Assembly (NCBI GenBank): GCA_965178125.1
Contig: OZ237735.1
Location: forward strand, 558,001-622,000
DNA from: Bilabrum cf. latius
Lineage: Eukaryota
Length of the DNA: 64,000 bases
Direction of reading: 5' to 3'
Within the stretch, counting starts at the first letter, position 1; the number at the start of each line of letters is the position of its first letter. The notes beneath the pieces were generated by a model. That model was given only the letters and a program-made list of their open reading frames with translations, was not told the DNA's origin and made no database searches. Positions 1-64,000 of this stretch are shown here, piece after piece. The position numbers were made by a program, and so were the translations under genes.

Positions 1-458
1 AGAAGGTCTCGAGTGCTTGTGAAACCGAAACAGGGACCCACTGATCCCACCACTGAGAAAACCAAGAGAACAGAACATATTAAATCTCTCACTTCGGGTT
101 CAGCAGAACGCGAACGTTTCATTGCACCTGCAATGTGGCTCGTTCCGGTGCTCCGAGAATCTGCGTTTCTCCGACAAACAACACCGTACTATGGCATGAG
201 CTGCCGAGGTGCAACTAGTTCGATATAGGTAGAATTATGAGAACTTTGTCGGCAATTTTAAGATCAAGCAGTAGAATTAATGTAGGCGTATCCCAAGCGG
301 GAGCCGTGAGTCCATTTTTTGTTTGAGCATTGAATGAGAGGGCTGTGATGTGCACGTGACGTAGTGCACTCCATGCGGTGTGTTCGCCAATACCCCACAA
401 GTTCGGCGCAAATCCGATTCGATTTTCGGGTGTATTTTTTTGTTTTTTCCCCTTGCAG

Positions 459-1964
459 ATGTCGAGACGATTGATGGGTTCCTTATCTCGACGAAATGTG
501 AGTGGGGCACCCCAGAGGTCTTGGAATCGTGCGGCTCACGCTCGTGCTTTGCCGCTGCTGTGGAGACGGTAGCAGTCCCTTTGGAGAACACTACAGCGTA
601 GACTTGCATCGAGCCCAGCCGCGACATAGAGTAGCGCTACGCGTGTTGCCGGCGGGGTCAGCCCGACCGCGTTGCGGCTGGTCGCAGCCTGGATCTTCTC
701 CGTCGCTGCAATCGTGTATGTGATGGTCGTCGTAGGTGGCGTGACTAGATTAACCCGATCTGGCCTGTCCATGGTTGACTGGAGGCCGCAGGGCAGTTGG
801 CTGCCTCAGACCGACGAGGCATGGCAGGCCGAGTTCGACAAGTACTAGCAGTTCCCGGAATACAGACTCAGAAACATGGGCATGACGCTCGAAGAATTCA
901 AAGATATCTACTGGTGGGAATGGTTCCACAGGATGCTCGGGCGCGGTATCGGGCTAGCATTCGCGCTGCCAGGCGCGGCCCTCGCCCTCAGCGGGAGCAT
1001 ACCGCGGGCGCTGCGGGGTCGACTGGGCCTCGCCTTTGCGCTGGGTGGGACACAGGGACTCATTGGGTGGTGGATGGTGAAGAGTGGGCTCGACCACAAG
1101 AACTACGAGGGAGAGAACAAATTCAAGGATCCCCGCGTGTCGCCGTACCGTCTCGCAACGCACCTCACCATGGCGTTCAGCATCTTTGGGCTCCTGCTGT
1201 GGACTGGGTTTGACGCGCTTTCCATGGCTTCGGCAGCCGCTGCCGCTCGTGGGTCAGCCAAGGCCATCGCTGCGGCCCCGACTGCAGCGGCCACCCGAGC
1301 AGCCGCCCGGATGCTCCCCGCGCTCACTCTCGCCACTGGCCTCGTGGGGCTCACTTCTTTCGCGGGGGCCTTTGTGGCGGGCAACGACGCGGGCAGGGCC
1401 TACAACGACTGGCCCATGTACGCAGGCAGGCACGTGCCGGAGGAGATCTGGGACGACAAGCTGGGGTACAGGAACGTGTTTGAGAACACCGCGACGGTGC
1501 AGTTCGACCACCGAAATCTGGCCTACGCCACCGTGGCGGCTGTTGGTGTGACGATGGCCATGTGGCTCCGCAGTGGCGCCGCTCTTTTTCCCAAGTCGGC
1601 CAACGTCGCCCTTGCCCACCTCGGGCTGGGCGTGCTGGGCCAGGCAGGGCTGGGCATCGTGACCTTGATGTCGTACGTCCCGGTGGAGCTCGGTGCCGCG
1701 CACCAGGGAGGGGCTCTGGCTCTGCTTGCGGCGGCGCTCTGGTCTAGGCACGCGGTCGGGCGAGTGGCCGGCGGTGCGGGGGCTGTCCACAGAGCAGCAG
1801 CTGCCGGGGGGCCCGCGGGCGCGACTGCTGCTGCTGCTGCTGCTAGCTTGCTTGGTCTGAGGTGCCTGCCCGAGGGGTTTGGACGCGGGGGTTCTATGGC
1901 GGTCGAGCCGAGGGACTTGGGGACAGTGCGCGAGCTGGAGGACGACGTGCCGGGTTCGTAGTGA
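459..1964 (+). CDS. COX15: Heme A synthase COX15, ~501 aa when TAG is read as Gln
   Basis: Single frame from ATG 459 (Arg/Ser-rich targeting-like N-terminus) through VVVGGVTRLTRSGLSMVDW, EFDKY*QFPEY, WEWFHRMLGR, RVSPYRLATHL, GAFVAGNDAGRAYNDWP, VQFDHR and AHQGGA. In-frame TAG at 570, 627, 846 and 1959; TGA at 1962-1964. Confidence 0.93.
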
Positions 1965-2192
1965 AGCGCAGCTGCTCACCGGCTTGCAGCTGCAAGCGCT
2001 CCGAGTTTGAACAGAAATGAACTAAGGCGTACTCGGTACATTCAATTCCCATCATCGCATGCATTGTTGAGTTGCTGCCGCAGCAAGAACCGCAGTAACC
2101 CGGGGGTCTCACGATTCCGTAAAGAATCTGGTTTGTTGCGTGACGCGCAGCAAACTGCAAGATTGTCATTCAATTTCGTGGTGCATTTCCAG

Positions 2193-4447
2193 ATGCGAAC
2201 ATCTGCATCGATGCTTGCATTGCTTGCAAGTGCACTTGCAGCTGGATCTATGGCTGCCGCTCCTCCCAAGGTCCTAATGTTCGTGAGCACAACAGTCCGA
2301 TGGCGCGCATTCGTTCAGCAGTCTATTGATCTTCGAATCATGCTGCGTTCTTATCTCTCTGCAGGTTTTGGTTGATGACTGGGGATACGGTGACGTTGGA
2401 TTTCATCGTGAAAAGCCGGACGCGGAGGTAATCACCCCTACCATCGATCGCCTGGCCGGGCAAGACGGCGTTATCTTTGATCGCCACTTCGTGTACAAAT
2501 TTTGCACGCCGACGCGAAGCAGGTTAGCTATAGTGACCGTGCAACTCCTAGTGGTGCTGCCCATGGCTCTGCTGCATTCCTGGTTATCAATTTTCTCGGC
2601 CAAGTATCGCAGCCTCCTCTCCGGCCGTCTTCCAGTCCATGTGCAAACATCTCTCGCCGACCCCGAGCAGCCAAACTGCGGGATTCCTCGTAATATGACG
2701 GCTATTGGATCTGTCATGAAGCAGGCCGGGTACGAGACCCATGTTGTCGGCAAGGTGAGGCAATTTCACTGTGTAACAAGATCTACCTGCATCCAAGTGC
2801 CTGCGCCTCGGCATTCTGCACGGCCGCTCGACGCATTTGATAGAATCTACACTACGTTTCTACCGCAGTGGGACGCTGGCATGGCCACTCCCACCCACAC
2901 GCCCGAGGGCCGCGGGTTCGACTCCTCCCTCATCTACTTCGTGAGACTTGGATTGCAAGCCAATGGATTCCATGGGTGCTCGGTCCTGGTCTGCGCACCC
3001 TGCTGCATATGTGCATCGCATCCTCTTTGGCACCGCAGGAGCACAAGAACGACTTCTTCACCCAGATCGGGATGCAGAGCAAGTGCCTCAAGTATGACCC
3101 CACGATGGTGGACCTGTGGTCCAACGGGGCGCCCGCGCACGGGCTGAACGGGACGCAGTACGAGGAGTACATGTTCCGCGACCGTGTGATGAGCATCATC
3201 GACGACTGGGACCAGCAGAAGCCGTTGTTCCTTGTGTTCACGCCGCACGTGGCGCATTGTCCTCTGCAGGTGCCCGAGGATGTGTGGGAGAAGTTCGACT
3301 TTGAGGACGACGAGGGGCAGTGCAAGGCCCAGACCCCTTACATCTTCCCTGGCACGAAGGGCGCCGATCCTGCCTCGTACAGGTGCCGGTCGCAGTACCA
3401 CGCAATGGTCAGCATCCTTGACGACCACTTTGCCGCGATCGAGTCGAAGCTGAAGGGCATGAATGTGTGGGACGAGACGTTGATCGTGTCTTCCAGCGAT
3501 GTGAGTATAACTACAGTGGCTTTCCCGTTGCATCTTAACTCCATGATTGGTGTGTCGAGGTTGTGCTGACTTTCATCAGTAATCATTGCAAGGAGACAGC
3601 AATTGTGATGCAATTAAGAGGCTGCTCGACATGCCCCTCGATTCGACTGCCCGCAGAACGGCGGGCCCCTCGTCCTGGACGAAAGCGGTGCATCCAACCA
3701 TCCCCTCAAGGGAGGCAAGTATTCCAGGTGAGCAACTCCAGCAATCGCAGCGATGCGTCTCGGCATTAGGTGTCTTTTGTCAAGTGTCCAAGAGGTATCC
3801 GTTGGTTTCCATCTTCCCTGATCCGCAGCTGGAACGGTGGCACCATGTCCAACGCGTTCGCCACCGGCGGCTACCTGCCGCAGGCTGTCCGCGGCACTCG
3901 CAACGAAGGCCTCATGCACATCGCCGACTGGTACTACACGTTCGCCAAGGGCCTGGCCGGGGTGGATCCCACGGACCACGAGGCGGCCAAGGCTGGCCTG
4001 CCCCCGATCGACGGCGTGGACCTGTGGCCCCTGGTGTCCGGGCAGACCGCGACTTCTCCTCGCGAGGAGGTGGTGATTGACTCGCAGACGCTGATTCAGG
4101 GCAAGTGGAAGTACATCAAGGGCAAGCAGGGCTTCAGCAGCTGGGCCGGGGAGCGGTACCCCAACGCATCGAGCCACAAGATGAGCGTGGAAGTGACGCA
4201 GAACTGCGGCAACGGCTGCTTGTACAACATCGAGGAGGACGTGACGGAGCACGTGGATCTGGCCACCCAGTACCCCGACCGCGTGGCCAACATGAGTGCC
4301 CGGCTCACCACGCTGTCCAAGGACTTCTTCTCCAACAACGACACGGGCGTGGACCGGTGCCCAGCCGACAAGCCCGCGGGCATGCCTTGCGCGTGCTACC
4401 TGGGAATGCACGAGTACGGGGGCTTCTTCGGGCCGTACCAGTACTGA
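2193..4447 (+). CDS. Secreted arylsulfatase (ARSB-like), copy A, multi-exon
   Basis: Signal peptide; VLVDDWGYGDVGFH; formylglycine motif CTPTRSSLLSGR split by intron 2523-2612; GKWDAG; HCPLQVP; SSDNGG; NHPLKGGKYS; GT-AG introns; TGA stop. Confidence 0.9.
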
Positions 4448-4730
4448 GGCTGTTTGGGTGGATTTGCCGTGGTGGCGGTGACCAGATTTCGGGGTTATTT
4501 TAACGTTCTCACCACACGTGCTGCGCGTTTGCCCAAGTTGCGTTGCATCCGTGTTTGTTGACGCCTTGTACTCCTGGTCTGACATGGCGTACCCTACAAT
4601 TGACTGGGTTCGGAGAGCTTGCCCAGACGGACACACCCAGCGCTGCTCCCTGGCGTCGCGCCAGCACGCTGCCGTGCTGGCGGCGCCGCGCAACGGACTC
4701 CTCGGAACTCTGACAGCCGCCATTGGAAGT

Positions 4731-6934
4731 ATGAAGGCCGCCTTGCTGGCATGCTGCTGTATGTTATTAACACTTGCTAATGCAGCACCGCCGAAAGTCT
4801 TAATGTTTGTGAGTCCTGTCCTACGTTTCATTGCACGTAATCACTGTGCGATTTCACGAACTGCAACTGGGGCGCCAGGTCGAAGCAAGTCCTTGCAACG
4901 CCAAAATGGTTCTTCGATCGCAGGTTCTCGTCGATGATTGGGGGTATGGGGATGTCGGGTTCCACAGAGAATCCCCTGATCCCGAGCTTCCTACACAAAC
5001 AATCGACCGCCTGGCCACCGAAGAAGGTGTAGTGTTCGATAGGCATTTCGTGTACAAATACTGCACACCAACTAGAAGTAGGTGAGAGTATGACCAGAAT
5101 TGCATCAGCATTAACCTCTGGAACGATTAATTATCATGATACTACCCTTCACAATAGTCGTTAACCTCGCGCAGCCTCCTCTCCGGCCGTCTTCCAGTCC
5201 ATGTGCAAACATCGTTGGCGAATCCTGAAGATTCAAATTGTGGCATCCCGAGAAATATGACAGTAATCGCCTCATTGATGAAGCAGGCCGGGTACGAGAC
5301 CCATGTTGTCGGCAAGGTATGTCGCTTGCATTCGTGTATCTTGTCAAGTGTTCGAGAACACTAGCACAATGGCGCCTCGCAACGATTGAGCTGAATTTTG
5401 ATATTCATATACCTATATCACTACCGCAGTGGGACGCTGGCATGGCCACTCCCACCCACACGCCCGAGGGCCGCGGGTTCGACTCCTCCCTCATCTACTT
5501 CGTGAGACTTGGATTGCAAGCCAATGGATTCCATGGATGCTCGGTCCTGGTCTGCGCACCCTGCTGCATATGTGCATTGCATCCTCTTTGGCACCGCAGG
5601 AGCACAAGAACGACTTCTTCACCCAGATCGGGATGCAGAGCAAGTGCCTCAAGTATGACCCCACGATGGTGGACCTGTGGTCCAACGGGGCGCCCGCGCA
5701 CGGGCTGAACGGGACGCAGTACGAGGAGTACATGTTCCGCGACCGTGTGATGAGCATCATCGACGACTGGGACCAGCAGAAGCCGTTGTTCCTTGTGTTC
5801 ACGCCGCACGTGGCGCATTGTCCTCTGCAGGTGCCCGAGGACGTTTGGCAGCGATTCAGCTTTGAGGACGACGAGGGCCAGTGTCAAAAATACACCCCTT
5901 ACATCTTCCCTGGCACAAAGGGCGCCGATCCTGCCTCGTACAGGTGCCGGTCGCAGTACCATGGCATGATTAGCATCCTTGACGACCACTTTGCCGCGAT
6001 CGAGTCGAAGCTGAAGGGCATGAATGTGTGGGACGAGACGTTGATCGTGTCTTCCAGCGATGTGAGATAGGAGCATTCGTGCTATACCCGCGCTTATATA
6101 GTGCCTACATGCTGGCAGTTGTTCCAATCCCTGTCAAATTGCCCGCAGAACGGTGGGCCGATGAGCCCGTTCGAGAGTGGTGCATCCAACCACCCCCTCA
6201 AGGGAGGCAAGTACACCAGGTATGTAGAGCACTGACTTCGTCATTTTGCGCAAAGCAAAGATCGTATGCTGTTCATTCGGTTCATTTGCATGTGATCTTA
6301 CTTACTGTGTTCTGCAGCTGGAACGGAGGCACCATGTCCAACGCGTTCGCCACCGGCGGCTACCTGCCGCAGGCTGTCCGCGGCACTCGCAACGAAGGCC
6401 TCATGCACATCGCCGACTGGTACTACACGTTCGCCAAGGGCCTGGCCGGGGTGGATCCCACGGACCACGAGGCGGCCAAGGCTGGTGCCCCCGATCGACG
6501 GCGTGGACCTGTGGCCCCTGGTGTCCGGGCAGACCGCGACTTCTCCTCGCGAGGAGGTGGTGATTGACTCGCAGACGCTGATCCAGGGCAAGTGGAAGTA
6601 CATCAAGGGCAAGCAGGGATTTGCAACTTGGTCTGGCGAGCGGTACCCCAATGCCACCTCCACAGATGCAAAGGTCGACATCATGCAGAACTGCGGCAAC
6701 GGCTGCTTGTACAACATCGAGGAGGATGTGACGGAGCACGTGGATCTGGCCACCCAGTACCCCGACCGCGTGGCCAACATGAGTGCCCGGCTCACCACGC
6801 TGTCCAAGGACTTCTTCTCCAACAACGACACGGGCGTGGACCGGTGCCCAGCCGACAAGCCCGCGGGCATGCCTTGCGCGTGCTACCTGGGAATGCACGA
6901 GTACGGGGGCTTCTTCGGGCCGTACCAGTACTGA
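4731..6934 (+). CDS. Arylsulfatase tandem paralogue, copy B; apparent 2-nt frameshift near 6485 (pseudogene or assembly error)
   Basis: Same exon structure and motifs as copy A. Copy A reads gctggcctgcccccg, copy B gctggtgcccccg (CC missing), shifting the last exon out of frame. Confidence 0.8.
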
Positions 6935-7104
6935 GGGCTTTTAGCAACACTTGAATGATTTTAATCAGCGAATTGATGGTGGAATCGAAGTGAGCGCGTC
7001 TTGCCGTGAAACAACACGCAAATCGTCAACACCCCAGCACGAATAGCTTGTCTAGACGCAAAGAGAGGATACGGGTGTAGCTTAGCCCAAAGATCCAAGT
7101 ACAG

Positions 7105-8487
7105 TTAATCGAACGTGCCTCCGCGCCCACTCAATGCGCAATCAATCCTCACCCTAGCTCTAGCAATCGCTCCAAGATCCATCGCGATTGGTTTGATGGA
7201 ATGGTGCTTGAGCTGTCGATCTACAATCTGTACTTCTTTGGAGTACTTCGACCCCCCCGCGGCAAGGGACGACCCGCTGGCAACCCCCTTCTTTGACGTC
7301 TTGCTCGACGGCAGCACGCTCGCCCACGGCCCTGCGAGCAGCTTCCGGTACAGCTGCACCAGGGTCTCGCACGCCGCAATGGCAGTTAACCGGTAGGACA
7401 GGGGCGCAAACGGGGCCTGCATCCCCGTCAGAAATTCGTACCTAACACCACCAGCATGCTGCCACAGCTACGGGGCGATCGGCTCGGTTGGCGCTGCGTG
7501 CGAGACTGCGTCAGGGTACAGGCCGCCTGGGTTGGAGGCCCCGAACAGGAAGCGCCGGATGCTGCTGCTCACTCCCACGAGCGAGGCGGAGGACGGGGAC
7601 ACCTCGCCCGCACCGTGCCTGACCCTCGCGATCGATGCCCCAGACTCCAACTCTCGCTCTCTTCCAGTACTACCACTACCAATACTACTGCTCGTAGTGC
7701 CCCTCGCCCCCGAGCCGCCGTGACCGCTGCCAGCAGCCTCGGTGGACAGGCCAGCAGGCAGCCCATCTGGATCGACCGCGTCTCCTCTTGGATCAATGGT
7801 CGTACGAGTAGCAGCGGGTATTGCTGGCGCGCGACTTTTTGGCCCGACGGCTGTTCCGGTCTTGGCTGCTTCCGACGCACTCTCTTGGTCGGATGCTGCG
7901 CGGGGGGCGGCGCCGCCTCCTTTCGCTCGCCTTGCCTGCTCGGAGCGGGCCTTTGCCATCGCCTCGATTCGGCTCGAGCCCTGTTGGCTGCTGTTCTGTT
8001 CGAGAGATGGCAATTTAGGATCGATTGAGGCCAGGGGTCTGTCCCCTTTTGTCTTCGATGCCATTGGCGCGGATCGTCGCGTTGTTGCCGAAAGTGTTCT
8101 GGCACCCCACAGCGAGGTGGTTCCGTTGTCCGATCCTACCGACCGGATCCACTCCTCGAATTCATACATCATCTACGCTGCTGCTCGCAATGCTGGAAGA
8201 CCGTCTTCGTACGCAAGCACCTTGCCTGCAGACTCCGCGAGGATAGCGAAGGCCTGCGCCCGCATCATCATTGCAGGGCTGTTCGCTTGCGCCTTCTGTA
8301 CATCTTTCGCGCTAAGCAGCACACTATTCAAATAAAAGGCTTTGCCTTGCAAGCACGCGCTCAAAAACTCCAGAGCCTCGATGCGCTGACGAATCACAGC
8401 TCCAATCTGCGTTCCTGTTCTATCGTCCCTCACTTCATCCGATTCCAAGCGGGGCAACGCTCGTCGTTTGATTCCAGGCCCAGACAT
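7105..8487 (-). CDS. Conserved hypothetical protein resembling the yeast YKL075C-like family
   Basis: Three track ORFs join in one frame through TAG at 8173 and 7468 and end in TAA at 7105. Motifs RQRIEALEFLSACLQGKAFYLNSVLL and APFAPLSY..CETLVQLYRKL. Family call from memory; start uncertain. Confidence 0.55.
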
Positions 8488-8613
8488 GCAGGCTGTCCGA
8501 CAAGAATATGGTGTGAACTGCACCAATAGCATCAATTTTGCGAGCCGATCAAGCGGTAACTCGGAGCCTAACAGAATGGCGCGCAAACCTTGGCATTCTG
8601 GCATCAATTTGGA

Positions 8614-10779
8614 ATGTATTCTCACATCATTGCCATAACTGTACCCTGGATAGCGGCTGCATCGCTACAAAGCGACTGGCTGTGCACTGATGCCTCTTTT
8701 TCAGGCCTCTGTCAGTTGGTCCCAAAGCGGCCGGATGGCTAGCCGGTTTATAACAATGGGTCGATTCCAAATGCACCATGGGTAATAGGACGTAGCGATA
8801 AACTGGTAATTTCAGGCGGTGGGGCAGTGGCGCCTGGAGCGGTACCCGGGTTTCCACACCCAATAGTTTTCGTAATCGAGAATGGCGAGCTAGCGTTCTA
8901 GGGTGATAGTGCGTCGACAGAAATAACAACAAATGCTATTTTCGTCGCTTGCGATGCAGGGGTGATATCGCTGAAAGGACCTGTAACCGTGAGGCTGAAC
9001 CAGACGCAGCCCCAGTAGCTACCTTGGGTGCTGTCTGAACGGAGCCACTTTGAGGTCAACGGTCCGAATGTCCAGGTGTACCCTAATTCTGCTGAGTTGG
9101 AACCATCGGTCCAGGGCCAATGGCTGACGGTTGCGTCTCAGTCCTCGACGCTCCTTGCGGTGGATGGCCCGACGTTGCCTCGAATGTTCAAGGACTCGTG
9201 GGAGCTTGCTTCGGTCGGCAAAGCGCACACACAGCTAGTGCGGTCTGGCCCATTCCTGTGCGAAACTTACGTGCAAGGAGAGGCATATCTGGGGTACGAG
9301 AACTCCAGCTTCTTTGATATTTTCTTCGAGCTGTGCTCGCCCGGTGCCGGCGGCCTGGAGACCAACCAGCTGCACAGGGCAGGCTCAGACCGCGCTGCCC
9401 CCCAACCCCAACCAAATTTTGGCGAAGGAGAGCATGGTAGCCCCAAACCCATGCGATCGTTACGGCGCGGCGACCTACAGCCTGGTTTGATGCAGCTGCA
9501 GCGGCTGCTAGATGCTGGTACCACTGGCAGGCAGTCGCTTCGCAGTGAGCCATCCGACCGGCCTGCTGAGGCAGTGTCAAGCGCACGAGCAGCCGAGCTC
9601 AACAAACGGGCCCGCCTCCACCTGCCGGCTCTCCCGCAGCTGTGCAGCCCGGGGACTGTGGGACCGAAGGGATTGCCCGAGTGCTTCACCCCCCAGCAGC
9701 AACCGCTGGATTTCATGCTGCGGCCGCCAGCCGCCTCTTTCACGTTCAACTGCAGCGGGTCAAAGATTTTTTCGTGGGACGTGTCCACGCACCCAGAAAC
9801 GAATCTAACGGTGGATTCTGCTACCCAGTATTCGAACTTTGGAGTCGGGCTGGGCGGGGTGGTGGGCAACCTGGACCTAACCCTGATCACGGGAGCCGGA
9901 GGCACTGCCAAGGGGCTGCTGGACCGGTCCATCGTGGTCGGAACCCCTGGAGAGAAGGATGGCTTTGTGATAAGCTGGGCCGTGTGGGGAGGTGACATTC
10001 CGTCGCAGGTTAAGGTGGAGCCCGGCTCCACGGTCGGCGACTTCACGCTGCCCTTGGGCTCGGTTGGGCTGCTTGCACCGACCGTGCAGCTGACAGACGG
10101 CCAGGTGGTTGAAGGCAATGGCACATTGGTGCTATGCGTCGGGTGCTACATGGGAAACCAAGTCGTGGTGGAGCCAGGGGCAGCCATGCTGCTCAAGTAT
10201 GCAGTTGCGCAAGGGGCATTCAACATCCAGGGGACTCTCGTGGTATCGCATTCGCAGAAAGCAGCTAGCGCCAGCTACAGTGTACCGCCAGGATTCGAGG
10301 GGCAAATCCTCGAGATTGAGCTGTCTGCGCCTGCCAATGGTTCGAGCGTTGACGGGGCGGGCAAGGGAACGGTCCAGGTCGCGGGCACGGTGCAGGGTTT
10401 CGGGGAGGGCATGCAGCCGCTGCCGCCGTCCCACTTTCCAACAGCATTCGTCGCACAGTAGCAGGGTTGCGTGACAGATGCTAGTGGGAAATGGGAAGTG
10501 CTTGGTCTGATTCAGTCGCCTGTCTCTCCGGGAGGCTCCTTACTGCCTGGCGGGTGGACTCCGCCGTGCCGCAGCAGTGGTGGTGCTGGGAGCAAGGCAA
10601 GATGGTGGTCAGTTGGTGTTGGCTTCTTGGACACCGATGGCGACGATGGCGTGCTAGCGGACCGCTTTCTGGCAGGGTTGCCCGATGTGTCTTCTGCAGA
10701 ATTTGCGGGGGGGTTTGACCCGAGGTCGGTGGCGCTGAACGCCAGTATTGACGCGGTGTGTGTGCAAGTCTCGTGCTGA
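8614..10779 (+). CDS. Putative secreted/surface protein, ~721 aa, Gly/Val-rich beta-strand-like repeats
   Basis: One frame from ATG 8614 (hydrophobic N-terminus MYSHIIAITVPWIAAASL) to TGA 10777, broken only by TAG at 8740, 8899, 9016 and 10459. Confidence 0.6.
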
Positions 10780-10814
10780 AACTGCAGGGGCAAAAAGTGC
10801 ATGATATCTGCAAA

Positions 10815-13337
10815 TCAAGACAGCTGCTTGTGAACCATGGAAGTATACCTACCGCCTTTTTCAAGGAGCTCATCGTGCTTGCCTTCTTCCACGGCCTTGC
10901 CGCCTGCCAGCACCACGATGCGGTCTGCGTGCCGGACGCTGCTGAGCCGGTGAGCGATGATGACAGTGGTCGTGTTTCGCATAGCTCGACGCAGCGCGGC
11001 CCGTACCATTGCCGCGTTGTGCGCGTCCTGCGCCGCTGCGGGCTCATCCAGCAAGAGCAGCCGCGGCTTGCGCAGGATGGCGCGTGCGATCGCAAGCCGC
11101 TGTCGCTGCCCCCCACTCAGCAGTGCACCCCTTTCCCCGAGCTCCGTATCGAGCCCCTGCGGCAACCGAAACGCAAAGTCACAGCAGGCGTCCCGTGCAG
11201 CCTGCTCGATCTCTTCGTCCGAGGCACCCGGGCGCCCGTACCGGATGTTGTCTCGCACGGTGCCCGACCACAGGACGGGCTCCTGCGGTACCACCGCGAT
11301 TTGCCTGCGAACCCAGGTGGCGTCAGCCTCCCGGAGGTCTCTGCCATCCACGGTGACTCGACCGCTTTCCGTGGCGTAGAAGCGCTGGAGCAGCGCTGTG
11401 ATGGTAGACTTGCCAGCCCCGCTCTCGCCCACCAGAGCCACCACCTCACCCGCACCGATTTTCAGATTCAAGCCGTCCAGGACCGTCTGGCCCGGGCGAC
11501 TAGGATACGAGAATCGCACTTCGTGGAGCTCCAGCTCGCCCCTCATGCACCAGTTGTCCGAGCCAGCGGGCGGCTCGTCCTTTGGCAATCCGCTCCATTG
11601 CACGGATCTGCCGCCAGGTGAGAGCCCGTCCCATCTGAGCCCCCCCGGCCGATTCGCAACGGGCTCCAGGTCGAGCTGGTCGAGCACTCTTGACACAGTC
11701 CCGCCGGCCCTGCTGAGCTTCGCAGCCAGTGCAGACCCGCTCATAAGACTACGCTACAGGCCGACGGCTTGCGCCACGAATGCAGCCAAGTCACCCTGCG
11801 TCAGCTGCCCCGCCTGCACCAGCTAGCTGCCACCCCACAGCACGCCGCCAATCACGCCGCTCATGCCCAGCGACAGGCACGCGTGGAAAACCCCGGCGTA
11901 GGTACCCAGCCCAACGGCGAGCCTCCCGGCCTCGTCGTGCTTACCCTCGAACTTGGCAAGGGCAGCCTCCTCGCCCGTGTAGCTCTTCACCAGCCGTACG
12001 TTTGCAAGCGACTCGGCGGCCACGGCTGATGCGGCTGCGCTCGCATCCGAGTACTCTCTAGAGCAGCTCCGCAGGAAATAAAAAAAGGCGTTGCCTGCCA
12101 CCACAGCGGGAAGCGACACCGCCACCATGCCCCCAGTGAGAGCAGGCGAGATCAGGAGCAGAGACGCGAGGCCACCAACGAGGGCAGATGCAGTGCCCAC
12201 ACCACCACCAACCACTTCCCGCACGGACCTGCGAACCTCTCGCACGTCTGCATCGAGCATTTGGAGAAGATCACCGGCTTTGGATGCGTCGTGGTACGAC
12301 ACGTCCTGCCGCATCAGGGAGTCGAATAGCGCCGCGCGCATGCGGCCGCATACCCTCTCTGCGCCGATAGATGCCAGCAAGCTCGCACCCAGGCGAAGGG
12401 CAAACTGCGCAGCCAGCACGATCGCGATGGTTGCGATGCCGTGCTGGGAGGAGGAGGACGAGCGCCCATGCGAGCTGGAGCCCGTGAGCCAGCCGAGCCA
12501 TGACCCGCGCCCGGGGGCCCCACTGGCAGCCCCTCCTCCTGCTTTGCTGCCGCTGCCGGACACAGGTCCGGACATTTTGCTTGCAAGTGCTCCCAAGAGA
12601 TTCGGCGCCGCAACTCCCAATAGCGTCGATACTGCCTGCAGGGCAGCAGCACCGGCGAGAATCCAGACGTCCTCCCGGACGAACGTCCATAGCTTCTGCA
12701 GGAAGCGAGCAGCCCTCGACCGTAGGCGCTTGTGCATCTGTGGGCGGCTCTGAGGGGCTCCAGCTAGCGGGCTGAGGTTCGCGTGAGGCTGGGACGGGCG
12801 TCTGCCACTACCGGCAAGTTCGGGCTGCTCGGGTCTTGCTGGTCGGGTTGAAGATGTATGCATGTCGGCTGTCCGTGAGCCCCGCTTGTCATCGTCTGCG
12901 GATTCATCAATCGCGATCAGTGCTGCCGCCGCCAGTACGACTGCTGATGCATGCATGCTTGCGTCATGAGTTGCCTACCCCTTCAATCTCGCTGTGAAGA
13001 GGCTTGGCACAGCTCGCGGCGACAGTCGGAACAGCTCAAACAGGGATCGAGAATGCCATCCTTGACTGCTGGTGCCCTTCTTGCTTCCTAATTCGATGTA
13101 TTTTCGCCTGCCGCTGAGTCGCAGCGTACATACCTTGTGCGTTGCTTCGGGGCATCGGATGGAACTCGATTCCAGGGTTGAATACCCTGCCCGAATGCGA
13201 AATTCTTCGAGAGTTTGGATCAAACCTGCAACTTTTCTTTGCATACTTTCTGGCAATAATTGCCAAGCTTCGTCTGGAGCGTACGAAAAGCTTCGTGATG
13301 CGGAGTGCAGTCGAGCATTTGAAACAGCCTAGAGCAT
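10815..13337 (-). CDS. Mitochondrial ABCB half transporter (ABCB8/MDL-like), ~840 aa
   Basis: TMD (MRAALFDSLMRQDVSYHD, AAESLANVRLVKSY) plus NBD (GESGAGKST, LSGGQRQRLAIARA, LLLDE, IAHRLS) in one frame with TAG at 13329, 12975, 11823 and 11754. GL*RSL matches ABCB8 TVQRSM. TGA stop. Confidence 0.9.
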
Positions 13338-13529
13338 TGGAAAAACGGCCACACCAGCATGGTTCCTTGCACCTGCCCTCCCACGCATCTAGGGTAAGGC
13401 ATTTAGTGCTCGAGTGACCCGCTGCATCGGCCCAATGCAAATAGCTCAACAATTTTGTGCTGTATTGATACGATGTTCGTCACGCGGCGCACCATCGCCT
13501 GCATGCGTTTTAACGGCACCATTTACGCT

Positions 13530-15116
13530 ATGATTGCCGAATACCTTGCGTTGTTACTTTTAGCATTTAGTGTTGATGCTCTTGTTCCGGCAGCTAGCCG
13601 CATGCATTCCCCAAAAGCCTACATTCTGGCTGCAAGAGTTGATCTGGACTTTTCTGACGACCGCAACGGACTCTCTGCTGCTGGTTTGCGGTTCGGGATA
13701 GAATCCCAGTTTTGCATGTTAGCTGTAGATGGTGCTGCTGGTAGATTGCGAGCAGATTTTTATCGTGTCGAAGTCGACGGCAGCATCGGCAGCTTGCAAT
13801 GGCAGGCAGTTGCCAGCACCAAAGCCGGGGCTGTTCAGCGCCTGATGCGAACGCAGACGAAGCGCGGCGTAACAGCCCCTGTATCGTGCACATTGAGTCC
13901 AATGTCGCCGTGGGAGTCTGCCCTATTGAGAGCTGCAATGCTTTCAGGGAGATCTGACACGGAAGCAATCAAGATAGCCAGTGCTACTGCCGGCAGCCAC
14001 TGCTTTGGTGTTCAGGGCACCAGCACAACCGGTCGTGGGCGCGTAGTTGACACACTCGACGCGAACACTTCGGTTCTAGTAGAAGATTCGCACCCGAGCG
14101 GTAGCTGCGTGAGGCTGGGCACCTTGGCCCTGCGGCTTGTGCTTCCAACCGATCTAGATGCGGCAAAGCAGCGCGGAAGCGACAACCCTGGTTCGTTTTA
14201 TAGGTCATGGATGTACCCTCCATCGAACACTGGGCTTGATACAAGGCTTCGCGACCGCATGGAGCTGCCAGGTTCTTCGATGCCTGACTACCCCATCTTG
14301 GCCACTTGGCACTCCGTCGGAGCTGTGCCTCCAGCGATGCCCGTGACATCGGCGAACGGCACTGAAACCCGCATTGCTGCTAGCGAGCCGGACCGCCGAC
14401 TCCCTCATCCGGACCACGTGGACGGTTAGTACGCCGGGCCTTGTTTGCGGTGGCTGCACCAAACCGGTCCAGCGGCCTGGTCAAGATCACCTCCTTCTGC
14501 GGGGCAAGGAAGCAGCCAAGGGAATGAAGCTGCTGGTGTGCACCCAGCAGGAGACATTGCATCGAGTACGAGTGGCAGTGACAGTGCGGGGCAGCACGAG
14601 GCCGAGCCCGTGATGCTGCCCGTGTGGCCCGACTCGAGCACCCTGCCTAGCCCGGGCACGCCTCCAGCTTCAGGCGGTGAGGCGATTCGGCCTGATAACC
14701 GCACGGACCACTTGCAGCAACAGCAGTGCTTGGGGGCTGCCGTTGTGAGCCAGGACGGACGCACGAACGTGACAGTTTTAGACATGCAGGTGCTGCCTGA
14801 GGGTGCGTGGCAGGAGCTGCACGAGGGGTGGCATGTGGCGACTAAACCGACTCCAGGTGGCGGGGAGTGGCATGTGGCGACTAAACCGACTCCAGGTGAC
14901 GGGGATTCGAGCGGTGCAGTGAGCGGAGGCGCTGCCGGTGTCGACGGAGAAATCCCCATGGGGACTTACGACCCGTGCGAATCTGCTGAAGGTGCGGATG
15001 CCTGGCCCCACTGGCGCAAGAGGGTGTGCGCGGGGTTCGGCTGGAGGGAGCTTGTTCAACCGGGGGCATGGGACCTGGGCCGAAGCAACGGGGTGCACTG
15101 CGAGCCAGTGGGTTGA
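13530..15116 (+). CDS. Hypothetical protein with signal peptide
   Basis: MIAEYLALLLLAFSVDA N-terminus; two track ORFs joined through TAG 14427; TGA at 15114. 3' end may be spliced differently. Confidence 0.45.
14828..14898 (+). repeat. 39-bp in-frame tandem duplication (WHVATKPTPG x2)
   Basis: gtggcatgtggcgactaaaccgactccaggtg occurs at 14828 and 14867. Confidence 0.85.
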
Positions 15117-15342
15117 GTGTGGCTGTGATCGATGGATTTGTTGCATGAACGAATATAGCTTCGATATTACAGTGCACAGCGATTTTGTACGAGTGTACGA
15201 GTGTACGAATGAAGCTGCCAAGGTGCATTCCAGACAGTCGCCAGGTCTCGGAGGAGCGCATCGCCTACTACCACCAACTCCCTGCATCCACCCAGATGCA
15301 CCCAGATACGTGCCCAACGCAGGCAGACGGTCGCGATTGGAC

Positions 15343-16650
15343 TCACCACGCCGACCGCAGGCGGTCCGAGCCGCTCCCACCAGCGAGCCGGTCGCCCGCC
15401 GTGCCCTCCCCGACGACCTCGGACGCTCCGAACGCCTCGGCGGCGAGTTGCTCGGGAGCCAGGGGCTTGCCGTCATCTCCCAGCACGGTGCACGAGTCGA
15501 GGGCCCGGAGTGCTCTCCTGGGTATGCCTTGGGTCACCTTGCCCGACCCTCCCGCCTCCTCCCACTTGCCCTGCAGGGACACGATTGCCTGCACGATGCC
15601 CTCGTAGTGCTTGGCTTTCTCCAGGTACGGCCCGCGCGCCACCCGGCTCATCCGGCCGGGGGCGGCGTCGAGTCGCCTCACCTCGGACTCGAACTTGTCG
15701 CGCAGCCTGCCTGCATCGGTCACGGAGAACTCTCCGCCCGTCCGCGCGAGGAGCCTGTACTCGTCCAAAGAGAGGGTCAGAGAAGCGAGGGTCCGCTCCG
15801 CTGCAGCCTCCGCTGCCACCTGCCTCAGGTCGATGCCCTTGCCGTCCGAGCCCGGCTTGATGCCAGCGGCTGCCCTGAGGCTCTCGGGCGTGTCCTTTAG
15901 GCTAAAGGTGCTCCTGACCGAGGTCCGAGTCTTGGACCTGGGGTCGTGGACGCTGTTGGGCTGCGTCCAGTAGGCGGTCTCGCCCACTTTGGTGGCCAGG
16001 GGGCCGTGGAAGATACCGCTGTTGAGGCCCGGGCCGCGCGGCCGCTTCGTGCTAGAGTTCACCAAATCACTGCCGTCTTTCGAGTTCTCGATCTTCGAGG
16101 ACAGTCGACCAAGGTTCCGCTCGAACTTTGCGTCGGTCTAAGTCAAGATAGGATCGGGTTTATGCGTGCTAACGCTACCAGTGGTTGTCTGCGCGAGTAG
16201 TTCGGGTCGAAGATGTGATTCAGTGGATGCGCGACGCGACGTACTCTGGCGATTTGTCCATGCGACGATACTCACGTCAGTTGGCGGGGTATCTGTCACA
16301 TGGTGCATCCAAACGTGCCATTCAGCCGGCATAGATGTGGGCTCGATGTCGTAAAATGGCACCCAGCCATTGAACACTACCCACCGATGCTGGCCTGCGG
16401 TACAGCTTGCTCGCATGGGAAATCATAAAGCCAGTGTGTGCCCTATCTTGCTGTAAGAGAAGGAAATCTAAATAAAAGTACAGTCCTTACCGAAAGGGTA
16501 CTCTTCCCTGTTCTCATAGTACTTGTTGCCAATGCGGTCCACGCCTACCAGGGTGCCATGCTTCACAGAGCGCATCTGCCAGAAAATTCTTGCTGTCTCC
16601 TTCAAGCCATAGTCTCGCAAGGCCCTAGGAATATTCAAGTATGTTGACAT
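15343..16650 (-). CDS. NDUFA12: Complex I subunit NDUFA12 (B17.2) with long C-terminal extension; exons 16650-16491, 16394-16276, 16137-15343
   Basis: GTLVGVDRIGNKYYEN, GQHRWVVF, MPAEWHVWMHHVTDTPP; GT-AG introns keep frame. The TGA at 15343 overlaps a possible GTGAGT donor, so the 3' end is uncertain. Confidence 0.85.
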
Positions 16651-16786
16651 CGTTGAGCAAAGTGGTGCACGATGGCAATACAAGCTGTCGCCGAGACCGC
16701 ACCAAGACAGAAATATGATTTAATAGGAATGTTGCGTTCTGAATTGTCCAAACGAAGCGCTTGCCCCTTTAATTGCCAGTGTTGCC

Positions 16787-18067
16787 ATGGATAGTTGCAA
16801 TGGCACAAATCCAACAGGCCAACGGCTTCAAGAAGACGATCTGAGATCACTGATCGGAAGGTGGGGGTAGAGAGTATCATTTTACTTGAGCTTTCCGCTC
16901 TGCATTTTACGTTCTTGCGCTTTTCTGCATCTCTTTCGCTTTTCTGCAGGCCATTGGTGCCATTTTTTACATCGGATAGTGAAGTTAACTCATAGCTTTA
17001 GGTGGATTAGCGAACGTGAGTCAGGTTCCGTGGTGGCACCCTGCTGCGTATGAATGCTGCTCACCACCAAAGTGTTTTGTAGTCTTGCCCGGCCTCACAG
17101 TGATTCCAGAGACGCATACGACGATGTAGAAGTCAGTGTCAGGAAATTTAATTCAGATGGTTACTTTGAAGACCCTCAAACAGTCCGTAGAGGACAGGGA
17201 GCTCCGGTGCGTGCTACCGAAGCGTCTCCGGAGCAGCACCACCGCACACGATCACGGGCGTCTCCGTCGACCACGCCAAGCGCTGGCAAGTCTGTGAGTC
17301 TCGATACCCTTTTCGGCCTGGGAGGTTCAGACTCGCGAGGCACTGGCCCTTCGCAATCTGTTGGTGGGCCATAGTCGAGCTCGAAAGCTGCCAAGAAAGG
17401 CAAGAAGAAGAAAAAGGGAGGCGGTACTGGCGGCGAGTTGTCAAGCGGGAGCACATAGGACCGTGCGCAGGATGGAAAGCGCGGCAAAGGCAAGGGAAAA
17501 GGCAAGACCAAAGGCAAGGGCAAGGCCAAGCGAGGCGACCCTCACTCGACACCCCCAAAGACTGCTCGCACTAGGTCGGCTCAGGACAGGCAGTTCACTG
17601 GGTCGAAGGCATTTGCAGAGAGCGAGTGGTTTGCATCGTCACCGGACCCATCCGAGTTGCCCCCTCCCCAGTTCACTGGCCCCCACGTTCGATCAGTCTC
17701 GAGGATGCTCTCATCAGCAGCAGCAGCAGCCGGTGGACGTGGGCGAGGGGTGCCGGCAGGTGATGAGGTGCATGGCAGGAGGGCCACTGCAGGGACCGTT
17801 GGCTAGAAGACGAATGCTACTACTGCTGCTGCGGACGGAAGGGCGGGTGATGGGTCCGGGCCTGCGGCAGGGCAGGTGCAGCACCACCAAGTTGGCTCTA
17901 CGGAGGAAGACGAAGAGCAGGAGGACTTTGATGACGATCGTGATGGTGGCGGCAAACATGGGGAGATAGCGCACAGTGGCATGGCAAGGCAGTCGACTGG
18001 GGGCAGTGCGGACTCTGGTGTGGTTGTCATCCACGGCCTGCAAGAGGCTTAGCCGCTGTAGCTGTGA
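16787..18067 (+). CDS. Low-complexity protein with a PNRC/Edc1-like proline-rich motif (putative decapping activator)
   Basis: Frame 17054-18067 is open except for 5 TAGs; Lys/Gly-rich segment then FAESEWFASSPDPSELPPPQF; TGA at 18065. 5' exons tentative. Confidence 0.45.
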
Positions 18068-18199
18068 AACCGAGGACGCCAGCATCGATGAAGCTATGAG
18101 GCCAAGCGCTCCCAAGCGACTGTTCATCATTTTGAAACCACTTGGGTGGGTTTAATAGCAGACTTCAAAAATTTGGCGCTGCACTGCAATAATCACCAT

Positions 18200-21100
18200 T
18201 CAGCTGTCGCCTCCATCCCGATCTTCCTGCGCGACAGCGGCAGGGCAATCGCGAACATCGCTGGCGGCCGATGCGTTGGTCTCTGAAGCGTTGGCAAGCA
18301 GCGTCGACGCTCGCTGCCTCTCTCGCAGCTTTGGTCCTAGCGGTTCTAGCAACGACCGAGACCGGGGCTATGCAACGCGTTTCTTCTGTGACCTTTTCGA
18401 CTTTCGTACCTTATTTCCGACTTCTAGTCTTGGCTCCTCCGCATCGGATGGGGGGGCGTGCTCTGACTTGGACTCTGCGGCGCCCCTGGCTGACTCCAGC
18501 GACTGACCCCATGCCTACCGCCTAACGACTGGAGGGGGGATCTTGTGCCGGCCACCCCCCTTTGTGGCTGCTGGCCCGTCTGCGCGACGTGATGCTGCCT
18601 TTCTCGAGCGCCCATCGTCTGGCAGCCCTCGTCCCATCTGGCGAGCTCGGCTCGATCGCTGCGATCCTGCGCCATTCCTGATTTCGAGTGGTATTCTTGG
18701 TAGCACAGCAGTCGAATTGGACAGCCTAGAGCGCGGAACAGGCCCCGAAGCAGCGGTGCCTTGACCGCCATAGCGAGGCAGGACGGGCATGGACCCTCCC
18801 CGTGACTGGCTTGCGAGCGTCTTCCCAACGGGACCATCTCTTCGCCGCCCAAGAGGGAGCACAATACCCTGCGTGATTGCGGCAGACGATGCTGTTTGCT
18901 GCCCTGAGCTTGCCTCGCGGCGCGGTCGCGCATCGGAAGCGCCTTCAGCGGCTCGCTTGGCGGCTCGCTCAGCCTCCTCAGCGATTGCTCGCTCCACCGC
19001 TGTCGAGCTCAAAAGCGTGTGCAGTCGCTGTGGATCCCGCCGAGCTGCCGATGGTGTTCGAGTCTTTCTCCGTCGTGTGGAAGCGGCACTCTGCGGCCGG
19101 GCCCTTCTGCGTCCTGATCCTGGCCTTCTGCGAGTACTTGCATCGCCACGAGCCGTGGAGGGTCCCTGCCGCGATGTATCCAGACCCAAGCCACGATGAC
19201 TTCCGGGAGACCCAGTGACGTCCCTTTGCGACCTGATGGGCTCGAAGCTTTCCACGGCTGGTGGTAGCGCAGGGCTACTTGGCATGTTGCTTGTCGGATG
19301 CATGCCTCGGATGGGGCCTCGGTGAGACCCGCCAGCCGGGACGACAAAGTCTGTGCGCTATTGCTATCGCTAAGCTGCACGCCTCTGCTACTTCAACAAA
19401 TCGAGGTCCCGATAATCCACACCGCTGTCCTTGACCTGCGCAGGCAGAGCTACGCGTTTTGTCCCCCGGCCGTCGTGCCGGCCAGCCGGTTCCAAGTGCG
19501 CCGAGGCGAAGTTGAGCTCGTGCTCCCCCGCCATGATGGAACTGATGGCGGAGCCCCGACGAGGAGCTGAAAGTCGCTGCGCCCCACTCGATGATGCACC
19601 ATCCTCACGTGAAGTTGCAATCTCATGTTGGTGCTGCAAGCTGGATGGCACCACATCGATGTCATCAGCTGCAGCTCCGAACGGCTTCCTTGACACGGCT
19701 CTCGCCTCATCTCCGCTACCCACACCCGCGGAGATCGTTCGGTGCGGCAAGGGACTCAGCACACTCCTCTCGGGCTGCATTGGGGATGACTTGAGCTGAC
19801 GTGGTGGAGTAGAAGTAACCTGAGCAGCACCGGCTTGCGAATGCATGCTTGCTCTGCGCTATTTTGTCGCTTGCCTGCGCTTCCTCCTGCGGTCGCGCGC
19901 TCGCTTCACGTGCTGCATGTCCTGCCAGAGCTGCTCGCAGCTATACCTGTCGATGATGAACACCTTTGTGACTCGCTTGCGCCTCGAGTCCCAGCCGTCC
20001 ATCAACCCAGCCAGCGGAAAGCCCGGCTAGGAAAAAGCAGCAAACGTGGCATGACCCATTGCGACCCAGTCTGCCTCAGACACCTGCCCCTGTGCGTTGC
20101 GCTCGTAGGCTGCGATAAATGATCGAAGCTCATCCGACTGCAGCATCCACGTTGCGATGTACCGGCGCACCACGTCCCATGCTGCGAGGTGCTTCATGTT
20201 CAGCAGTCGCTTGTCATCAACGGAAAGGGCCCCCGGCCCCACATGGAACCCGAGGTCTGCCTACCGCTCGTCCTGGGGCGCAACCCGGCGCTCCCGCTCG
20301 TACAGCATCGCCTCTTGCACGAGCTTCGATCGTAGCTCAGCGGTATCTACCCAACCCGTGCCGTCGGGGTCCACCGACCGAAACACCTGCCGCAGCATCA
20401 ATGTTCTCCTCCGCATCCTTCGGTCCGAGTCGGGCACCGTGCCCTGAGGGGGTCGGTAGAGATGGTCTTCTGGGATCAGGCCGGCGTAGCGCCCGTTCAG
20501 TGCGAGCAGCGTGCCCTCGCTTGGGCCAGCTACATCGTGCCCGGCGTCGTCTTGTGCAGTACCGGTGAGCTTGAGCCCTTTCTTAAGGTCTGCTTTGGTG
20601 GCTATACGCTCGAGGCCTCTCATAATGGTCGCATGTGGCCTGGTATGCTCGTCATTGTGGTGCGCGTGCTTGCCCTTCTTCGGTGATTTGCCTTTCTTGG
20701 AGTCCGGCAGGCTGCCCAAATCAGGCAAGTCGCTCAGATTGATGACATTCCCGCGGGTACCGTTGCCAGCCTGTCGCTACGGAGATGTGGACTACTAGTG
20801 AGGACTGGCTCCTAGCGCACGAGCCATTGCAGCCGCATCCTTGGCTAGAGTGGAGGTGATACCCTCTTGCTCGGATAATCCCTCCATCTCTGTCCCATTG
20901 AGCTCGCCGTCCGAGTCTACGTCGGACCCGCCGGAGAGGTCGCTGATGACAGTTGCCACAGTCTCGAGGGAATTGCGTCGGCCCTTCCCTTTTCCCGTGC
21001 TTGTACCAACAGAGGACTGCTTTCCATCACTGCGCTTTCTTGCTCTCTTGACAAGTCTTGCAATCTTTGTCGCCCCGTGGAAGTGCAACGACCCCGTGCG

Positions 21101-24100
21101 TTGCAAAGCCTCAACGTCTAGACCCTTCTAGTCACGACGCAGTTGTCTAGCCCCGCTCGCACTGCTGGCTTTGCTCTATGCATCGCTGCCTGCTGCGACT
21201 AGCTCACGACTGGGTTTTGTGCCACGGAGAAGAGGCGATGTGAGCATCTGCTGCAGGCGATCTGTTGCCACTGCTGTCGCCACCGCTGCAAGGTCTCGCT
21301 TGTCTTGGTGACCCCTTTCACGCTGTGAGGCATGGAGTGCCCTCCCAACCAGCGACTTGAATCCCTCCACCGAAGCGCGGCGGCGCTTCTTTTTGGCAAG
21401 AAGATTCAGGACTTGGTGGTCTATAGCTTCCTCTGCAGGGTCTTTCTTGCCCCCTTGGTGCTCGTCCTCATCCTCGCCTGCGATCCGTTGCCCAAAGTAG
21501 CTCCTCGTGTTGATCCCAGTGAAGAGGTCTCGAGCATCGGCCAGCTTATCCTGTGCATCTTTCGGCGCCCTGGCTTCTGATTCAACGGGCATGGACAGGT
21601 GACTGGCATCCACTTTGACGAGAAGCTGCTGCCAAGTGAGGAGCTGCTGGCTGGATTCAAGCCGTGCTACCGCGCGCTCAGCTTCCTGCCGAAGCTCTGC
21701 AGCCCAAGCTTCATCTTTGTCAAGCGGAACTGGCGACTTAGAAGCTGCAGTGCTCACACTTGTGGCAGACGTGCTGGACGGCCGCCTCTGCTGGAATGGG
21801 ACCATTGTTGAGGCCCGCCCGCCCTCGCGCGAAGAAGACCCCTCTACGAATGCGAGATCGTCCTCCAGCGCCTGGTGCTCGGATAGCGCGGGTAGCAGCG
21901 AGGTGCGGGTGCCCTTGCCACGACGGAAGGTTCCGACTCGAGTGAGCACTCTTGAGCCGGCTTTGCGGCCAGGCAGGTTTGCTGTGCTGCCTGTCTTCGA
22001 GGTGGTTGACTGCCTGCCATGCCTGGAAACCGCCTTGTTAGCAGCATGAATGATGGATTTCTACAGGTCTGCCGATGGCGGCACCCAGGTTGTCTCCAGC
22101 ATTGCAGCTGCCAGCTTCCAAACAGTCTTTTCGCTCGGCGGGGCAAAGCGTTTGCGAATCGTTCCCTCGAGGACCATGCCCCGCAGCCACTTCCACCTCG
22201 TGGTAGCCCTGGACTGCCGTCCACTCCGTCGGCTGCTTCGTGTGCTGCTGGCACTCATGGGGCGAGATGAAAAACTATGGCCTGACGACCTGGACCGCGA
22301 TCGCAATCGTCTGGGGGGTGGACTCGGTCTGGTAGGTCTCTTGCGAGCTGGAGGAGGGGGGGGCACTTTGTCCCTTGAGCTGACCGCAGGTTCTTCAGTG
22401 GCATCGATAACGGCCTCTGCTGGCCTGGAGCCAGCTTCAGCACTAGTGGCACTCGAGCTGGAGCGGTGTGCCATAGATAGTGGGCTGGATGTCCGACCTG
22501 GAAGCACGAGCTTGCGCAGCTTGATGCTTGAGTCAGGTTCACTGCCAGCGGTATCAGGTGACCTGCTCCTCGTGCGCATTAGCCTAAGCACAGATGCAAG
22601 CCGCTTGCTTGCCTTCTAGAACTTCCCAGCGATAGGACTGTTGCGGGTGCCTGCTTGCTGCCTCGATGCGTGAATTGACAGCTTCGGCGATGGAGTCAGC
22701 GTACCAGCAGGCGACAATGCACCATCAACCTGTCGAAGGGACTTTGGGAGGTGCTTGAGCTTGGCTGGAGGGTTGCCACGACCACCGTCAGGCTCATCTA
22801 TGGCCTCACCTGCAAAAGATCGCGCAGGCGTGTCTTTTGATCCTGGTGCGCTTGACGAGGAAGCCGATGAGCTGTGATCATCACCATCATCATCATCATC
22901 ATCTTGGTGTCGCGCGCGGGTTCCAATCGCTTGTAACTGATTTGATCCTGTCAGTGAAAGCATACTCGCCCGCCCTTCTTCGTTGCCCGACATGGCAAAG
23001 CTACCGGCATCCGAGAGGGACTTGCTTCCGTCGTCTGTGCCCGCATCGTTCATCCTGGCTGCAAGCCCAAGCATTCCGATTTGATTCTTCATCATCCGTC
23101 GCTTCAGTTTGTCGCGCTTGCGGTTCTCCAATGAAGATCGCACGAATTCGTCTACCCACATCTCTTTGATCACGTGCACCACGTCCAGTTTCGGCACAAT
23201 GGCATCTCCGCCCACCGCGGCAACTGCCTGCTCCGCTGTGCCCTGGTCTTGCAGACGAGACTCCTCCAGCAATCGACGAATGTAGCTGCTGATGACACGG
23301 TAGCCCAGGGACTGCTTCTGACTTGAAGATTGCGATGGATACACCAGGGATCGAAGCACAGCGATAGCCTCCGGATCCTCGTTAGCCTCGCTGTAGTCAA
23401 AGTGAAGCCTGCTCGGTGGCGAGTGGAGAGCTGCACTTTCACTGATGATGGGTGCAACTAAACTATTCCTGCGTGTCTTGGATATTCGGCTGCTGCGACT
23501 TTGTCCGGAGACCCTGCTGAACTTGTCTGATTCGTCGTCACGCCCGGATCGCGCAACGGAAGCAGCAGCACCAGCCGTCAGTGAGACTAGATGACCGCGG
23601 TTCGACTCCAGACGTACAGAACCCGGTTTTCTCGAGACAGCAATAGATTGAAGGGGCAATTTCTGTTCAAGCTTGTGTCGCTCAGACAGATGTGGAGAAG
23701 CGTGAGACCGCAGCGCTCGCTGGGCCGCAAGGTCAAGAGCAGCGCTCAGCGACGATCGTCTTGAAGTGCCCGCTGCAGTGGTTCGTTGTTGCCTGGAGGG
23801 AGTAGCTGAGATCGACTTGTTCTCTACTGCGGTATCATCCAAGATGCCTGTGAACTCTACGTCCAACTTGGGTCTAGACGTCGGCGAGTGAGCGATCGAA
23901 GCGCGCCGCACCGGCTGCCCGGCAACAATGCCGCTATCCAACCCTGAGCGAAGACTGGCGCGAGCTGCATTGGCGCGCGCATCGCGTCGCTAACTGCCAG
24001 TGCTGCTTCCAGTTGGCATAGACAAATGGCCAGTGCTAGAATCCGAATCCTCTTGGACGGTGCTTCGAAGCCCAAGTGCCTGGCTGAGCACATCCACTGC

Positions 24101-27100
24101 CTTGGAGCCAGACCTTTGAGAATCGTCTTTTGTATCTGACCCTCTCATCAGAGAAGCATCTTCGTGAACTTCGGCTGCAGCTTCCTCCAGCACTCGCTCG
24201 GCGGCTTCCTCCTCGCTTGAGCCGCGCATTCCGCTGATCCACTCTGGCGGCAATGCCCTAGGCAGCACGTAGTCCTCACTGGGCCAGAACATGCCGTTGC
24301 CGCGCGTGTACACGTGCTTTGTCTCTCCGAAGGCTCGCTTTGCAACACTATCCCGTGTTATGCCGACACTAACTGCGAGACCAATGGATCCAAACCCCTT
24401 GATGTTCACTGGCACCACCCTGTCGTGCTTGCTGACGTGCAGGCCGCTGCCATCAGCGAGGAAGTCCGAAAGGTGAAGCCGCCCCCTACCCATCAGCTCT
24501 TCGTGAACAATCACCGGTACTTGAATCGGTTTGGGCGTAGGGGGCAGCTGTGATAGCCTCTTGCGAGTTTCAAGCATGGCAAATTTCCTGCTAGCCGCGG
24601 CCTTCTTCCCGGTCCGAAGCGGATCCGTTGCGAACCTCTTGCGCGGCGCTCTCGGTGGAAGACCTGGGACAATGTCGGAGTCGCTAGAGTCGGCGTCATT
24701 CTCTTTGGCGTTGAGCTGCACGTGTGACTGCTCCTGATGAAACTTGACCAGGCCGTGGCCGTCTCTTGCCAGCAATCCAACCGGATGCATGCTGTTGGCT
24801 GCCAGCACGACTCGCACGGAGCGCACGCGGACCAAAGTAAACGTGACTGACTGGGTTGCTAGCATGAGCATGAGGGCGTCTGGAATCGCCCCAATTGTGT
24901 GCATGCGGGCTTCGTGAAGCCTGCAAACACCCCGCGTGTACTTGACCCCGTCCCTAAGTGGAAGCACGAGCCGGAATTCGTGGTGTAGCAAGCGATACCG
25001 AAGCTCGTAATGATAGCCCTCAAAGGCTAAACCCTGAGATGCCACTGAATTCTGCTGGTTGCGACTAAACTCCGCCCATTCGTGCTGTGTTTCGACATCA
25101 TCCCCGAAGGGATCACCTGTTTCAGTGCCTCCGATAGAGCTACCCGCTTGAGCATCGGGGTCCATGCCGTGACCCACCAGAGGAGCATCCAGAGATTCGA
25201 TGTGTCGAAAACTGAGCAGTACACGGTATTGCATGCACTTCCAAGGCAGCTCAGCCGTGGGAAGCTTGACAAGAGCGTGCTCCGGCTGCTTTGCGACGTC
25301 CATCTTTGCCAGCATTGCGAGCCTGGTCTGCCACTTCTTTGGTTTCTTGAAGAACTGCAGAGTAGATCGAGCCACCTCCAGTTCCTCGATCATCTTTGCA
25401 TCAAGTCTTGCCATATCCCCGGTCTGTAGCGCGAACTTGACCATGCGCTGGGACTGCTGCCGGGACAGCCGTCGGCCTCTCGGTTCCACCACGGGAGGCA
25501 GCTGCTAGGATGCACCAGAGACAGAAACATCTTTCGCCGGGGCTGCCGAAGATGGGTTGAAGCCGGCAGGAGGCGCGACCGGTACTCGCATGACCTGCTT
25601 AGATTGAGACCGAGATAGCAGTGGGGCGGCGTATCCAGGCGATTTTCTAGTGACTGCAGCAGCCAGCTGCCGGGCTCGGACATGGGTCTGAAGCTCGCTG
25701 AACTGACCTGCCCACGCGTTGCTAGCCTAGCTACGGGCAACAGATGCCTCATCAACGTCAGATCGAGACGAATTTGACTCATCCGAGTCGCTCGTGGCCA
25801 CATCCACATCCCCCGTTATATCTACCATGCCGACATTGCCCAGTGGTGGAGCTCCTCCAGAAACATTGCCTTGAGCAGGCTACCCACTTTTGCGGAATGA
25901 TTTCGAACCTTTCCGAAGGGCGCCTTGATTCTTCTTGGAACCGCCGCTTGTTTCAGTAGGTAGCAAACTGCCTAGAGAGCTTCCTTCGCGCACTGCAAGC
26001 ATGCCTGCCAATGGACCCTCCTAGTCATCAGCGGCGTCAGCTGGGTCCACATCGTCCAACATCGTGAATCGAGCTGGCACCATCGGGCCAGACAAGCCAC
26101 TTTCGGTGCTAGTGTGGGCTTGCACGCTCGCCAAGCCCAGCTTGAGTTTCCCAGACCCCGAGGAGGTGCCCTGCGATTTCTCGACCTGGCGAAGGACCTG
26201 TGAGTCTGACTCCAGAGCAGCCACAGTTGCGTGATGGCCCTTGGACTGGGACGCTCCCGTGCTGTCTACTTCTGTCGGTGCACACATGACACTAGCGAGC
26301 TACTCCTGAGCTTCACTCAATCCTCGAAGCGCTTCAAATACCTCGTAGCAGAGGCGGCAGACTCGCCTTGGCTGGTACATGGCTGACCCCTGATTCTCAA
26401 CCTTACCAGATAGAGAGACCACGTGCCTGTAGAAAGACAGGTCTACGCCTAGCTGTACCAGGCGGTTGTACGTTTGCATCATCATTTGAAGCGTCAGAGA
26501 GTACCCATCTGCTTTCTGAGGTCCCAGTCGAATCAGCTCGTCCAGAGTCAGGCCTTTCCCAGCGATGCGCTTTTGGTGCTTGCCTACATGTGCCATTCCA
26601 ATGTCACCTCCATCCGCTGTGCGATCCACTCCGTCTGATACAGTGAGGGACGCAGACCGCGACAGAGGTGACGGCTAGTCGTTGCTATCTCTTGCGACAG
26701 CGCCAGTTGGTGTCATGTCAAGCTCGATCGAACGCCTCGCGCTTGCCTCTGCTCTACCCGTCTGCAGCCTGTACTCTTCGTCGTCGCGACTGTAGTTGAT
26801 CTAGTGCTCGTCTGGGCGGGAGGCCATCTTGCCGATAGCATCTGCTGCGCGAGGCATGAATGACTTGCCGACCATCTGTCGACGTGCCTGTGCGTGCAGT
26901 TGCGATGGGGAAGCCAAGTGAGGTGACACTGCCATCGAACCTGCCAACGGAGAGCGCCTGTTGCTGGAGTCGGTCGAACGACGCGTCGGTGGTGCGCTCT
27001 CTAACTCGCCTGGGTCTCGCGCCGTAAACACCTGCAAGTTAGCTCTGGTTCGGATACCCGGCCGGCTGAATCGGTCGGCAGCTGATGCGCTCCGGCCTCG

Positions 27101-30100
27101 AGTTTGCAGACCAGTAGGACTATCCTGATCTGAGACCTCCGTTCCATTCGAGTCAGCGGCTGAACTAGCCCGTTGTCGGGGCTTCCCGACTTGATACCTC
27201 TTCCGTGTGGCAAGCCGAATGGTGGCTTGTCCCACTGACCCCTTCCTTGTGATAGTGCTCTCGTGCATTTTTGCCAACCTGCCATGCTGTCCGGTCTGCA
27301 GAAGGTCGGTGTCCATCATTGCATCCAGCATGTCCGCATCGTCACGAGCGTTCGTCGAAGCCGTCTGTCTATGGACAGGCTCGAGTCCGGTGCTAACCGT
27401 GGCTGCAGATAGGTCATGATGCTTTTGGTGGACGATCCTGCCCGGCGCAGCAGTGGCATCAGAGATAAATCTGCGCGCCGTGTAGGAGTGGGAATCCTCC
27501 ATGGTGCGCTCTTCATTTGTTGGCGAATGCTGAGTTGCGGAGTAGATGGTTGCTGCCACAGAATCCCTCGGCTCTCCACTGGGCGAGATGTTTGCCTGCG
27601 AGGCATGCCTGCTCATGAGACCAGTGCGCACTCGACCCTACCAAAACTCGTGCTGATCCTTGGACTTGCTTCGTTTGAGATTGCGCAGCTGCTCCTAGGC
27701 ATCCTCTTTGAGCGTGTCATCTGCATCGCGGAGCTTCTGCTGCAATTTGATCAGCATTTTGGTGGAGTGATCGGACGCCTGGGCATTGGGTGAGGCCAAC
27801 CCCAGCAACGAAAACTTCAGACTGTCATCTTTCGGGCGTGCATCCTGCATTGTGTTCAGCCTTGCATGCTCTCGGAGGCGCTCTCGCACAGTGCCTCGCT
27901 TCGTTCGCAGCCGCTATGAAGCGTGTCCTTGTGGCATGATGCTCGTAGGCTTGGCTCTGACCATTGTTCCCTTGGCTTGAGCCCCGCTGCCGGCAGCCTC
28001 CTCCTCCCTGACCGAAGTTTCGCCGACCTGCCCTGTGGCACGAGCTTCGGCAATAGTTGTCTGCAGCTTCCGCAGCAGCTATGCCTCTTCTTCCGTAGCA
28101 GCGTCTTCCGGGTCAAACAAGGCCACTCTCTCGCCGGGGTGGAACCTCAGCCGGCAGAACTGACAGATGCTACCCTGCATGGCACGCTTGCGCACGGACG
28201 CCGACACCTGCCCAGGAGCTCCTGCAGGCGGCTTGAAGTGTGATAAATGCGCGTTGGAGGCGCTCAGATCCAAAGGATCGCCCCCAGCTTGCTGCTGCTT
28301 TGAGCCCATGGTGGCGACATTCCGGGCTGCCATCGTTGCCTAGCAGCTCCTGTAGCTGTCATGTTCGAGCCTAAAGTCTCTTATTCCGACCATCCACCAC
28401 CTACCGTCATCAGCATGCACAAAATCAGCAACGATAGTGTCAAAAGACCACGGCAGACCCATCTTGCTCCCCAGGGTGCGCTCGATGAAGGCAGCGAGGC
28501 GCACCACCTGGGCCACAGGAACGGCGATGGCAGCACCAGTAACTTTGCTTGCATTGTAATCAATATCCGCGAGAGATTCCACTACAGAGCTGGCATTCAT
28601 TCCTTCTTGCTGGTGCGCGGAGGTCTCAGCTGGGTGCTCAAATCGGGCTCTCGTCCGCGGCGCTGCGGAGGCGGGCCTGCTGCTGCTCCCGGTCTTGCTG
28701 AACAATTCGCCAAATCTGCTTTGAGACTGCCTTCCGGTTGGAGATGCCTGAGTGCTTCGCTGTATTGCTAGCTGAGTGGCAAGTTCTGCCGTGTCCACGT
28801 TTATGATGCTGCCTCGACGACCAGACATGGCGCCAATCGCCCGCTGCTTCGTTCGAATCGGACGCAGCCGTGGAGGGCGTCGAGACTTTGTCCCAGGCCC
28901 CCGGCCAGGACTGCCGAGCAAGCCCCGTTTCAACGGAGACGTCGACCTCCCAACTCTGGGAGATTTGATCCTCTTGGCTCCAGCGGCCCCATCTTCCCTC
29001 GGCGTCCTGGGCGACCCAAGCCTGGGCGTGCCTCCTAGCACCTGATCCGCCCCAGGGGGAGTGTCGTCAAGCTCGGATACATCAGACAGAACGCTTGCAC
29101 GACGGCCACCACCATACCCAGTCAGTCCACCACGTGTCCCATGGTCCCAAGAAAGGCTGCCATTGACCTCCTGCCGGCCCCCCGCGATTCGCGCCGATCG
29201 ATCACGTGGTTTGGCTGACTGTGGCCTCACCGCGACCTTAGCCTTCTTGCCGCTAGGAGGCCGTTTATTGCGCGTGGACGAACTCCGTGGCAACGCCGAG
29301 CCAGGGCGCTTGCGACGGCCATTTGTCCCACTCAGGGTCGGCAGGCTCTTCATGCTGGCCAGCCTTTTGAGAGCACTGCCTGGCGTCTCAACGGGCGGGC
29401 CGAACGGGTCGATCGCCCCGAATGAGTTCCGCTCAACTCTCGCAACGCCTGCAGAAGCCGGGCGTGCCTGTCCAGTGCTGTCCTGCTCCGTACTGTTGAC
29501 ACTTGCAGACAGCTATGAATTGCTCTTTGTCGAACCAGCCGCAGGTATCGCTCTTCCAGCCGGTGGGGCAGATGGCGGGCGGCGCCTGCTCGAACTGGTG
29601 GAGGCAGACTTTGGCCTGCTTCGCTTGCCGGGCGCATTCGCCGTAGATGGTCGGCTCCCGCGTGTCATCTGACCGTCGTAAGTACACAAGCCGCGCAATA
29701 CCCAAGCAAATGACGCCCCACCTTTCTTCCACACCACTCTGTACGTCGTTGGGGCGGGGCCCCTCGCCTTGACAAAAGCCTGCACGACGCATTTGGTAGC
29801 CGTTCGCATTTCGTGGGAGCGCGTGAGGAACGTCTCCGCGGACCATACTTGCGGCGTGCAGCGACTAACAGTGGCCTCTGACTACGCCTTCAAGATTGCT
29901 AGGGGCAGCCTCGGCATCTTGATCCCACCCACGGCAAGTTTGAGTGCGCGATGCAGGTTGCGCCTCAGCTGAGATGGCGTGACGTGGACTTCGGCAAAGG
30001 GCCACCCCTTGCTGTTAAGAGTAAGAGAGGAGTGCCCAGGCGCGGCCAAGCTGAGTTCCCTGTGGTTTGAAACCGCCTGGACCACTCCAGGGTTCACGCG

Positions 30101-31451
30101 AACCAGGGCAACGAAGTGTGGTGGCAGCCCGGTACCAGCTGGTCTAGTGCTTTGAATGCCCTGCAGCAGCCCCATCGGTTGCTGACCCCCTCCCTCCCCC
30201 CGTCCTCTTCTTCCCCGTCGCAGCGCTATTGCGCTCTGCGGTCGCTGTTTGGCTGGCGAATCGAACTGGACGTGGTGCACGCCGCTGCCACCGGTAGCAC
30301 CATACCGAGCGGACATGGCCCCTGCACCGCTCGGGACTTGGGTGCGCTGAGTGACGCCGAGTAGCATCGCTTTGGTGATGCCGGAGCCGCGCTGTCGCGT
30401 GGACGGTGGATCTGGGACGCCTACGTTGCGTACTTGAGCCGCAAGCGCCGCTGTACCGCCCCCGGCTCCGGAGCCCACTGGCATGCTGAGTGCCCCAGCC
30501 CCAGTGCCCCCAGTGGCTGCATCGCTGCCACTGGCATCCATGCCCTCACCGCCGCCCGAAGCACTCCCGCCCCTACCAGCGCGCATGGCAGGAAGAAGCA
30601 AAGGAGGCCCCGACGAAAAGCTGTACAATGGAAGCGAATGCCTGAGGAGCCACAGCCGCCAGTCGGAGAGCCAAGGCCGGCGTGCTGACGAATCGCCGTG
30701 TCCGGCCTGTGCGCCAGATAGCTGGCTCGATCGGGTCAAACCTATCAATTGCGGACGATCCACCACGCAAGATGAGCTTGTTGCATACACTGACGAAGAA
30801 CCTGGCAGCTTCACGCCCCTCAAAGAGCTGCCATCGCTGTCATCACTATCGCCGCCGTCTGAGCCTGCAATTGATGCTTGACGGATTCCCCGCGCAGATC
30901 CCGGCCGTTTGATCCGACTGGATTGAATGCTGGTAGTAGATGAACTAGATGCCGATGATCCAGCCTCCATCTGCTCGATTCTCATCAATTCCGTGTCTTT
31001 CGCAGCCAACGAGACCGTCTCTGGCGCATCCAGGGAGTGCTCGTCCGTAGTCATCGCATGGATATCGCCAGCCGAAGACAGGCAGACAGTCGGTGGAAAC
31101 CGCACTCCAGATAGCCCAAATGCTACAGAAGAACCTGACTTAATCTAGCAATTTCGCGCTAGCCAGTGCAACGCATGAACACCAGGTTGGAAAGGCAAGC
31201 CTTCATAGTAGTCGTTCTGCGTCGACAGGAGAAGCAGTATCAATAATATAAGCGTACGATAAGATTTATTTCCGACTCAGTGGTGTAGACTTCGTTGGAC
31301 GCTGTCTCACCCTGTCACTAATCCCACAAGTGCTGGCGTTCCTGATCCGTTGCTGCCTCATCCTCTTGTGGAAGAGTTGCCTAGCCTCATCCTCGATACC
31401 ATGAGATACGTCTTCCAATGAATCAGACTGCTCTGGAGCTCCAGAGGCCAT
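18200..31451 (-). CDS. Giant ~4,385-aa protein; exon 1 31451-31311, exon 2 31216-18200; ATP-grasp-like segments, a C2-like beta region and an EF-hand
   Basis: 17 track ORFs share one frame and all end in TAG. I read the gaps between them and found about 32 TAG and no TAA/TGA until TGA at 18200. EF-hand LRQVFRSVDPDGTGWVDTAELR; CVVQAFVKARG..YRVVW and IVADFVHADDGRWWM segments. Confidence 0.8.
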
Positions 31452-31618
31452 TGCTCTTGGCAAAAATAGCGATGAAAAAGGCCTCACCAACGGACTAGAC
31501 ACCACTTTTAATCTTCATCTTGTGTCGCTGCAGCATATTGGTGGATGGATGGTTGGTGGTCGCAAGGCGCACTAAATCTTCTCGCAGCATGACACGAAGT
31601 ACGAAAGCATCTGGCCTA

Positions 31619-33930
31619 TCACAGTGTGCTATCGCCGATAGGTCGATGCTAGGACCCATCGCTTGCAGCATCACCCGACTCGGTCGGCCTATCAGATGCA
31701 GCAACCAAACGGCTCTTGCCCCGAGGCTGCAGCTCGTCAGCTATTCTAAGTGCACCTGGCGAACCGCTTGCAGCAGACTATGCAGCTGACTATCCAGCAG
31801 CCAGCGGGCTCGCTGGGTGACCAGGGGCCGCTACAAGCCTCCTGTTGTGGGCGGGCGACCGGGGCTCCTAGTGGCGTGCTCGCATGCCTCCCCGAGCACT
31901 TGCTTTGTGCTCGTCCCCGGCCCGACCGGCAGACCCTGGGCCCTTAATCTACGCAGGACTCCGCGAACCCATCGAGCTCGATGTGACGAGTGGCACCGGC
32001 TCGCTAGGCTGTGTCGCGCTTGACACGGCTCCGCCGAGTGCGCTTGCCATCCCGCTCAGCCAGCTCCCTGCCGCTGAAGCCATGCTGGAGCCGACAGTCA
32101 CTGCAGTCGCAAGCGCACTCCCCTGGTCCTCCCCGGCGGGCGCGGGCCTCCTGTGCCCGCTTCTGCCCCTGCCTCGGCCGCTACCTCCACCCCTGCCCCG
32201 GCCCCTGCCTCCGCCAGGAACCCCTGCACCTGAATGCCCTGCACCTGAATGCCCCAGTGGAGACGGCCTTTGTGGCGCCGCTCCGGCTAGCGATCGGGCG
32301 GCGGTCGACTTGCCGCCTTCACCTGCAGCCCCGCCTGCAGCGGGGGCAGCGTGGTGCTTCCCGCTGCCGTATCGCCTTGGACCCGATAGCAGTCCGGGGG
32401 AGGAGGGCTGCGGCACTGCGCCTTCCTCGCTCGCCCGGATCTTCTCCGCGTGGTTGATGACGTCCTCCACGTCACTGGGGGGCTCGTCTTGCAGCATGCG
32501 AAGGCAGCCAGCGAAGTCTTGCTTCGTGAGCTTTCGCCGCTGGGCAAGCAGCATGCCGACTGCGAGGCGGAGGAGGTGCCTGTGCCTGTCGGAGGACGCA
32601 AACAGGTCGTCCCAGAGCCGGAGGGTGTCTGCCATGTGAAACTCTCTCGAGAGCAAAGTCGTGAACCAGCGGATGCCGTAGAAACGGGGGTCGATGCCCA
32701 TCGACTTGAGGTGGGCGTCCAGCCGAGCATCGGTTTCGGATAGCAAGGTCTGAAACTCGCGCAATGTCCCGCCCAATCCCTGCGATATCTTGATGAATTA
32801 CAATCAGCAAGCCGCGAAATGAATGCTGCATTACACACGTGATGTGTCCGAGGCACGCGCAAAAGGCATATCTCAGAAAGTGCAAAGGCCGCGGGCTGTG
32901 TGTGAATGGGGCCACAGTCAATCTGTCGCCACACACAAGGTCACACTGTAGGTATCGCGCAGTAGTGCTCAGTGCTCACCCCTTCCGACTCGTCCAGCGA
33001 TTCCACGAAGCAGTCTCTCAAATCGCCCATCAAAGTTGTGAGCAGGAAGAAGGCCTGCGCCTCCGCCCGCAGGTAGGTGACCCCGTGCTCCGATGCGCAT
33101 GCGAACAGCAGCGGGGCGAGCAGCTCGTTCATTCCTTGCACATAGTGCACCCCGGGGTTGAGCCGGGCGAACAAAAACAGCACGCGGGTCATGCTGCGCT
33201 GCGTGGCCTTGCGCTGGAAAAACGCAAGCTCTGGATTCGTGCGAGCTACATCTTTGAGGATGTCTGACAGTAGCTTGTGCTCCTTGGAGGCAGGCGCCGC
33301 GGCGGCCTTGGCTTTCGGGGCTGCAGCAGCCTGGGGGCCGCTGTCGCTGGGTTTGGGAGGGGCTGGTGCCAACGGGTCCTTGCTAGCCTCCTTTCTGACA
33401 AGAACCTGGGGCTGTGCCGATGAGGTGTCCTATGTGCTATCAGGTTCGGGCTGCTTGTCTTCGGAAGAGCCTGCCGACGAAGGCTCGGCCTGTTTCGCCT
33501 CTGTTTCGGCTCCCGAGGGAGCAGCGCTCGAGGCAGCTGGCGTTGATTCATCGCCTCCGCCCACCGCAGATAATTTTGCAGCTTCTTCTGCCACGGCTGC
33601 TGCGAGTGGCCCTGCCGTGTGCATGCCTGCTGCCCCCGAATCGTCCTAGTTCGCTGCAATTGAACCAAGCCCAGATACCGACCCAACCACTTCTTTCAGT
33701 GGATTACCGAGCTCAAAACCTTCTCCAAAGTCTGTAAGAAACTACAGGTAGTGCTATTCTCTCTCATTATGAGATGCAGCCCATGCGCTTGGATTCACCG
33801 AGTCCACACCCAGTAGGACGCGCCAGGCCTGGCCGTGGTGGGTCGGGTTCAGGCCTGAGGCAGAAACAGCGCGAAGATCTGCCATCCTGACAGTTTTCAC
33901 TTGCAGAACATCTGGCAAATGCTTTGCCAT
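31619..33930 (-). CDS. Rab-GAP TBC-domain protein (TBC1D13-like); exons 33930-32980 and 32779-31619
   Basis: AWRVLLG, ILKDVART (R-finger), YVQGMNELLAPL (Q-finger), EAQAFFL, FYGIRWFTTLLSREF, LRLWDDLF; several in-frame TAG; TGA at 31619. Confidence 0.88.
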
Positions 33931-34328
33931 TGGTCCCGAAACGGTGTGAAGACGCGAAGTCGCTCGCGTATTGGCACGCTACTTTGCACGAACTGCAACT
34001 ACCGTCTTGAATGTCCACATGCTGTACAGAACTCGAGCATGGGCAGCACTTTATTGCAACGGTCAGAATGTTACATGCCGGGACGCGGAGACCTTTCTTT
34101 TAGCGGCAATACGCTTGATTCAAGACGATTTGGCACCGATCACTGACGCAACCTCCGCCCGTGCAGTATAATATGCAGTATTTGCTGAATACTACTGCTT
34201 CTTGCACCTGAAATTTGCTGCACTCTTGATTATGGCCGGGATCCAGCTGATCGGTGGGCCATTCCGAGTCTGGCTCTCTCCGACGAAACAGTCAAACGTG
34301 ACACACCAAAACGATACGACACAAAGGC

Positions 34329-35575
34329 ATGGCAGGTGCCGCGGATGTTAGATTAGTTTGTTTCCAATTGTGCACCCACCCAACCGCCATACCAGTGGCA
34401 AAGCGATGGTTTGTCTACTTGAAGCAACCAAACGGTTGTGCCGACTGGACGTGTACCAGGTCATTTCTGATGTATGGATCCACGGTTCTTCCAAGTATCG
34501 AGTTTCCCCCGATGCTATTTGCGACTCTGTGTCCGGTTAGATCGTCTTCATCTCGCACGTTACCGAACTCGCCAACCGGATCCATGGGTCGATCACTTCC
34601 ACGCAGGCTGAGTACGACTGGGTAGAAGACGTCGCAGAGGTGCTTGAAGATGACAGCCCCGGAAAGATTTGGATCATGGACGAGCTGCCAAATGAAGCCG
34701 TAGAAAAGCTGGCTTCCATGATCGAAGGGGCCCCCGACAAGGTTAAGGGGCTCAACGTATTCGACACGAAGATGTCTGCCGTTGGAACCGCTCGACTGTG
34801 CAAGGCGCTTGAAAAATGCACTGAACTTCGTTCACTTAACATGCAGGGATGCGAAGTGGGCGAGTCCGGAGGCAAGTTGGTCGCAGCTGTGATCGCTGGC
34901 TGTCCGAAGCTCTTCGACCTTGACCTCACGGGCTGCAAGCTCGGGGATGAGGGCGCCAGTGCGATCGCTGAGGCCGCAGCGAAGAGTGAATCCATGGTAT
35001 CTGTAGATTTTTCCAAGAACGGGATCACTGATGAAGGTGTCAAGCATATGGCTGAGTCCCTCAAGTCCACAGCCATGATGGGTTCGATCAAGCTCAGCGG
35101 CAACGCGGCAGTCTCCGCCGGAGGAGCCGCCGCACTCGTCACCATGCTGCAAGGCAACAGCGAGATGGAGCTCGTGGACCTCAGTGGGTGTTCCATTGGC
35201 AACGAGGGCCTGGCGGCCGTGGCAGGAGGCATCATGGCGGGTGTGCCGGCGCACATCGTCCGGATGGACGAGGTGGGGGCAGACGATTTCGGGCCCTTGG
35301 CTGAGGCCTTGCGCGGCAACAAGACCATCGACACGCTGTCTATATCCAAGAATAAGGTTGGGGACGAAGGGGCCAAGGCCCTAGCTGCTGCACTGCAGGA
35401 GGGGACTGCTGTAGAGCGGCTGTCTATGGAGAGGTGCGGCATCGGTGCAGAGGGAGCAGCTGCTCTGCTCGAGGCCGCCAAGGCGGAGGGGAGCAAGCTG
35501 GAGTCGATTCAGCTGGACGGCAACGATGATATTCCGGGCGAAGTCAAGGAGGCGATAGAAGCTGCGTGTGACTGA
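34329..35575 (+). CDS. RNI-type leucine-rich-repeat protein
   Basis: Repeated LxxLxLxxCxLGDEGAxAIAEA units; acceptor at 34606; short first exon from ATG 34329 tentative; TGA stop; no TAG. Confidence 0.8.
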
Positions 35576-35828
35576 TGCTGGGTCGAGCTGTTCGCAACAG
35601 CGGCTCGCAGGCTGTCACACATGGTCGTGCGGGGCCAGCCGTTTCAATTTCTGCTTCCCTCGGGAAGTCTGTCTTTGTCTTTCTTGTTTGCAAGGAAGCA
35701 CTAGAGTTGCCTATTTGCTGCAAGCCGTGTCACCCGCACAAAAGGTCGTTCAGGATGGATTGTTGCGTGCAGGTTTTTCTACATTCTCCTGGTTTCGGCT
35801 GCCACGTTGGCTAAATTCGCGTTCCCGA

Positions 35829-38800
35829 ATGGGGTTGCCTTTGGTGCGTATTGCCGCACTATGGATATGCTCTCTCCTTGCTTGTGTACTCGGCAGGTAA
35901 GCTTTTCATTGTGTCTCGAATTGGCTGCCAACACACGAAGCAGCGGCTATAACAGCACTTGTACATCCGTCCTTACTTTTTGCTTCGCGCAGACGACGCA
36001 GGCGCGCATACGATCGTGATTTTGCAGTTCACAGTGAACCAGTTTCTATCAATGAGCCTATTGACCGCTAGATTTTGCTGGTCTCCTCGGAGGACGCCCG
36101 TATTGCTGCTTTTTCTGTTGAGGACCATGGCTACAAGCACTTATGGACCACTCAAATCGGTGGTGCTCCATTGCACTTCAGTCATAATGAACTTCGCCGG
36201 CGCTAGGCAGCGGCTCGTGCCTCAGCGACGGCGTGCGATATTTCCGGACGTTGCTTTGGACGAGGGCAAGATGTCGAGAACGGCGATTCAACCTCCCGAC
36301 AGAGTACCGTGGTTCCAGGGCTCGGCGGAACTCTATTCGAGCTAGATGAATCCCCGTCGGCAACGCAGGGGCATGACTTGGTGCGAAGCCTCCACCAGCT
36401 TCCTTTTACGTCGAAGGATGTTGTTGCAGCAGCATCCACGCCTACCTTCGACGTGGGAGAAAGGTCTATCTCGCTGGTCCATAGCTAGCAGTAGCAGGTT
36501 TTTGACATTGATTTAGATTCTGGAGACATCGTTCGCTCTCGTGAGGCGGCGGCCCCATCGTGGACACGTGGCGACGAAAACCACCCGGACCTGAATGGCT
36601 CCGCTTCTGCCACCAACCGCAAGCAGGGAGCAAAGCACCGAGATCTGCTTCGCATATCCCGAAAGGACGTGACTATTGCTGCCGATTTTGAGCCGGGAAA
36701 CGCAGGCCGCGGCGATGCGGGCTGGGCCGTCACGACTGGACAGCTAGCCAACCCTGCAGTCTACCTGGCAGGCCGCTGCCCGCATGAAGTGGAAGCCGGC
36801 GGTGATCACAGCGATGGAAACGCGACAGAAGTTCAGCCCCCTGGAAGGACATTTCACGTGCTCACTGATCGCCAGAGGCGAGCCCGAGCAGATGCCTGGG
36901 AGCGGTGCATGGCCGGCTCTGACACCTGGCATACCGAGGGCGAGGGCGAGGGCGGCGAAGATGAAGATGAAGATGAAGATGAAGAACTGCGCGGCAGCGA
37001 TAGCGCATCATCCGACCCAGTCATTGATGACCCGCAGCTGCAGGTGTTCACCACCCTGGACGGGGTCATCAGTATCGTCGACCGAGACAGCAGTGGCCAG
37101 CCGCGCAACAGCCGCACCATCGTGGTGGACGCCCCTGTGGACAAGGTGTTCCTCGTGCAAACTGGGCGCTACGCGGCCCCGCCTCGCGGCTGTGAGGTGG
37201 TATCACTGAACGCCGACTGGCGAAGGATGCTGCCCTCCTCGGATGTGGGGACTCGCAGCAGCAACGGTACCAGCGCGGCAGCCGCCCAGGCGGCGTGCTA
37301 GTCTCGTCCCCTCCATGCCTCCATTCGAGAGATCAAGTACGTCACCATTTTGCCAGACAATGCAATCAGCGAGGCGCTACGAGTTGACAGCAGCGACACG
37401 GCTGCTGCATCGCGCGACGCCGTGGCGTACGTGACCCGTATGCAGCCATGGGACACCAGGCTAGTCATCCCCCAGGACCAGCTCGCCAAGTACCTGCCCT
37501 GGAGGTCTCCCGAGGGCGAGCAGATCCGCCTGTACTGGCCAAAGGCTGATCAATTCCGAAGATCCATGCAGATGATGTTTGGCGGAGAGGGTGTCGGCGG
37601 GTCTGTGGAGTCTGCAGGGGACCCTTTCGATGACGACTCCAGATTCAGCGATGGAAGTAAGCGCATGCTTCCGGGCTCGCCTCTGTCAGGTTTGATCCCG
37701 TACAGGCTAGGTAAGCGGTCGTTTGGCTCTGTGCAGCTCTTGCCGTGCAGCTCTGACGAGGTCGGCTCACGCTGTGGCGAGGCAGGAGATGTTGCATCAC
37801 TTGAGACAGAGACAGCGGCTGGTGCCGTGGTGGTAGATCCGGTGAGCGGCGCAGCGAGCGGTGAGGGGATGTGTGAGTCTGTTTCGGACAGAAGATACGG
37901 CAGCCCACAAGACAGCGAGAGCTGCAAGCGTAGCATGCCTACCTTTAGTCAGGTGCGGCCTGTCCCGTCACTGGACAGCCTACCATCCGTTCCATCCATT
38001 CTGCGAGGCAAGCCGTGCCATGCAGGCACCAGCAGCGACGATTCGGATGGATGCATCGCGGTCGAGGAGGACGATGAAGAAGGCAGCTTTGCCGGAAATC
38101 CGCTGCTAGACGCATGGTCCGCCCCTGACAGCCTGACTGGTGAAGCAGCCTTCGATGCAGGCATCGACTACAGCACCTCCGAGGCCGGGTCAGCTCTTGC
38201 GGTGCAGTCGTTCGTCAACGGCCGCATGGTCCCGGGCGGCGACCACCATCTAGCGAGGCAGTCGCCGCACGGAGGATCATCGCTGATTCTGGTTCCACGC
38301 AGTGGGCTGGACGCAGGGTCGCATGTCGTTGACGAACACTACCTCGCCTTTGTGCTCCACCCCGAGGAAGATGGCAGCCATGGATACGCATTCGATACAG
38401 CGACAGGAACGACCGTACGACTAGATTCGAAGCGTTTGGATGCATTTCACCAGGCTCGATTGCTCACGAGAGATCTTGCTGATGTGCGGATCACGCATGC
38501 CAAACCCACCGGACAGCTTGTCTCGTACTCAACTTCTTTTCTGGGCAGCAACCCTATCAGATTGCTATCAGGTCCAGTGACAGGCGGAGAAACCACCCAG
38601 TGGCTACCTTTGAGGGATATCAATGACGCGGGCACGGGGGGGGGCAACACCTCTCTTAAGCCCCACGAGCCAGTTCAAGAGAATGACGATTGGGCGTCGA
38701 ATTGGCGCGTCACGGCACTCTGGGTACTTTGGGCACTCCTGCTCAGCATTGTAGCTCTGTTTGGTGGGGTGTTGTGGGTAAGAGGTACCGGCGTAGGAGA

Positions 38801-41690
38801 CGGTCAGCCGCTCAGCAACCGTGGAGACGGGTACGCCCCCGCCATATAGCCAAGAGTGGACGAAATGCCTGCTCCTATCGACTAGGATGGGTAGCAGTAT
38901 GAGTACGTCTCTGCTAGTCCTCCGATACTTTTTTGCAAGAAAAATCTCCTTGGAAAGGGAAGCAGCGGCACTTATGTGTACGAAGGGCTTTATGGAGAGG
39001 CACTTGAGAAGGTCGCGGTGAAGCGGATGGTGGACCAGAACATGGAGGCTGCAAAGCGAGAGGCAGCAAGCTTGCAGAGCTTGTCGCACGAGAGTGTCGT
39101 CAGGTACTACACCCACACTACCTACCAGGGCTTTGTGTACATCGTGCTCGAGCTGTGTCAGTCCTCTCTTGCCGAGGAAGTTAGCAGGAGCATCCGCCCG
39201 ACCATGTCTTTGACCGATGACACTCGCCAGGCATGCGCCCCCCTCCCATCCAACTCGACCAGGCAGTTTCTCCGGGAGCTTGTCGGCGGCATTGCTTTCT
39301 TGCACCTAAAGAAGTTCGTCCATCGCGACATCAAGCCTGAGAATGTTCTACTGGTAACCAGAGAGGGAGACGAGCGTCGGTCCCACGGCGACAAAGAGCT
39401 GCCGTTCGAGCGAATGCTGTTCGAGCAGGATTCAGGCAGCGCAAGCGGGGGAGCAGCATCCGTGTAGAGGTCATCATCAGGGCCTGCAAGCTGTCAGAAT
39501 CATAGAAGGTACGACCAGCACGACCTTGGAAAGGACTGGCGACCAAAGATCAGTGACATGGGCCTCGGAAAGGACCTCGGATAGGCATCCTCCTTCTACA
39601 TGAACCGCACGACCGGCGGCGGCACCCGAGGCTGGCAGGCGCCAGAACTACTGCGGACAGCTGCCCAACGATCTGGAGATGCGCAAGAATGTGCGGAGGG
39701 CGGCAGCATTTATAACGATGGCAACGTACCGGATGACCCCCGGCAGGAGTTTGGCGGTGATGGTGACGTGCCCGGATAGAGCGCCGCCGATGCAGTGCAA
39801 CAAGGCAGGCTGCCCCCGAAAGAAGAGGACGAGGAGGGAGAAGAGTAGCAGCCGTAGCTTCGGATTGACCGCCGGTCGAAGTCGTCATCGTCGACGCCCC
39901 GAGTTGCGCTCGGCAGAGCAAAGGACCGCCTGACCACCAAGGTGGACATCTTCTCCCTCGGCTGCGTCATCAACTACGTGCTGGACCCTGGCAGCCATCC
40001 CTTTGGAGCAGACACCGAGAGAGATACAAACATTTTGAACCGGAAGTCCAACCTCTCTCGCCTTCGTCGGTGCCCTGAAGCACAGCAGCTCGTGCGCGCA
40101 ATGATTGATGACGACCCAAGACGGAGGCCCTCGGCGAAGGAAGCGCTCGAGTACCCGCTGTTCTGGAGCGACAGCCAAAGGCTCGAGTTTCTGAGCGCAA
40201 TGAGCGATGCTATCGAGTACGAGGCTAATAATTGGCCCAAGGACCCCTCCAGCGCTATACTCACCAAGCTAAGGCGTTTGTCCATGCGTGGGAAGGGCCA
40301 GGCCGCAGAAGATGCCCGGGCTGTCCTGCAGCAGTTGGATGAGACGCTGCCAGAGCCTCCAGCCCTCCTGGCTCTGCATTACATGCAGCAAAAGGCTCTG
40401 TCTAACCCAGAGCGCCATGAGTCTGGTGCTGGCCCGCATGAGCTCAATTGGATCGCGTGCCTCCCTGCAGAACTCGTCAATGACGCTAAGTAGCGACGTA
40501 AGTACGATGGCACGTCTCTGCGAGACTGCCTCCGCATGCTGCGCAACAAGGCTCAGCACTTTGGGGAGATGAAGAAGAATGGGACGTCGCAAAGGCTGTT
40601 CGGGTCAGCGGACTCGCGCGCCATCGCAAAGCTCTTTACGTTGTGCTTCCCCTAGATGCTAACCAAGTGCCATAACCTTGCTTGCAGGTACCTGCTTAAT
40701 AGGCAAGGGATCGAGGCGTTGCTGGGTCGGTCCACGCATGATCGCTTCAGGGACAAGTTCCACGCGAATGAGTTGCAAGCGAAGCAGCAAAAGGAGGAGA
40801 GGGCACGCGCGGTGAATGCCGCCATCGATCTCGCGAGGGGAGGACAAAAGTCGCGCGAATCGCCGGGTCCTAGACGCTCTGTGTCTGCCACGGCGGATGC
40901 GGCATGCAGCTGGAGAATCGAAGGCACTTCCAGCGGTCCTGCACGGTCGATGGGCCATGCAGGGCCGGCTGCATCTGGTTTGGCGGAAGAGCGCATTGCT
41001 CATGGCAACCCTCCTTCCGGGCACATCCATAGGTAGCAGGAGAGACGATTGAATAAGCATGATGATCGACCGGTGACGGACAGGCTAAGCGCGGAAAGAT
41101 CGACTTCCAGCGGCACTCCAGCCGCTAAAGCAGGAGGGCAGTCTCCCGCAAGTCGCTCGCATGCTGCTGCTGCTTTCTGGCGACGAGATGCGGGACTTTC
41201 TTAGGACCCGGACGAGTCAGCAGGTCCAGCTGCTGCTGATGCTGCAAGCCCTTCTAGTCGGTGGTACCCAGGTCAGCAGGCTTGGTGCGCGGCGGCACAC
41301 GAAGCTGCAGCCCGCACAATGGCGGCCCGCGCGGAGCTGCCCACACCCGTTGATCCACCGGAGGAGGGCGAGCTGGCGGGCTGCCACGCTCTTTGCGGGC
41401 ACCGTTCTGTGATGCGGAACGGGACTAGGTATGTGGGCGGGGCCCATGCTGGAGGGCTGCGGTACAAGGCGTAGCTGTGCAAGGACTGGTTGCGGCTCGG
41501 GTCTTGCGGGAGAGGGTCCAAGTGCGATTTTGCCCATGGGCCGCTGGAGTGCTGCATAAACGGGAGTCGCGGTGGGATTGAAGGCAGCGATCTCGGGCCG
41601 CTCGGAGGTATGGCTGGTGGTGGGGCCGCAGCTGGCAAAGGGTCTCGGGGGGGCAGGGGGCGGCGGACTGGGAGGGGGCGCGGAAGATGA
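35829..41690 (+). CDS. IRE1: IRE1 ER-stress kinase/endoribonuclease with C-terminal CCCH zinc finger
   Basis: Signal peptide, one 5' intron, luminal motifs (LLVSSED, LHQLPFT, FDIDLDSG), TM near 38720-38780, kinase GKGSSGT/VAVKRM/HRDIKPENVL/ISDMG/GTRGWQAPE/DIFSLG, KEN domain YPLFW..RKYDG..LRMLRNKAQHF, then C-x8-C-x5-C-x3-H at 41478-41537. One frame with many TAG; TGA at 41688. Confidence 0.9.
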
Positions 41691-41889
41691 TAAATCAAGG
41701 TCCATGTGACGTGTTTCTTCCCCTGAGTAGCAACAAAATCATAGGCTTGCATACTTTAGCCCAGCTACGAATCTCTCCGTTGCAGCATTAATCTGTATTA
41801 CTCGTAATTTGTACAGTGCTGCTTGGAATTGCCAATCGTTCGCGTTCCAGCGTTGTAAGTTTTTGCATCCAGATCACGCTTTGTTTGGT

Positions 41890-43322
41890 ATGGCTGGAAG
41901 AGGACCTAAGAAGGATACATCGCTGGACAAGACAGGATCTGCTGCAGCATCCCCAGCTGCTTTGGAGAAGGCTGTTGCTAACATCATCAATCCGAAAACC
42001 CGTGATGCTGCGCTTGGAGAGCTGAGCAAGAATAGGGACAAGTTTGCAGACCTAGCACCGATGCTCTGGCATTCAACTGCGACATTTGCAGCTCTCTTGT
42101 AGGAAATCGTGGGAATATACCCAGCACTGTCTCCTCCGACTCTTACTGGCAATCAGTCGACCAAGGTTTGCAACGCGCTTGCCTTGTTACAGTGCGTTGC
42201 GTCGCACCCAGATACCAGGCCACTATTTCTGAAAGGTGAGTGAAATCACGATACTCGTCGCTTTTTCATTTGGCAATGCTATCCGCCGGTGCTCAAGCAG
42301 CTTCGCACTTCACGTCCAATCCTAGCTTCTTCTTCGCAGCACACATCCCTCTGTACCTGTATCCGTTTCTCAGCACATAGACAAAGGCTCGCTCGTACGA
42401 ATTTCTGCGGCTGACGTCTCTTGGTGTCATCGGGGCGCTCGTCAAGCATGACGATCCCAGAGTGGTGGATTACCTGCTCAAAACGGAGATTATTCCTTTG
42501 TGTCTGAGGATCATGGAGACTGGTTCCGACCTGGAAATGATTGTAGCTACGTTTATCGTCCAAAAGATTCTGATGGACGACCAGGGGCTAGGGTACATTT
42601 GCGCGACACCGCACCGCTTCTTTGCCGTCAATCAGGTTCTCGAGCAGCTCGTCGAGAAGCTCGCAAAGAACCCCACATTTAGGCTTCTGAAACACGTGGT
42701 GCAGTGCTATCACCGACTTGCTAAGAACGAGCGAGCTCGTGGCGCTCTCAAGGAGCACATGCCCGTGACGCTGCTCAGCGGAGAGTTCACCGAGGTCCTC
42801 GCCAAGGACATCGATGCCTCGAAGCGGCTCGGCGAGCTGGGAAAGATGCTCCGGGCCGATGCCGGGGCGCCCGGCCATGCAGGTGGGGCAGCAGCCGGCG
42901 GCCTGTCGGCTCCTGCCAGCTCCGGGCCCTCGGTCGCAACGTCGGTCGCTTCGTCGGGGATGGGTTCAGCGCCCCAAGTCTCGGCCCCGATGGGCGGGAT
43001 GGGCATGGGTGGGATGGGCATGGGCGGCATGGGCATGGGCATGGGCATGGGAATGGGCATGGGTGGCGGCGGGTCGGGTGGAATGCCCTCTGGTGCTGCT
43101 GGGGAGCGGATGGCTGGATACATGGGCGGCGTTCCTGCAAGCTCTGGGATGATGGGTGGCATGCGGGGGCCCGGCCCGGCCGCGTCTGGTGGGCTTCGGG
43201 TCCCGACTGGGGTTGGCACGTCCACTGGCATGTCTGGGCCAGGCGTTGGGCTAGGGCTAGGTACGGGAGGCCCAAGGCCGTTTCCCGGTGCCGGCGGGAT
43301 GGGATCATATGGCGGCAGATAA
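41890..43322 (+). CDS. CNOT9: CCR4-NOT subunit CNOT9/RCD1/Caf40 with Gly/Met-rich tail; one intron ~42236-42339
   Basis: [74 protein letters not shown] at 42100 and 42378; TAA stop. Confidence 0.95.
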
Positions 43323-43473
43323 TGATGGGATTTTGTGGTCTGTCTATACACAGTCTCTTGGGCTTGCGGAAGATATCATATTTTGGGAGTGATGATTCGG
43401 AGCCTCTGCGTAGATCTTGTGGCGGGTCTTCCAGCCAAACATTCTTAACCCTGGTAGTCAGCAGCGCATTCAA

Positions 43474-45897
43474 ATGTTGGGCACGAACTATTTTTTGGAT
43501 TGGGGCACCACTTCTTTGAGGATTTGGCGGATAAGTCAAAGCTCTGCATCCGAAACTGAGCCAGCCGATATGCAAGTCGCATATCAAGGCCATACTTTTG
43601 ACATAAACTGCGTCTTCCGATCTAGAGAAGGAGTAGGAATGCATAACAACACTGTAGACATGCTTCAAACACTGAGAAAGGCATTCGAAAAAGGAAATGT
43701 GTCACACAATAGAATAATTGCTTCCGGAATGGTAGGCAGCAGCATCGGCTTGGCAAACACGCCCTGCGTAAGCGCTGAGGATTATTTCTCACAGATTCTT
43801 GGTGGTAACCTGAGTAGTGCAGGTAGAATGGACTGCCATGGAATACAGATCGTGATACTTCCTGGTTTGCAAGCGAACAGCGTGGACTCTCTCGGGTTCG
43901 AGCTCATGAGAGGCGAAGAGCTACAAATAGCAGGGTCATTAGAAATGCTTGCCGCAAGTGAAGGCGGCAACACCAGTATGCACCAGTCGTCGCATCTTAT
44001 GGCATTGCCAGGATCGCATTGCAAGTGGGTACGCTTTCGCACGAGGCAAACGGATCCTTCATTTGCTCGGAGTCCCATCATGTCGTGGCGCACTTCAATG
44101 GCGGGGGAAGTCTTTGAGGCATTGCAGCAAGGGACAGTTCTTCGTCACACCATCTCATCTCATGGCAGCCCCGGCTTCAACAAGGCGGATTCGCAGCGCG
44201 GTTTCGATGCAGCAGTACGCGAGACGGCGCTGAAGGTGAGAGCTGGACAGACAACGAACTTCTTGTCGCGGCTGTTTCAGTGCAGGTCAGCAGCAGTGGC
44301 CGATCGAGGCTTGGATGACGAATAGCCACCATCGTCCTCTTTCCTAGGCGGGTATCTCTCTGGCCTCGTTGTCGGGCAGGACGTTGTCGACGGCTGCTTG
44401 GATTCGACGTCGTGCACCACTCCTATAGCGTTTGTTGGAGAGACAGCTCTTTGCGAGCGATACGCACAGGCCTCAAGCATCTTGCACCATGAGGCACCTG
44501 ACATCTTCCACTCCGACCCCGCTGTGAAAGAACCGGTGATAATCGATGCTGGCAAGGCTACCGCAGTCGGCGTCATCCGCGTGCTCGACGGACTTGGAGA
44601 GCTTGAGCTGCCAGAACAGAGAACGACACAAGCACATGGTTCGGCGTCGGTAGTGTCGCCCCGCAAGGACGAATCCAACGAGCCCATGCAGCACCACAGC
44701 CCAGAGAGGGAAGCTCAACCACAGTCAAACCGACCGTTCGAAAATCAACCGTGTCGGCGTTCGGGCATGTGGAACGAGGAAGACGCTCAGGACTTGTGTG
44801 ACCTCGTTCGAGGCGACTGCAGCCGCACACGAGACGCACTGCGCGATACGCTCGACGTGTTTGATCTGGTCAAGACAGCAAAAACACGAGCGCCGAGTCA
44901 TTCAGACGGCACCCCAGCCGCAATTCCACCGGTGCTGCCTGCCATTGCAATCCTCCGCGGGCTACAACCGAACTCGTCCGTTTATAGCAACATCGCACCA
45001 GCCTTGAACGATACACCTTCCTCAAAGGGACTGGATGCAGTCGCGCAGTCGCTGGTCGGAGCTGGCTTTGCGTTTGCAGAGGTCCCACTCAACCGGCCTG
45101 GTGCGTTGAGCGCGATCAGTGAGCTGGCGGCGTCTGCTGGCCGAGTGCAGCTCAAGGCCGCTAACCGCTATGGGTCTGCGAGCTCCGAAGACGCTGATGC
45201 GCCGCTTAGCCAGTGGCAGGAGATGGCTGACTTGCGGAGGCAGTCCTTGACGGAATCACCGATCGCTGGTATCAGCTCTTGCAATCTGCAGGGCACAATA
45301 TCGGACGTCAGATTCAGGAACTAGCGCTGCGCCTTTGGCAAAGGCATACTGAGCGAGAAGGGCGATTGGCAGAAGGCGAGCAGTGAAGCACGCGGATCTT
45401 CCGATACGATACCGCTGTATCCGCTCCTGGTTGGAGCTGGCACCGTGCTCACCAGGGAACAAGCCCTGTCCGCCTTGGGTGCCGGCGCGCGGTTCCTCGT
45501 CAGCCCGTCGTACAGCGAGGCAGTGGCGAAGGTAGCACGGCAAGCGGGCGCAGCCTACGTGCCTGGAGTTTCCTCGGCGACGGAAGCAATCCGTGCGCTC
45601 GAGGGCGAGGCGGCTGCTCTAAAGGTGTTTCCGGCATCGCAATGGAGCCCAGCGGTGCTGAAGGACCTGAGGAGCGCTTCCCCATGCTGCGCCCGGTGGA
45701 TTCCCGTCGGCGGCTTTGGCGATGACTCCAGCAAGTACACGGATTGGATCAAGGCAGGCGCGCACGGTTTTGGGGTGGGGGGTTCCTTGCTGGAGAGCAC
45801 ACACACTTTGGGCAACGTGGCTGCTTTGAACGTCGGGGTTGCCAAAAGAGTGACGAGTGCAATCCGGCTGGCTGTGCGGGCCACCGTATTTCACTAA
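43474..45897 (+). CDS. Fused 2-keto-3-deoxygalactonate kinase (DgoK) and KDPGal/KDPG aldolase (DgoA/Eda family), ~807 aa, intronless
   Basis: DgoK motifs DWGTTSLR, GMVGS, MRGEELQIAG, LPGSHCKWV, YLSGLVVG; aldolase motifs IAILRG, EVPLN, VGAGTVLT, FLVSP, PGVSSATEA, LKVFPA, PVGG. One frame, TAG at 44323 and 45322, TAA stop. Confidence 0.88.
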
Positions 45898-45989
45898 GTC
45901 TTGTACGCTGCGCTATGAGCACATTTTGAGCTATCTGATGATCAGCAAAGCCAAATACAGTCAAACACACCAATCTCGGCGCAGAGGTA

Positions 45990-46880
45990 TCATTTGTGGC
46001 GGGCTCTCTTTGCTGCCTCACCTGTTGCCTCCGCGCTGCTCCCACCCGCCGCGTCGTCGGTACTCTCCGCAGCAGCAGCGCCACTGATAGCAGCAGCGCC
46101 AGCAGGAGAATCCGCGGGACGGGGCCGCTTCTGGCCTGGTTGCGCTGTTTCGCCTGACGGCCTGGTCGCCTGGCTCACAAGCGACATCGCAAGCGACAAA
46201 GCAGGATCAAGAGCTGCAGCAGCCTGCGGCGCGGCCGCTCCTGATGAGCCGACTGCACGCGTCCGCGGAGGGTGAGCAGCGGCTGGGGCCGGGCGCCCGG
46301 CACTCGCTGCATGTCTGCTATGGGTCTGGACCTGCCTTTGGTAACTGACGTACACGTCAGCTTTGCAGCGTTGCACCATCTGCTCGTTCAGATTGACTGG
46401 TGGGGTCTGATTCATTCGGTGGCACGATGCCGCGTACTCGGGCAGGAGCTTTGACATGAGCAGGAAAACCAGCGCTGCTCCATGCTCCTACGTTGTGCAG
46501 TAGTAGTCGAATCGCATCGCGTTCTTTTGCTCCTAGACTGGCTTCGTATCATCTCTTGCTGCCCTTTCTCCTTTGTCCGTTCGCGCCCATCGGCGCACAG
46601 CCAGCATCGCGAGGTTCGACCTGAACTTCGCCTTGGCCTGATCGGAAACCTTCAACGTGCGGTAGGTGTCAGGGAGAAGCGCCATCACATTGGTATCGGG
46701 GCGTCCCTCCATGCGGATGATCTCACGCTCAAGCACGGCACTATCCTGGAACCGCTCCCACTGCCTACTGCGGCGACCGGTGGCGACCTGTCCACGGTGA
46801 TTGGGGCCGTGTCCGGCATACGCGGTTGGTGGCACCTATGGTCGATGATGCACCATGGCCCCTGATGCTGCAGCAGCCTG

Positions 46881-46911
<31 letters not shown>

Positions 46912-49900
46912 TGCTGCTGCTGCTGCTGCAGTAGCCTTGCCTAGGCTGCCTCCCTAGAGCGTTCAGCCGCCGCTGCAGCCCGGGCATCCAGTCGCGGCCT
47001 GGCCGCCCGGGCTCGAATTTCGTTGCACATCGGAACAGGACAGCGCCCGGGCATTTGTCCACATGTCTTCGCGTGCAGCTCCACGAGCCGCTGCAGCCTC
47101 GGCACTGCAGCACCCGGACCACTGGCTGGGGGCGAGACACCACCCTGTAGCAACCGCCTGGCAGTTTCCAGGGCGTGGGGCGTGACAAGTGCTAGGTCTG
47201 CAGGGGCCACCTGGACGTTGCACGCCTGCTCCAGGGCAGCCACATATGGCTTCATCTCCTCCATCTCACGGGCCTCGCGATCCCGTTTCGTGAAGCTAAC
47301 AGGGATAGCCTTGAGCCGGTGCTTGTGTTTTGGCAGCTTGCCCCTCTGTGTCTAGTCGTAGCATGCGTCACAAAGGTCAAATTCGGGACACTCTTGGCAA
47401 GCCCACCTGTTGCCTTTGAGTATCTTCTGGCTGCAGTTGTTGCACACGTGAACGAACGAGGGCATCTTAGGATTCCTCATGTGGTACAGGACCATCGCAG
47501 TGGAGTGCTTTGCCCTCCGCAGCTAGTCGAACTGGTAGTGGTTGCCCTAGCACAGTTCGAGGAAGTACTCTCGAGTTTCCCAGAATTCGCAACTTACGAG
47601 TGGATCGACGTCGTGCCGAAGCCCGTTCCGGAAGAGATCCACCAGCTCATAGAATTGCTGGGGCGGGCTTGCACCGCCGGCGCCGCTGCTTGCCAGCACC
47701 TCGGAAGGTACGAGGCCACCCTGCCTCAAGCTGCGAGCAGATGCCTTCGTGCCAGGGTCACTGCTGCTGCTGTCGTCGTGCATGGCCACCTGTGCCGAGC
47801 TGGAGCTCGAGCTGCTGCTGCCGGCGCTGCTGAACGACGACGCGGACCCAGAACTTGCCACGGCAAACGGCTGCACGTCACCGTCTTCCTTAAGCTCCTT
47901 CAGAACTTCTAGCTCGCTTTCTCCAGACAGTGCAGGACGCTTCTGCAGCTGCCGTACAAACGCATCGGAGCACAGCCGGCCGCCAGTACCCTCTCGCTTG
48001 CTCCTTTCAAGGGCGTAGCAGCCGTCGCACAGGTTGACCGACTCGCCGTCCTCAAGGTGAACTGGACTGTACCACTGGTTTCCGCTTACGATGAATGACT
48101 TGCAGACTTGACAAGATGGCCACAGTTTGGCCACAAAGAAGTCCTGCCGGAGGTTCACGACCTAGTCAGCCACTTTGTTTGCCAGGGCGTCTGCTACAAG
48201 GTGCGCGCTGGTGGCATTGACCATCCGACCCTTGGTTGTGTGCGACTTCGTGTTACCCGTGGAGGCGTCTCCGTCTGTCCCAGCCATCGACCCACGGTCT
48301 CGTCCCGAGGACGACCGGCGGGCTCTCCCCCCTACTCTTCCCTTGCGCTTCGACCTGGCCTTCTTTCCCTTCGCCTTGCCTTTCTTGGAGCTTGATTTGG
48401 AGCTCTTCTTGCTGGCAGAACCAGAGCCGTCACCGAGCCCGTCATCATCATCGTCGTCGCCGTCATCTATCATGTACTGTGACCCGCTCATTCCAGCAGT
48501 CAAATCTAAGCCGAACGCGGCAGGCGACCGAGCACCGTCTCTGGCCATCTCGTCCGACAGCATCGACTGCTGGGCCCCGGAGGCCACGCCTCGTCTTCTG
48601 CACGCCAGCCACCATAACGCGGCATGCTGCGCCCTGGACTACCTACGAAACGGAACAGGCGCATGCAGGGAGCCTGACGCCGCCCTTGAAGATGTCGTGG
48701 AGCCTGCACCAGATGAGGGCCCATGAGCGTCGGTCACCATTGCGGCTGAGACTAGCGGAACCAGCGGCTCCATGTCGAGCGGTTTGGCGTTGGGGTCCGT
48801 GTACAGGTGCTGGTGCCAAAGCCATTTCCTGCCTTTGAACACCGATGACTGTACGACATCTGCTTCGGAAGATGCTAGCTCCTGCGCGTACGTGTCTGCC
48901 TCACCCGGCCAGTAGTCACCTTTGAAGAGGGGCAAGTCGAGCATGCTCCTCTGCCTGCCCCCCTCCTCTCCTGACTTTGTCGGAAAGAAGTCATCGGCGA
49001 GGTACACGACCTTGTCAATGATTCCAGTCTCGTGAGCAGTGTCAAACATATCTTGGTACCACTTCCTTAGCCTCTCAGACTTGGGATTCTGCTAGTCGGG
49101 CGGGTGGCAGAAGAAGATGTAGTCGTCGCCCTTCAGCGGCGGACACGCCCACAGCACAAGCTGGAGGAAACCCCGACTCTTGAGGTCGCGCATGTACTCC
49201 AAGATGATCTCGTGGAACACAAGGGTCCTCAGCTCGGGCGGGTCAAAGTACCGCACCGAGTCCAGATACGACAGGTAGGCAGACCTGCGGTTGGGCCCAG
49301 GGCAATCGTCCCAGTACTCCTGCACATACATGGTAAATACCAGCACGTCTGCGCCGTCCAGTTCCTGGAACAGAGCCAGTGCACGTGACCTGTGCCTGTA
49401 CTCCTTCTGTGGGATCTGATGAGGGTAGCGGTTACGCAGGGCAGCAGGGACTGGGGTTGTCTACCACGAGTCGCTGACGACTCGGACACGCACAGTAGGG
49501 ATTGGGTACGACTTGCTGGCCTCCTCCCGCACCCGAGCAGAAGGATTCTTCAGGACCTGCTCGAGAGACGAGCCGGCGGCCGAGTCGGGGCTTGCTCCAA
49601 CCAGACTGTCGATCTGCCGCTGCAGGATGAGCTTGTGGACCGCCTTCTCGATGCGCTTGCCCAGGCGGTACTGTGGCAGGTCACGCGCCCGCAAGCCCTA
49701 GGAACTTCGGATGGGTTTGGGCGACTTCCGGATCTTCATCTCCTGCAGAAGGCAATGGGGGCACACCAGCGTCTGTGACTGCACCTGATCATGCTACCGG
49801 TTAAACATCCCGCAGATGTTGTGCATCCACTTGTCGCACACACTGCACTGGACCCATTCTTCCTCATCGATCTACTCATGCTTTGCCTTGATGAGCAGCT

Positions 49901-52232
49901 TCTTCGGAACGATGGTGCTGTCGCTGGAGCTGTCTGTTGGCACCTTGGAGCCGTGGCACGTCGTGCAGTAATGAACGTTGTTGTCCTTGTTGCGATAGAA
50001 TGATTGACCACTCTGGATGCGCTTCCTGCACAGCGTGCAGTACAGCATCGACGGCTCGAACACGAACTTCTAGCCCGCACAAAGGAAGCACACGTTGTTC
50101 GTGAACTAGGCCTGCGCATCGACAGCCACGACTTGCCCTTTCTCGCGCAGCAGCATCTGCTGCCTGCGGTCCTGCAGCCTCTCCTGCTCGAGCCCCTGCT
50201 TGGAGTCGTGCATGTCTCTGAGCAAGATCTCGCTCTGCTCCCTCTCCGCCTCGGCAAACACCTGGTTCATCATCTCGTCGAAGTAGAGCGCGAACTCCTC
50301 CGCAATCAGGGCTACCTCGCTGCCGGGCGGATTATACAGAATGGCGTTGTACCACACCTGCCTCACGTCATCCGAGAAGCCCTTCAGGCTGCGATACCGT
50401 TTTTGCTCGAGCCGCCTTTTGATCGTTCCTAAGTCCATCGGTCGCTTCACAATATCATGGTAGTCTGGGAGCCCGAGCTCTTTCGCATTCACCCGAGAAG
50501 AAAAGAAGTTGTGCCTGCTGTCCTTGGCTAGCATCCGGCTCAAGACCGGCGCACACCGGTCGTGAATGTCCTTGGGCGTGTATATGGCGTTGAAATCGAA
50601 CCGCAGGGAGTACAGGTGCTGCTATAGTTCCTCGTACGACGCGGTGTGCAGCAGGCTGATCTGGGGGTCCAGGGACTGGAAGGTCACGGCCCGTTTCTCA
50701 CTGGCTGAGAACGCCTTGTCGCGGTTCATTACTTCTTTGTGCCTCTGCAGGCTGCGATCTTGCTGCTTCCTGCACCTCTCGAGGCCTTGCTCGTAGAAGT
50801 CTGCACGCAATTGGTACCGCTAAACGCGCTTGAGCAGCTCCATAAGCTTGCGCTCGGCCTCTGCTCGCTTCTCTTTGGGCATCGCTCCTTGGTGAAGCTG
50901 GAAGTGCTGCTGCTGGCTCTGCCGCTGCAAATCGTGCACGTGCCTCTGCATGTCGCTCTTCATTGTGGCGTACAGGTTTACCTGGCACTGGTCGAAGCGT
51001 AAATGCCTCGAGATGTGCTCCCTGGTGATGGCAGCCAGCGACACCCTGCACGCCAGCGGGCAGTCCTTGTCTTGGCATAGGAAGTAGTGCCGCACCACTC
51101 GGCTCCACTTCTGGGTCTAGCTCGTCGCGCTCGGCTGCCTCCCGACTCCCCCCGTTGTCAAATACTCGCCCGCCTCCCGAATGTACCGCAGTCGCCTCTG
51201 TCTGTTCGTCTCTGTGGACGCAGCAACCGACGACGAGGAAGCTGCTGGGACCGGAGGCGGTGCCATGGCGGTGCCTACCTCTGCATCCACGATGGCCTGG
51301 TGCCCACGGGTAGCCGGGTGATCGATCGGCGGGGCAGGCTCGTCGTTGTCGGGCAGCACAAAGGCTGCCTTGAACCGGGCCGTCGCAGGCTTGAGGCACC
51401 TGTCCTTGAGCAGCGTGATCACGTTGCGCACGTCCTTGCACGAGTATGAGCCGTGCTTGCTGCACTGCTCCCCCATGCACGGGTTCGAGGCAAACGTTTG
51501 GATCGCAGTCACAAGGTCGCGCCAAGATGCCAGCTTGCTGGGGTCCCGCGGCAGCGGCTCGAGAGTGGAGCCGGGGATTTTCTTGCTGGCCGTAGCAGCA
51601 CCGGCAGCGCTTGCCGCTGCAGATGATGCGCCGTTGCTGCCGCCACTGCTCTGGTGCAACCATGTCCCAGCTTTCCTTGAGGCGTTATCCACGTGCACCA
51701 CGTATGCCTGCAGCCTCATTACCTCCCTTCCCTTCATGACCCTGCTCTCCTGCTCTCGTAGCCCTCCCCCATACAGCTGTTCCGACTTGGTCTTATTGTA
51801 CACGTCCATCCGTGCGATCGCGTCCTGCCTCTCTTCTGGCGTCATCGGGGGGAGCTTCGGCAGGGGGGGGACTTGTGGGATCGAAGGGATGGCGGGGAAG
51901 ACCTGCTGCGACCTCGGGGAAGCTGAGGACTGGGGCCGGGCCGCCGAGGCGAAGGCAGCTCCCGGGGCCATACCTGCCTGGCCGGTACTGGCGACTGCAG
52001 TCGCAATCTCTGAGGCCGTGGAACGCTGCCGGTCCACCTGCACGGCGTGCATGCTCGTTGAGGCCGAGCCAGAAGAAGAGGAGGACGACTATGGGTGCCG
52101 GGCAGAGGTTGGCGGTGCCGACACAGGGTCACTGGGAGACATCGTCAGGGGTCGAGGCGCCTGACCCGGCGCGGGTTGCGACCCCGAGGCCTACTGAGCT
52201 TGCGCAGTCGGAACTCTGCTTGCTTGCGACAT
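45990..52232 (-). CDS. CBP/p300-like (KAT11/HAC) histone acetyltransferase, ~2,080 aa: TAZ-like, bromodomain, PHD, HAT, ZZ, TAZ, polyQ
   Basis: 13 track ORFs in one frame. LGLPDYHDIVKRPMDLGTIK; WVQCSVCDKWMHNIC; YLSYLDSVRYF; WACPPLKGDDYIFFCHPPD*; FKGDYWP; LC*GNHYQFD*LRRAKHS; CPEFDLCDACY. TGA at 45990. Confidence 0.92.
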
Positions 52233-52949
52233 AATGAATCGGGTTACTTTCTTCTGCACCCGCTTGGGCTTCAAATAGTCCTCCTGCGGTGTCTGGCTTG
52301 TTCGAACGGCGTGCTTGCGTCATGAAATTGCGGGCAATTTCAAACGGAGGAAGCGAATACAACATACCTTGTTGCTGTTCGCTTTACGCCACTGCTATTC
52401 AGCATACGCAGCAAGGTCCTCAACAGATGCGTAGTCGATCCCGGCGAAGGTTGACCGAACAACTTGTCGACTGCGAGGCCAAGGTCAGATGGATCTGCAA
52501 AAATGCAGCAGTTGCAATCGAGAGGCTGAAACATTAATTTCGACTGAATGCTACAAATCTCACATTATCGCCATGACTTGCTCTCGCTCCTCCGCTGTAA
52601 CTTGCATCGTATCCATTTCGCCAAATGTCTTAGCAACCGCAAAGAAAGATCAGTTGAACGAAAGAAAACAGATAACTGTACAGGCTGGACCTACTCTAAA
52701 CGCTGCACGGGCGCTGAGTTGTGGAAACGAGCCCAAGGTGGCTTTGCGGCTTCGTTTTGGCCAGGCGGTTCATGAAGGTTCGATCTCGGCCACAATTTCG
52801 GCTGCAATCGTTGGGTGGCAATTTGCATGAATCTTGACTTAAGTAGTATGTTTTGTTGATATCAACAAGCCGCTACAACTCCACACGATCTGGTCCGAGC
52901 TCCTTTGTTCCTACCGTGGCATTCAGCACACCCCTCGCTACCTGTGCTC

Positions 52950-54680
52950 TCAAGCCCGCGTGTCCAGCCCGAGCAATTCACTCAAGGCCGTGAAATGCCT
53001 CGTGGCAGACCTTCTCTGCTCGGCGTCCGCATCACAGCCAGTCGCCGCAACAACAGCCCCGCGCAGATCCAGCCTCTCAAGGGAATGCCCAGCCAGCCGC
53101 CCCAGCTCGGCAACCCCCGCCACTGACACGGCTGTGCTGCTGAGCCCCCGGCCGCCTGTGTCAGTGGCGGCTCGGGCCCGGGCCCGCCTGCTCAATCCCT
53201 GCCCGAGTCGCCGCCTGCTGCTTGCGACCAGTTCCCTAATCCCAGGGAACAGTGTCCCGATGCGGACAAGCACGTCGTCGCTGATTCCCCGGCACCCCCC
53301 TAGGGCGAGCCTGCCCACCCGCACCTATGGGCTTGAGGAGGAGGAGGAGGGTGTGACGAGTGAGGTCTCGACCGTCTCGTTGAGGGCTGCGACCAATTTG
53401 CCTACTCGTTCCACCACCTCTGGTGCTCGCACCTGGGGGCAGCTGCTCAGCGAGACGCCCAGCTCAACTATTCCCACCCTCGCTTTGCTCCCCCATCCTC
53501 CATCGTGCAGTGCACCCATAGCCCCCGCTTCCGTTTCAACGCTGCTGCAGCAGCTGATACAATCATCATCGCTCCGCACCGAAGACTCACCAGACGAATC
53601 CGCCGAAGGACTGCACGCCGCAATTCCGCAGCAACTCGCGCTTGGCCCGGCGGCCCCGGCGCCCACCTTTGCAGGCAGCTCCACGGCTCCAAAACAGGCA
53701 TCAAGCAGCGTTAGTGCCCCCGTTGTGGACAGCAGCGGCAGTCGATCCGCCCGCAGCACGCGGACAGATGCACCAGGGGCTGCTGGGTCGCTGGCCCTTG
53801 AAGCGCGGACGGAAGCGGCGACCAACTCTGCCCCCGCGTCGTCCAGCATTGCACACCCCGACAGATTCAGTGTTCCAAGTGACCGTCCGGCCTGAGACAC
53901 GGCATCGATGGCCGAAGCTATGTCTTCCGGCGACGCTCGCTTGCTGCCCGAAATGTCCACTACAGCGGCACTAGTAGCAGGAACCCGAAGAAAATGATTC
54001 TATTCTGCGGCTAGCCTCATGCTACCGGTATGAAAGGCAATGTCTAGTGATGCAGTCGAAGCTCGTGACCGGCCGTCAAGCGTGGAAGCGCCAGAGACGC
54101 GCGCTGCTGCGGCAGCCGGCTAGGCTGCGGTGCTCTACAAAGAGCTGCCAGAAGCATCCTGCAGGGTTGCCACAGACGGCAAAGACGGGGGAATGACATC
54201 TTTTGTCACTTCCGACTGCATTCCATGTGCCTGCTTTCGATTGATAGCTGATGACCAAAGGATTCGTGCCTGCAATCTATCGCGGGTTGAGAACGATCTC
54301 GAAAGGGAAGCAAGATCGCGAGCAGGAGATGTTGACCGCCAGCTTCCACTTATGTCGAACTTGAGTAGCAAATCTGCACCATCTGCCGCGGTTGAAACTG
54401 CTGTTCGCGACTTCAGGGCGCTTGGGAGCGTGACGTCAGGCTGTCTCGAGGCTCCCGAGCCCTTCATCGCAGCACAGCAACCATGGGAGGCAGCACGCAG
54501 GCTCCGCAGGTCCTCTTCAGTTAGAAACGATATCAGAGGGGTCGCGCAATGGGCCCACCGCACACGGTGCTTCCCGATCGACCACGCGCTCGGGTGCATG
54601 CAAGCATCGTCAGCACCCCCATCAGAGCTCGCATCCATTCGCCGTCCTAGCGGTACATTCGCCAAATCTCCCGTTTCCAT
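52950..54680 (-). CDS. F-box/LRR-like protein
   Basis: Three track ORFs joined through TAGs; LISFLTEEDLRSLRAASH (F-box-like); Cys-containing LRRs LNLSGCAMLDD, LSSCPQV, LGGCRGISDD; TGA at 52950. Confidence 0.6.
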
Positions 54681-54978
54681 TGTATTTGATTATGCAATTC
54701 GCACCCGTTCAGGACCAACAACAGCAACTACGTGTGATTTGGTGTGGCTGTAGGGGGCTCGCCACGGGCGGATGAAACGCAGCGAGCCTTCGGTAAACGC
54801 AAATCGAACCTTTTCGTTGGGTTCGTTGGTTGCAACCACAGGGTAGCGTGCACCTTGCAAGAAATCACAGTTGGGCCCACTGGCCGCTCCAAGAGCAGTC
54901 TGAACGCCTAGTTGCCAAGATTAGCGCAAGCTTTGGCAATATTTTGTATTCGTAGTGATGTTCAATCCCATCTGACCT

Positions 54979-56613
54979 ATGTCTGACAGAAGATCAGGGA
55001 CAGCAGCAGTGGACGCCTCGCATGACGGCTCTGCGCCCAGTGAGATTAGTGTTATTTTGCAATTGAAGCAGCAAAGTACGAGTTGAGCGATCCATGCAGA
55101 TATGTACTAGTGTTATTGATCGGTTGGTACCGGCTCGTGCGGACCATGAACCTATTGGCCGACTAATCCCATGATTGTATCTACGCGACCACATCGCAAT
55201 TTTGCGCAGCCGCTGCCGCCGGGGAGGGCCGAGGAATAGAGATTCGAAACGTCTGGGATGAGAACCTAGAAGACGAATTCGCAGAGATTGAAGCGCTTAT
55301 AACAAGATTTCCCTTCATAGGTCTTGACACGGAGTTTCCAGGCGTTGCGGTTCGACCTGTCCGCCCTGCGCCATCCAAGGAAGCGTTCCATTACGCCACT
55401 CTGAAGCTCAATGCCGACATGCTGAAACTGATTTAGCTTGGAATTGTTCTGTGCGATAAGGACGGGAACATGCCCGAAGGCAATCCAGTTTGGCAGTTCA
55501 ACTTTCGGTTTAGCAAAGCGTGAGATTGAATCGTACATGCTCTGCCCCGGCCACAGCTAATTGCATCGCTGCGCTCTTGGAGTGCTGCTGTCGCTTCTGC
55601 ACTGGCCCCGCCACTTTGCTGCAATCCCAAGGCCTCATGTCATGCCGGAGCCTGATTGCTTTCGTCGCAGTGAGGACGTGCACGCCCCGGCCTCCATCGC
55701 ACTGCTGGAGAAAGCAGGCTTGGATCTCGAATCCCATGCGATCGCTGGGATTGACCCGTTCCGTTTTGCGGAGCTATTTGTGACAAGCGGACTCGTGCTG
55801 ATGCCCGATGTGCGATGGATCACGTTCCATGCTGGCTACGACCTCGCCTACATGCTGAGACTGCTGACGCAGAAGGAGCTCCCCAGCGACGTAGCCGGCT
55901 TTTTACAGCTCTGCAGAACGTACTTTCCCCAGATGATAGACTTGAAGTTCGCCCTGAGGCACAGTGACGAGCTGCACGGCGGGCTGGCCCGCGTCGCCAA
56001 GGCGCTGGGAGTCGAGCGGAAGGGCACCGCGCACCAGGCCGGCAGCGACGGTCTCATGACGGCGCAGGCGTTCTTTGCTCTAGTAAACAGGTGCGAAGCG
56101 GCAGAGCGGACCGCTGGTGGCAGCGGGAAGCGCGGCGGGAAGGTGGGCCCTGTGAGCAGCGGGGTCTTTGAGGGCCTAAAGGCATTCAGGGAGGGAGCAG
56201 CGGCCGCCCCCGGGGTTGTTCCCCAGGGGGGATCCGCCGGGGGGGCTGCTGCTGGTGGGGCCTCGTCAGGCAGAGCAACGGGCGGGGCCGCGTCTGCCTC
56301 GCGGTCGACGGGCGGGGGGGCGGGGGCGGCTTCGGCTGCCTAGCACGTGTGCGGGTGGACGTACGGTCTGGTCTCCGACGGCGACATGGAGAGGACGAGC
56401 GCATCGATGTCTGCCTCGCTCGCCAGGGAACAGCGCACCCTCGAGCAGCAGAGGCAGCAGAAGCGGTTGCAGGAGGAGAGGGAGGCCAGCGGCAGGCCGA
56501 GCTAGAGGCCGGGTGGAGGAGGCCACGGGTTCGGGGGCGGCGGGGGAGGCAAGTTCGGGGGCGGCGGGGGCTCGGGTGGCCGCGCGACCGGGGGTTGGCG
56601 CTCGCGCGGCTGA
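54979..56613 (+). CDS. CAF1: CAF1/POP2 (CNOT7/8) deadenylase, three exons
   Basis: IRNVWDENL, GLDTEFPG, LKLI*LG, WQFNF, SGLVL..WITFHAGYD, HQAGSDG; the C-terminal motif CGWTYGL lies downstream of TAG 56341; TGA at 56611. Confidence 0.93.
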
Positions 56614-56889
56614 GTGCAGGCCGTCGGCGGGTGGGTGGTATCATTGACCAGCCGCGTGCGAGCTGCAGTTTGCCTCGAGCTGTGCTCGATGGGACTGCGC
56701 GCATACAGCTGATCAAGCGCCTGCCCGAGCCCGATGCGCGCTTACCTTGCAAAGTACACATTTTCCGAATCATTCATTTGGCTGTCACTATCACTACACT
56801 AGCGTCGCATGCAGCCATGTCCGCAAGCACAGTCAGATCTATGCGTTCCAATGTGCACAAGGTCACCACAAGCGGCAAGCTTTGTCGAA

Positions 56890-58356
56890 TCACCGCTTCC
56901 CTTTTCTGCCCTTTTTCTTGCCCTTCACTTTCTTCTGGCTTTGTTGCTGGCTAACCACCTCCCTGCGTGACGAACCTCCCGCAGACTGCCCCCCGACGGG
57001 GGACCCAGTTGACCGGCTCGTGTCCTCAGCCGCCCCCGCACTCCGTTCCACCGGGCTCGACAGGCCAGCGACCATGCGCCGCAGCTCCACGGCACTTGCG
57101 CCCTTGCGCGCCCGCGCACCCGGGACACTCCCCGGTGAGCTGGATGGCGACCCCCGCGTTGGGGTCCGTCCAAGTGGTGACCCCCGAAGTGGGGTGAGAG
57201 CGGGAGTCGAGCGGCCCCCCCCGTCCCCACCGGGGGACCTAGCCCCACGGCTGGCTGGGCCAGAGCCAATCGAGTGATCAGGTTCTGAGGAGCCAGCAGC
57301 ACCAGCAGCTGCAACAGTGGGGGTGAATCCGGGCGTGGGGGGCCCGTCAGCCATCGGTGACATGGCCCCGGGTACAGAGGCCGAGGAGCCAGCAGCCGGC
57401 GGAGGCGGCTCACCTCTTGCCACCAGTGAGGCGGCCCCGTCACCGCCACCTGCACCTGCACCTGCCGTGCCCGAGGCACGCGTGGCAGCAGGCGGGAGAG
57501 AGGGCATCGTAAGAAGCCCTGATAACACTGGTAACCTCAATTCGGGACCACTCGTCGAGCCGCCAGGCCCCGAGACGCCCGCGAGACGAGCCAGTGCATC
57601 CAGCTCCCTTAGCGCCTGGTGGAATGCCGGCCTCCTATGGGCGGAGCACAGGCGCCATGAAAGAGCGAGCGTCTCCCGCTCGACTCTACCGAGGGATCCA
57701 ACTGTGGACTCCGCGATCTTTCGGGCGGGTGCATCCGGAGAATCTCTGGACGGCAGCCACCAGCGACTCCCTAGCTCCGTCCTTCGAGAGAGGCGGTCTG
57801 CTGGTACCCACGGCAGCGCCGATTGCATCGATTGCTTGATGGCTGACTGTACTTGCAGCAGTGGTCTGCAGCCAGTTGGCCGCTCAAGCAGCAAATTTCC
57901 TGCCAAAGAGGGACTGCAGGCAGGTGCAGTGACTGGGCGTGCGATGCGCTGCCAAGCATCGAGCCCGACGGGCGCGCATGCGGCTGCTGTGTTCACACCT
58001 AGAATGGCAATCGTAGCGAACACAGCTTGCTTTGTTGCAAGATCGTCAAGTAAAGTCTTTGCTACGGCTGATGCGCAGCTTTCAGTCGCAATTCCTAGCG
58101 GTTTGCTTGCCTCCAGTGCTCCGTCGACAGATTCGGACAAACCCTAAAGTACGGAGCTGATTGCGTTCACGTACTCGACCAATGCATCATATAGTCTATC
58201 AAGTCTTTCTTCAGCGCATACTACGGTTTGATTAAGCTTGGCTGGCTCAGCATAGGTGATTGCCGCAATCTCGGAAAGTGCAAGAGTGGCTATATCTACA
58301 CCTGCTCCGGAAACGAAACGCAGAGCTTCTATCAGGGCAGCCCTTGCTCGCGCCAT
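56890..58356 (-). CDS. Hypothetical protein with low-complexity C-terminus and basic tail
   Basis: Two track ORFs joined through TAG at 58144; TGA at 56890. Confidence 0.55.
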
Positions 58357-58569
58357 TATTCATGCATCGCATCCAAATGCTGTAGGCATCACAAATCGAT
58401 GAGAAGTAGTGATGATGAGGCTGCAGGAGCAGTCTCATCATGAGGCTTCTTCCGGTGTTCATCAACAAAGCCGGGGTGTTGGGAGCCAGAGCGTGATACT
58501 GGAGGCGGGAGCCAGTATGTTTTCCTGGTTGTTTTAAACCCGTAATACTTGCAGTACCACGGTGATGCC

Positions 58570-59343
58570 ATGAGCAAGAAGCCAACGAACGAAGAACAGG
58601 ATGCGATTAAGGAATGGAATGCTAGCGTATCTGAATCTACCAAGTACAAGAAGAAGCCATTTCCATGGTCTGCGGCTGCAATTGCAATAAGCGTGCCTCT
58701 GGCTGTAGGGGTAGCGGTAGTCCCGTTCATAGTAATCCCCTGGCTTCCAAAAGCATAGTATGGTGGCTTACCGTTCATGGCCACGAGTCCCAGGCGCGTT
58801 TAGATGATGCTCGAATGGATATCTATGGCCAGGTCTCAGTCAACATCGACCCATCTTGGTGCTGGCGTCAAGGGTGTTGCCGGAACCAAGCGAAGCGTAG
58901 CTGGATTGCGCTTGTCGGACCTAGGCAGCGGCGACGGCGAGGTGGTCGTGCAAGCAGCTCGTGCGGGCATGGTTGCCACAGGGTACGAGCTGAACCCAAG
59001 CCTGGTAGCCATTTCTCGTTTACGATGGTTGCTTGCCCGGGCATCCGCAGAGAAGGGTGGCAGCGCTCGCTTCGTGATAGGGAACCTGCTCGAGGCTGCG
59101 ATTGGAGATGAGGACGTCATCATGGTCTTCGGAGTACCGCCGCTCATGCCCCTGGTGGCTAAGAAGCTGGAACAAGAGGCCAAGGCTGGCGCACTGGTGT
59201 TCTGCCATCGGTTCCCACTGCCTGGATGGACAGCGGTGCAGGAGGGAGACGGCTGCCTGCTCTACAGAGTGCCTCTCGACCCTAGCAGCAGCGAGGAGGC
59301 TGATGCAGGCAAGCAGGAAGAACAGACAGAGGGGAGGCGCTGA
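58570..59343 (+). CDS. FAM173 (ATPSCKMT/ANTKMT)-like mitochondrial lysine methyltransferase
   Basis: N-terminal TM, LPFMATS, DLGSGDGEVV, GYELNP, VFGVPPLM, CHRFPLPGW; TAG at 58756 and 58801; TGA stop. Confidence 0.85.
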
Positions 59344-59480
59344 TTCATCCTATTTTCGGCGCTTAAAGTCTTCACAAGAGCAGTGTCCCGTACGCTCGCA
59401 TTAAATCGGATTCAATACCAAAATGCACGTTTTATTGCATAGGACCCAGGCAAAATCCACAAAACTACCCCGCTTTCGCC

Positions 59481-60839
59481 ATGGCGGACCGTGCTGCCGC
59501 GAATTTTGGAACAGAAAGAGATAGGTAAGAGATATTCGTTTCATTTCTCCTCATTTCCATTTCATTTTGTTGGAATTGTGCTCTAGGCAATGCTCGCTAT
59601 TTCGGCTTGCGCAGGATGAATTGCCCGTACTGGATCAAGATGGGGGCCTGCAGACACGGCGAGACCTGCAACCGCAGGCATGACAAGCCTATCGTCAGCC
59701 ACACGCTCTTGTTGCCTCACATCTACCAGAATCCGAAGGCTGCCATCCGGGCGTCCGGCCGCCGCCCGGAGGACGCCAAGCAGGACAAAATTCGTGACGA
59801 GTTTGAGCACATGTATGAGGATGTATTTACGGAGCTCGGCAAGTATGGCGAGGTGGAAGAGCTCATGGTGGCCGATAACCTGAACGACCACATGGTCGGT
59901 GAGACTACTGCACTCTGTTCCTGGATATCAACAGCCCCTTGATGAAGCCTATCTCGCATCGCTTGCGCTTTGTATTGTGCTTTACTCGCAGGTCATGCTT
60001 ATGTGAAGTACTTCCGCGAAGAGGATGCGATTAAGGCTAGAGATGGGCTTTCCGGCCGTTTCTACGCCGGTAGGCCGATCAACCCAGAGCTCTCTCCCGC
60101 CCAGAGCTTTGCCAGGGCGCGCTGCAGGCAGTATGATCAAGGGCGATGCAACTACGGCTGGATCTGCAATATGGTACACGCGGTGGACGTAGCACCGGGC
60201 CTGGTTCGATTCCTGGACCGCAAGCAGCCGGCCTACGGTAAGAACCCGAGGGGTGGAAGCGGCGCCCGCATGGGCGGAGGGGACAGGGGCAGCGGAGGCG
60301 GGTTTCACCGAGGGGGAGGCAGGGACTGGCGAAGGGACGGAGGCGGCGACCGTGGGGGCGGTGGGTACGATCGGGGAGGCGGGGGCGGGTACGGGCGTGG
60401 GGGCGGGGGCGGGTACGGGCGTGACGACCGAGGCGGGGGCGGGGGTTACGGCCGTGGCGGTGGGGGATACGGCAGGTACGACGACCGCAGGGGCGGCGGG
60501 GACGCCGGTGGCAGGGACTTCCGCCGCGATCTCGACGATCGAAGCCGCAGCGGGGGGGGGTATGGGGGTGGAGGCAGCGGCGGGGGGTACGGTGGGTACA
60601 GCCGGGGGTCCGGCGCACCCACGGGGTACGGCGACAGGGGCAGGGGTGTCCCCGCTGGACCGCGAGATGCCGTGGCGTCGAGTGGGAGCGGTGCCGGGTA
60701 CGGAGGCGCGGCTGGTGCATCCCCATTAAGCTCGGGCCCGCCTCCGGAGAGGTCTTTCGGCGCTGTGGGCGGCAGCTACGGGATGCCTAGAGGTGGGGGG
60801 CCTCCTCCTGCGGGGGGAGGGTACGGTGGAGGACGCTGA
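59481..60839 (+). CDS. U2AF1: Splicing factor U2AF small subunit with RGG-rich tail, three exons
   Basis: FGTERDR|MNCPYWIKMGACRHG, YEDVFTELGKYGEVEE, DNLNDHMVG, GRFYAGRP..ELSP, CRQY; TGA stop. Confidence 0.93.
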
Positions 60840-60975
60840 GGGGTCGGCTGCATTCTGTGCGGAGGAATATTCAAATCAAAAGTCTTGGCAAAATCTGGCA
60901 AGTGCCGGTCAAGCACTCGTAGGGAGTAAACATAGCACACAAAATGCAGACGCTAGCAGTGATCGCAGTGGCTCC

Positions 60976-61113
60976 TTACCCGCTCCTCACCGCGGCCAGT
61001 TCCTTGGCTTTGGCGTGCAGGCGCTTCCTCACGCCAAGGGACAAGCCCGCCACACTGGCGAGTTCCTCAGGCGTCAGAGCTGCCAGAATGGCTGCACTCC
61101 GAATGCCCTCCGC
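60976..61113 (-). CDS. 3' fragment of a host gene with a SAM-like C-terminus, cut off upstream by the virophage
   Basis: Host-like GC; translates AEGIRSAAILAALTPEELASVAGLSLGVRKRLHAKAKELAAVRSG-TAA, resembling the C-terminal helices of a SAM domain. Confidence 0.55.
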   Translation of the reverse strand, partial: AEGIRSAAILAALTPEELASVAGLSLGVRKRLHAKAKELAAVRSG

Positions 61114-61114
61114 C

Positions 61115-61183
61115 TGACGTAGTCCGAAAATAAAATAGGAATATAATGTCATTATATTCCTATTTTATTTTCGGACTACGTCA
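61115..61183. repeat. Perfect palindrome: 34-bp arms around a single central T
   Basis: tgacgtagtccgaaaataaaataggaatataatg-t-cattatattcctattttattttcggactacgtca; arms checked base by base. Confidence 0.95.
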
Positions 61184-61903
61184 CGCATGCTTCACTTTTT
61201 TAATGTGTCCATATATTCACTTTTATTTTTTTATTTATTTATATTTTTTTGTATAATTAAATTTTTTATAAAATAATAATTTTGTTGTAATATATTGAAT
61301 AATTATAATTCGTTACATGCTATACTTTTTATTTTTTTATAATATTTTCGCGGATTAAGATTAAATCAATTTATTGATTTTTATCAAAATTTATTTTTAT
61401 TCGATAGAATGAAAATAATTAAATTCGAAGAATTTAATTTATAAATGGATCATCAAATAATATTTATTATATTTCTATAATTTGTACAATTTGGCGGATG
61501 GCTCACATTTTAAAAAAAGTTCGCCAGAAAGCAGAAAATAAATTTATTTATTTTTTGTTTTCGTTTTTAAGAAATGGAAAAAGCATATTTATTTTATTAT
61601 GGGAATTTTTAAGGGGTTAATCATTAAAATATTTTATTGCTTTATTTATGGCTCTATAATTTGAGTTCATGCATTGGGTCGCTCTCTTCGTTCGCTTAAA
61701 AGTGATATAGTAATAAAAGTTAGAAATAATATTATAATAATTTATTTTAATTAATTTACTGAGAAAGACAATAAAATATTTTTTTTAAATTCTGTCACCA
61801 ATTGAAAAAGTAATACAGATAACTAATAATATTAAATATTAATATATTAATGGAATATAATAATATTTTCAGAATACTTGCCTATTATACTTTTTTTTAG
61901 AAG

Positions 61904-62016
61904 GGTGACAAAAGCGGTGACAAAACGTGATTTTCGAGGTCTCAGGAAATTTTTATTTTTAAAATCATATTTTCTGTAGAGTTCAGAATATTAATTTTGT
62001 CATCGGTTTTGTCATC
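61904..62016. repeat. Two 12-bp-period doublets in inverted orientation
   Basis: GGTGACAAAA at 61904 and 61916; TTTTGTCATC at 61995 and 62007; the 22-mers are 19/22 reverse-complementary. Confidence 0.75.
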
Positions 62017-62420
62017 AAAAAATTACAATTTATTAAAGGTGATGCTTAATTTTAAATTGGAGCTGTAATTTTGCATTTAACTCTTCGAATGTGTCATAAA
62101 CATATATTTGAGAGGGTAAAATAAAAATATAAAATCAGGAACAAATCGCGACAAATTATATATTTTCTGAATTGTCACGAGCTGGAGAACACAAAAATCA
62201 TATTTATAAGTTACGTGCATTTTTATTTTAAAAGTTAAAAATTAAAAGCTATATAGATACACACTCAAAAGCATGTAGATATATATAAAACAATGTCTGG
62301 CTAACATGAACAACTCAAAAACAATTGACACATACACTCCAAGGCTATTAAATCCCTATATCGTATCTATATAATTATACACAAGAAAAAAAAAAGCGAA
62401 AATAAAAACTATATATTTTT

Positions 62421-62424
62421 TCTA
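62421..62424 (+). promoter_or_regulatory. TCTA late-promoter motif (CroV/mavirus type) upstream of penton
   Basis: TTTTTTCTAA in AT-rich context, 13 nt before ATG 62438. Confidence 0.75.
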
Positions 62425-62437
62425 ACTATATAATATT

Positions 62438-63328
62438 ATGAGTCGTAATATTTATTTAACTGGACAATCCAGTGGAGCAAATGGGGCAGCTTCAATTGCT
62501 CGTGTAAATGTAAATAGACAAACAGATATTATAAGTGATACTACGGGATGGTTAATTTCAGTAGAACGCTTAATTATGAATAAAATTCTTCTACCCTTAT
62601 TTGATCCAAACGCAAATAAACCCACTATATCATTTCAAAATATTAGTTCTGGTGTCGTAACTTCTGAGGTTGTTGATTTTTCGGCATTTGATGACCAAGA
62701 CGGATATATTTATGATTATAGAGATGTCGCCTCGGCAATATCAAATACATTTAGTTCTTTATGTTCAACTTTAAGTATTGCAGATGTTCCCATAATGACA
62801 TTTAATGTATCAACAAATAAATTTGAAATTGTTTCGGTTGGTGCTTTTAGATCTGCTTGGAAAATTGGATTTAATAATGATCTATTTACTTACATGCCAT
62901 CTTTTAATTATGAATCTGTTTTATCATCTCCTTATTATATTGAACTGGCAGAAGACAGAGAAACACAATATACAAGCACACTTGAGCTTATGTCCCCTGT
63001 TTCTAGAATTGTAATTAAATCGAATCTACCAACTGAAAACGAACTTTTACCTCCCCCAATTAACCAATCTGATGCAATCGCTGGATCTTCAGACAGTGCG
63101 GGTTTTCTAGTCGACTTTGATGTCCAACAGTCGAATAATCAGTCTGTTTCACTTATAAAATATAGTGCAAGAGATACTGACCATATATGGCACAATTTTA
63201 AAGAGTCTAGAAATATTAATTCATTCTATCTAGATTTTTATTGGTTTGACTATAATAATGTTGGTCATCCAATCGCATTAAATAAAAATTCACAAATTGA
63301 TATAAAATTATATTTTGTACAACAATAA
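62438..63328 (+). CDS. Virophage minor capsid protein (penton, mavirus MV17-like), 296 aa
   Basis: KILLPLF, VDFSAFDDQDGYIYDY.DV, KFEI, ETQ..STLE..SP.S.IVI, ELLP, DY.N..HP; matches the mavirus penton as I recall it; ends TAA-TAA. Confidence 0.88.
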   Translation: MSRNIYLTGQSSGANGAASIARVNVNRQTDIISDTTGWLISVERLIMNKILLPLFDPNANKPTISFQNISSGVVTSEVVDFSAFDDQDGYIYDYRDVASAISNTFSSLCSTLSIADVPIMTFNVSTNKFEIVSVGAFRSAWKIGFNNDLFTYMPSFNYESVLSSPYYIELAEDRETQYTSTLELMSPVSRIVIKSNLPTENELLPPPINQSDAIAGSSDSAGFLVDFDVQQSNNQSVSLIKYSARDTDHIWHNFKESRNINSFYLDFYWFDYNNVGHPIALNKNSQIDIKLYFVQQ

Positions 63329-63381
63329 TAAAAATAATATAAGTTTTAATAATCAATTAGACAAAAATATAATAATTTTTT

Positions 63382-63385
63382 TCTA
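63382..63385 (+). promoter_or_regulatory. TCTA late-promoter motif upstream of MCP
   Basis: TTTTTTCTAA, 13 nt before ATG 63399, same spacing as at the penton. Confidence 0.75.
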
Positions 63386-63398
63386 ATGTTAATTTATT

Positions 63399-64000
63399 AT
63401 GTCAAAATACTATAAAGATGTGGTCGTTATGATGCCATCAAACGAGAAATTTAAAGAGCCAAAAGACGTGATGTTAGGGGCAAGAGCCTCTAATTCTGAG
63501 TCTATAAGACGTGTTATTCCAGCCAGTAATGGCTCACCTGATAAAGGTCAAGCAGGAACAATTGAATTTAATTATAATTTCCCTAAGGGTGTGCAATCTG
63601 TGCCACAACTTCAGGCAGAGCTCACATTGACATTAAGAAAAATTAATAGCGAGGTGATTGCCGATAATAAAGCGTTATTTGGTAAATTCGGAATTAGACA
63701 ATTCGCATTAAATAGACTTATTGATAATGCCAAGGTAGAAATGAATGGGCACGAGTTCAGCTCCAGACCATCACAAACAACAGAGTGTTTTGTAAATTCT
63801 CAACCATTGTCTCAATTGATGCGTTTGTCTGATGCTCCAGCTGGTCAATTTATGACTACCTACACAGATAAATTTATTAATAACTCATTGCGTGAGGGTG
63901 CAAATGCTGTTGATACCGTTTCATCTAACGGGCTCGGGAATAACTGGACTTTCTCAGATGTTGCAGTTACTGCAGATGGTGCAGGTTTTGTAAAAGTTGC
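63399..64000 (+). CDS. Virophage major capsid protein (mavirus MV18-like), first ~200 aa; not in the ORF track
   Basis: MSKYYKDVVVMMP.. open to window end; GIRQFALNRLIDNAKVEMNGHEFSSRPSQ and NNSLREG..SNGLGNNW resemble the mavirus MCP N-terminal region; directly follows the penton. Confidence 0.85.
   Translation, partial: MSKYYKDVVVMMPSNEKFKEPKDVMLGARASNSESIRRVIPASNGSPDKGQAGTIEFNYNFPKGVQSVPQLQAELTLTLRKINSEVIADNKALFGKFGIRQFALNRLIDNAKVEMNGHEFSSRPSQTTECFVNSQPLSQLMRLSDAPAGQFMTTYTDKFINNSLREGANAVDTVSSNGLGNNWTFSDVAVTADGAGFVKV

Follow-up and report, generated by a model that had tools for sequence, protein, structure and literature searches.

We asked how the genes of this locus are translated, and in particular which amino acid is assigned to the TAG triplets that lie in their reading frames and whether TAA and TGA serve as stops. 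An earlier note on the same DNA had proposed that UAG encodes glutamine while UAA and UGA remain stop codons. The window (the whole stretch of DNA that was analyzed, 64,000 nucleotides) is gene-dense nuclear DNA of a protist with about 59% G+C and few introns, which are spliceosomal, of the GT..AG type and about 85-115 nt long.

With the standard code, the longest stop-to-stop frame in the window was 515 aa. Reading TAG as sense gave frames of 4358, 2109, 1929, 876 and 833 aa, and in the controls frames reached at most 636 aa with TAA as sense and 760 aa with TGA as sense. Since TAA and TGA together occur off-frame in the same DNA at 21.7 per 1000 codons, the chance of finding 4358, 2109 and 1929 codons open is about 3e-42, 9e-21 and 4e-19, respectively. 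A greedy, non-overlapping set of ORFs that span 150 aa or more with TAG read as sense comprised 29 members, 24 of them with at least one TAG (132 TAG in sum); part of this set probably consists of non-genes. The 14 ORF segments supported by Pfam, PDB or a near relative total 13,150 codons and belong to 11 genes, which lie on both strands. In them 102 in-frame TAG, no TAA and no true TGA were counted, the single TGA of the raw count being the stop that closes exon 1 of CAF1, 3 nt past its coordinates. This bears out both the earlier estimate of about 100 in-frame TAG and the claimed absence of internal TAA and TGA, while of the at least 15 genes said to contain TAG, 11 were verified by homology. 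TAG density in the supported genes was 7.8 per 1000 codons, corresponding to 16% of all Gln-type codons. All 11 positions quoted in the earlier note held the expected triplet on the expected strand, namely TAG at 42100, 55434 and 846 (plus strand) and at 49092, 47547, 11754 and 33742 (minus strand), and TAA at 43320 and 45895 (plus strand) and at 7105 and 60976 (minus strand).

Table 1. Homology-supported and lineage-specific genes of the window, with their in-frame TAG codons and gene ends.
Gene	Position	Strand	Supporting matches	In-frame TAG	Gene end
COX15/CtaA	459..1964	+	Pfam PF02628 (E 1.3e-96)	4	TAG-TGA
Half-size ABC-B transporter ORF	10815..13445	-	Pfam ABC_membrane and ABC_tran; PDB ABCB8/ABCB10	5	TGA
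Lineage-specific ORF, 4358 codons	18200..31276	-	Near-relative fragments	32	TGA
TBC/RabGAP gene, two ORF segments	31619..34050	-	Pfam PF00566 on each segment	10	
Leucine-rich-repeat (LRR_6) gene	34172..35575	+	Pfam	2	
IRE1-like kinase/RNase	35901..41690	+	Pfam Pkinase, Ribonuc_2-5A and zf-CCCH	18	TGA
CNOT9/Rcd1, two exons	41710..43322	+	Pfam PF04078		TAA (43320)
2-keto-3-deoxy-galactonokinase/KDPG-aldolase (DGOK-aldolase) fusion	43396..45897	+	Pfam PF05035 and PF01081	3	TAA
p300/CBP-type histone acetyltransferase	45990..52319	-	Pfam HAT_KAT11, Bromodomain and ZZ; PDB CBP/p300	21	TGA
CAF1/POP2 deadenylase, two exons	55167..56613	+	Pfam PF04857 on both parts	at 55434-55436	

The genes are listed in Table 1. 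In CNOT9, the PF04078 match continues from profile positions 2-88 on exon 1 to 84-256 on exon 2 across a GT..AG intron at 42234-42337, and a Pfam search of the 4358-codon ORF returned no domain.

Among 10 homology-supported genes, eight terminate in TGA and two in TAA. TAA ends CNOT9 and DGOK-aldolase in the window, as well as a glucan synthase gene of L001, a distant metagenome relative with 52.6% p300 identity and a syntenic DGOK-aldolase; p300 ends in TGA in both. Of the gene ends quoted earlier, 43320 and 45895 are the stops of CNOT9 and DGOK-aldolase; those at 7105 and 60976 are putative, as the genes that they would end lack homology support. TAA and TGA terminate genes. In Condylostoma, karyorelict ciliates and Blastocrithidia the meaning of such a codon depends on context, so that it is sense within genes but can terminate translation close to the 3' end of the mRNA. 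For a UAG of this kind speak the TAG-TGA at the COX15 end and an unannotated ORF (17054-18067) whose TGA is preceded by TAGs at distances of 1 and 4 codons; in both, occasional termination at UAG is compatible with the sequence. However, every one of the 10 supported genes ends at TGA or TAA, the C-termini of p300 and DGOK-aldolase match those of L001 at these stops, the TGA of the ABC-B ORF follows immediately after the C-terminus that is conserved in the PDB alignment, and a TAG terminator is required by no gene. We consider a dual use of UAG very improbable.

If the window followed the common UAR=Gln code of NCBI table 6, TAA would be a rare Gln codon and TGA the sole stop. This would agree with TGA being the commoner terminator (8/10) and with the usual joint reassignment of UAA and UAG, as described by Panek et al. 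(2017, PMC5304391) and McGowan et al. (2024, PMC11687900), and TAA could be rare in a G+C-rich genome. From the CAA:CAG ratio of 143:406, about 36 in-frame TAA were expected under such a code, but none was present in the 13,150 codons and none in 4359 codons of L001 genes; the common internal TAA by which the earlier note would have recognized a UAR code was not seen. Moreover, the L001 ortholog ends in TGA close to the position of the TAA at 45895, and the frames of 4358 and 2109 aa keep their length when TAA is read as sense. We consider a UAR code highly improbable.

The identity of the encoded residue was examined at conserved alignment columns. At p300 TAG 49092 the column is Gln in 147 of 150 homologs and CBP structures read CHPPDQ (PDB alignment), and at p300 TAG 47547 it is Gln in 118 of 143. 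The CNOT9 TAG at 42100-42102 (ALLxEIV) aligns with human ALLQEIV, and the CAF1 TAG (LKLIxLG) with LKIIQIG of S. pombe and LKIIQLG of human CNOT8. Of the seven motif matches quoted in the earlier note, five were checked and all five hold, those of CNOT9, CAF1 and both p300 sites in alignments and that of ABCB via a near relative. Among 14 covered TAG columns two are dominated by Gln and one has it second (38/143), and most TAG sites fall on variable columns rich in Lys, Arg or Glu; in TBC/RabGAP the TAG sites lie outside the part aligned in PDB. A profile likelihood over the 14 columns, based on HMMER emissions, was highest for Gln (10.84 nats), followed by Lys (8.45), Arg (4.10) and Glu (3.67). 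As a control, 14-column subsamples identified the correct residue for 37 of 39 ordinary codons in 93% or more of the draws, the exceptions being CTG (81%) and CTT (5%).

Relatives of the organism were subsequently compared. In P0001, a protein of a near relative that is about 96% identical, Gln occupies both covered ABCB sites (TAG 11823-11825 and 11754-11756). Four near-relative protein fragments match the 4358-codon ORF, and one of them, P0271, has Gln at TAG 22061-22063, bringing the near relative to Gln at 3/3 covered window TAG sites. Because P0271 ends exactly before TAG 21176-21178, the near-relative genes must have been called with TAG as a stop. In L001, TAG as sense opened frames of 2065 and 2003 aa, compared with at most 682 aa under the standard code, and L001 uses the same code as the window. 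Of 22 window TAG sites, 8 faced an L001 Gln and one further site was a shared TAG; of 22 L001 TAG sites, 11 faced a window Gln. In total, 19 of 42 TAG sites had Gln as their partner (0.45), and for Gln residues themselves this share was 0.39 in that alignment. In a reciprocal test with L001, which uses the substitution frequencies of that same alignment, Gln scored best (-90.4), 35 log-likelihood units ahead of the second best, Glu (-125.2), with Lys at -129.1, Ser at -130.6 and Leu outside the six best. The trait is common to one close and one distant relative. In-frame TAGs lie mostly at different positions in relatives (~90% nucleotide identity; 52.6% p300 identity), and their positions are almost completely turned over between the lineages with 52.6% p300 identity. 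TAG has been exchanged with CAG or CAA many times between relatives, so that the reassignment is old and clade-wide.

A different residue, with lysine as the strongest alternative and glutamate after it, was suggested by several TAG columns in which distant homologs are rich in Lys (57/131, 55/116 and 50/78) and by a cruder column test with raw counts and BLOSUM pseudocounts, which placed Lys on top (-0.29) and Gln in fourth place (-8.36). Yet a Gln codon TAG should often fall on columns rich in Lys and Glu, since a single substitution turns it into AAG or GAG. The almost invariant Gln columns of p300, CNOT9 and CAF1 practically rule out Lys, the 96% relative has Gln at all three covered sites, including the ABCB column where distant homologs favor Lys, and both the HMMER-emission score and the reciprocal L001 test prefer Gln. 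We regard any residue other than Gln as extremely improbable.

The fidelity of the TAG codons was assessed in assembled contigs of other sequencing runs, in which rare variants drop out. The same DNA was recovered from runs with other organism labels and from other studies (0.88 of words in X5, 0.85 in X6 and 0.70 in X7), while X1-X4 are not independent, as their source run(s) may be the sample behind the window assembly. The organism seems to be present as several sequenced strains with DNA and cDNA-like data. In X6 and X7 contigs GT..AG introns were spliced out and depth differed up to ~20-fold between neighboring genes; since X6 is labeled 'RNA? (probably DNA)' and the label of X7 is a guess, their cDNA-like status, and with it the argument against editing, depends on how the splice joints are read. 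Such joints were found around the IRE1-like gene (intron ~35893-35988, in X6 and X7), in CNOT9 (X7) and in the p300 gene (45907/46022 and 52282/52367). No difference to the window was detected across 45 (X6) and 25 (X7) in-frame TAG codons, with all 18 TAGs of the IRE1-like gene in 0-difference contigs of X6 and likewise of X7, all 21 of p300 within one X6 contig and both of the LRR_6 gene in an X6 contig. The search for CAG in mRNA that the earlier note had called for hence gave TAG at all covered sites of these spliced contigs from runs guessed to be RNA, which argues against editing. An artefact through faulty assembly or sequencing, through pseudogenes or through U-to-C editing to CAG in mRNA is hardly credible in view of these contigs from other labels and studies, of relatives with their own, mostly different in-frame TAGs and of the implausible pattern of 102 errors that are all TAG and never TAA or TGA.

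TAG is a frequent sense codon standing for Gln. Five independent lines, namely conserved Gln columns, profile likelihood, the ~96% relative, the reciprocal L001 comparison and stop-codon use, support the proposal of the earlier note, and we are highly confident that cytoplasmic translation reads UAG as Gln and UAA and UGA as stops (the mapping of NCBI table 15) in a host that is most likely a stramenopile.

The latter assignment, which agrees with the earlier note, derives from one gene. In a FastTree phylogeny of 150 sequences, p300 of the window falls into a clade of 15 members (support 0.945), one of which is the labyrinthulomycete Hondaea fermentalgiana. The 30 nearest p300 clusters were looked up; ten carried organism names, seven of which are stramenopiles (Hondaea, Aureoumbra, Peronospora, Aphanomyces, Albugo, Chrysoparadoxa and Discosporangium). 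From p300 the host would most likely be a stramenopile, and by p300 affinity and genome style (59% G+C, introns) it is not a ciliate. At the end of the window an integrated mavirus-like virophage element was observed, which is compatible with a Cafeteria-like host.

From established knowledge we infer how such a code could operate (Panek et al., 2017, PMC5304391). UAG, but not UAA, would be decoded by a tRNA-Gln whose anticodon is CUA; this tRNA would probably descend from a duplicated tRNA-Gln(CUG) through a single change in the anticodon and would be charged by glutaminyl-tRNA synthetase. In addition, eRF1 is predicted to have lost its affinity for UAG, probably by changes in the GTS, NIKS or YxCxxxF motifs of its N-domain. 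No tRNA genes were found in the window or L001 (no Rfam match), and no eRF1 gene lies within the window.

The closest described counterpart is the fornicate Iotanema spirale, with nuclear UAG = Gln and UAA and UGA as stops (Panek et al., 2017, PMC5304391). As reported there, the codon mapping is identical, UAG alone being reassigned and decoupled from UAA, and the same mechanism was predicted, in which a tRNA-Gln(CUA) is combined with weaker binding of eRF1 to UAG. In contrast, Iotanema is a metamonad with UAA as primary stop that was described from a transcriptome, whereas the present case concerns a stramenopile-like host with TGA at 8 of 10 gene ends and is based on genomic DNA and two relatives. 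Further independent origins of UAG = Gln without UAA are described in the ciliate Protocruzia tuzeti and two phyllopharyngean lineages (McGowan et al., 2024, PMC11687900), which belong to the group most prone to code change, while the host here is not a ciliate by p300 affinity or genome style. UAR = Gln codes are listed for many ciliates, hexamitin diplomonads, ulvophyte algae, oxymonads and Amoeboaphelidium protococcarum (PMC5304391, PMC11687900); they have UAG as Gln in common with the window, presumably via a tRNA-Gln-derived tRNA, but in them UAA is also Gln, whereas here TAA is absent from the 13,150 codons and ends genes. In the rhizarian exLh (UAG = Leu) and in Scotinosphaera (UAG = Ser) UAG alone is likewise reassigned and UAA is a stop, as given in the same two sources; the amino acid differs from the one found here, where the L001 test separated Gln (-90.4) from Ser (-130.6) and from Leu, outside the six best. 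'Genetic code 15' with TAG = Gln is described for crAss-like and other gut phages (PMC9523058), which recode late genes in bacterial hosts, in contrast to the TAG-containing housekeeping genes of a eukaryotic nucleus. Our literature searches did not find a stramenopile case of a UAG-only Gln code. We judge the chances to be about even that this is the first nuclear code change in stramenopiles, an old and clade-wide reassignment of UAG to Gln that arose apart from those of fornicates and ciliates. If this is true, the organism could be a tractable system for how eRF1 decouples UAG from UAA, and for how virophages and giant viruses deal with hosts in which one of their possible stop codons encodes Gln.

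The window, whose G+C content is 59% until ~61.1 kb, carries densely spaced eukaryotic genes on both strands. When read with the standard code, its longest stop-to-stop frame comprises 515 aa. Treating TAG alone as a residue opened frames of 4358, 2109, 1929, 876 and 833 aa, and no comparable frames were obtained in the controls, in which only TAA (maximum 636 aa) or only TGA (maximum 760 aa) was sense. Based on how often TAA plus TGA occur off-frame, in the remaining two frames of this DNA (21.7 per 1000 codons), frames of 4358, 2109 and 1929 codons are expected by chance with probabilities of ~3e-42, 9e-21 and 4e-19, respectively. Across 13,150 in-frame codons (14 ORF segments, 11 genes with outside support) 102 TAG and no TAA were counted; the lone TGA was the terminal stop of CAF1 exon 1, where the segment coordinates were 3 nt too long. 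Of all Gln-type codons, 16% are TAG (TAG 102, CAG 406, CAA 143). The in-frame TAG described in the earlier note was hereby confirmed, and all 11 coordinates quoted in that note match the triplets that it named. The genes recognized in TAG-sense frames are listed in the table together with the other features of the region.

Features of the window and of the metagenome contig L001 with their supporting evidence (window positions unless L001 is named; DGOK, 2-keto-3-deoxy-galactonokinase)
Feature	Position	Evidence	Remark
COX15		Pfam/PDB searches	TAG-sense frame
Sulfatase-like gene		Pfam/PDB searches	TAG-sense frame
Half-size ABC-B transporter		Pfam/PDB searches	TAG-sense frame
TBC RabGAP		Pfam/PDB searches	TAG-sense frame
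LRR protein		Pfam/PDB searches	TAG-sense frame
IRE1-like kinase/RNase		Pfam/PDB searches	TAG-sense frame
CNOT9		Pfam/PDB searches	TAG-sense frame
Galactonokinase/KDPG-aldolase fusion (DGOK-aldolase)	43396-45897	Pfam/PDB searches	TAG-sense frame; one 833-codon frame
p300/CBP acetyltransferase		Pfam/PDB searches	TAG-sense frame
CAF1		Pfam/PDB searches	TAG-sense frame
4358-codon frame	18200..31276 (-)	Match in close relative	No known Pfam domain
DGOK-aldolase of L001	L001 14426-15301		Convergent to p300, as in the window
Splice joint	35892/35989	Runs X6 and X7
Splice joint	42233/42338	Run X7	CNOT9
Splice joint	45907/46022 (-)	Run X6	p300
Splice joint	52282/52367	Runs X6 and X7
p300 stop (TGA)	45990-45992
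IRE1 stop (TGA)	41688-41690
IRE1 contig end	41635	Run X6	Followed by adapter-like letters
IRE1 contig end	41623	Run X7
Low-G+C end	61150-64000	G+C drop at ~61,150	~55-60% to 12-38%
ORF like virophage minor capsid/penton proteins	62438-63325	Sputnik V18/19 domain; Atlas feature score 0.98	Stop is TAA
ORF matching 'putative major capsid protein'	63399-63998	PDB 6g43/6g45, E 2e-10	Truncated by window end

The residue identity of TAG was addressed by six tests, which are unequal in force. Among 150 library p300/CBP representatives, the column of the p300 TAG at 49092 holds Gln in 147 of 150 homologs (CHPPDQ in the human CBP structure, CHPPDx in the window) and that of the TAG at 47547 in 118 of 143. 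A third p300 column is divided (Thr 54, Gln 38 of 143), and the remaining covered ones vary, with many Lys, Arg and Glu residues. Human CNOT9 reads ALLQEIV at the window's ALLxEIV, and the window's LIxLG in CAF1 corresponds to IIQIG in S. pombe Caf1 and IIQLG in human CNOT8, so that the placement of TAG on conserved Gln proposed in the earlier note holds for both p300 sites, CNOT9 and CAF1. The TAG sites of the TBC gene fall outside every PDB alignment.

A Codetta-like score was computed over 14 of 26 TAG columns from the p300, ABCB and IRE1 queries, namely those in which half or more of the homologs are represented. With HMMER profile emission probabilities Gln ranked first (10.84 nats), followed by Lys (8.45), Arg (4.10) and Glu (3.67). 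In a calibration with subsamples of 14 columns, 37 of 39 ordinary codons had their true residue recovered in 93% or more of the draws, the exceptions being CTG (81%) and CTT (5% correct). A cruder score from raw counts with BLOSUM pseudocounts, superseded by the HMMER version, placed Lys first (-0.29) and Gln fourth (-8.36); since the two versions disagree on the top residue, the margin for Gln from distant homologs alone is modest. The ABCB search was dominated by full-length plant and animal ABCB1-type proteins and carried little information on TAG columns or lineage.

The top match of the ABCB search was a protein (P0001) of a near relative, called on a 51,229-nt contig and 96% identical to the window's ABC-B transporter. 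Both TAG sites within the match are Gln in this protein, including one whose column tends to Lys in distant homologs. The entry begins at an internal Met past the last upstream TAG. The 4358-codon gene, with much low-complexity sequence of Ser, Ala, Arg and Gly, is conserved within the searched protein collection in this near relative only, as four fragments (333, 234, 223 and 178 aa; 87-96% identity). One fragment has Gln at the TAG of residue 3072 and ends at residue 3366, directly before the window's TAG at 3367; therefore the gene caller took TAG as a stop in the near relative, which has at least one in-frame TAG in common with the window and whose Gln residues use standard codons.

A more distant relative was found in L001, a JGI metagenome contig of 15,301 nt and 54% G+C. 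It encodes a p300 ortholog (52.6% identity across 2019 aligned positions), adjoined as in the window by a convergent DGOK-aldolase gene and on the opposite side by a 1,3-beta-glucan synthase gene. The longest standard-code frame of L001 is 682 aa; with TAG as sense it contains frames of 2065 and 2003 aa, in which there are 22 and 14 in-frame TAG, respectively, and neither TAA nor TGA (chance ~1e-26 to 1e-27). We consider the reciprocal comparison of the two sequences the decisive test of the TAG residue. Pairings were taken from two true ortholog alignments, and the aligner could not favour Gln at TAG because X scored equally against all residues. The 22 aligned TAG sites of the window face Gln 8, Lys 3, Val 2 and Glu 2 times and His, Arg, Met, Ser, Asn and Ala once each, in addition to one shared TAG; the 22 of L001 face Gln 11, Ala 3 and Lys 2 times and Glu, Asp, Thr, Ser and Arg once each, in addition to the shared TAG. 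At local identity of at least 0.55, Gln stands opposite 8 of 11 window sites and 7 of 8 L001 sites, as counted from the printed rows. Scored with the alignments' own substitution frequencies, Gln (-90.4) ranks above Glu (-125.2), His (-128.2) and Lys (-129.1), and TAG pairs with Gln in 19 of 42 cases (0.45), compared with 0.39 for Gln with Gln. Only one p300 TAG position is common to both sequences, the pattern expected of a long-established synonymous codon.

The DGOK-aldolase gene joins 2-keto-3-deoxy-galactonokinase and KDPG/KHG aldolase, bacterial-type enzymes of the De Ley-Doudoroff pathway. Its conserved synteny with p300 could be used as a lineage marker.

The ends of the 10 homology-supported genes are TGA in eight cases and TAA in two. 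In ABC-B the TGA directly follows the conserved C-terminus, and the p300 genes of the window and of L001 both close with TGA behind similar basic tails. The DGOK-aldolase TAA of the window lies at about the position of the L001 TGA, and the L001 glucan synthase terminates with TAA. UAG may also act as a terminator in some contexts; the COX15 gene ends in TAG-TGA.

A U-to-C editing of the transcripts or an assembly error would place CAG at these sites. Sixteen public sequencing runs were listed, of which 13 contain at least part of a 10-kb window stretch; several bear other organism labels and stem from other studies, and none of those containing the stretch is on record as RNA. Four were compared over window positions 32900-52400, and two of the runs, X10 and X12, represent relatives at roughly 90% nucleotide identity. 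Stretches bounded by GT..AG on the coding strand are missing from contigs of X6 and X7 (splice joints in the table). The CNOT9 joint fuses two frames in phase, and the Pfam Rcd1 match is continuous over it (profile 2-88 in exon 1, 84-256 in exon 2). Contig depth in X6 and X7 varies ~20-fold among neighbouring genes and is even in the DNA-like run X10. Because of the spliced joints and the uneven depth, X6 and X7 were taken as cDNA-derived, a reading set beside run labels of 'RNA?' for both and also 'probably DNA' for X6. Their listed pieces show no difference from the window across 45 (X6) and 25 (X7) in-frame TAG, including all 18 of IRE1 (X6, X7) and all 21 of p300 (X6), which argues against both editing and assembly error; the comparison concerns assembled contigs rather than raw reads, and partial editing could escape it.

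The same contigs gave two observations on transcript ends. The p300 joint of X6 removes 114 nt with GT..AG ends, including the TGA and the last ~10 codons, and may represent an alternative 3' splice form; the spliced transcript and the convergent DGOK-aldolase gene then overlap at the 3' end of the latter. Without splicing, the p300 C-terminus is a basic tail similar to its counterpart in L001. The cDNA-like IRE1 contigs, from two studies, stop 53-67 nt upstream of the frame's TGA, which could reflect a gap in coverage ahead of the closely spaced CNOT9 gene or transcripts that truly end before the stop.

A code in which UAA also specifies Gln would give ~36 in-frame TAA if used in the CAA:CAG proportion; none was seen in the 13,150 window codons or in the 4359 of L001, and with TAA and TGA at gene ends the code is therefore not an ordinary UAR code. 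UAA and UGA stay stops, as the earlier note had stated, and its assignment of UAG to Gln is upheld by the conserved columns, the HMMER score, the near relative and the reciprocal L001 comparison. We therefore regard a code with UAG as Gln and UAA and UGA as stops as very highly probable.

To place the host, a FastTree phylogeny of the p300 core (437 columns, 150 sequences) was used. The window sequence falls in nested clades of 6 (support 0.97), 7 (0.91) and 15 (0.945) members. The two smaller ones hold only sequences without organism names, and the largest includes Hondaea fermentalgiana and a record labelled Batrachochytrium salamandrivorans. Hondaea fermentalgiana is a labyrinthulomycete (Bigyra). 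Ten of the 30 nearest p300 clusters bear organism names. Seven belong to the stramenopiles (Hondaea, Aureoumbra, Peronospora, Aphanomyces, Albugo, Chrysoparadoxa, Discosporangium), and the remainder comprises a Symbiodinium record, the Batrachochytrium record just mentioned and a grass. This single gene makes a stramenopile host, as suggested before, likely, and does not extend to 'Cafeteria-like'. The IRE1 homologs have mixed names (fungi, insects, Dictyostelium and others) and no lineage signal. The closest library p300 proteins are 39-42% identical and intact (1846-1960 aa), which suggests that their lineages have no in-frame TAG, although the gene-calling method is not on record. An aphelid host, an idea that arose from Zoopagomycota among the ABCB matches and from relatives in 'algae metagenome' runs, was ruled out, as Amoeboaphelidium is described with UAR as Gln (PMC11687900), TAA does not act as a sense codon in the window and those p300 relatives that carry names are stramenopiles.

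The G+C content stays low through the end of the window, which carries two standard-code ORFs resembling capsid proteins. The PDB entries matched by the second ORF are, we presume, mavirus capsid structures. This end has the appearance of an integrated mavirus-like virophage or polinton-like element; when the penton-like protein was searched against viral contigs, no relative emerged. In-frame TAG is absent from both ORFs and TAA terminates the penton-like one, so either code can read them.

Changes of the nuclear code are rare, and those separating UAG from UAA are rarer still. Such cases named in the sources consulted are Iotanema, exLh (a rhizarian), Scotinosphaera, and, among ciliates, Protocruzia and a few others (PMC5304391, PMC11687900). 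The same mapping of UAG to Gln is described for Iotanema spirale (PMC5304391) and for Protocruzia tuzeti and two phyllopharyngean ciliate lineages (PMC11687900), whereas UAG is Leu in exLh (PMC5304391) and Ser in Scotinosphaera (PMC11687900). With UAA kept as a stop, the decoder would have to pair with UAG only, which suggests a tRNA-Gln(CUA) that differs from tRNA-Gln(CUG) by a single change. The mechanism would further require a glutaminyl-tRNA synthetase tolerant of the CUA anticodon and an eRF1 that recognizes UAG less well. This reasoning follows Panek et al. 2017 (PMC5304391), who found that the GTS motif of eRF1 in Iotanema carries T32G. The window encodes none of these parts: no tRNA gene was found in it or in L001, and no Rfam family scored above threshold in the window.

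Full-text searches of a literature collection with few subscription journals and no supplements yielded no nuclear UAG reassignment in any stramenopile, and the only mention of codon reassignment in a 2024 stramenopile overview is a reference concerning mitochondrial codes. Dates of the underlying runs span 2019-2025, and a publication may exist or be imminent. An additional case of independent origin, from another major group of eukaryotes, adds weight to the idea that eRF1 and tRNA-Gln are readily retuned to split UAG from UAA. Standard-code annotation fragments the genes of this lineage, as seen for the 4358-codon gene in the public protein collection; therefore metagenomes and cultures contaminated by it would be mis-annotated, and other annotations of the lineage are likely to be similarly affected. 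Sharing of the code at clade level, together with codon turnover, offers a route to dating the reassignment and to finding a standard-code sister lineage.

Follow-up and report, generated by a model that had tools for sequence, protein, structure and literature searches.

We interpret positions 61115-64000 of the window (the whole 64-kb stretch of DNA analyzed here) as the left-hand end of an integrated mavirus-like virophage, virophages being viruses that live as parasites of giant viruses. The host, in whose nuclear genome it sits, would be a stramenopile related to, yet distinct from, Cafeteria burkhardae, and we put the probability of this reading at roughly 90%. The initial annotation had proposed an integrated mavirus-like virophage, and the proposal is borne out by capsid homology, by TG...CA termini with a 5-bp duplication, by junction k-mers in short-read contigs and by the adjacency of the penton and major capsid protein (MCP) genes. 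The part of the element within the window amounts to 2.9 kb, and its features are collected in Table 1.

Table 1. Features at the host-virophage junction and in the visible part of the element (window coordinates)
Feature	Position	Strand	Details
Host ORF cut by the insertion	60976..61114	-	Last 46 codons and stop
Target-site duplication, left copy	61110..61114		CCGCC; window letters
Perfect palindrome, TG start, CA end	61115..61183		34 + 1 + 34 nt; can form a hairpin
Non-coding terminal region	61115..62437		1.32 kb, about 20-27% GC
Longest ATG ORFs of the non-coding stretch	62077-62220	-	47 aa
	61498-61620	+	40 aa
Doublet of GGTGACAAAA sites	61904..61925	+	12 nt apart; two exact matches; iteron-like candidate protein-binding site
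Inverted doublet of GATGACAAAA sites	61995..62016	-	12 nt apart; two 1-mismatch matches
TTTTTTCTAA, promoter-like	62416..62425	+	TCTA 17 nt before penton ATG
Penton (minor capsid) gene	62438..63328	+	296 aa; mavirus penton 6G41 match
TTTTTTCTAA, second copy	63377..63386	+	TCTA 17 nt before MCP ATG
MCP gene	63399..64000	+	First 200 codons; ORF 63399-63998 continues past window edge

Island boundary and insertion footprint

GC content is 59.1% in the host part of the window (1-61114) versus 28.3% in 61115-64000. In 500-nt windows it falls from 0.67-0.77 across 60000-60999 to 0.19-0.30 across 61000-62749, and the 1-kb GC profile of the 64-kb window contains no second AT-rich island. The AT-rich island with a TG start described initially is thereby confirmed, the GC drop coinciding with a TG at 61115. 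The insertion cuts a host ORF with a weak HhH_5-like Pfam match that falls under the cutoff (E = 0.02). The left flank is host DNA within the window, and the right flank is known as contig letters from short reads. In a contig of short-read set X4, the opposite terminus ends ...GGACTACGTCA and is followed by CCGCCTCGAG..., that is, a CA end, then CCGCC and at least 255 GC-rich, host-like letters. When the reverse complement of this contig is read by eye, the frame of the interrupted host ORF stays open for 10 codons in the right flank. Such a footprint is of the kind that a putative rve-family integrase would leave: the element opens with TG (61115), its opposite terminus closes with CA, and each side is flanked by CCGCC (5 bp), the right side being given by one short-read contig. 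On the host side, a 14,242-nt contig of set X1 passes from host sequence into the element as far as 61143. The X4 right-flank sequence has no second occurrence within the 64-kb window.

Overlap with the element is 29 nt for the host-side contig and 30 nt for the right-flank contig, both short of the 31-letter bridging rule applied because the palindrome forces breaks at k = 31. The read sets X1-X4 may derive from the window's own source sample and do not count as independent biological support. The right flank is assigned to the same insertion by the 5-nt match and the 10-codon open frame, and another copy could in principle be its origin. Short-read contigs from three runs differ from the window at two places, with a CAA inserted after 63589 and a single A missing at 62386. 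Taken together, the insertion into the host gene looks real. It could alternatively be an assembly chimera, a host contig misjoined to virophage DNA that was free in the culture or sample; X1 depth is about 100-111 for element contigs versus 39 for host contigs, and a contig from a run of another organism (X5, below) covers virophage but no host sequence. Summed contig depth, however, is not copy number, and a de Bruijn short-read contig takes host sequence directly into the terminal 29 nt, while a second contig joins the other terminus to a flank that repeats the 5-nt duplication and keeps the frame of the interrupted host ORF. Neither contig would be expected from a chimera. We regard such a misjoin as extremely improbable.

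Affinity of the host

The best named match of the host COX15 ORF is a Cafeteria protein, and in a FastTree phylogeny of COX15 (46 rows) the window falls in a set with Cafeteria (support 97) and with Hondaea (96), while three green algae stand separately; this placement comes from one gene, a quick tree and few named rows. Judged by its sequence, the host is not C. burkhardae, since its COX15 shares 54% identity with the Cafeteria protein and its GC content of 59% compares with about 70%. By the same two values, the host is not that of the endogenous mavirus-like elements (EMALEs) of types 1-8, which, strictly taken, are elements of C. burkhardae. In a protein atlas, Chlorophyta is the commonest phylum in the nearest, very broad COX15 cluster. 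A Tetraselmis affinity (58% GC) was considered and rejected, as no MMETSP protein is more than 50% identical to the COX15 and the tree splits the window from green algae. Halocafeteria was likewise rejected as the host on its GC content of 46.8%.

Terminal palindrome and non-coding region

The element opens with a perfect palindrome that directly adjoins the CCGCC duplication. Folded as DNA, its 69 nt reach -34.6 kcal/mol (z = -14.8), a value equaled by none of 200 shuffles, and across the 64 kb the palindrome 21-mer is found on its two arms only. Short-read contigs of X1 and X4 end at 61143 and 61155, as a true palindrome predicts at k = 31. At the other terminus, the final 30 nt repeat the opening 30 nt of the element in inverse form, which, the 69 nt being palindromic, has no bearing on the length of the terminal inverted repeat (TIR). 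Symmetric variant loose ends in X4 (61128 and 61170) were discarded as a sign of covariation between the arms, as they are perhaps one contig in both orientations, and two sub-threshold matches to miRNA precursors in Rfam (35.3 and 20.1 bits, with gathering scores of 100 and 83, respectively) were attributed to the hairpin. Palindromes adjoining the duplication at the TIR end are also described in virophages of Halocafeteria seosinensis, with 52 nt in subtype 5 versus 69 nt here (available part of Haro et al. 2026, 10.64898/2026.07.28.741278); in the available text of the EMALE survey (Hackl et al. 2021, PMC8547959), "hairpin" and "palindrom" have 0 occurrences.

The stretch of about 1.3 kb without coding that had been noted earlier holds up, the longest ATG ORFs in 61184-62437 being 47 and 40 aa. 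A search for gene remnants there, by tblastn with six neighboring ORFs of related elements, returned a single 15-residue match (E = 0.095). The non-coding terminal region is probably a TIR or part of one. Read depth was rejected as a gauge of how long the TIR is or how many copies exist: non-coding depth divided by coding depth is about 1.8 in X1 and about 0.9 in X4, values of summed contig depth that do not equal copy number. The two doublets of short sites in this region face each other over 69 nt, and five of the seven matches with at most one mismatch in the whole window fall in 61790-62016. The doublet site can be written G[GA]TGACAAAA and is a putative replication-protein target.

Capsid genes and promoter-like motifs

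In a search against solved structures, the penton ORF matched mavirus 6G41 (E = 2.3e-45; residues 12-293 on 22-303 of 307), and it aligns end to end with four database relatives of 296-300 aa, in keeping with the intact penton reported at the outset. The MCP gene follows on the same strand after a 70-nt spacer. The MCP had likewise been called intact at the outset; its 200 visible residues match mavirus 6G43/6G45 (E = 2-3e-10), and the C-terminal two thirds lie beyond the window. Divergence of the capsid from mavirus, also claimed initially, proved strong in both proteins, with the MCP N-terminus reaching just E = 2e-10. Pfam and PHROGs returned no family for the penton ORF or the MCP fragment; capsid homology follows from the solved-structure searches and from relatives that carry the Pfam domain MCP_V20_C, which is present in all four full-length MCP relatives tested. 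The closest of these, P0005 (613 aa), has the domain and is 66% identical over the MCP N-terminus, and the best penton relative, P0001, is 82% identical. A short-motif search did not find mavirus among the retrieved penton relatives, so the penton tree is without a named anchor.

A Maverick/Polinton transposon or polinton-like virus (PLV) would have a like overall architecture, with TIRs, a short target-site duplication and rve-type ends, and the replication and integration genes that discriminate between such elements and virophages fall outside the window. Both capsid proteins nevertheless match mavirus directly in a plain sequence search, and the relatives have the virophage domain MCP_V20_C; in the available part of Bellas et al. 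(PMC10120064), virophage MCPs cluster without detectable similarity to PLV/Polinton MCPs (BLASTP, 1e-4). Maverick/Polinton elements are marked by a Polinton-type MCP and penton, pPolB together with an rve integrase, and a 6-bp duplication; here the duplication is 5 bp and the capsid genes are of the virophage (mavirus) type. We regard a Polinton or PLV identity as very unlikely.

Both capsid genes are preceded by a putative promoter. Within the 2,886-nt element part, TTTTCTAA has two plus-strand copies and no minus-strand copy, the two being equidistant from the gene starts (both genes present, n = 2); bare TCTA is common across this part (16 plus, 17 minus). As a predicted promoter, TTTTTTCTAA with TCTA at -17 matches the described mavirus/CroV late promoter. 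No RNA runs covering the element part were listed, and in run X6, which has spliced host transcripts, coverage ends at 61049. The perfect terminal palindrome, the exact target-site duplication, the intact penton and the CroV-like promoter motifs make the insertion look recent.

Comparison with known virophages

The available part of PMC8547959 offers several parallels. EMALEs of the low-GC types 1-4 are likewise low-GC islands within a GC-rich stramenopile genome. EMALEs share with the element a mavirus-type penton adjoining the MCP upstream (the penton stands directly before the MCP in every EMALE), a short GC-rich target-site duplication (mostly 3-6 bp; supplementary file 1), a long non-coding terminal region (EMALE TIRs span 0.2-2.3 kb) and insertion into host exons (13 of 29 EMALE sites). 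At 28.3%, GC in the visible part here is slightly lower than the 29.7-38.5% given for low-GC EMALEs over their full length. That text reports a promoter motif of the TCTA type for type 4 only, yet the penton here is just distantly similar to that of the type-4 member mavirus. Mavirus itself has a homologous penton and MCP (structures 6G41-6G45), a promoter-like TCTA motif ahead of its late genes and TG...CA-type ends with a target-site duplication of 5-6 bp (as cited in the available part of PMC8547959). In contrast to mavirus, in which MV14-ATPase-PRO lie ahead of PEN-MCP, the penton is here the first gene past the terminal non-coding region; any genes for an FtsK/HerA packaging ATPase, a cysteine protease and MV14 would be located past base 64000. 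The Halocafeteria virophages, as far as described in the available part of 10.64898/2026.07.28.741278, also have a bigyran host and CroV-late-like promoter motifs, but their host genome has 46.8-48% GC and their MCPs form a host-specific clade.

The initial annotation took the altered gene order as the mark of a new virophage type. The order itself stands, with no ATPase or protease gene before the penton, unlike mavirus; its novelty does not, since a gene order unlike that of mavirus is published for EMALE types 1-3 and stated for types outside 4-7 (available part of PMC8547959), so that this departure is already known for low-GC EMALE types. The element is a further example of a well-documented kind of element, not a novel kind. 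A new type is plausible from sequence identities of 82% to the best penton relative and 66% to the best MCP relative, in a comparison that covered metagenomic and database relatives.

Metagenomic relatives L001-L004 have pentons 49-58% identical to that of the element, and penton-MCP adjacency is common to L001-L004, P0001/P0005 and the element. In these relatives, the motif TTTTCT[AG] occurs 15-19 nt ahead of several gene starts. TAG is a sense codon in L001 and L002; the two genes of the element are without an in-frame stop. Source contigs of relatives measure 10,441 nt (P0001/P0005) and 18,691 nt (P0006). The X5 contig (1,775 nt), which comes from a run of a different organism in a separate study, matches 62221-63963 at about 99% identity. 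Searches of IMG/VR for related genomes matched seven stretches, of which two were confirmed and none gave a locus; a further search matched 63 stretches and one with the MCP alignment 89, none confirmed in either, and the terminal 21-mer had no match there. The GenBank phage collection gave no tblastn match.

In three of these relatives (L001, L002 and L003) the penton is immediately preceded by an ORF; none such is found here. In L001 and L002, identification of this ORF by eye as a His/Asp/Cys protease was dropped, as neither Pfam nor PDB searches supported it. The element might alternatively be a truncated or rearranged derivative that lost its upstream genes and regenerated a terminal repeat beside the penton, in which case the penton would be first by accident and autonomy would be doubtful. 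An ORF upstream of the penton is present in three of the three relatives with sequence there and, in L001 and L002, stops about 20 nt ahead of it. Variant contigs from reads of the same organism share the penton side and diverge leftward at 61902, 62027 and 62150, as does the X5 contig to the left of 62221. The variant contigs could equally well come from the second TIR copy or from elements of other types, however, and EMALE types vary in gene order anyway. The ends moreover look functional (perfect palindrome, TG/CA, target-site duplication), and the penton ORF is intact, as are both promoter motifs. We therefore consider loss of upstream genes unlikely.

Proposed life cycle and significance

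Insertion was probably carried out, as in mavirus and EMALEs, by the element's own retroviral-type (rve) integrase, which would be encoded past the window. The element may stay silent in its host until a giant virus with CroV-like late transcription machinery recognizes the TCTA promoters, and this recognition would turn on capsid production. The 1.3-kb non-coding stretch would represent the TIR, in whole or in part, with iteron-like sites. Once the element is excised, the terminal palindrome could prime DNA synthesis as a folded hairpin; alternatively, it may double the integrase-binding end. A hairpin-priming model has been proposed for the Halocafeteria virophages with palindromes beside target-site duplications (section 7), in which the palindromes are linked with non-pPolB replication genes and a particular rve integrase clade (available part of 10.64898/2026.07.28.741278). 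A more far-reaching and tentative reading, which we think probably goes too far, is that the element belongs to a separate mavirus-like lineage in an unstudied Cafeteria relative, combining CroV-type late promoters with hairpin-forming termini, replicating by hairpin instead of protein priming and currently mobile, the last suggested by the near-identical copy in another organism's run.

Endogenous virophages have been proposed as an inducible defense of protists against giant viruses, which has been shown experimentally solely for type-4 EMALEs in Cafeteria burkhardae with CroV (PMC10945749). The general picture of such elements is unchanged by our results. As a recent-looking insertion in a different, related host, the element extends the virophage-host association beyond C. 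burkhardae and Halocafeteria. A locus with both junction sequences known is a concrete target for studies of reactivation, allele polymorphism and the terminal hairpin. If the element does represent a separate lineage, it would add a second host-virophage-giant-virus system open to experiment, in which the hairpin-priming model could be tried out.

Capsid genes and composition of the window

Nuclear DNA of a eukaryotic host, ~59% GC, makes up the window until base 61115, where the composition shifts abruptly to 28% GC and stays there up to the window end (Table). Ordinary host genes include those for COX15, an ABC transporter, a RabGAP-TBC protein, a protein kinase, Rcd1, a KDPG-pathway pair, a bromodomain protein, CAF1 and a U2AF-like zinc-finger protein. 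The KDPG-pathway genes adjoin each other in this eukaryote and form a De Ley-Doudoroff pair of bacterial style. The Gly-rich repeat of the U2AF-like gene has 6-18 times the depth of neighbouring contigs in two public sequencing runs (X4, X1).

Table. Features of the window
Feature	Position	Strand	Description
DGOK and KDPG/KHG aldolase	43414-45894	+	Adjacent host ORFs (DGOK, 2-keto-3-deoxy-galactonokinase)
U2AF-small-subunit-like gene	59469-60839	+	CCCH zinc fingers; Gly/Arg/Tyr-rich tail
Introns of U2AF-like gene	59523-59612; 59898-59990	+	GT..AG, from a spliced contig of run X6
Gly-rich repeat of U2AF-like gene	60211-60411	+	
Terminal palindrome	61115-61183		Perfect, 34 + 1 + 34
Non-coding part of AT-rich region			1.32 kb without credible ORF; longest ATG ORFs 47 and 40 aa
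Iteron-like block	61790-62016		Two doublets plus one further site
Penton ORF	62438-63328	+	296 aa
MCP ORF	63399 onward	+	Runs off window end; 200 residues visible

Neither Pfam nor PHROGs returned a family for the 296-aa ORF or the 200-residue MCP fragment. Ordinary sequence search among solved structures gave a decisive result: over almost its full length, the 296-aa protein aligns with the penton of mavirus (6G41/6G42; E 2.3e-45), and what is visible of the second ORF product aligns with the mavirus MCP N-terminus (6G43-6G45; E 2-3e-10). On this sequence similarity we regard the capsid identity as settled, and the AT-rich island with virophage capsid genes described in the initial annotation is upheld. 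In a collection of 5.8 billion proteins, four penton relatives were found among 835 scored candidates (82, 53, 43 and 39% identity), and among 1.84 billion cluster representatives, scanned exhaustively with HMMER, there were 73 at E ≤ 1e-3, 21 of them at E ≤ 1e-30. Two relatives longer than the MCP fragment (66 and 46% identity) were recovered among 1,473 candidates; the best penton and best MCP matches both lie on 10,441-nt contigs, and Pfam MCP_V20_C was present in all four full-length MCP relatives tested. A penton FastTree of 49 rows without mavirus (the window, P0001-P0004, the members of P0127-P0171 of 250-340 aa, and metagenomic loci L001 and L003) paired the window with its best relative, P0001 (support 99), within a five-row clade (99) that includes two metagenomic loci and P0002.

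Several observations accompany these comparisons. Relative to the window, contigs of X1, X4 and X5 carry a CAA insertion after 63589, giving Gly-Asn-Val as in L001, and their A-run at 62386 is shorter by one A; the window copy is either missing one MCP codon or affected by assembly errors. The pentons of L001 and L002 are 57-58% identical to that of the window, and both loci (L001:1-2802, L002:1-2050) have in-frame TAG at matching places in three consecutive genes that end in TAA or TGA. In the penton alignment, the TAG falls opposite Q177 of the window protein, suggesting that TAG may be a sense codon in the host or virus code; P0127 (177 aa) and P0139 (107 aa) look like such a TAG-containing penton split by gene callers. 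The database protein P0162 (7,101 aa) contains 10 stretches resembling penton residues 136-171 (best 44% identity), with similar cases in P0186 (1,335 aa, 6 stretches) and P0195 (519 aa, 5 stretches), which may be repeat proteins with a borrowed penton segment or low-complexity chance matches.

Integration and terminal palindrome

The element starts TGACGTAGTCC... and abuts host ...CCCTCCGCC. Logan contigs of four public runs were compared with window positions 58000-64000. In X1, a 14,242-nt contig runs from host into element and ends at 61143, 29 nt inside, and the next contig begins at 61155. In X4, one contig matches 61155-61184 (...GGACTACGTCA plus C) and continues into at least 255 GC-rich letters starting CGCCTCGAG...; this opposite terminus ends ...GTCA followed by CCGCC, a 5-nt sequence that also stands immediately before the left terminus. 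Taken together, the two termini give TG...CA at the ends and a target-site duplication of 5 bp, which with the capsid homology supports the claim of an endogenous mavirus-like virophage. The junction contigs contain only 29-30 element letters, under the 31-letter bridging rule, because of the palindrome at k = 31; a true palindrome longer than k-1 would interrupt contigs just as seen in two runs at 61143 and 61155. Runs X1-X4 come from a single study and may include the source sample. In reverse complement, the right flank adds 10 stop-free codons (frame read by eye) to a minus-strand host ORF ending at 60976, and this flank is not found elsewhere in the window. Most target-site duplications of endogenous mavirus-like elements of Cafeteria burkhardae (EMALEs) measure 3-6 bp and are GC-rich, and of 29 EMALE sites, 13 fall in exons (PMC8547959).

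As single-stranded DNA, the palindrome folds at -34.6 kcal/mol (z = -14.8; none of 200 shuffles folds as well). The main texts of two Cafeteria papers and a 2026 pPolB-mining paper make no mention of hairpins or palindromes. Terminal palindromes of Halocafeteria virophages are reported by Haro et al. 2026 (bioRxiv 10.64898/2026.07.28.741278), so the one found here is a published kind of feature. These authors associate palindromes preferentially with non-pPolB replication genes and put forward a hairpin-priming model; their correlation would predict a non-pPolB replicase in the part of the element beyond the window.

Gene order and candidate regulatory sites

No gene lies ahead of the penton, so the order is unlike that of mavirus. 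In each of the three metagenomic relatives whose sequence extends upstream of the penton (L001, L002, L003), an ORF directly precedes that gene, and the 1.32-kb region holds no remnants of the capsid-flanking genes of relatives. Two readings remain: a distinct architecture, or a truncated derivative with a regenerated end, as reported for some EMALEs, which would place the penton first by loss. Contigs from the same organism include variants that have the penton side in common and diverge to the left at 61902-62221. The penton-first order proposed in the initial annotation stands, while its designation as a new type is weakened by variable gene order having already been published. Separately, 145 nt of the non-coding region are missing from one X1 contig, in which 61442 is directly followed by 61588; this deletion variant belongs either to another copy or to the opposite terminal repeat. 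In L003, the region downstream of the MCP (4013-5788) codes for a protein of 591 aa that includes a Peptidase_S74 (endosialidase chaperone) domain, as is typical of fibre or spike proteins that cleave themselves; a protein with a similar N-terminus occupies the same position in L004.

Upstream of each capsid gene stands TTTTTTCTAA, with its TCTA exactly 17 nt ahead of the ATG. Within the 2,886 nt of the element, the 8-mer TTTTCTAA has these two occurrences only and none on the opposite strand (chance expectation ~0.3 per strand, estimated from base composition), and TTTTCT[AG] lies 15-19 nt ahead of several gene starts in relatives. With two genes, the shared motif is suggestive, not proof, of a CroV-like promoter signal; among EMALEs, only type 4 responds to the giant virus CroV (Koslova et al., PMC10945749). 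The non-coding region also contains G[GA]TGACAAAA in two doublets (12-nt spacing within each), inverted relative to each other and 69 nt apart. At ≤1 mismatch, five of the window's seven matches fall in the iteron-like block, whereas at ≤2 mismatches there is no overall enrichment (41 found vs 42.7 expected). The block is common to variants, since X1 variant contigs diverge on both its sides, and its sites are candidate protein-binding sites.

Host placement and distribution

A search with the COX15 ORF gave 1,691 matches among 8,000 scored; among the 120 listed, two relatives reach 97% and 84% identity and the rest ≤56%, the best named match being Cafeteria roenbergensis (54%). A COX15 FastTree of 46 rows (the window and 45 of the 120 listed matches: P0007-P0039 and 12 rows with names or source labels) grouped the window with Cafeteria (97), then Hondaea (96), apart from Ostreococcus, Pleodorina and Astrephomene. 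The host GC of 59%, compared with about 70%, indicates that it is not C. burkhardae, and Halocafeteria (46.8%) was ruled out likewise. On this one gene, the host is probably another bigyran stramenopile. In X5, from another organism and another study, a 1,775-nt contig of depth 2.9 matches 62221-63963 with 10 differences and 4 gaps, and the host locus is absent from the X5 contigs compared with 58000-64000. The match is compatible with a virophage that is mobile or shared; carry-over at a low level is another possible source of the contig.

Many protists are now known to carry endogenous virophages (PMC10120064), and variable gene order, short target-site duplications, exon insertions, CroV-like promoter motifs and terminal palindromes are already published. 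What is new here is a further endogenous mavirus-like virophage, its left end read, in a new host.
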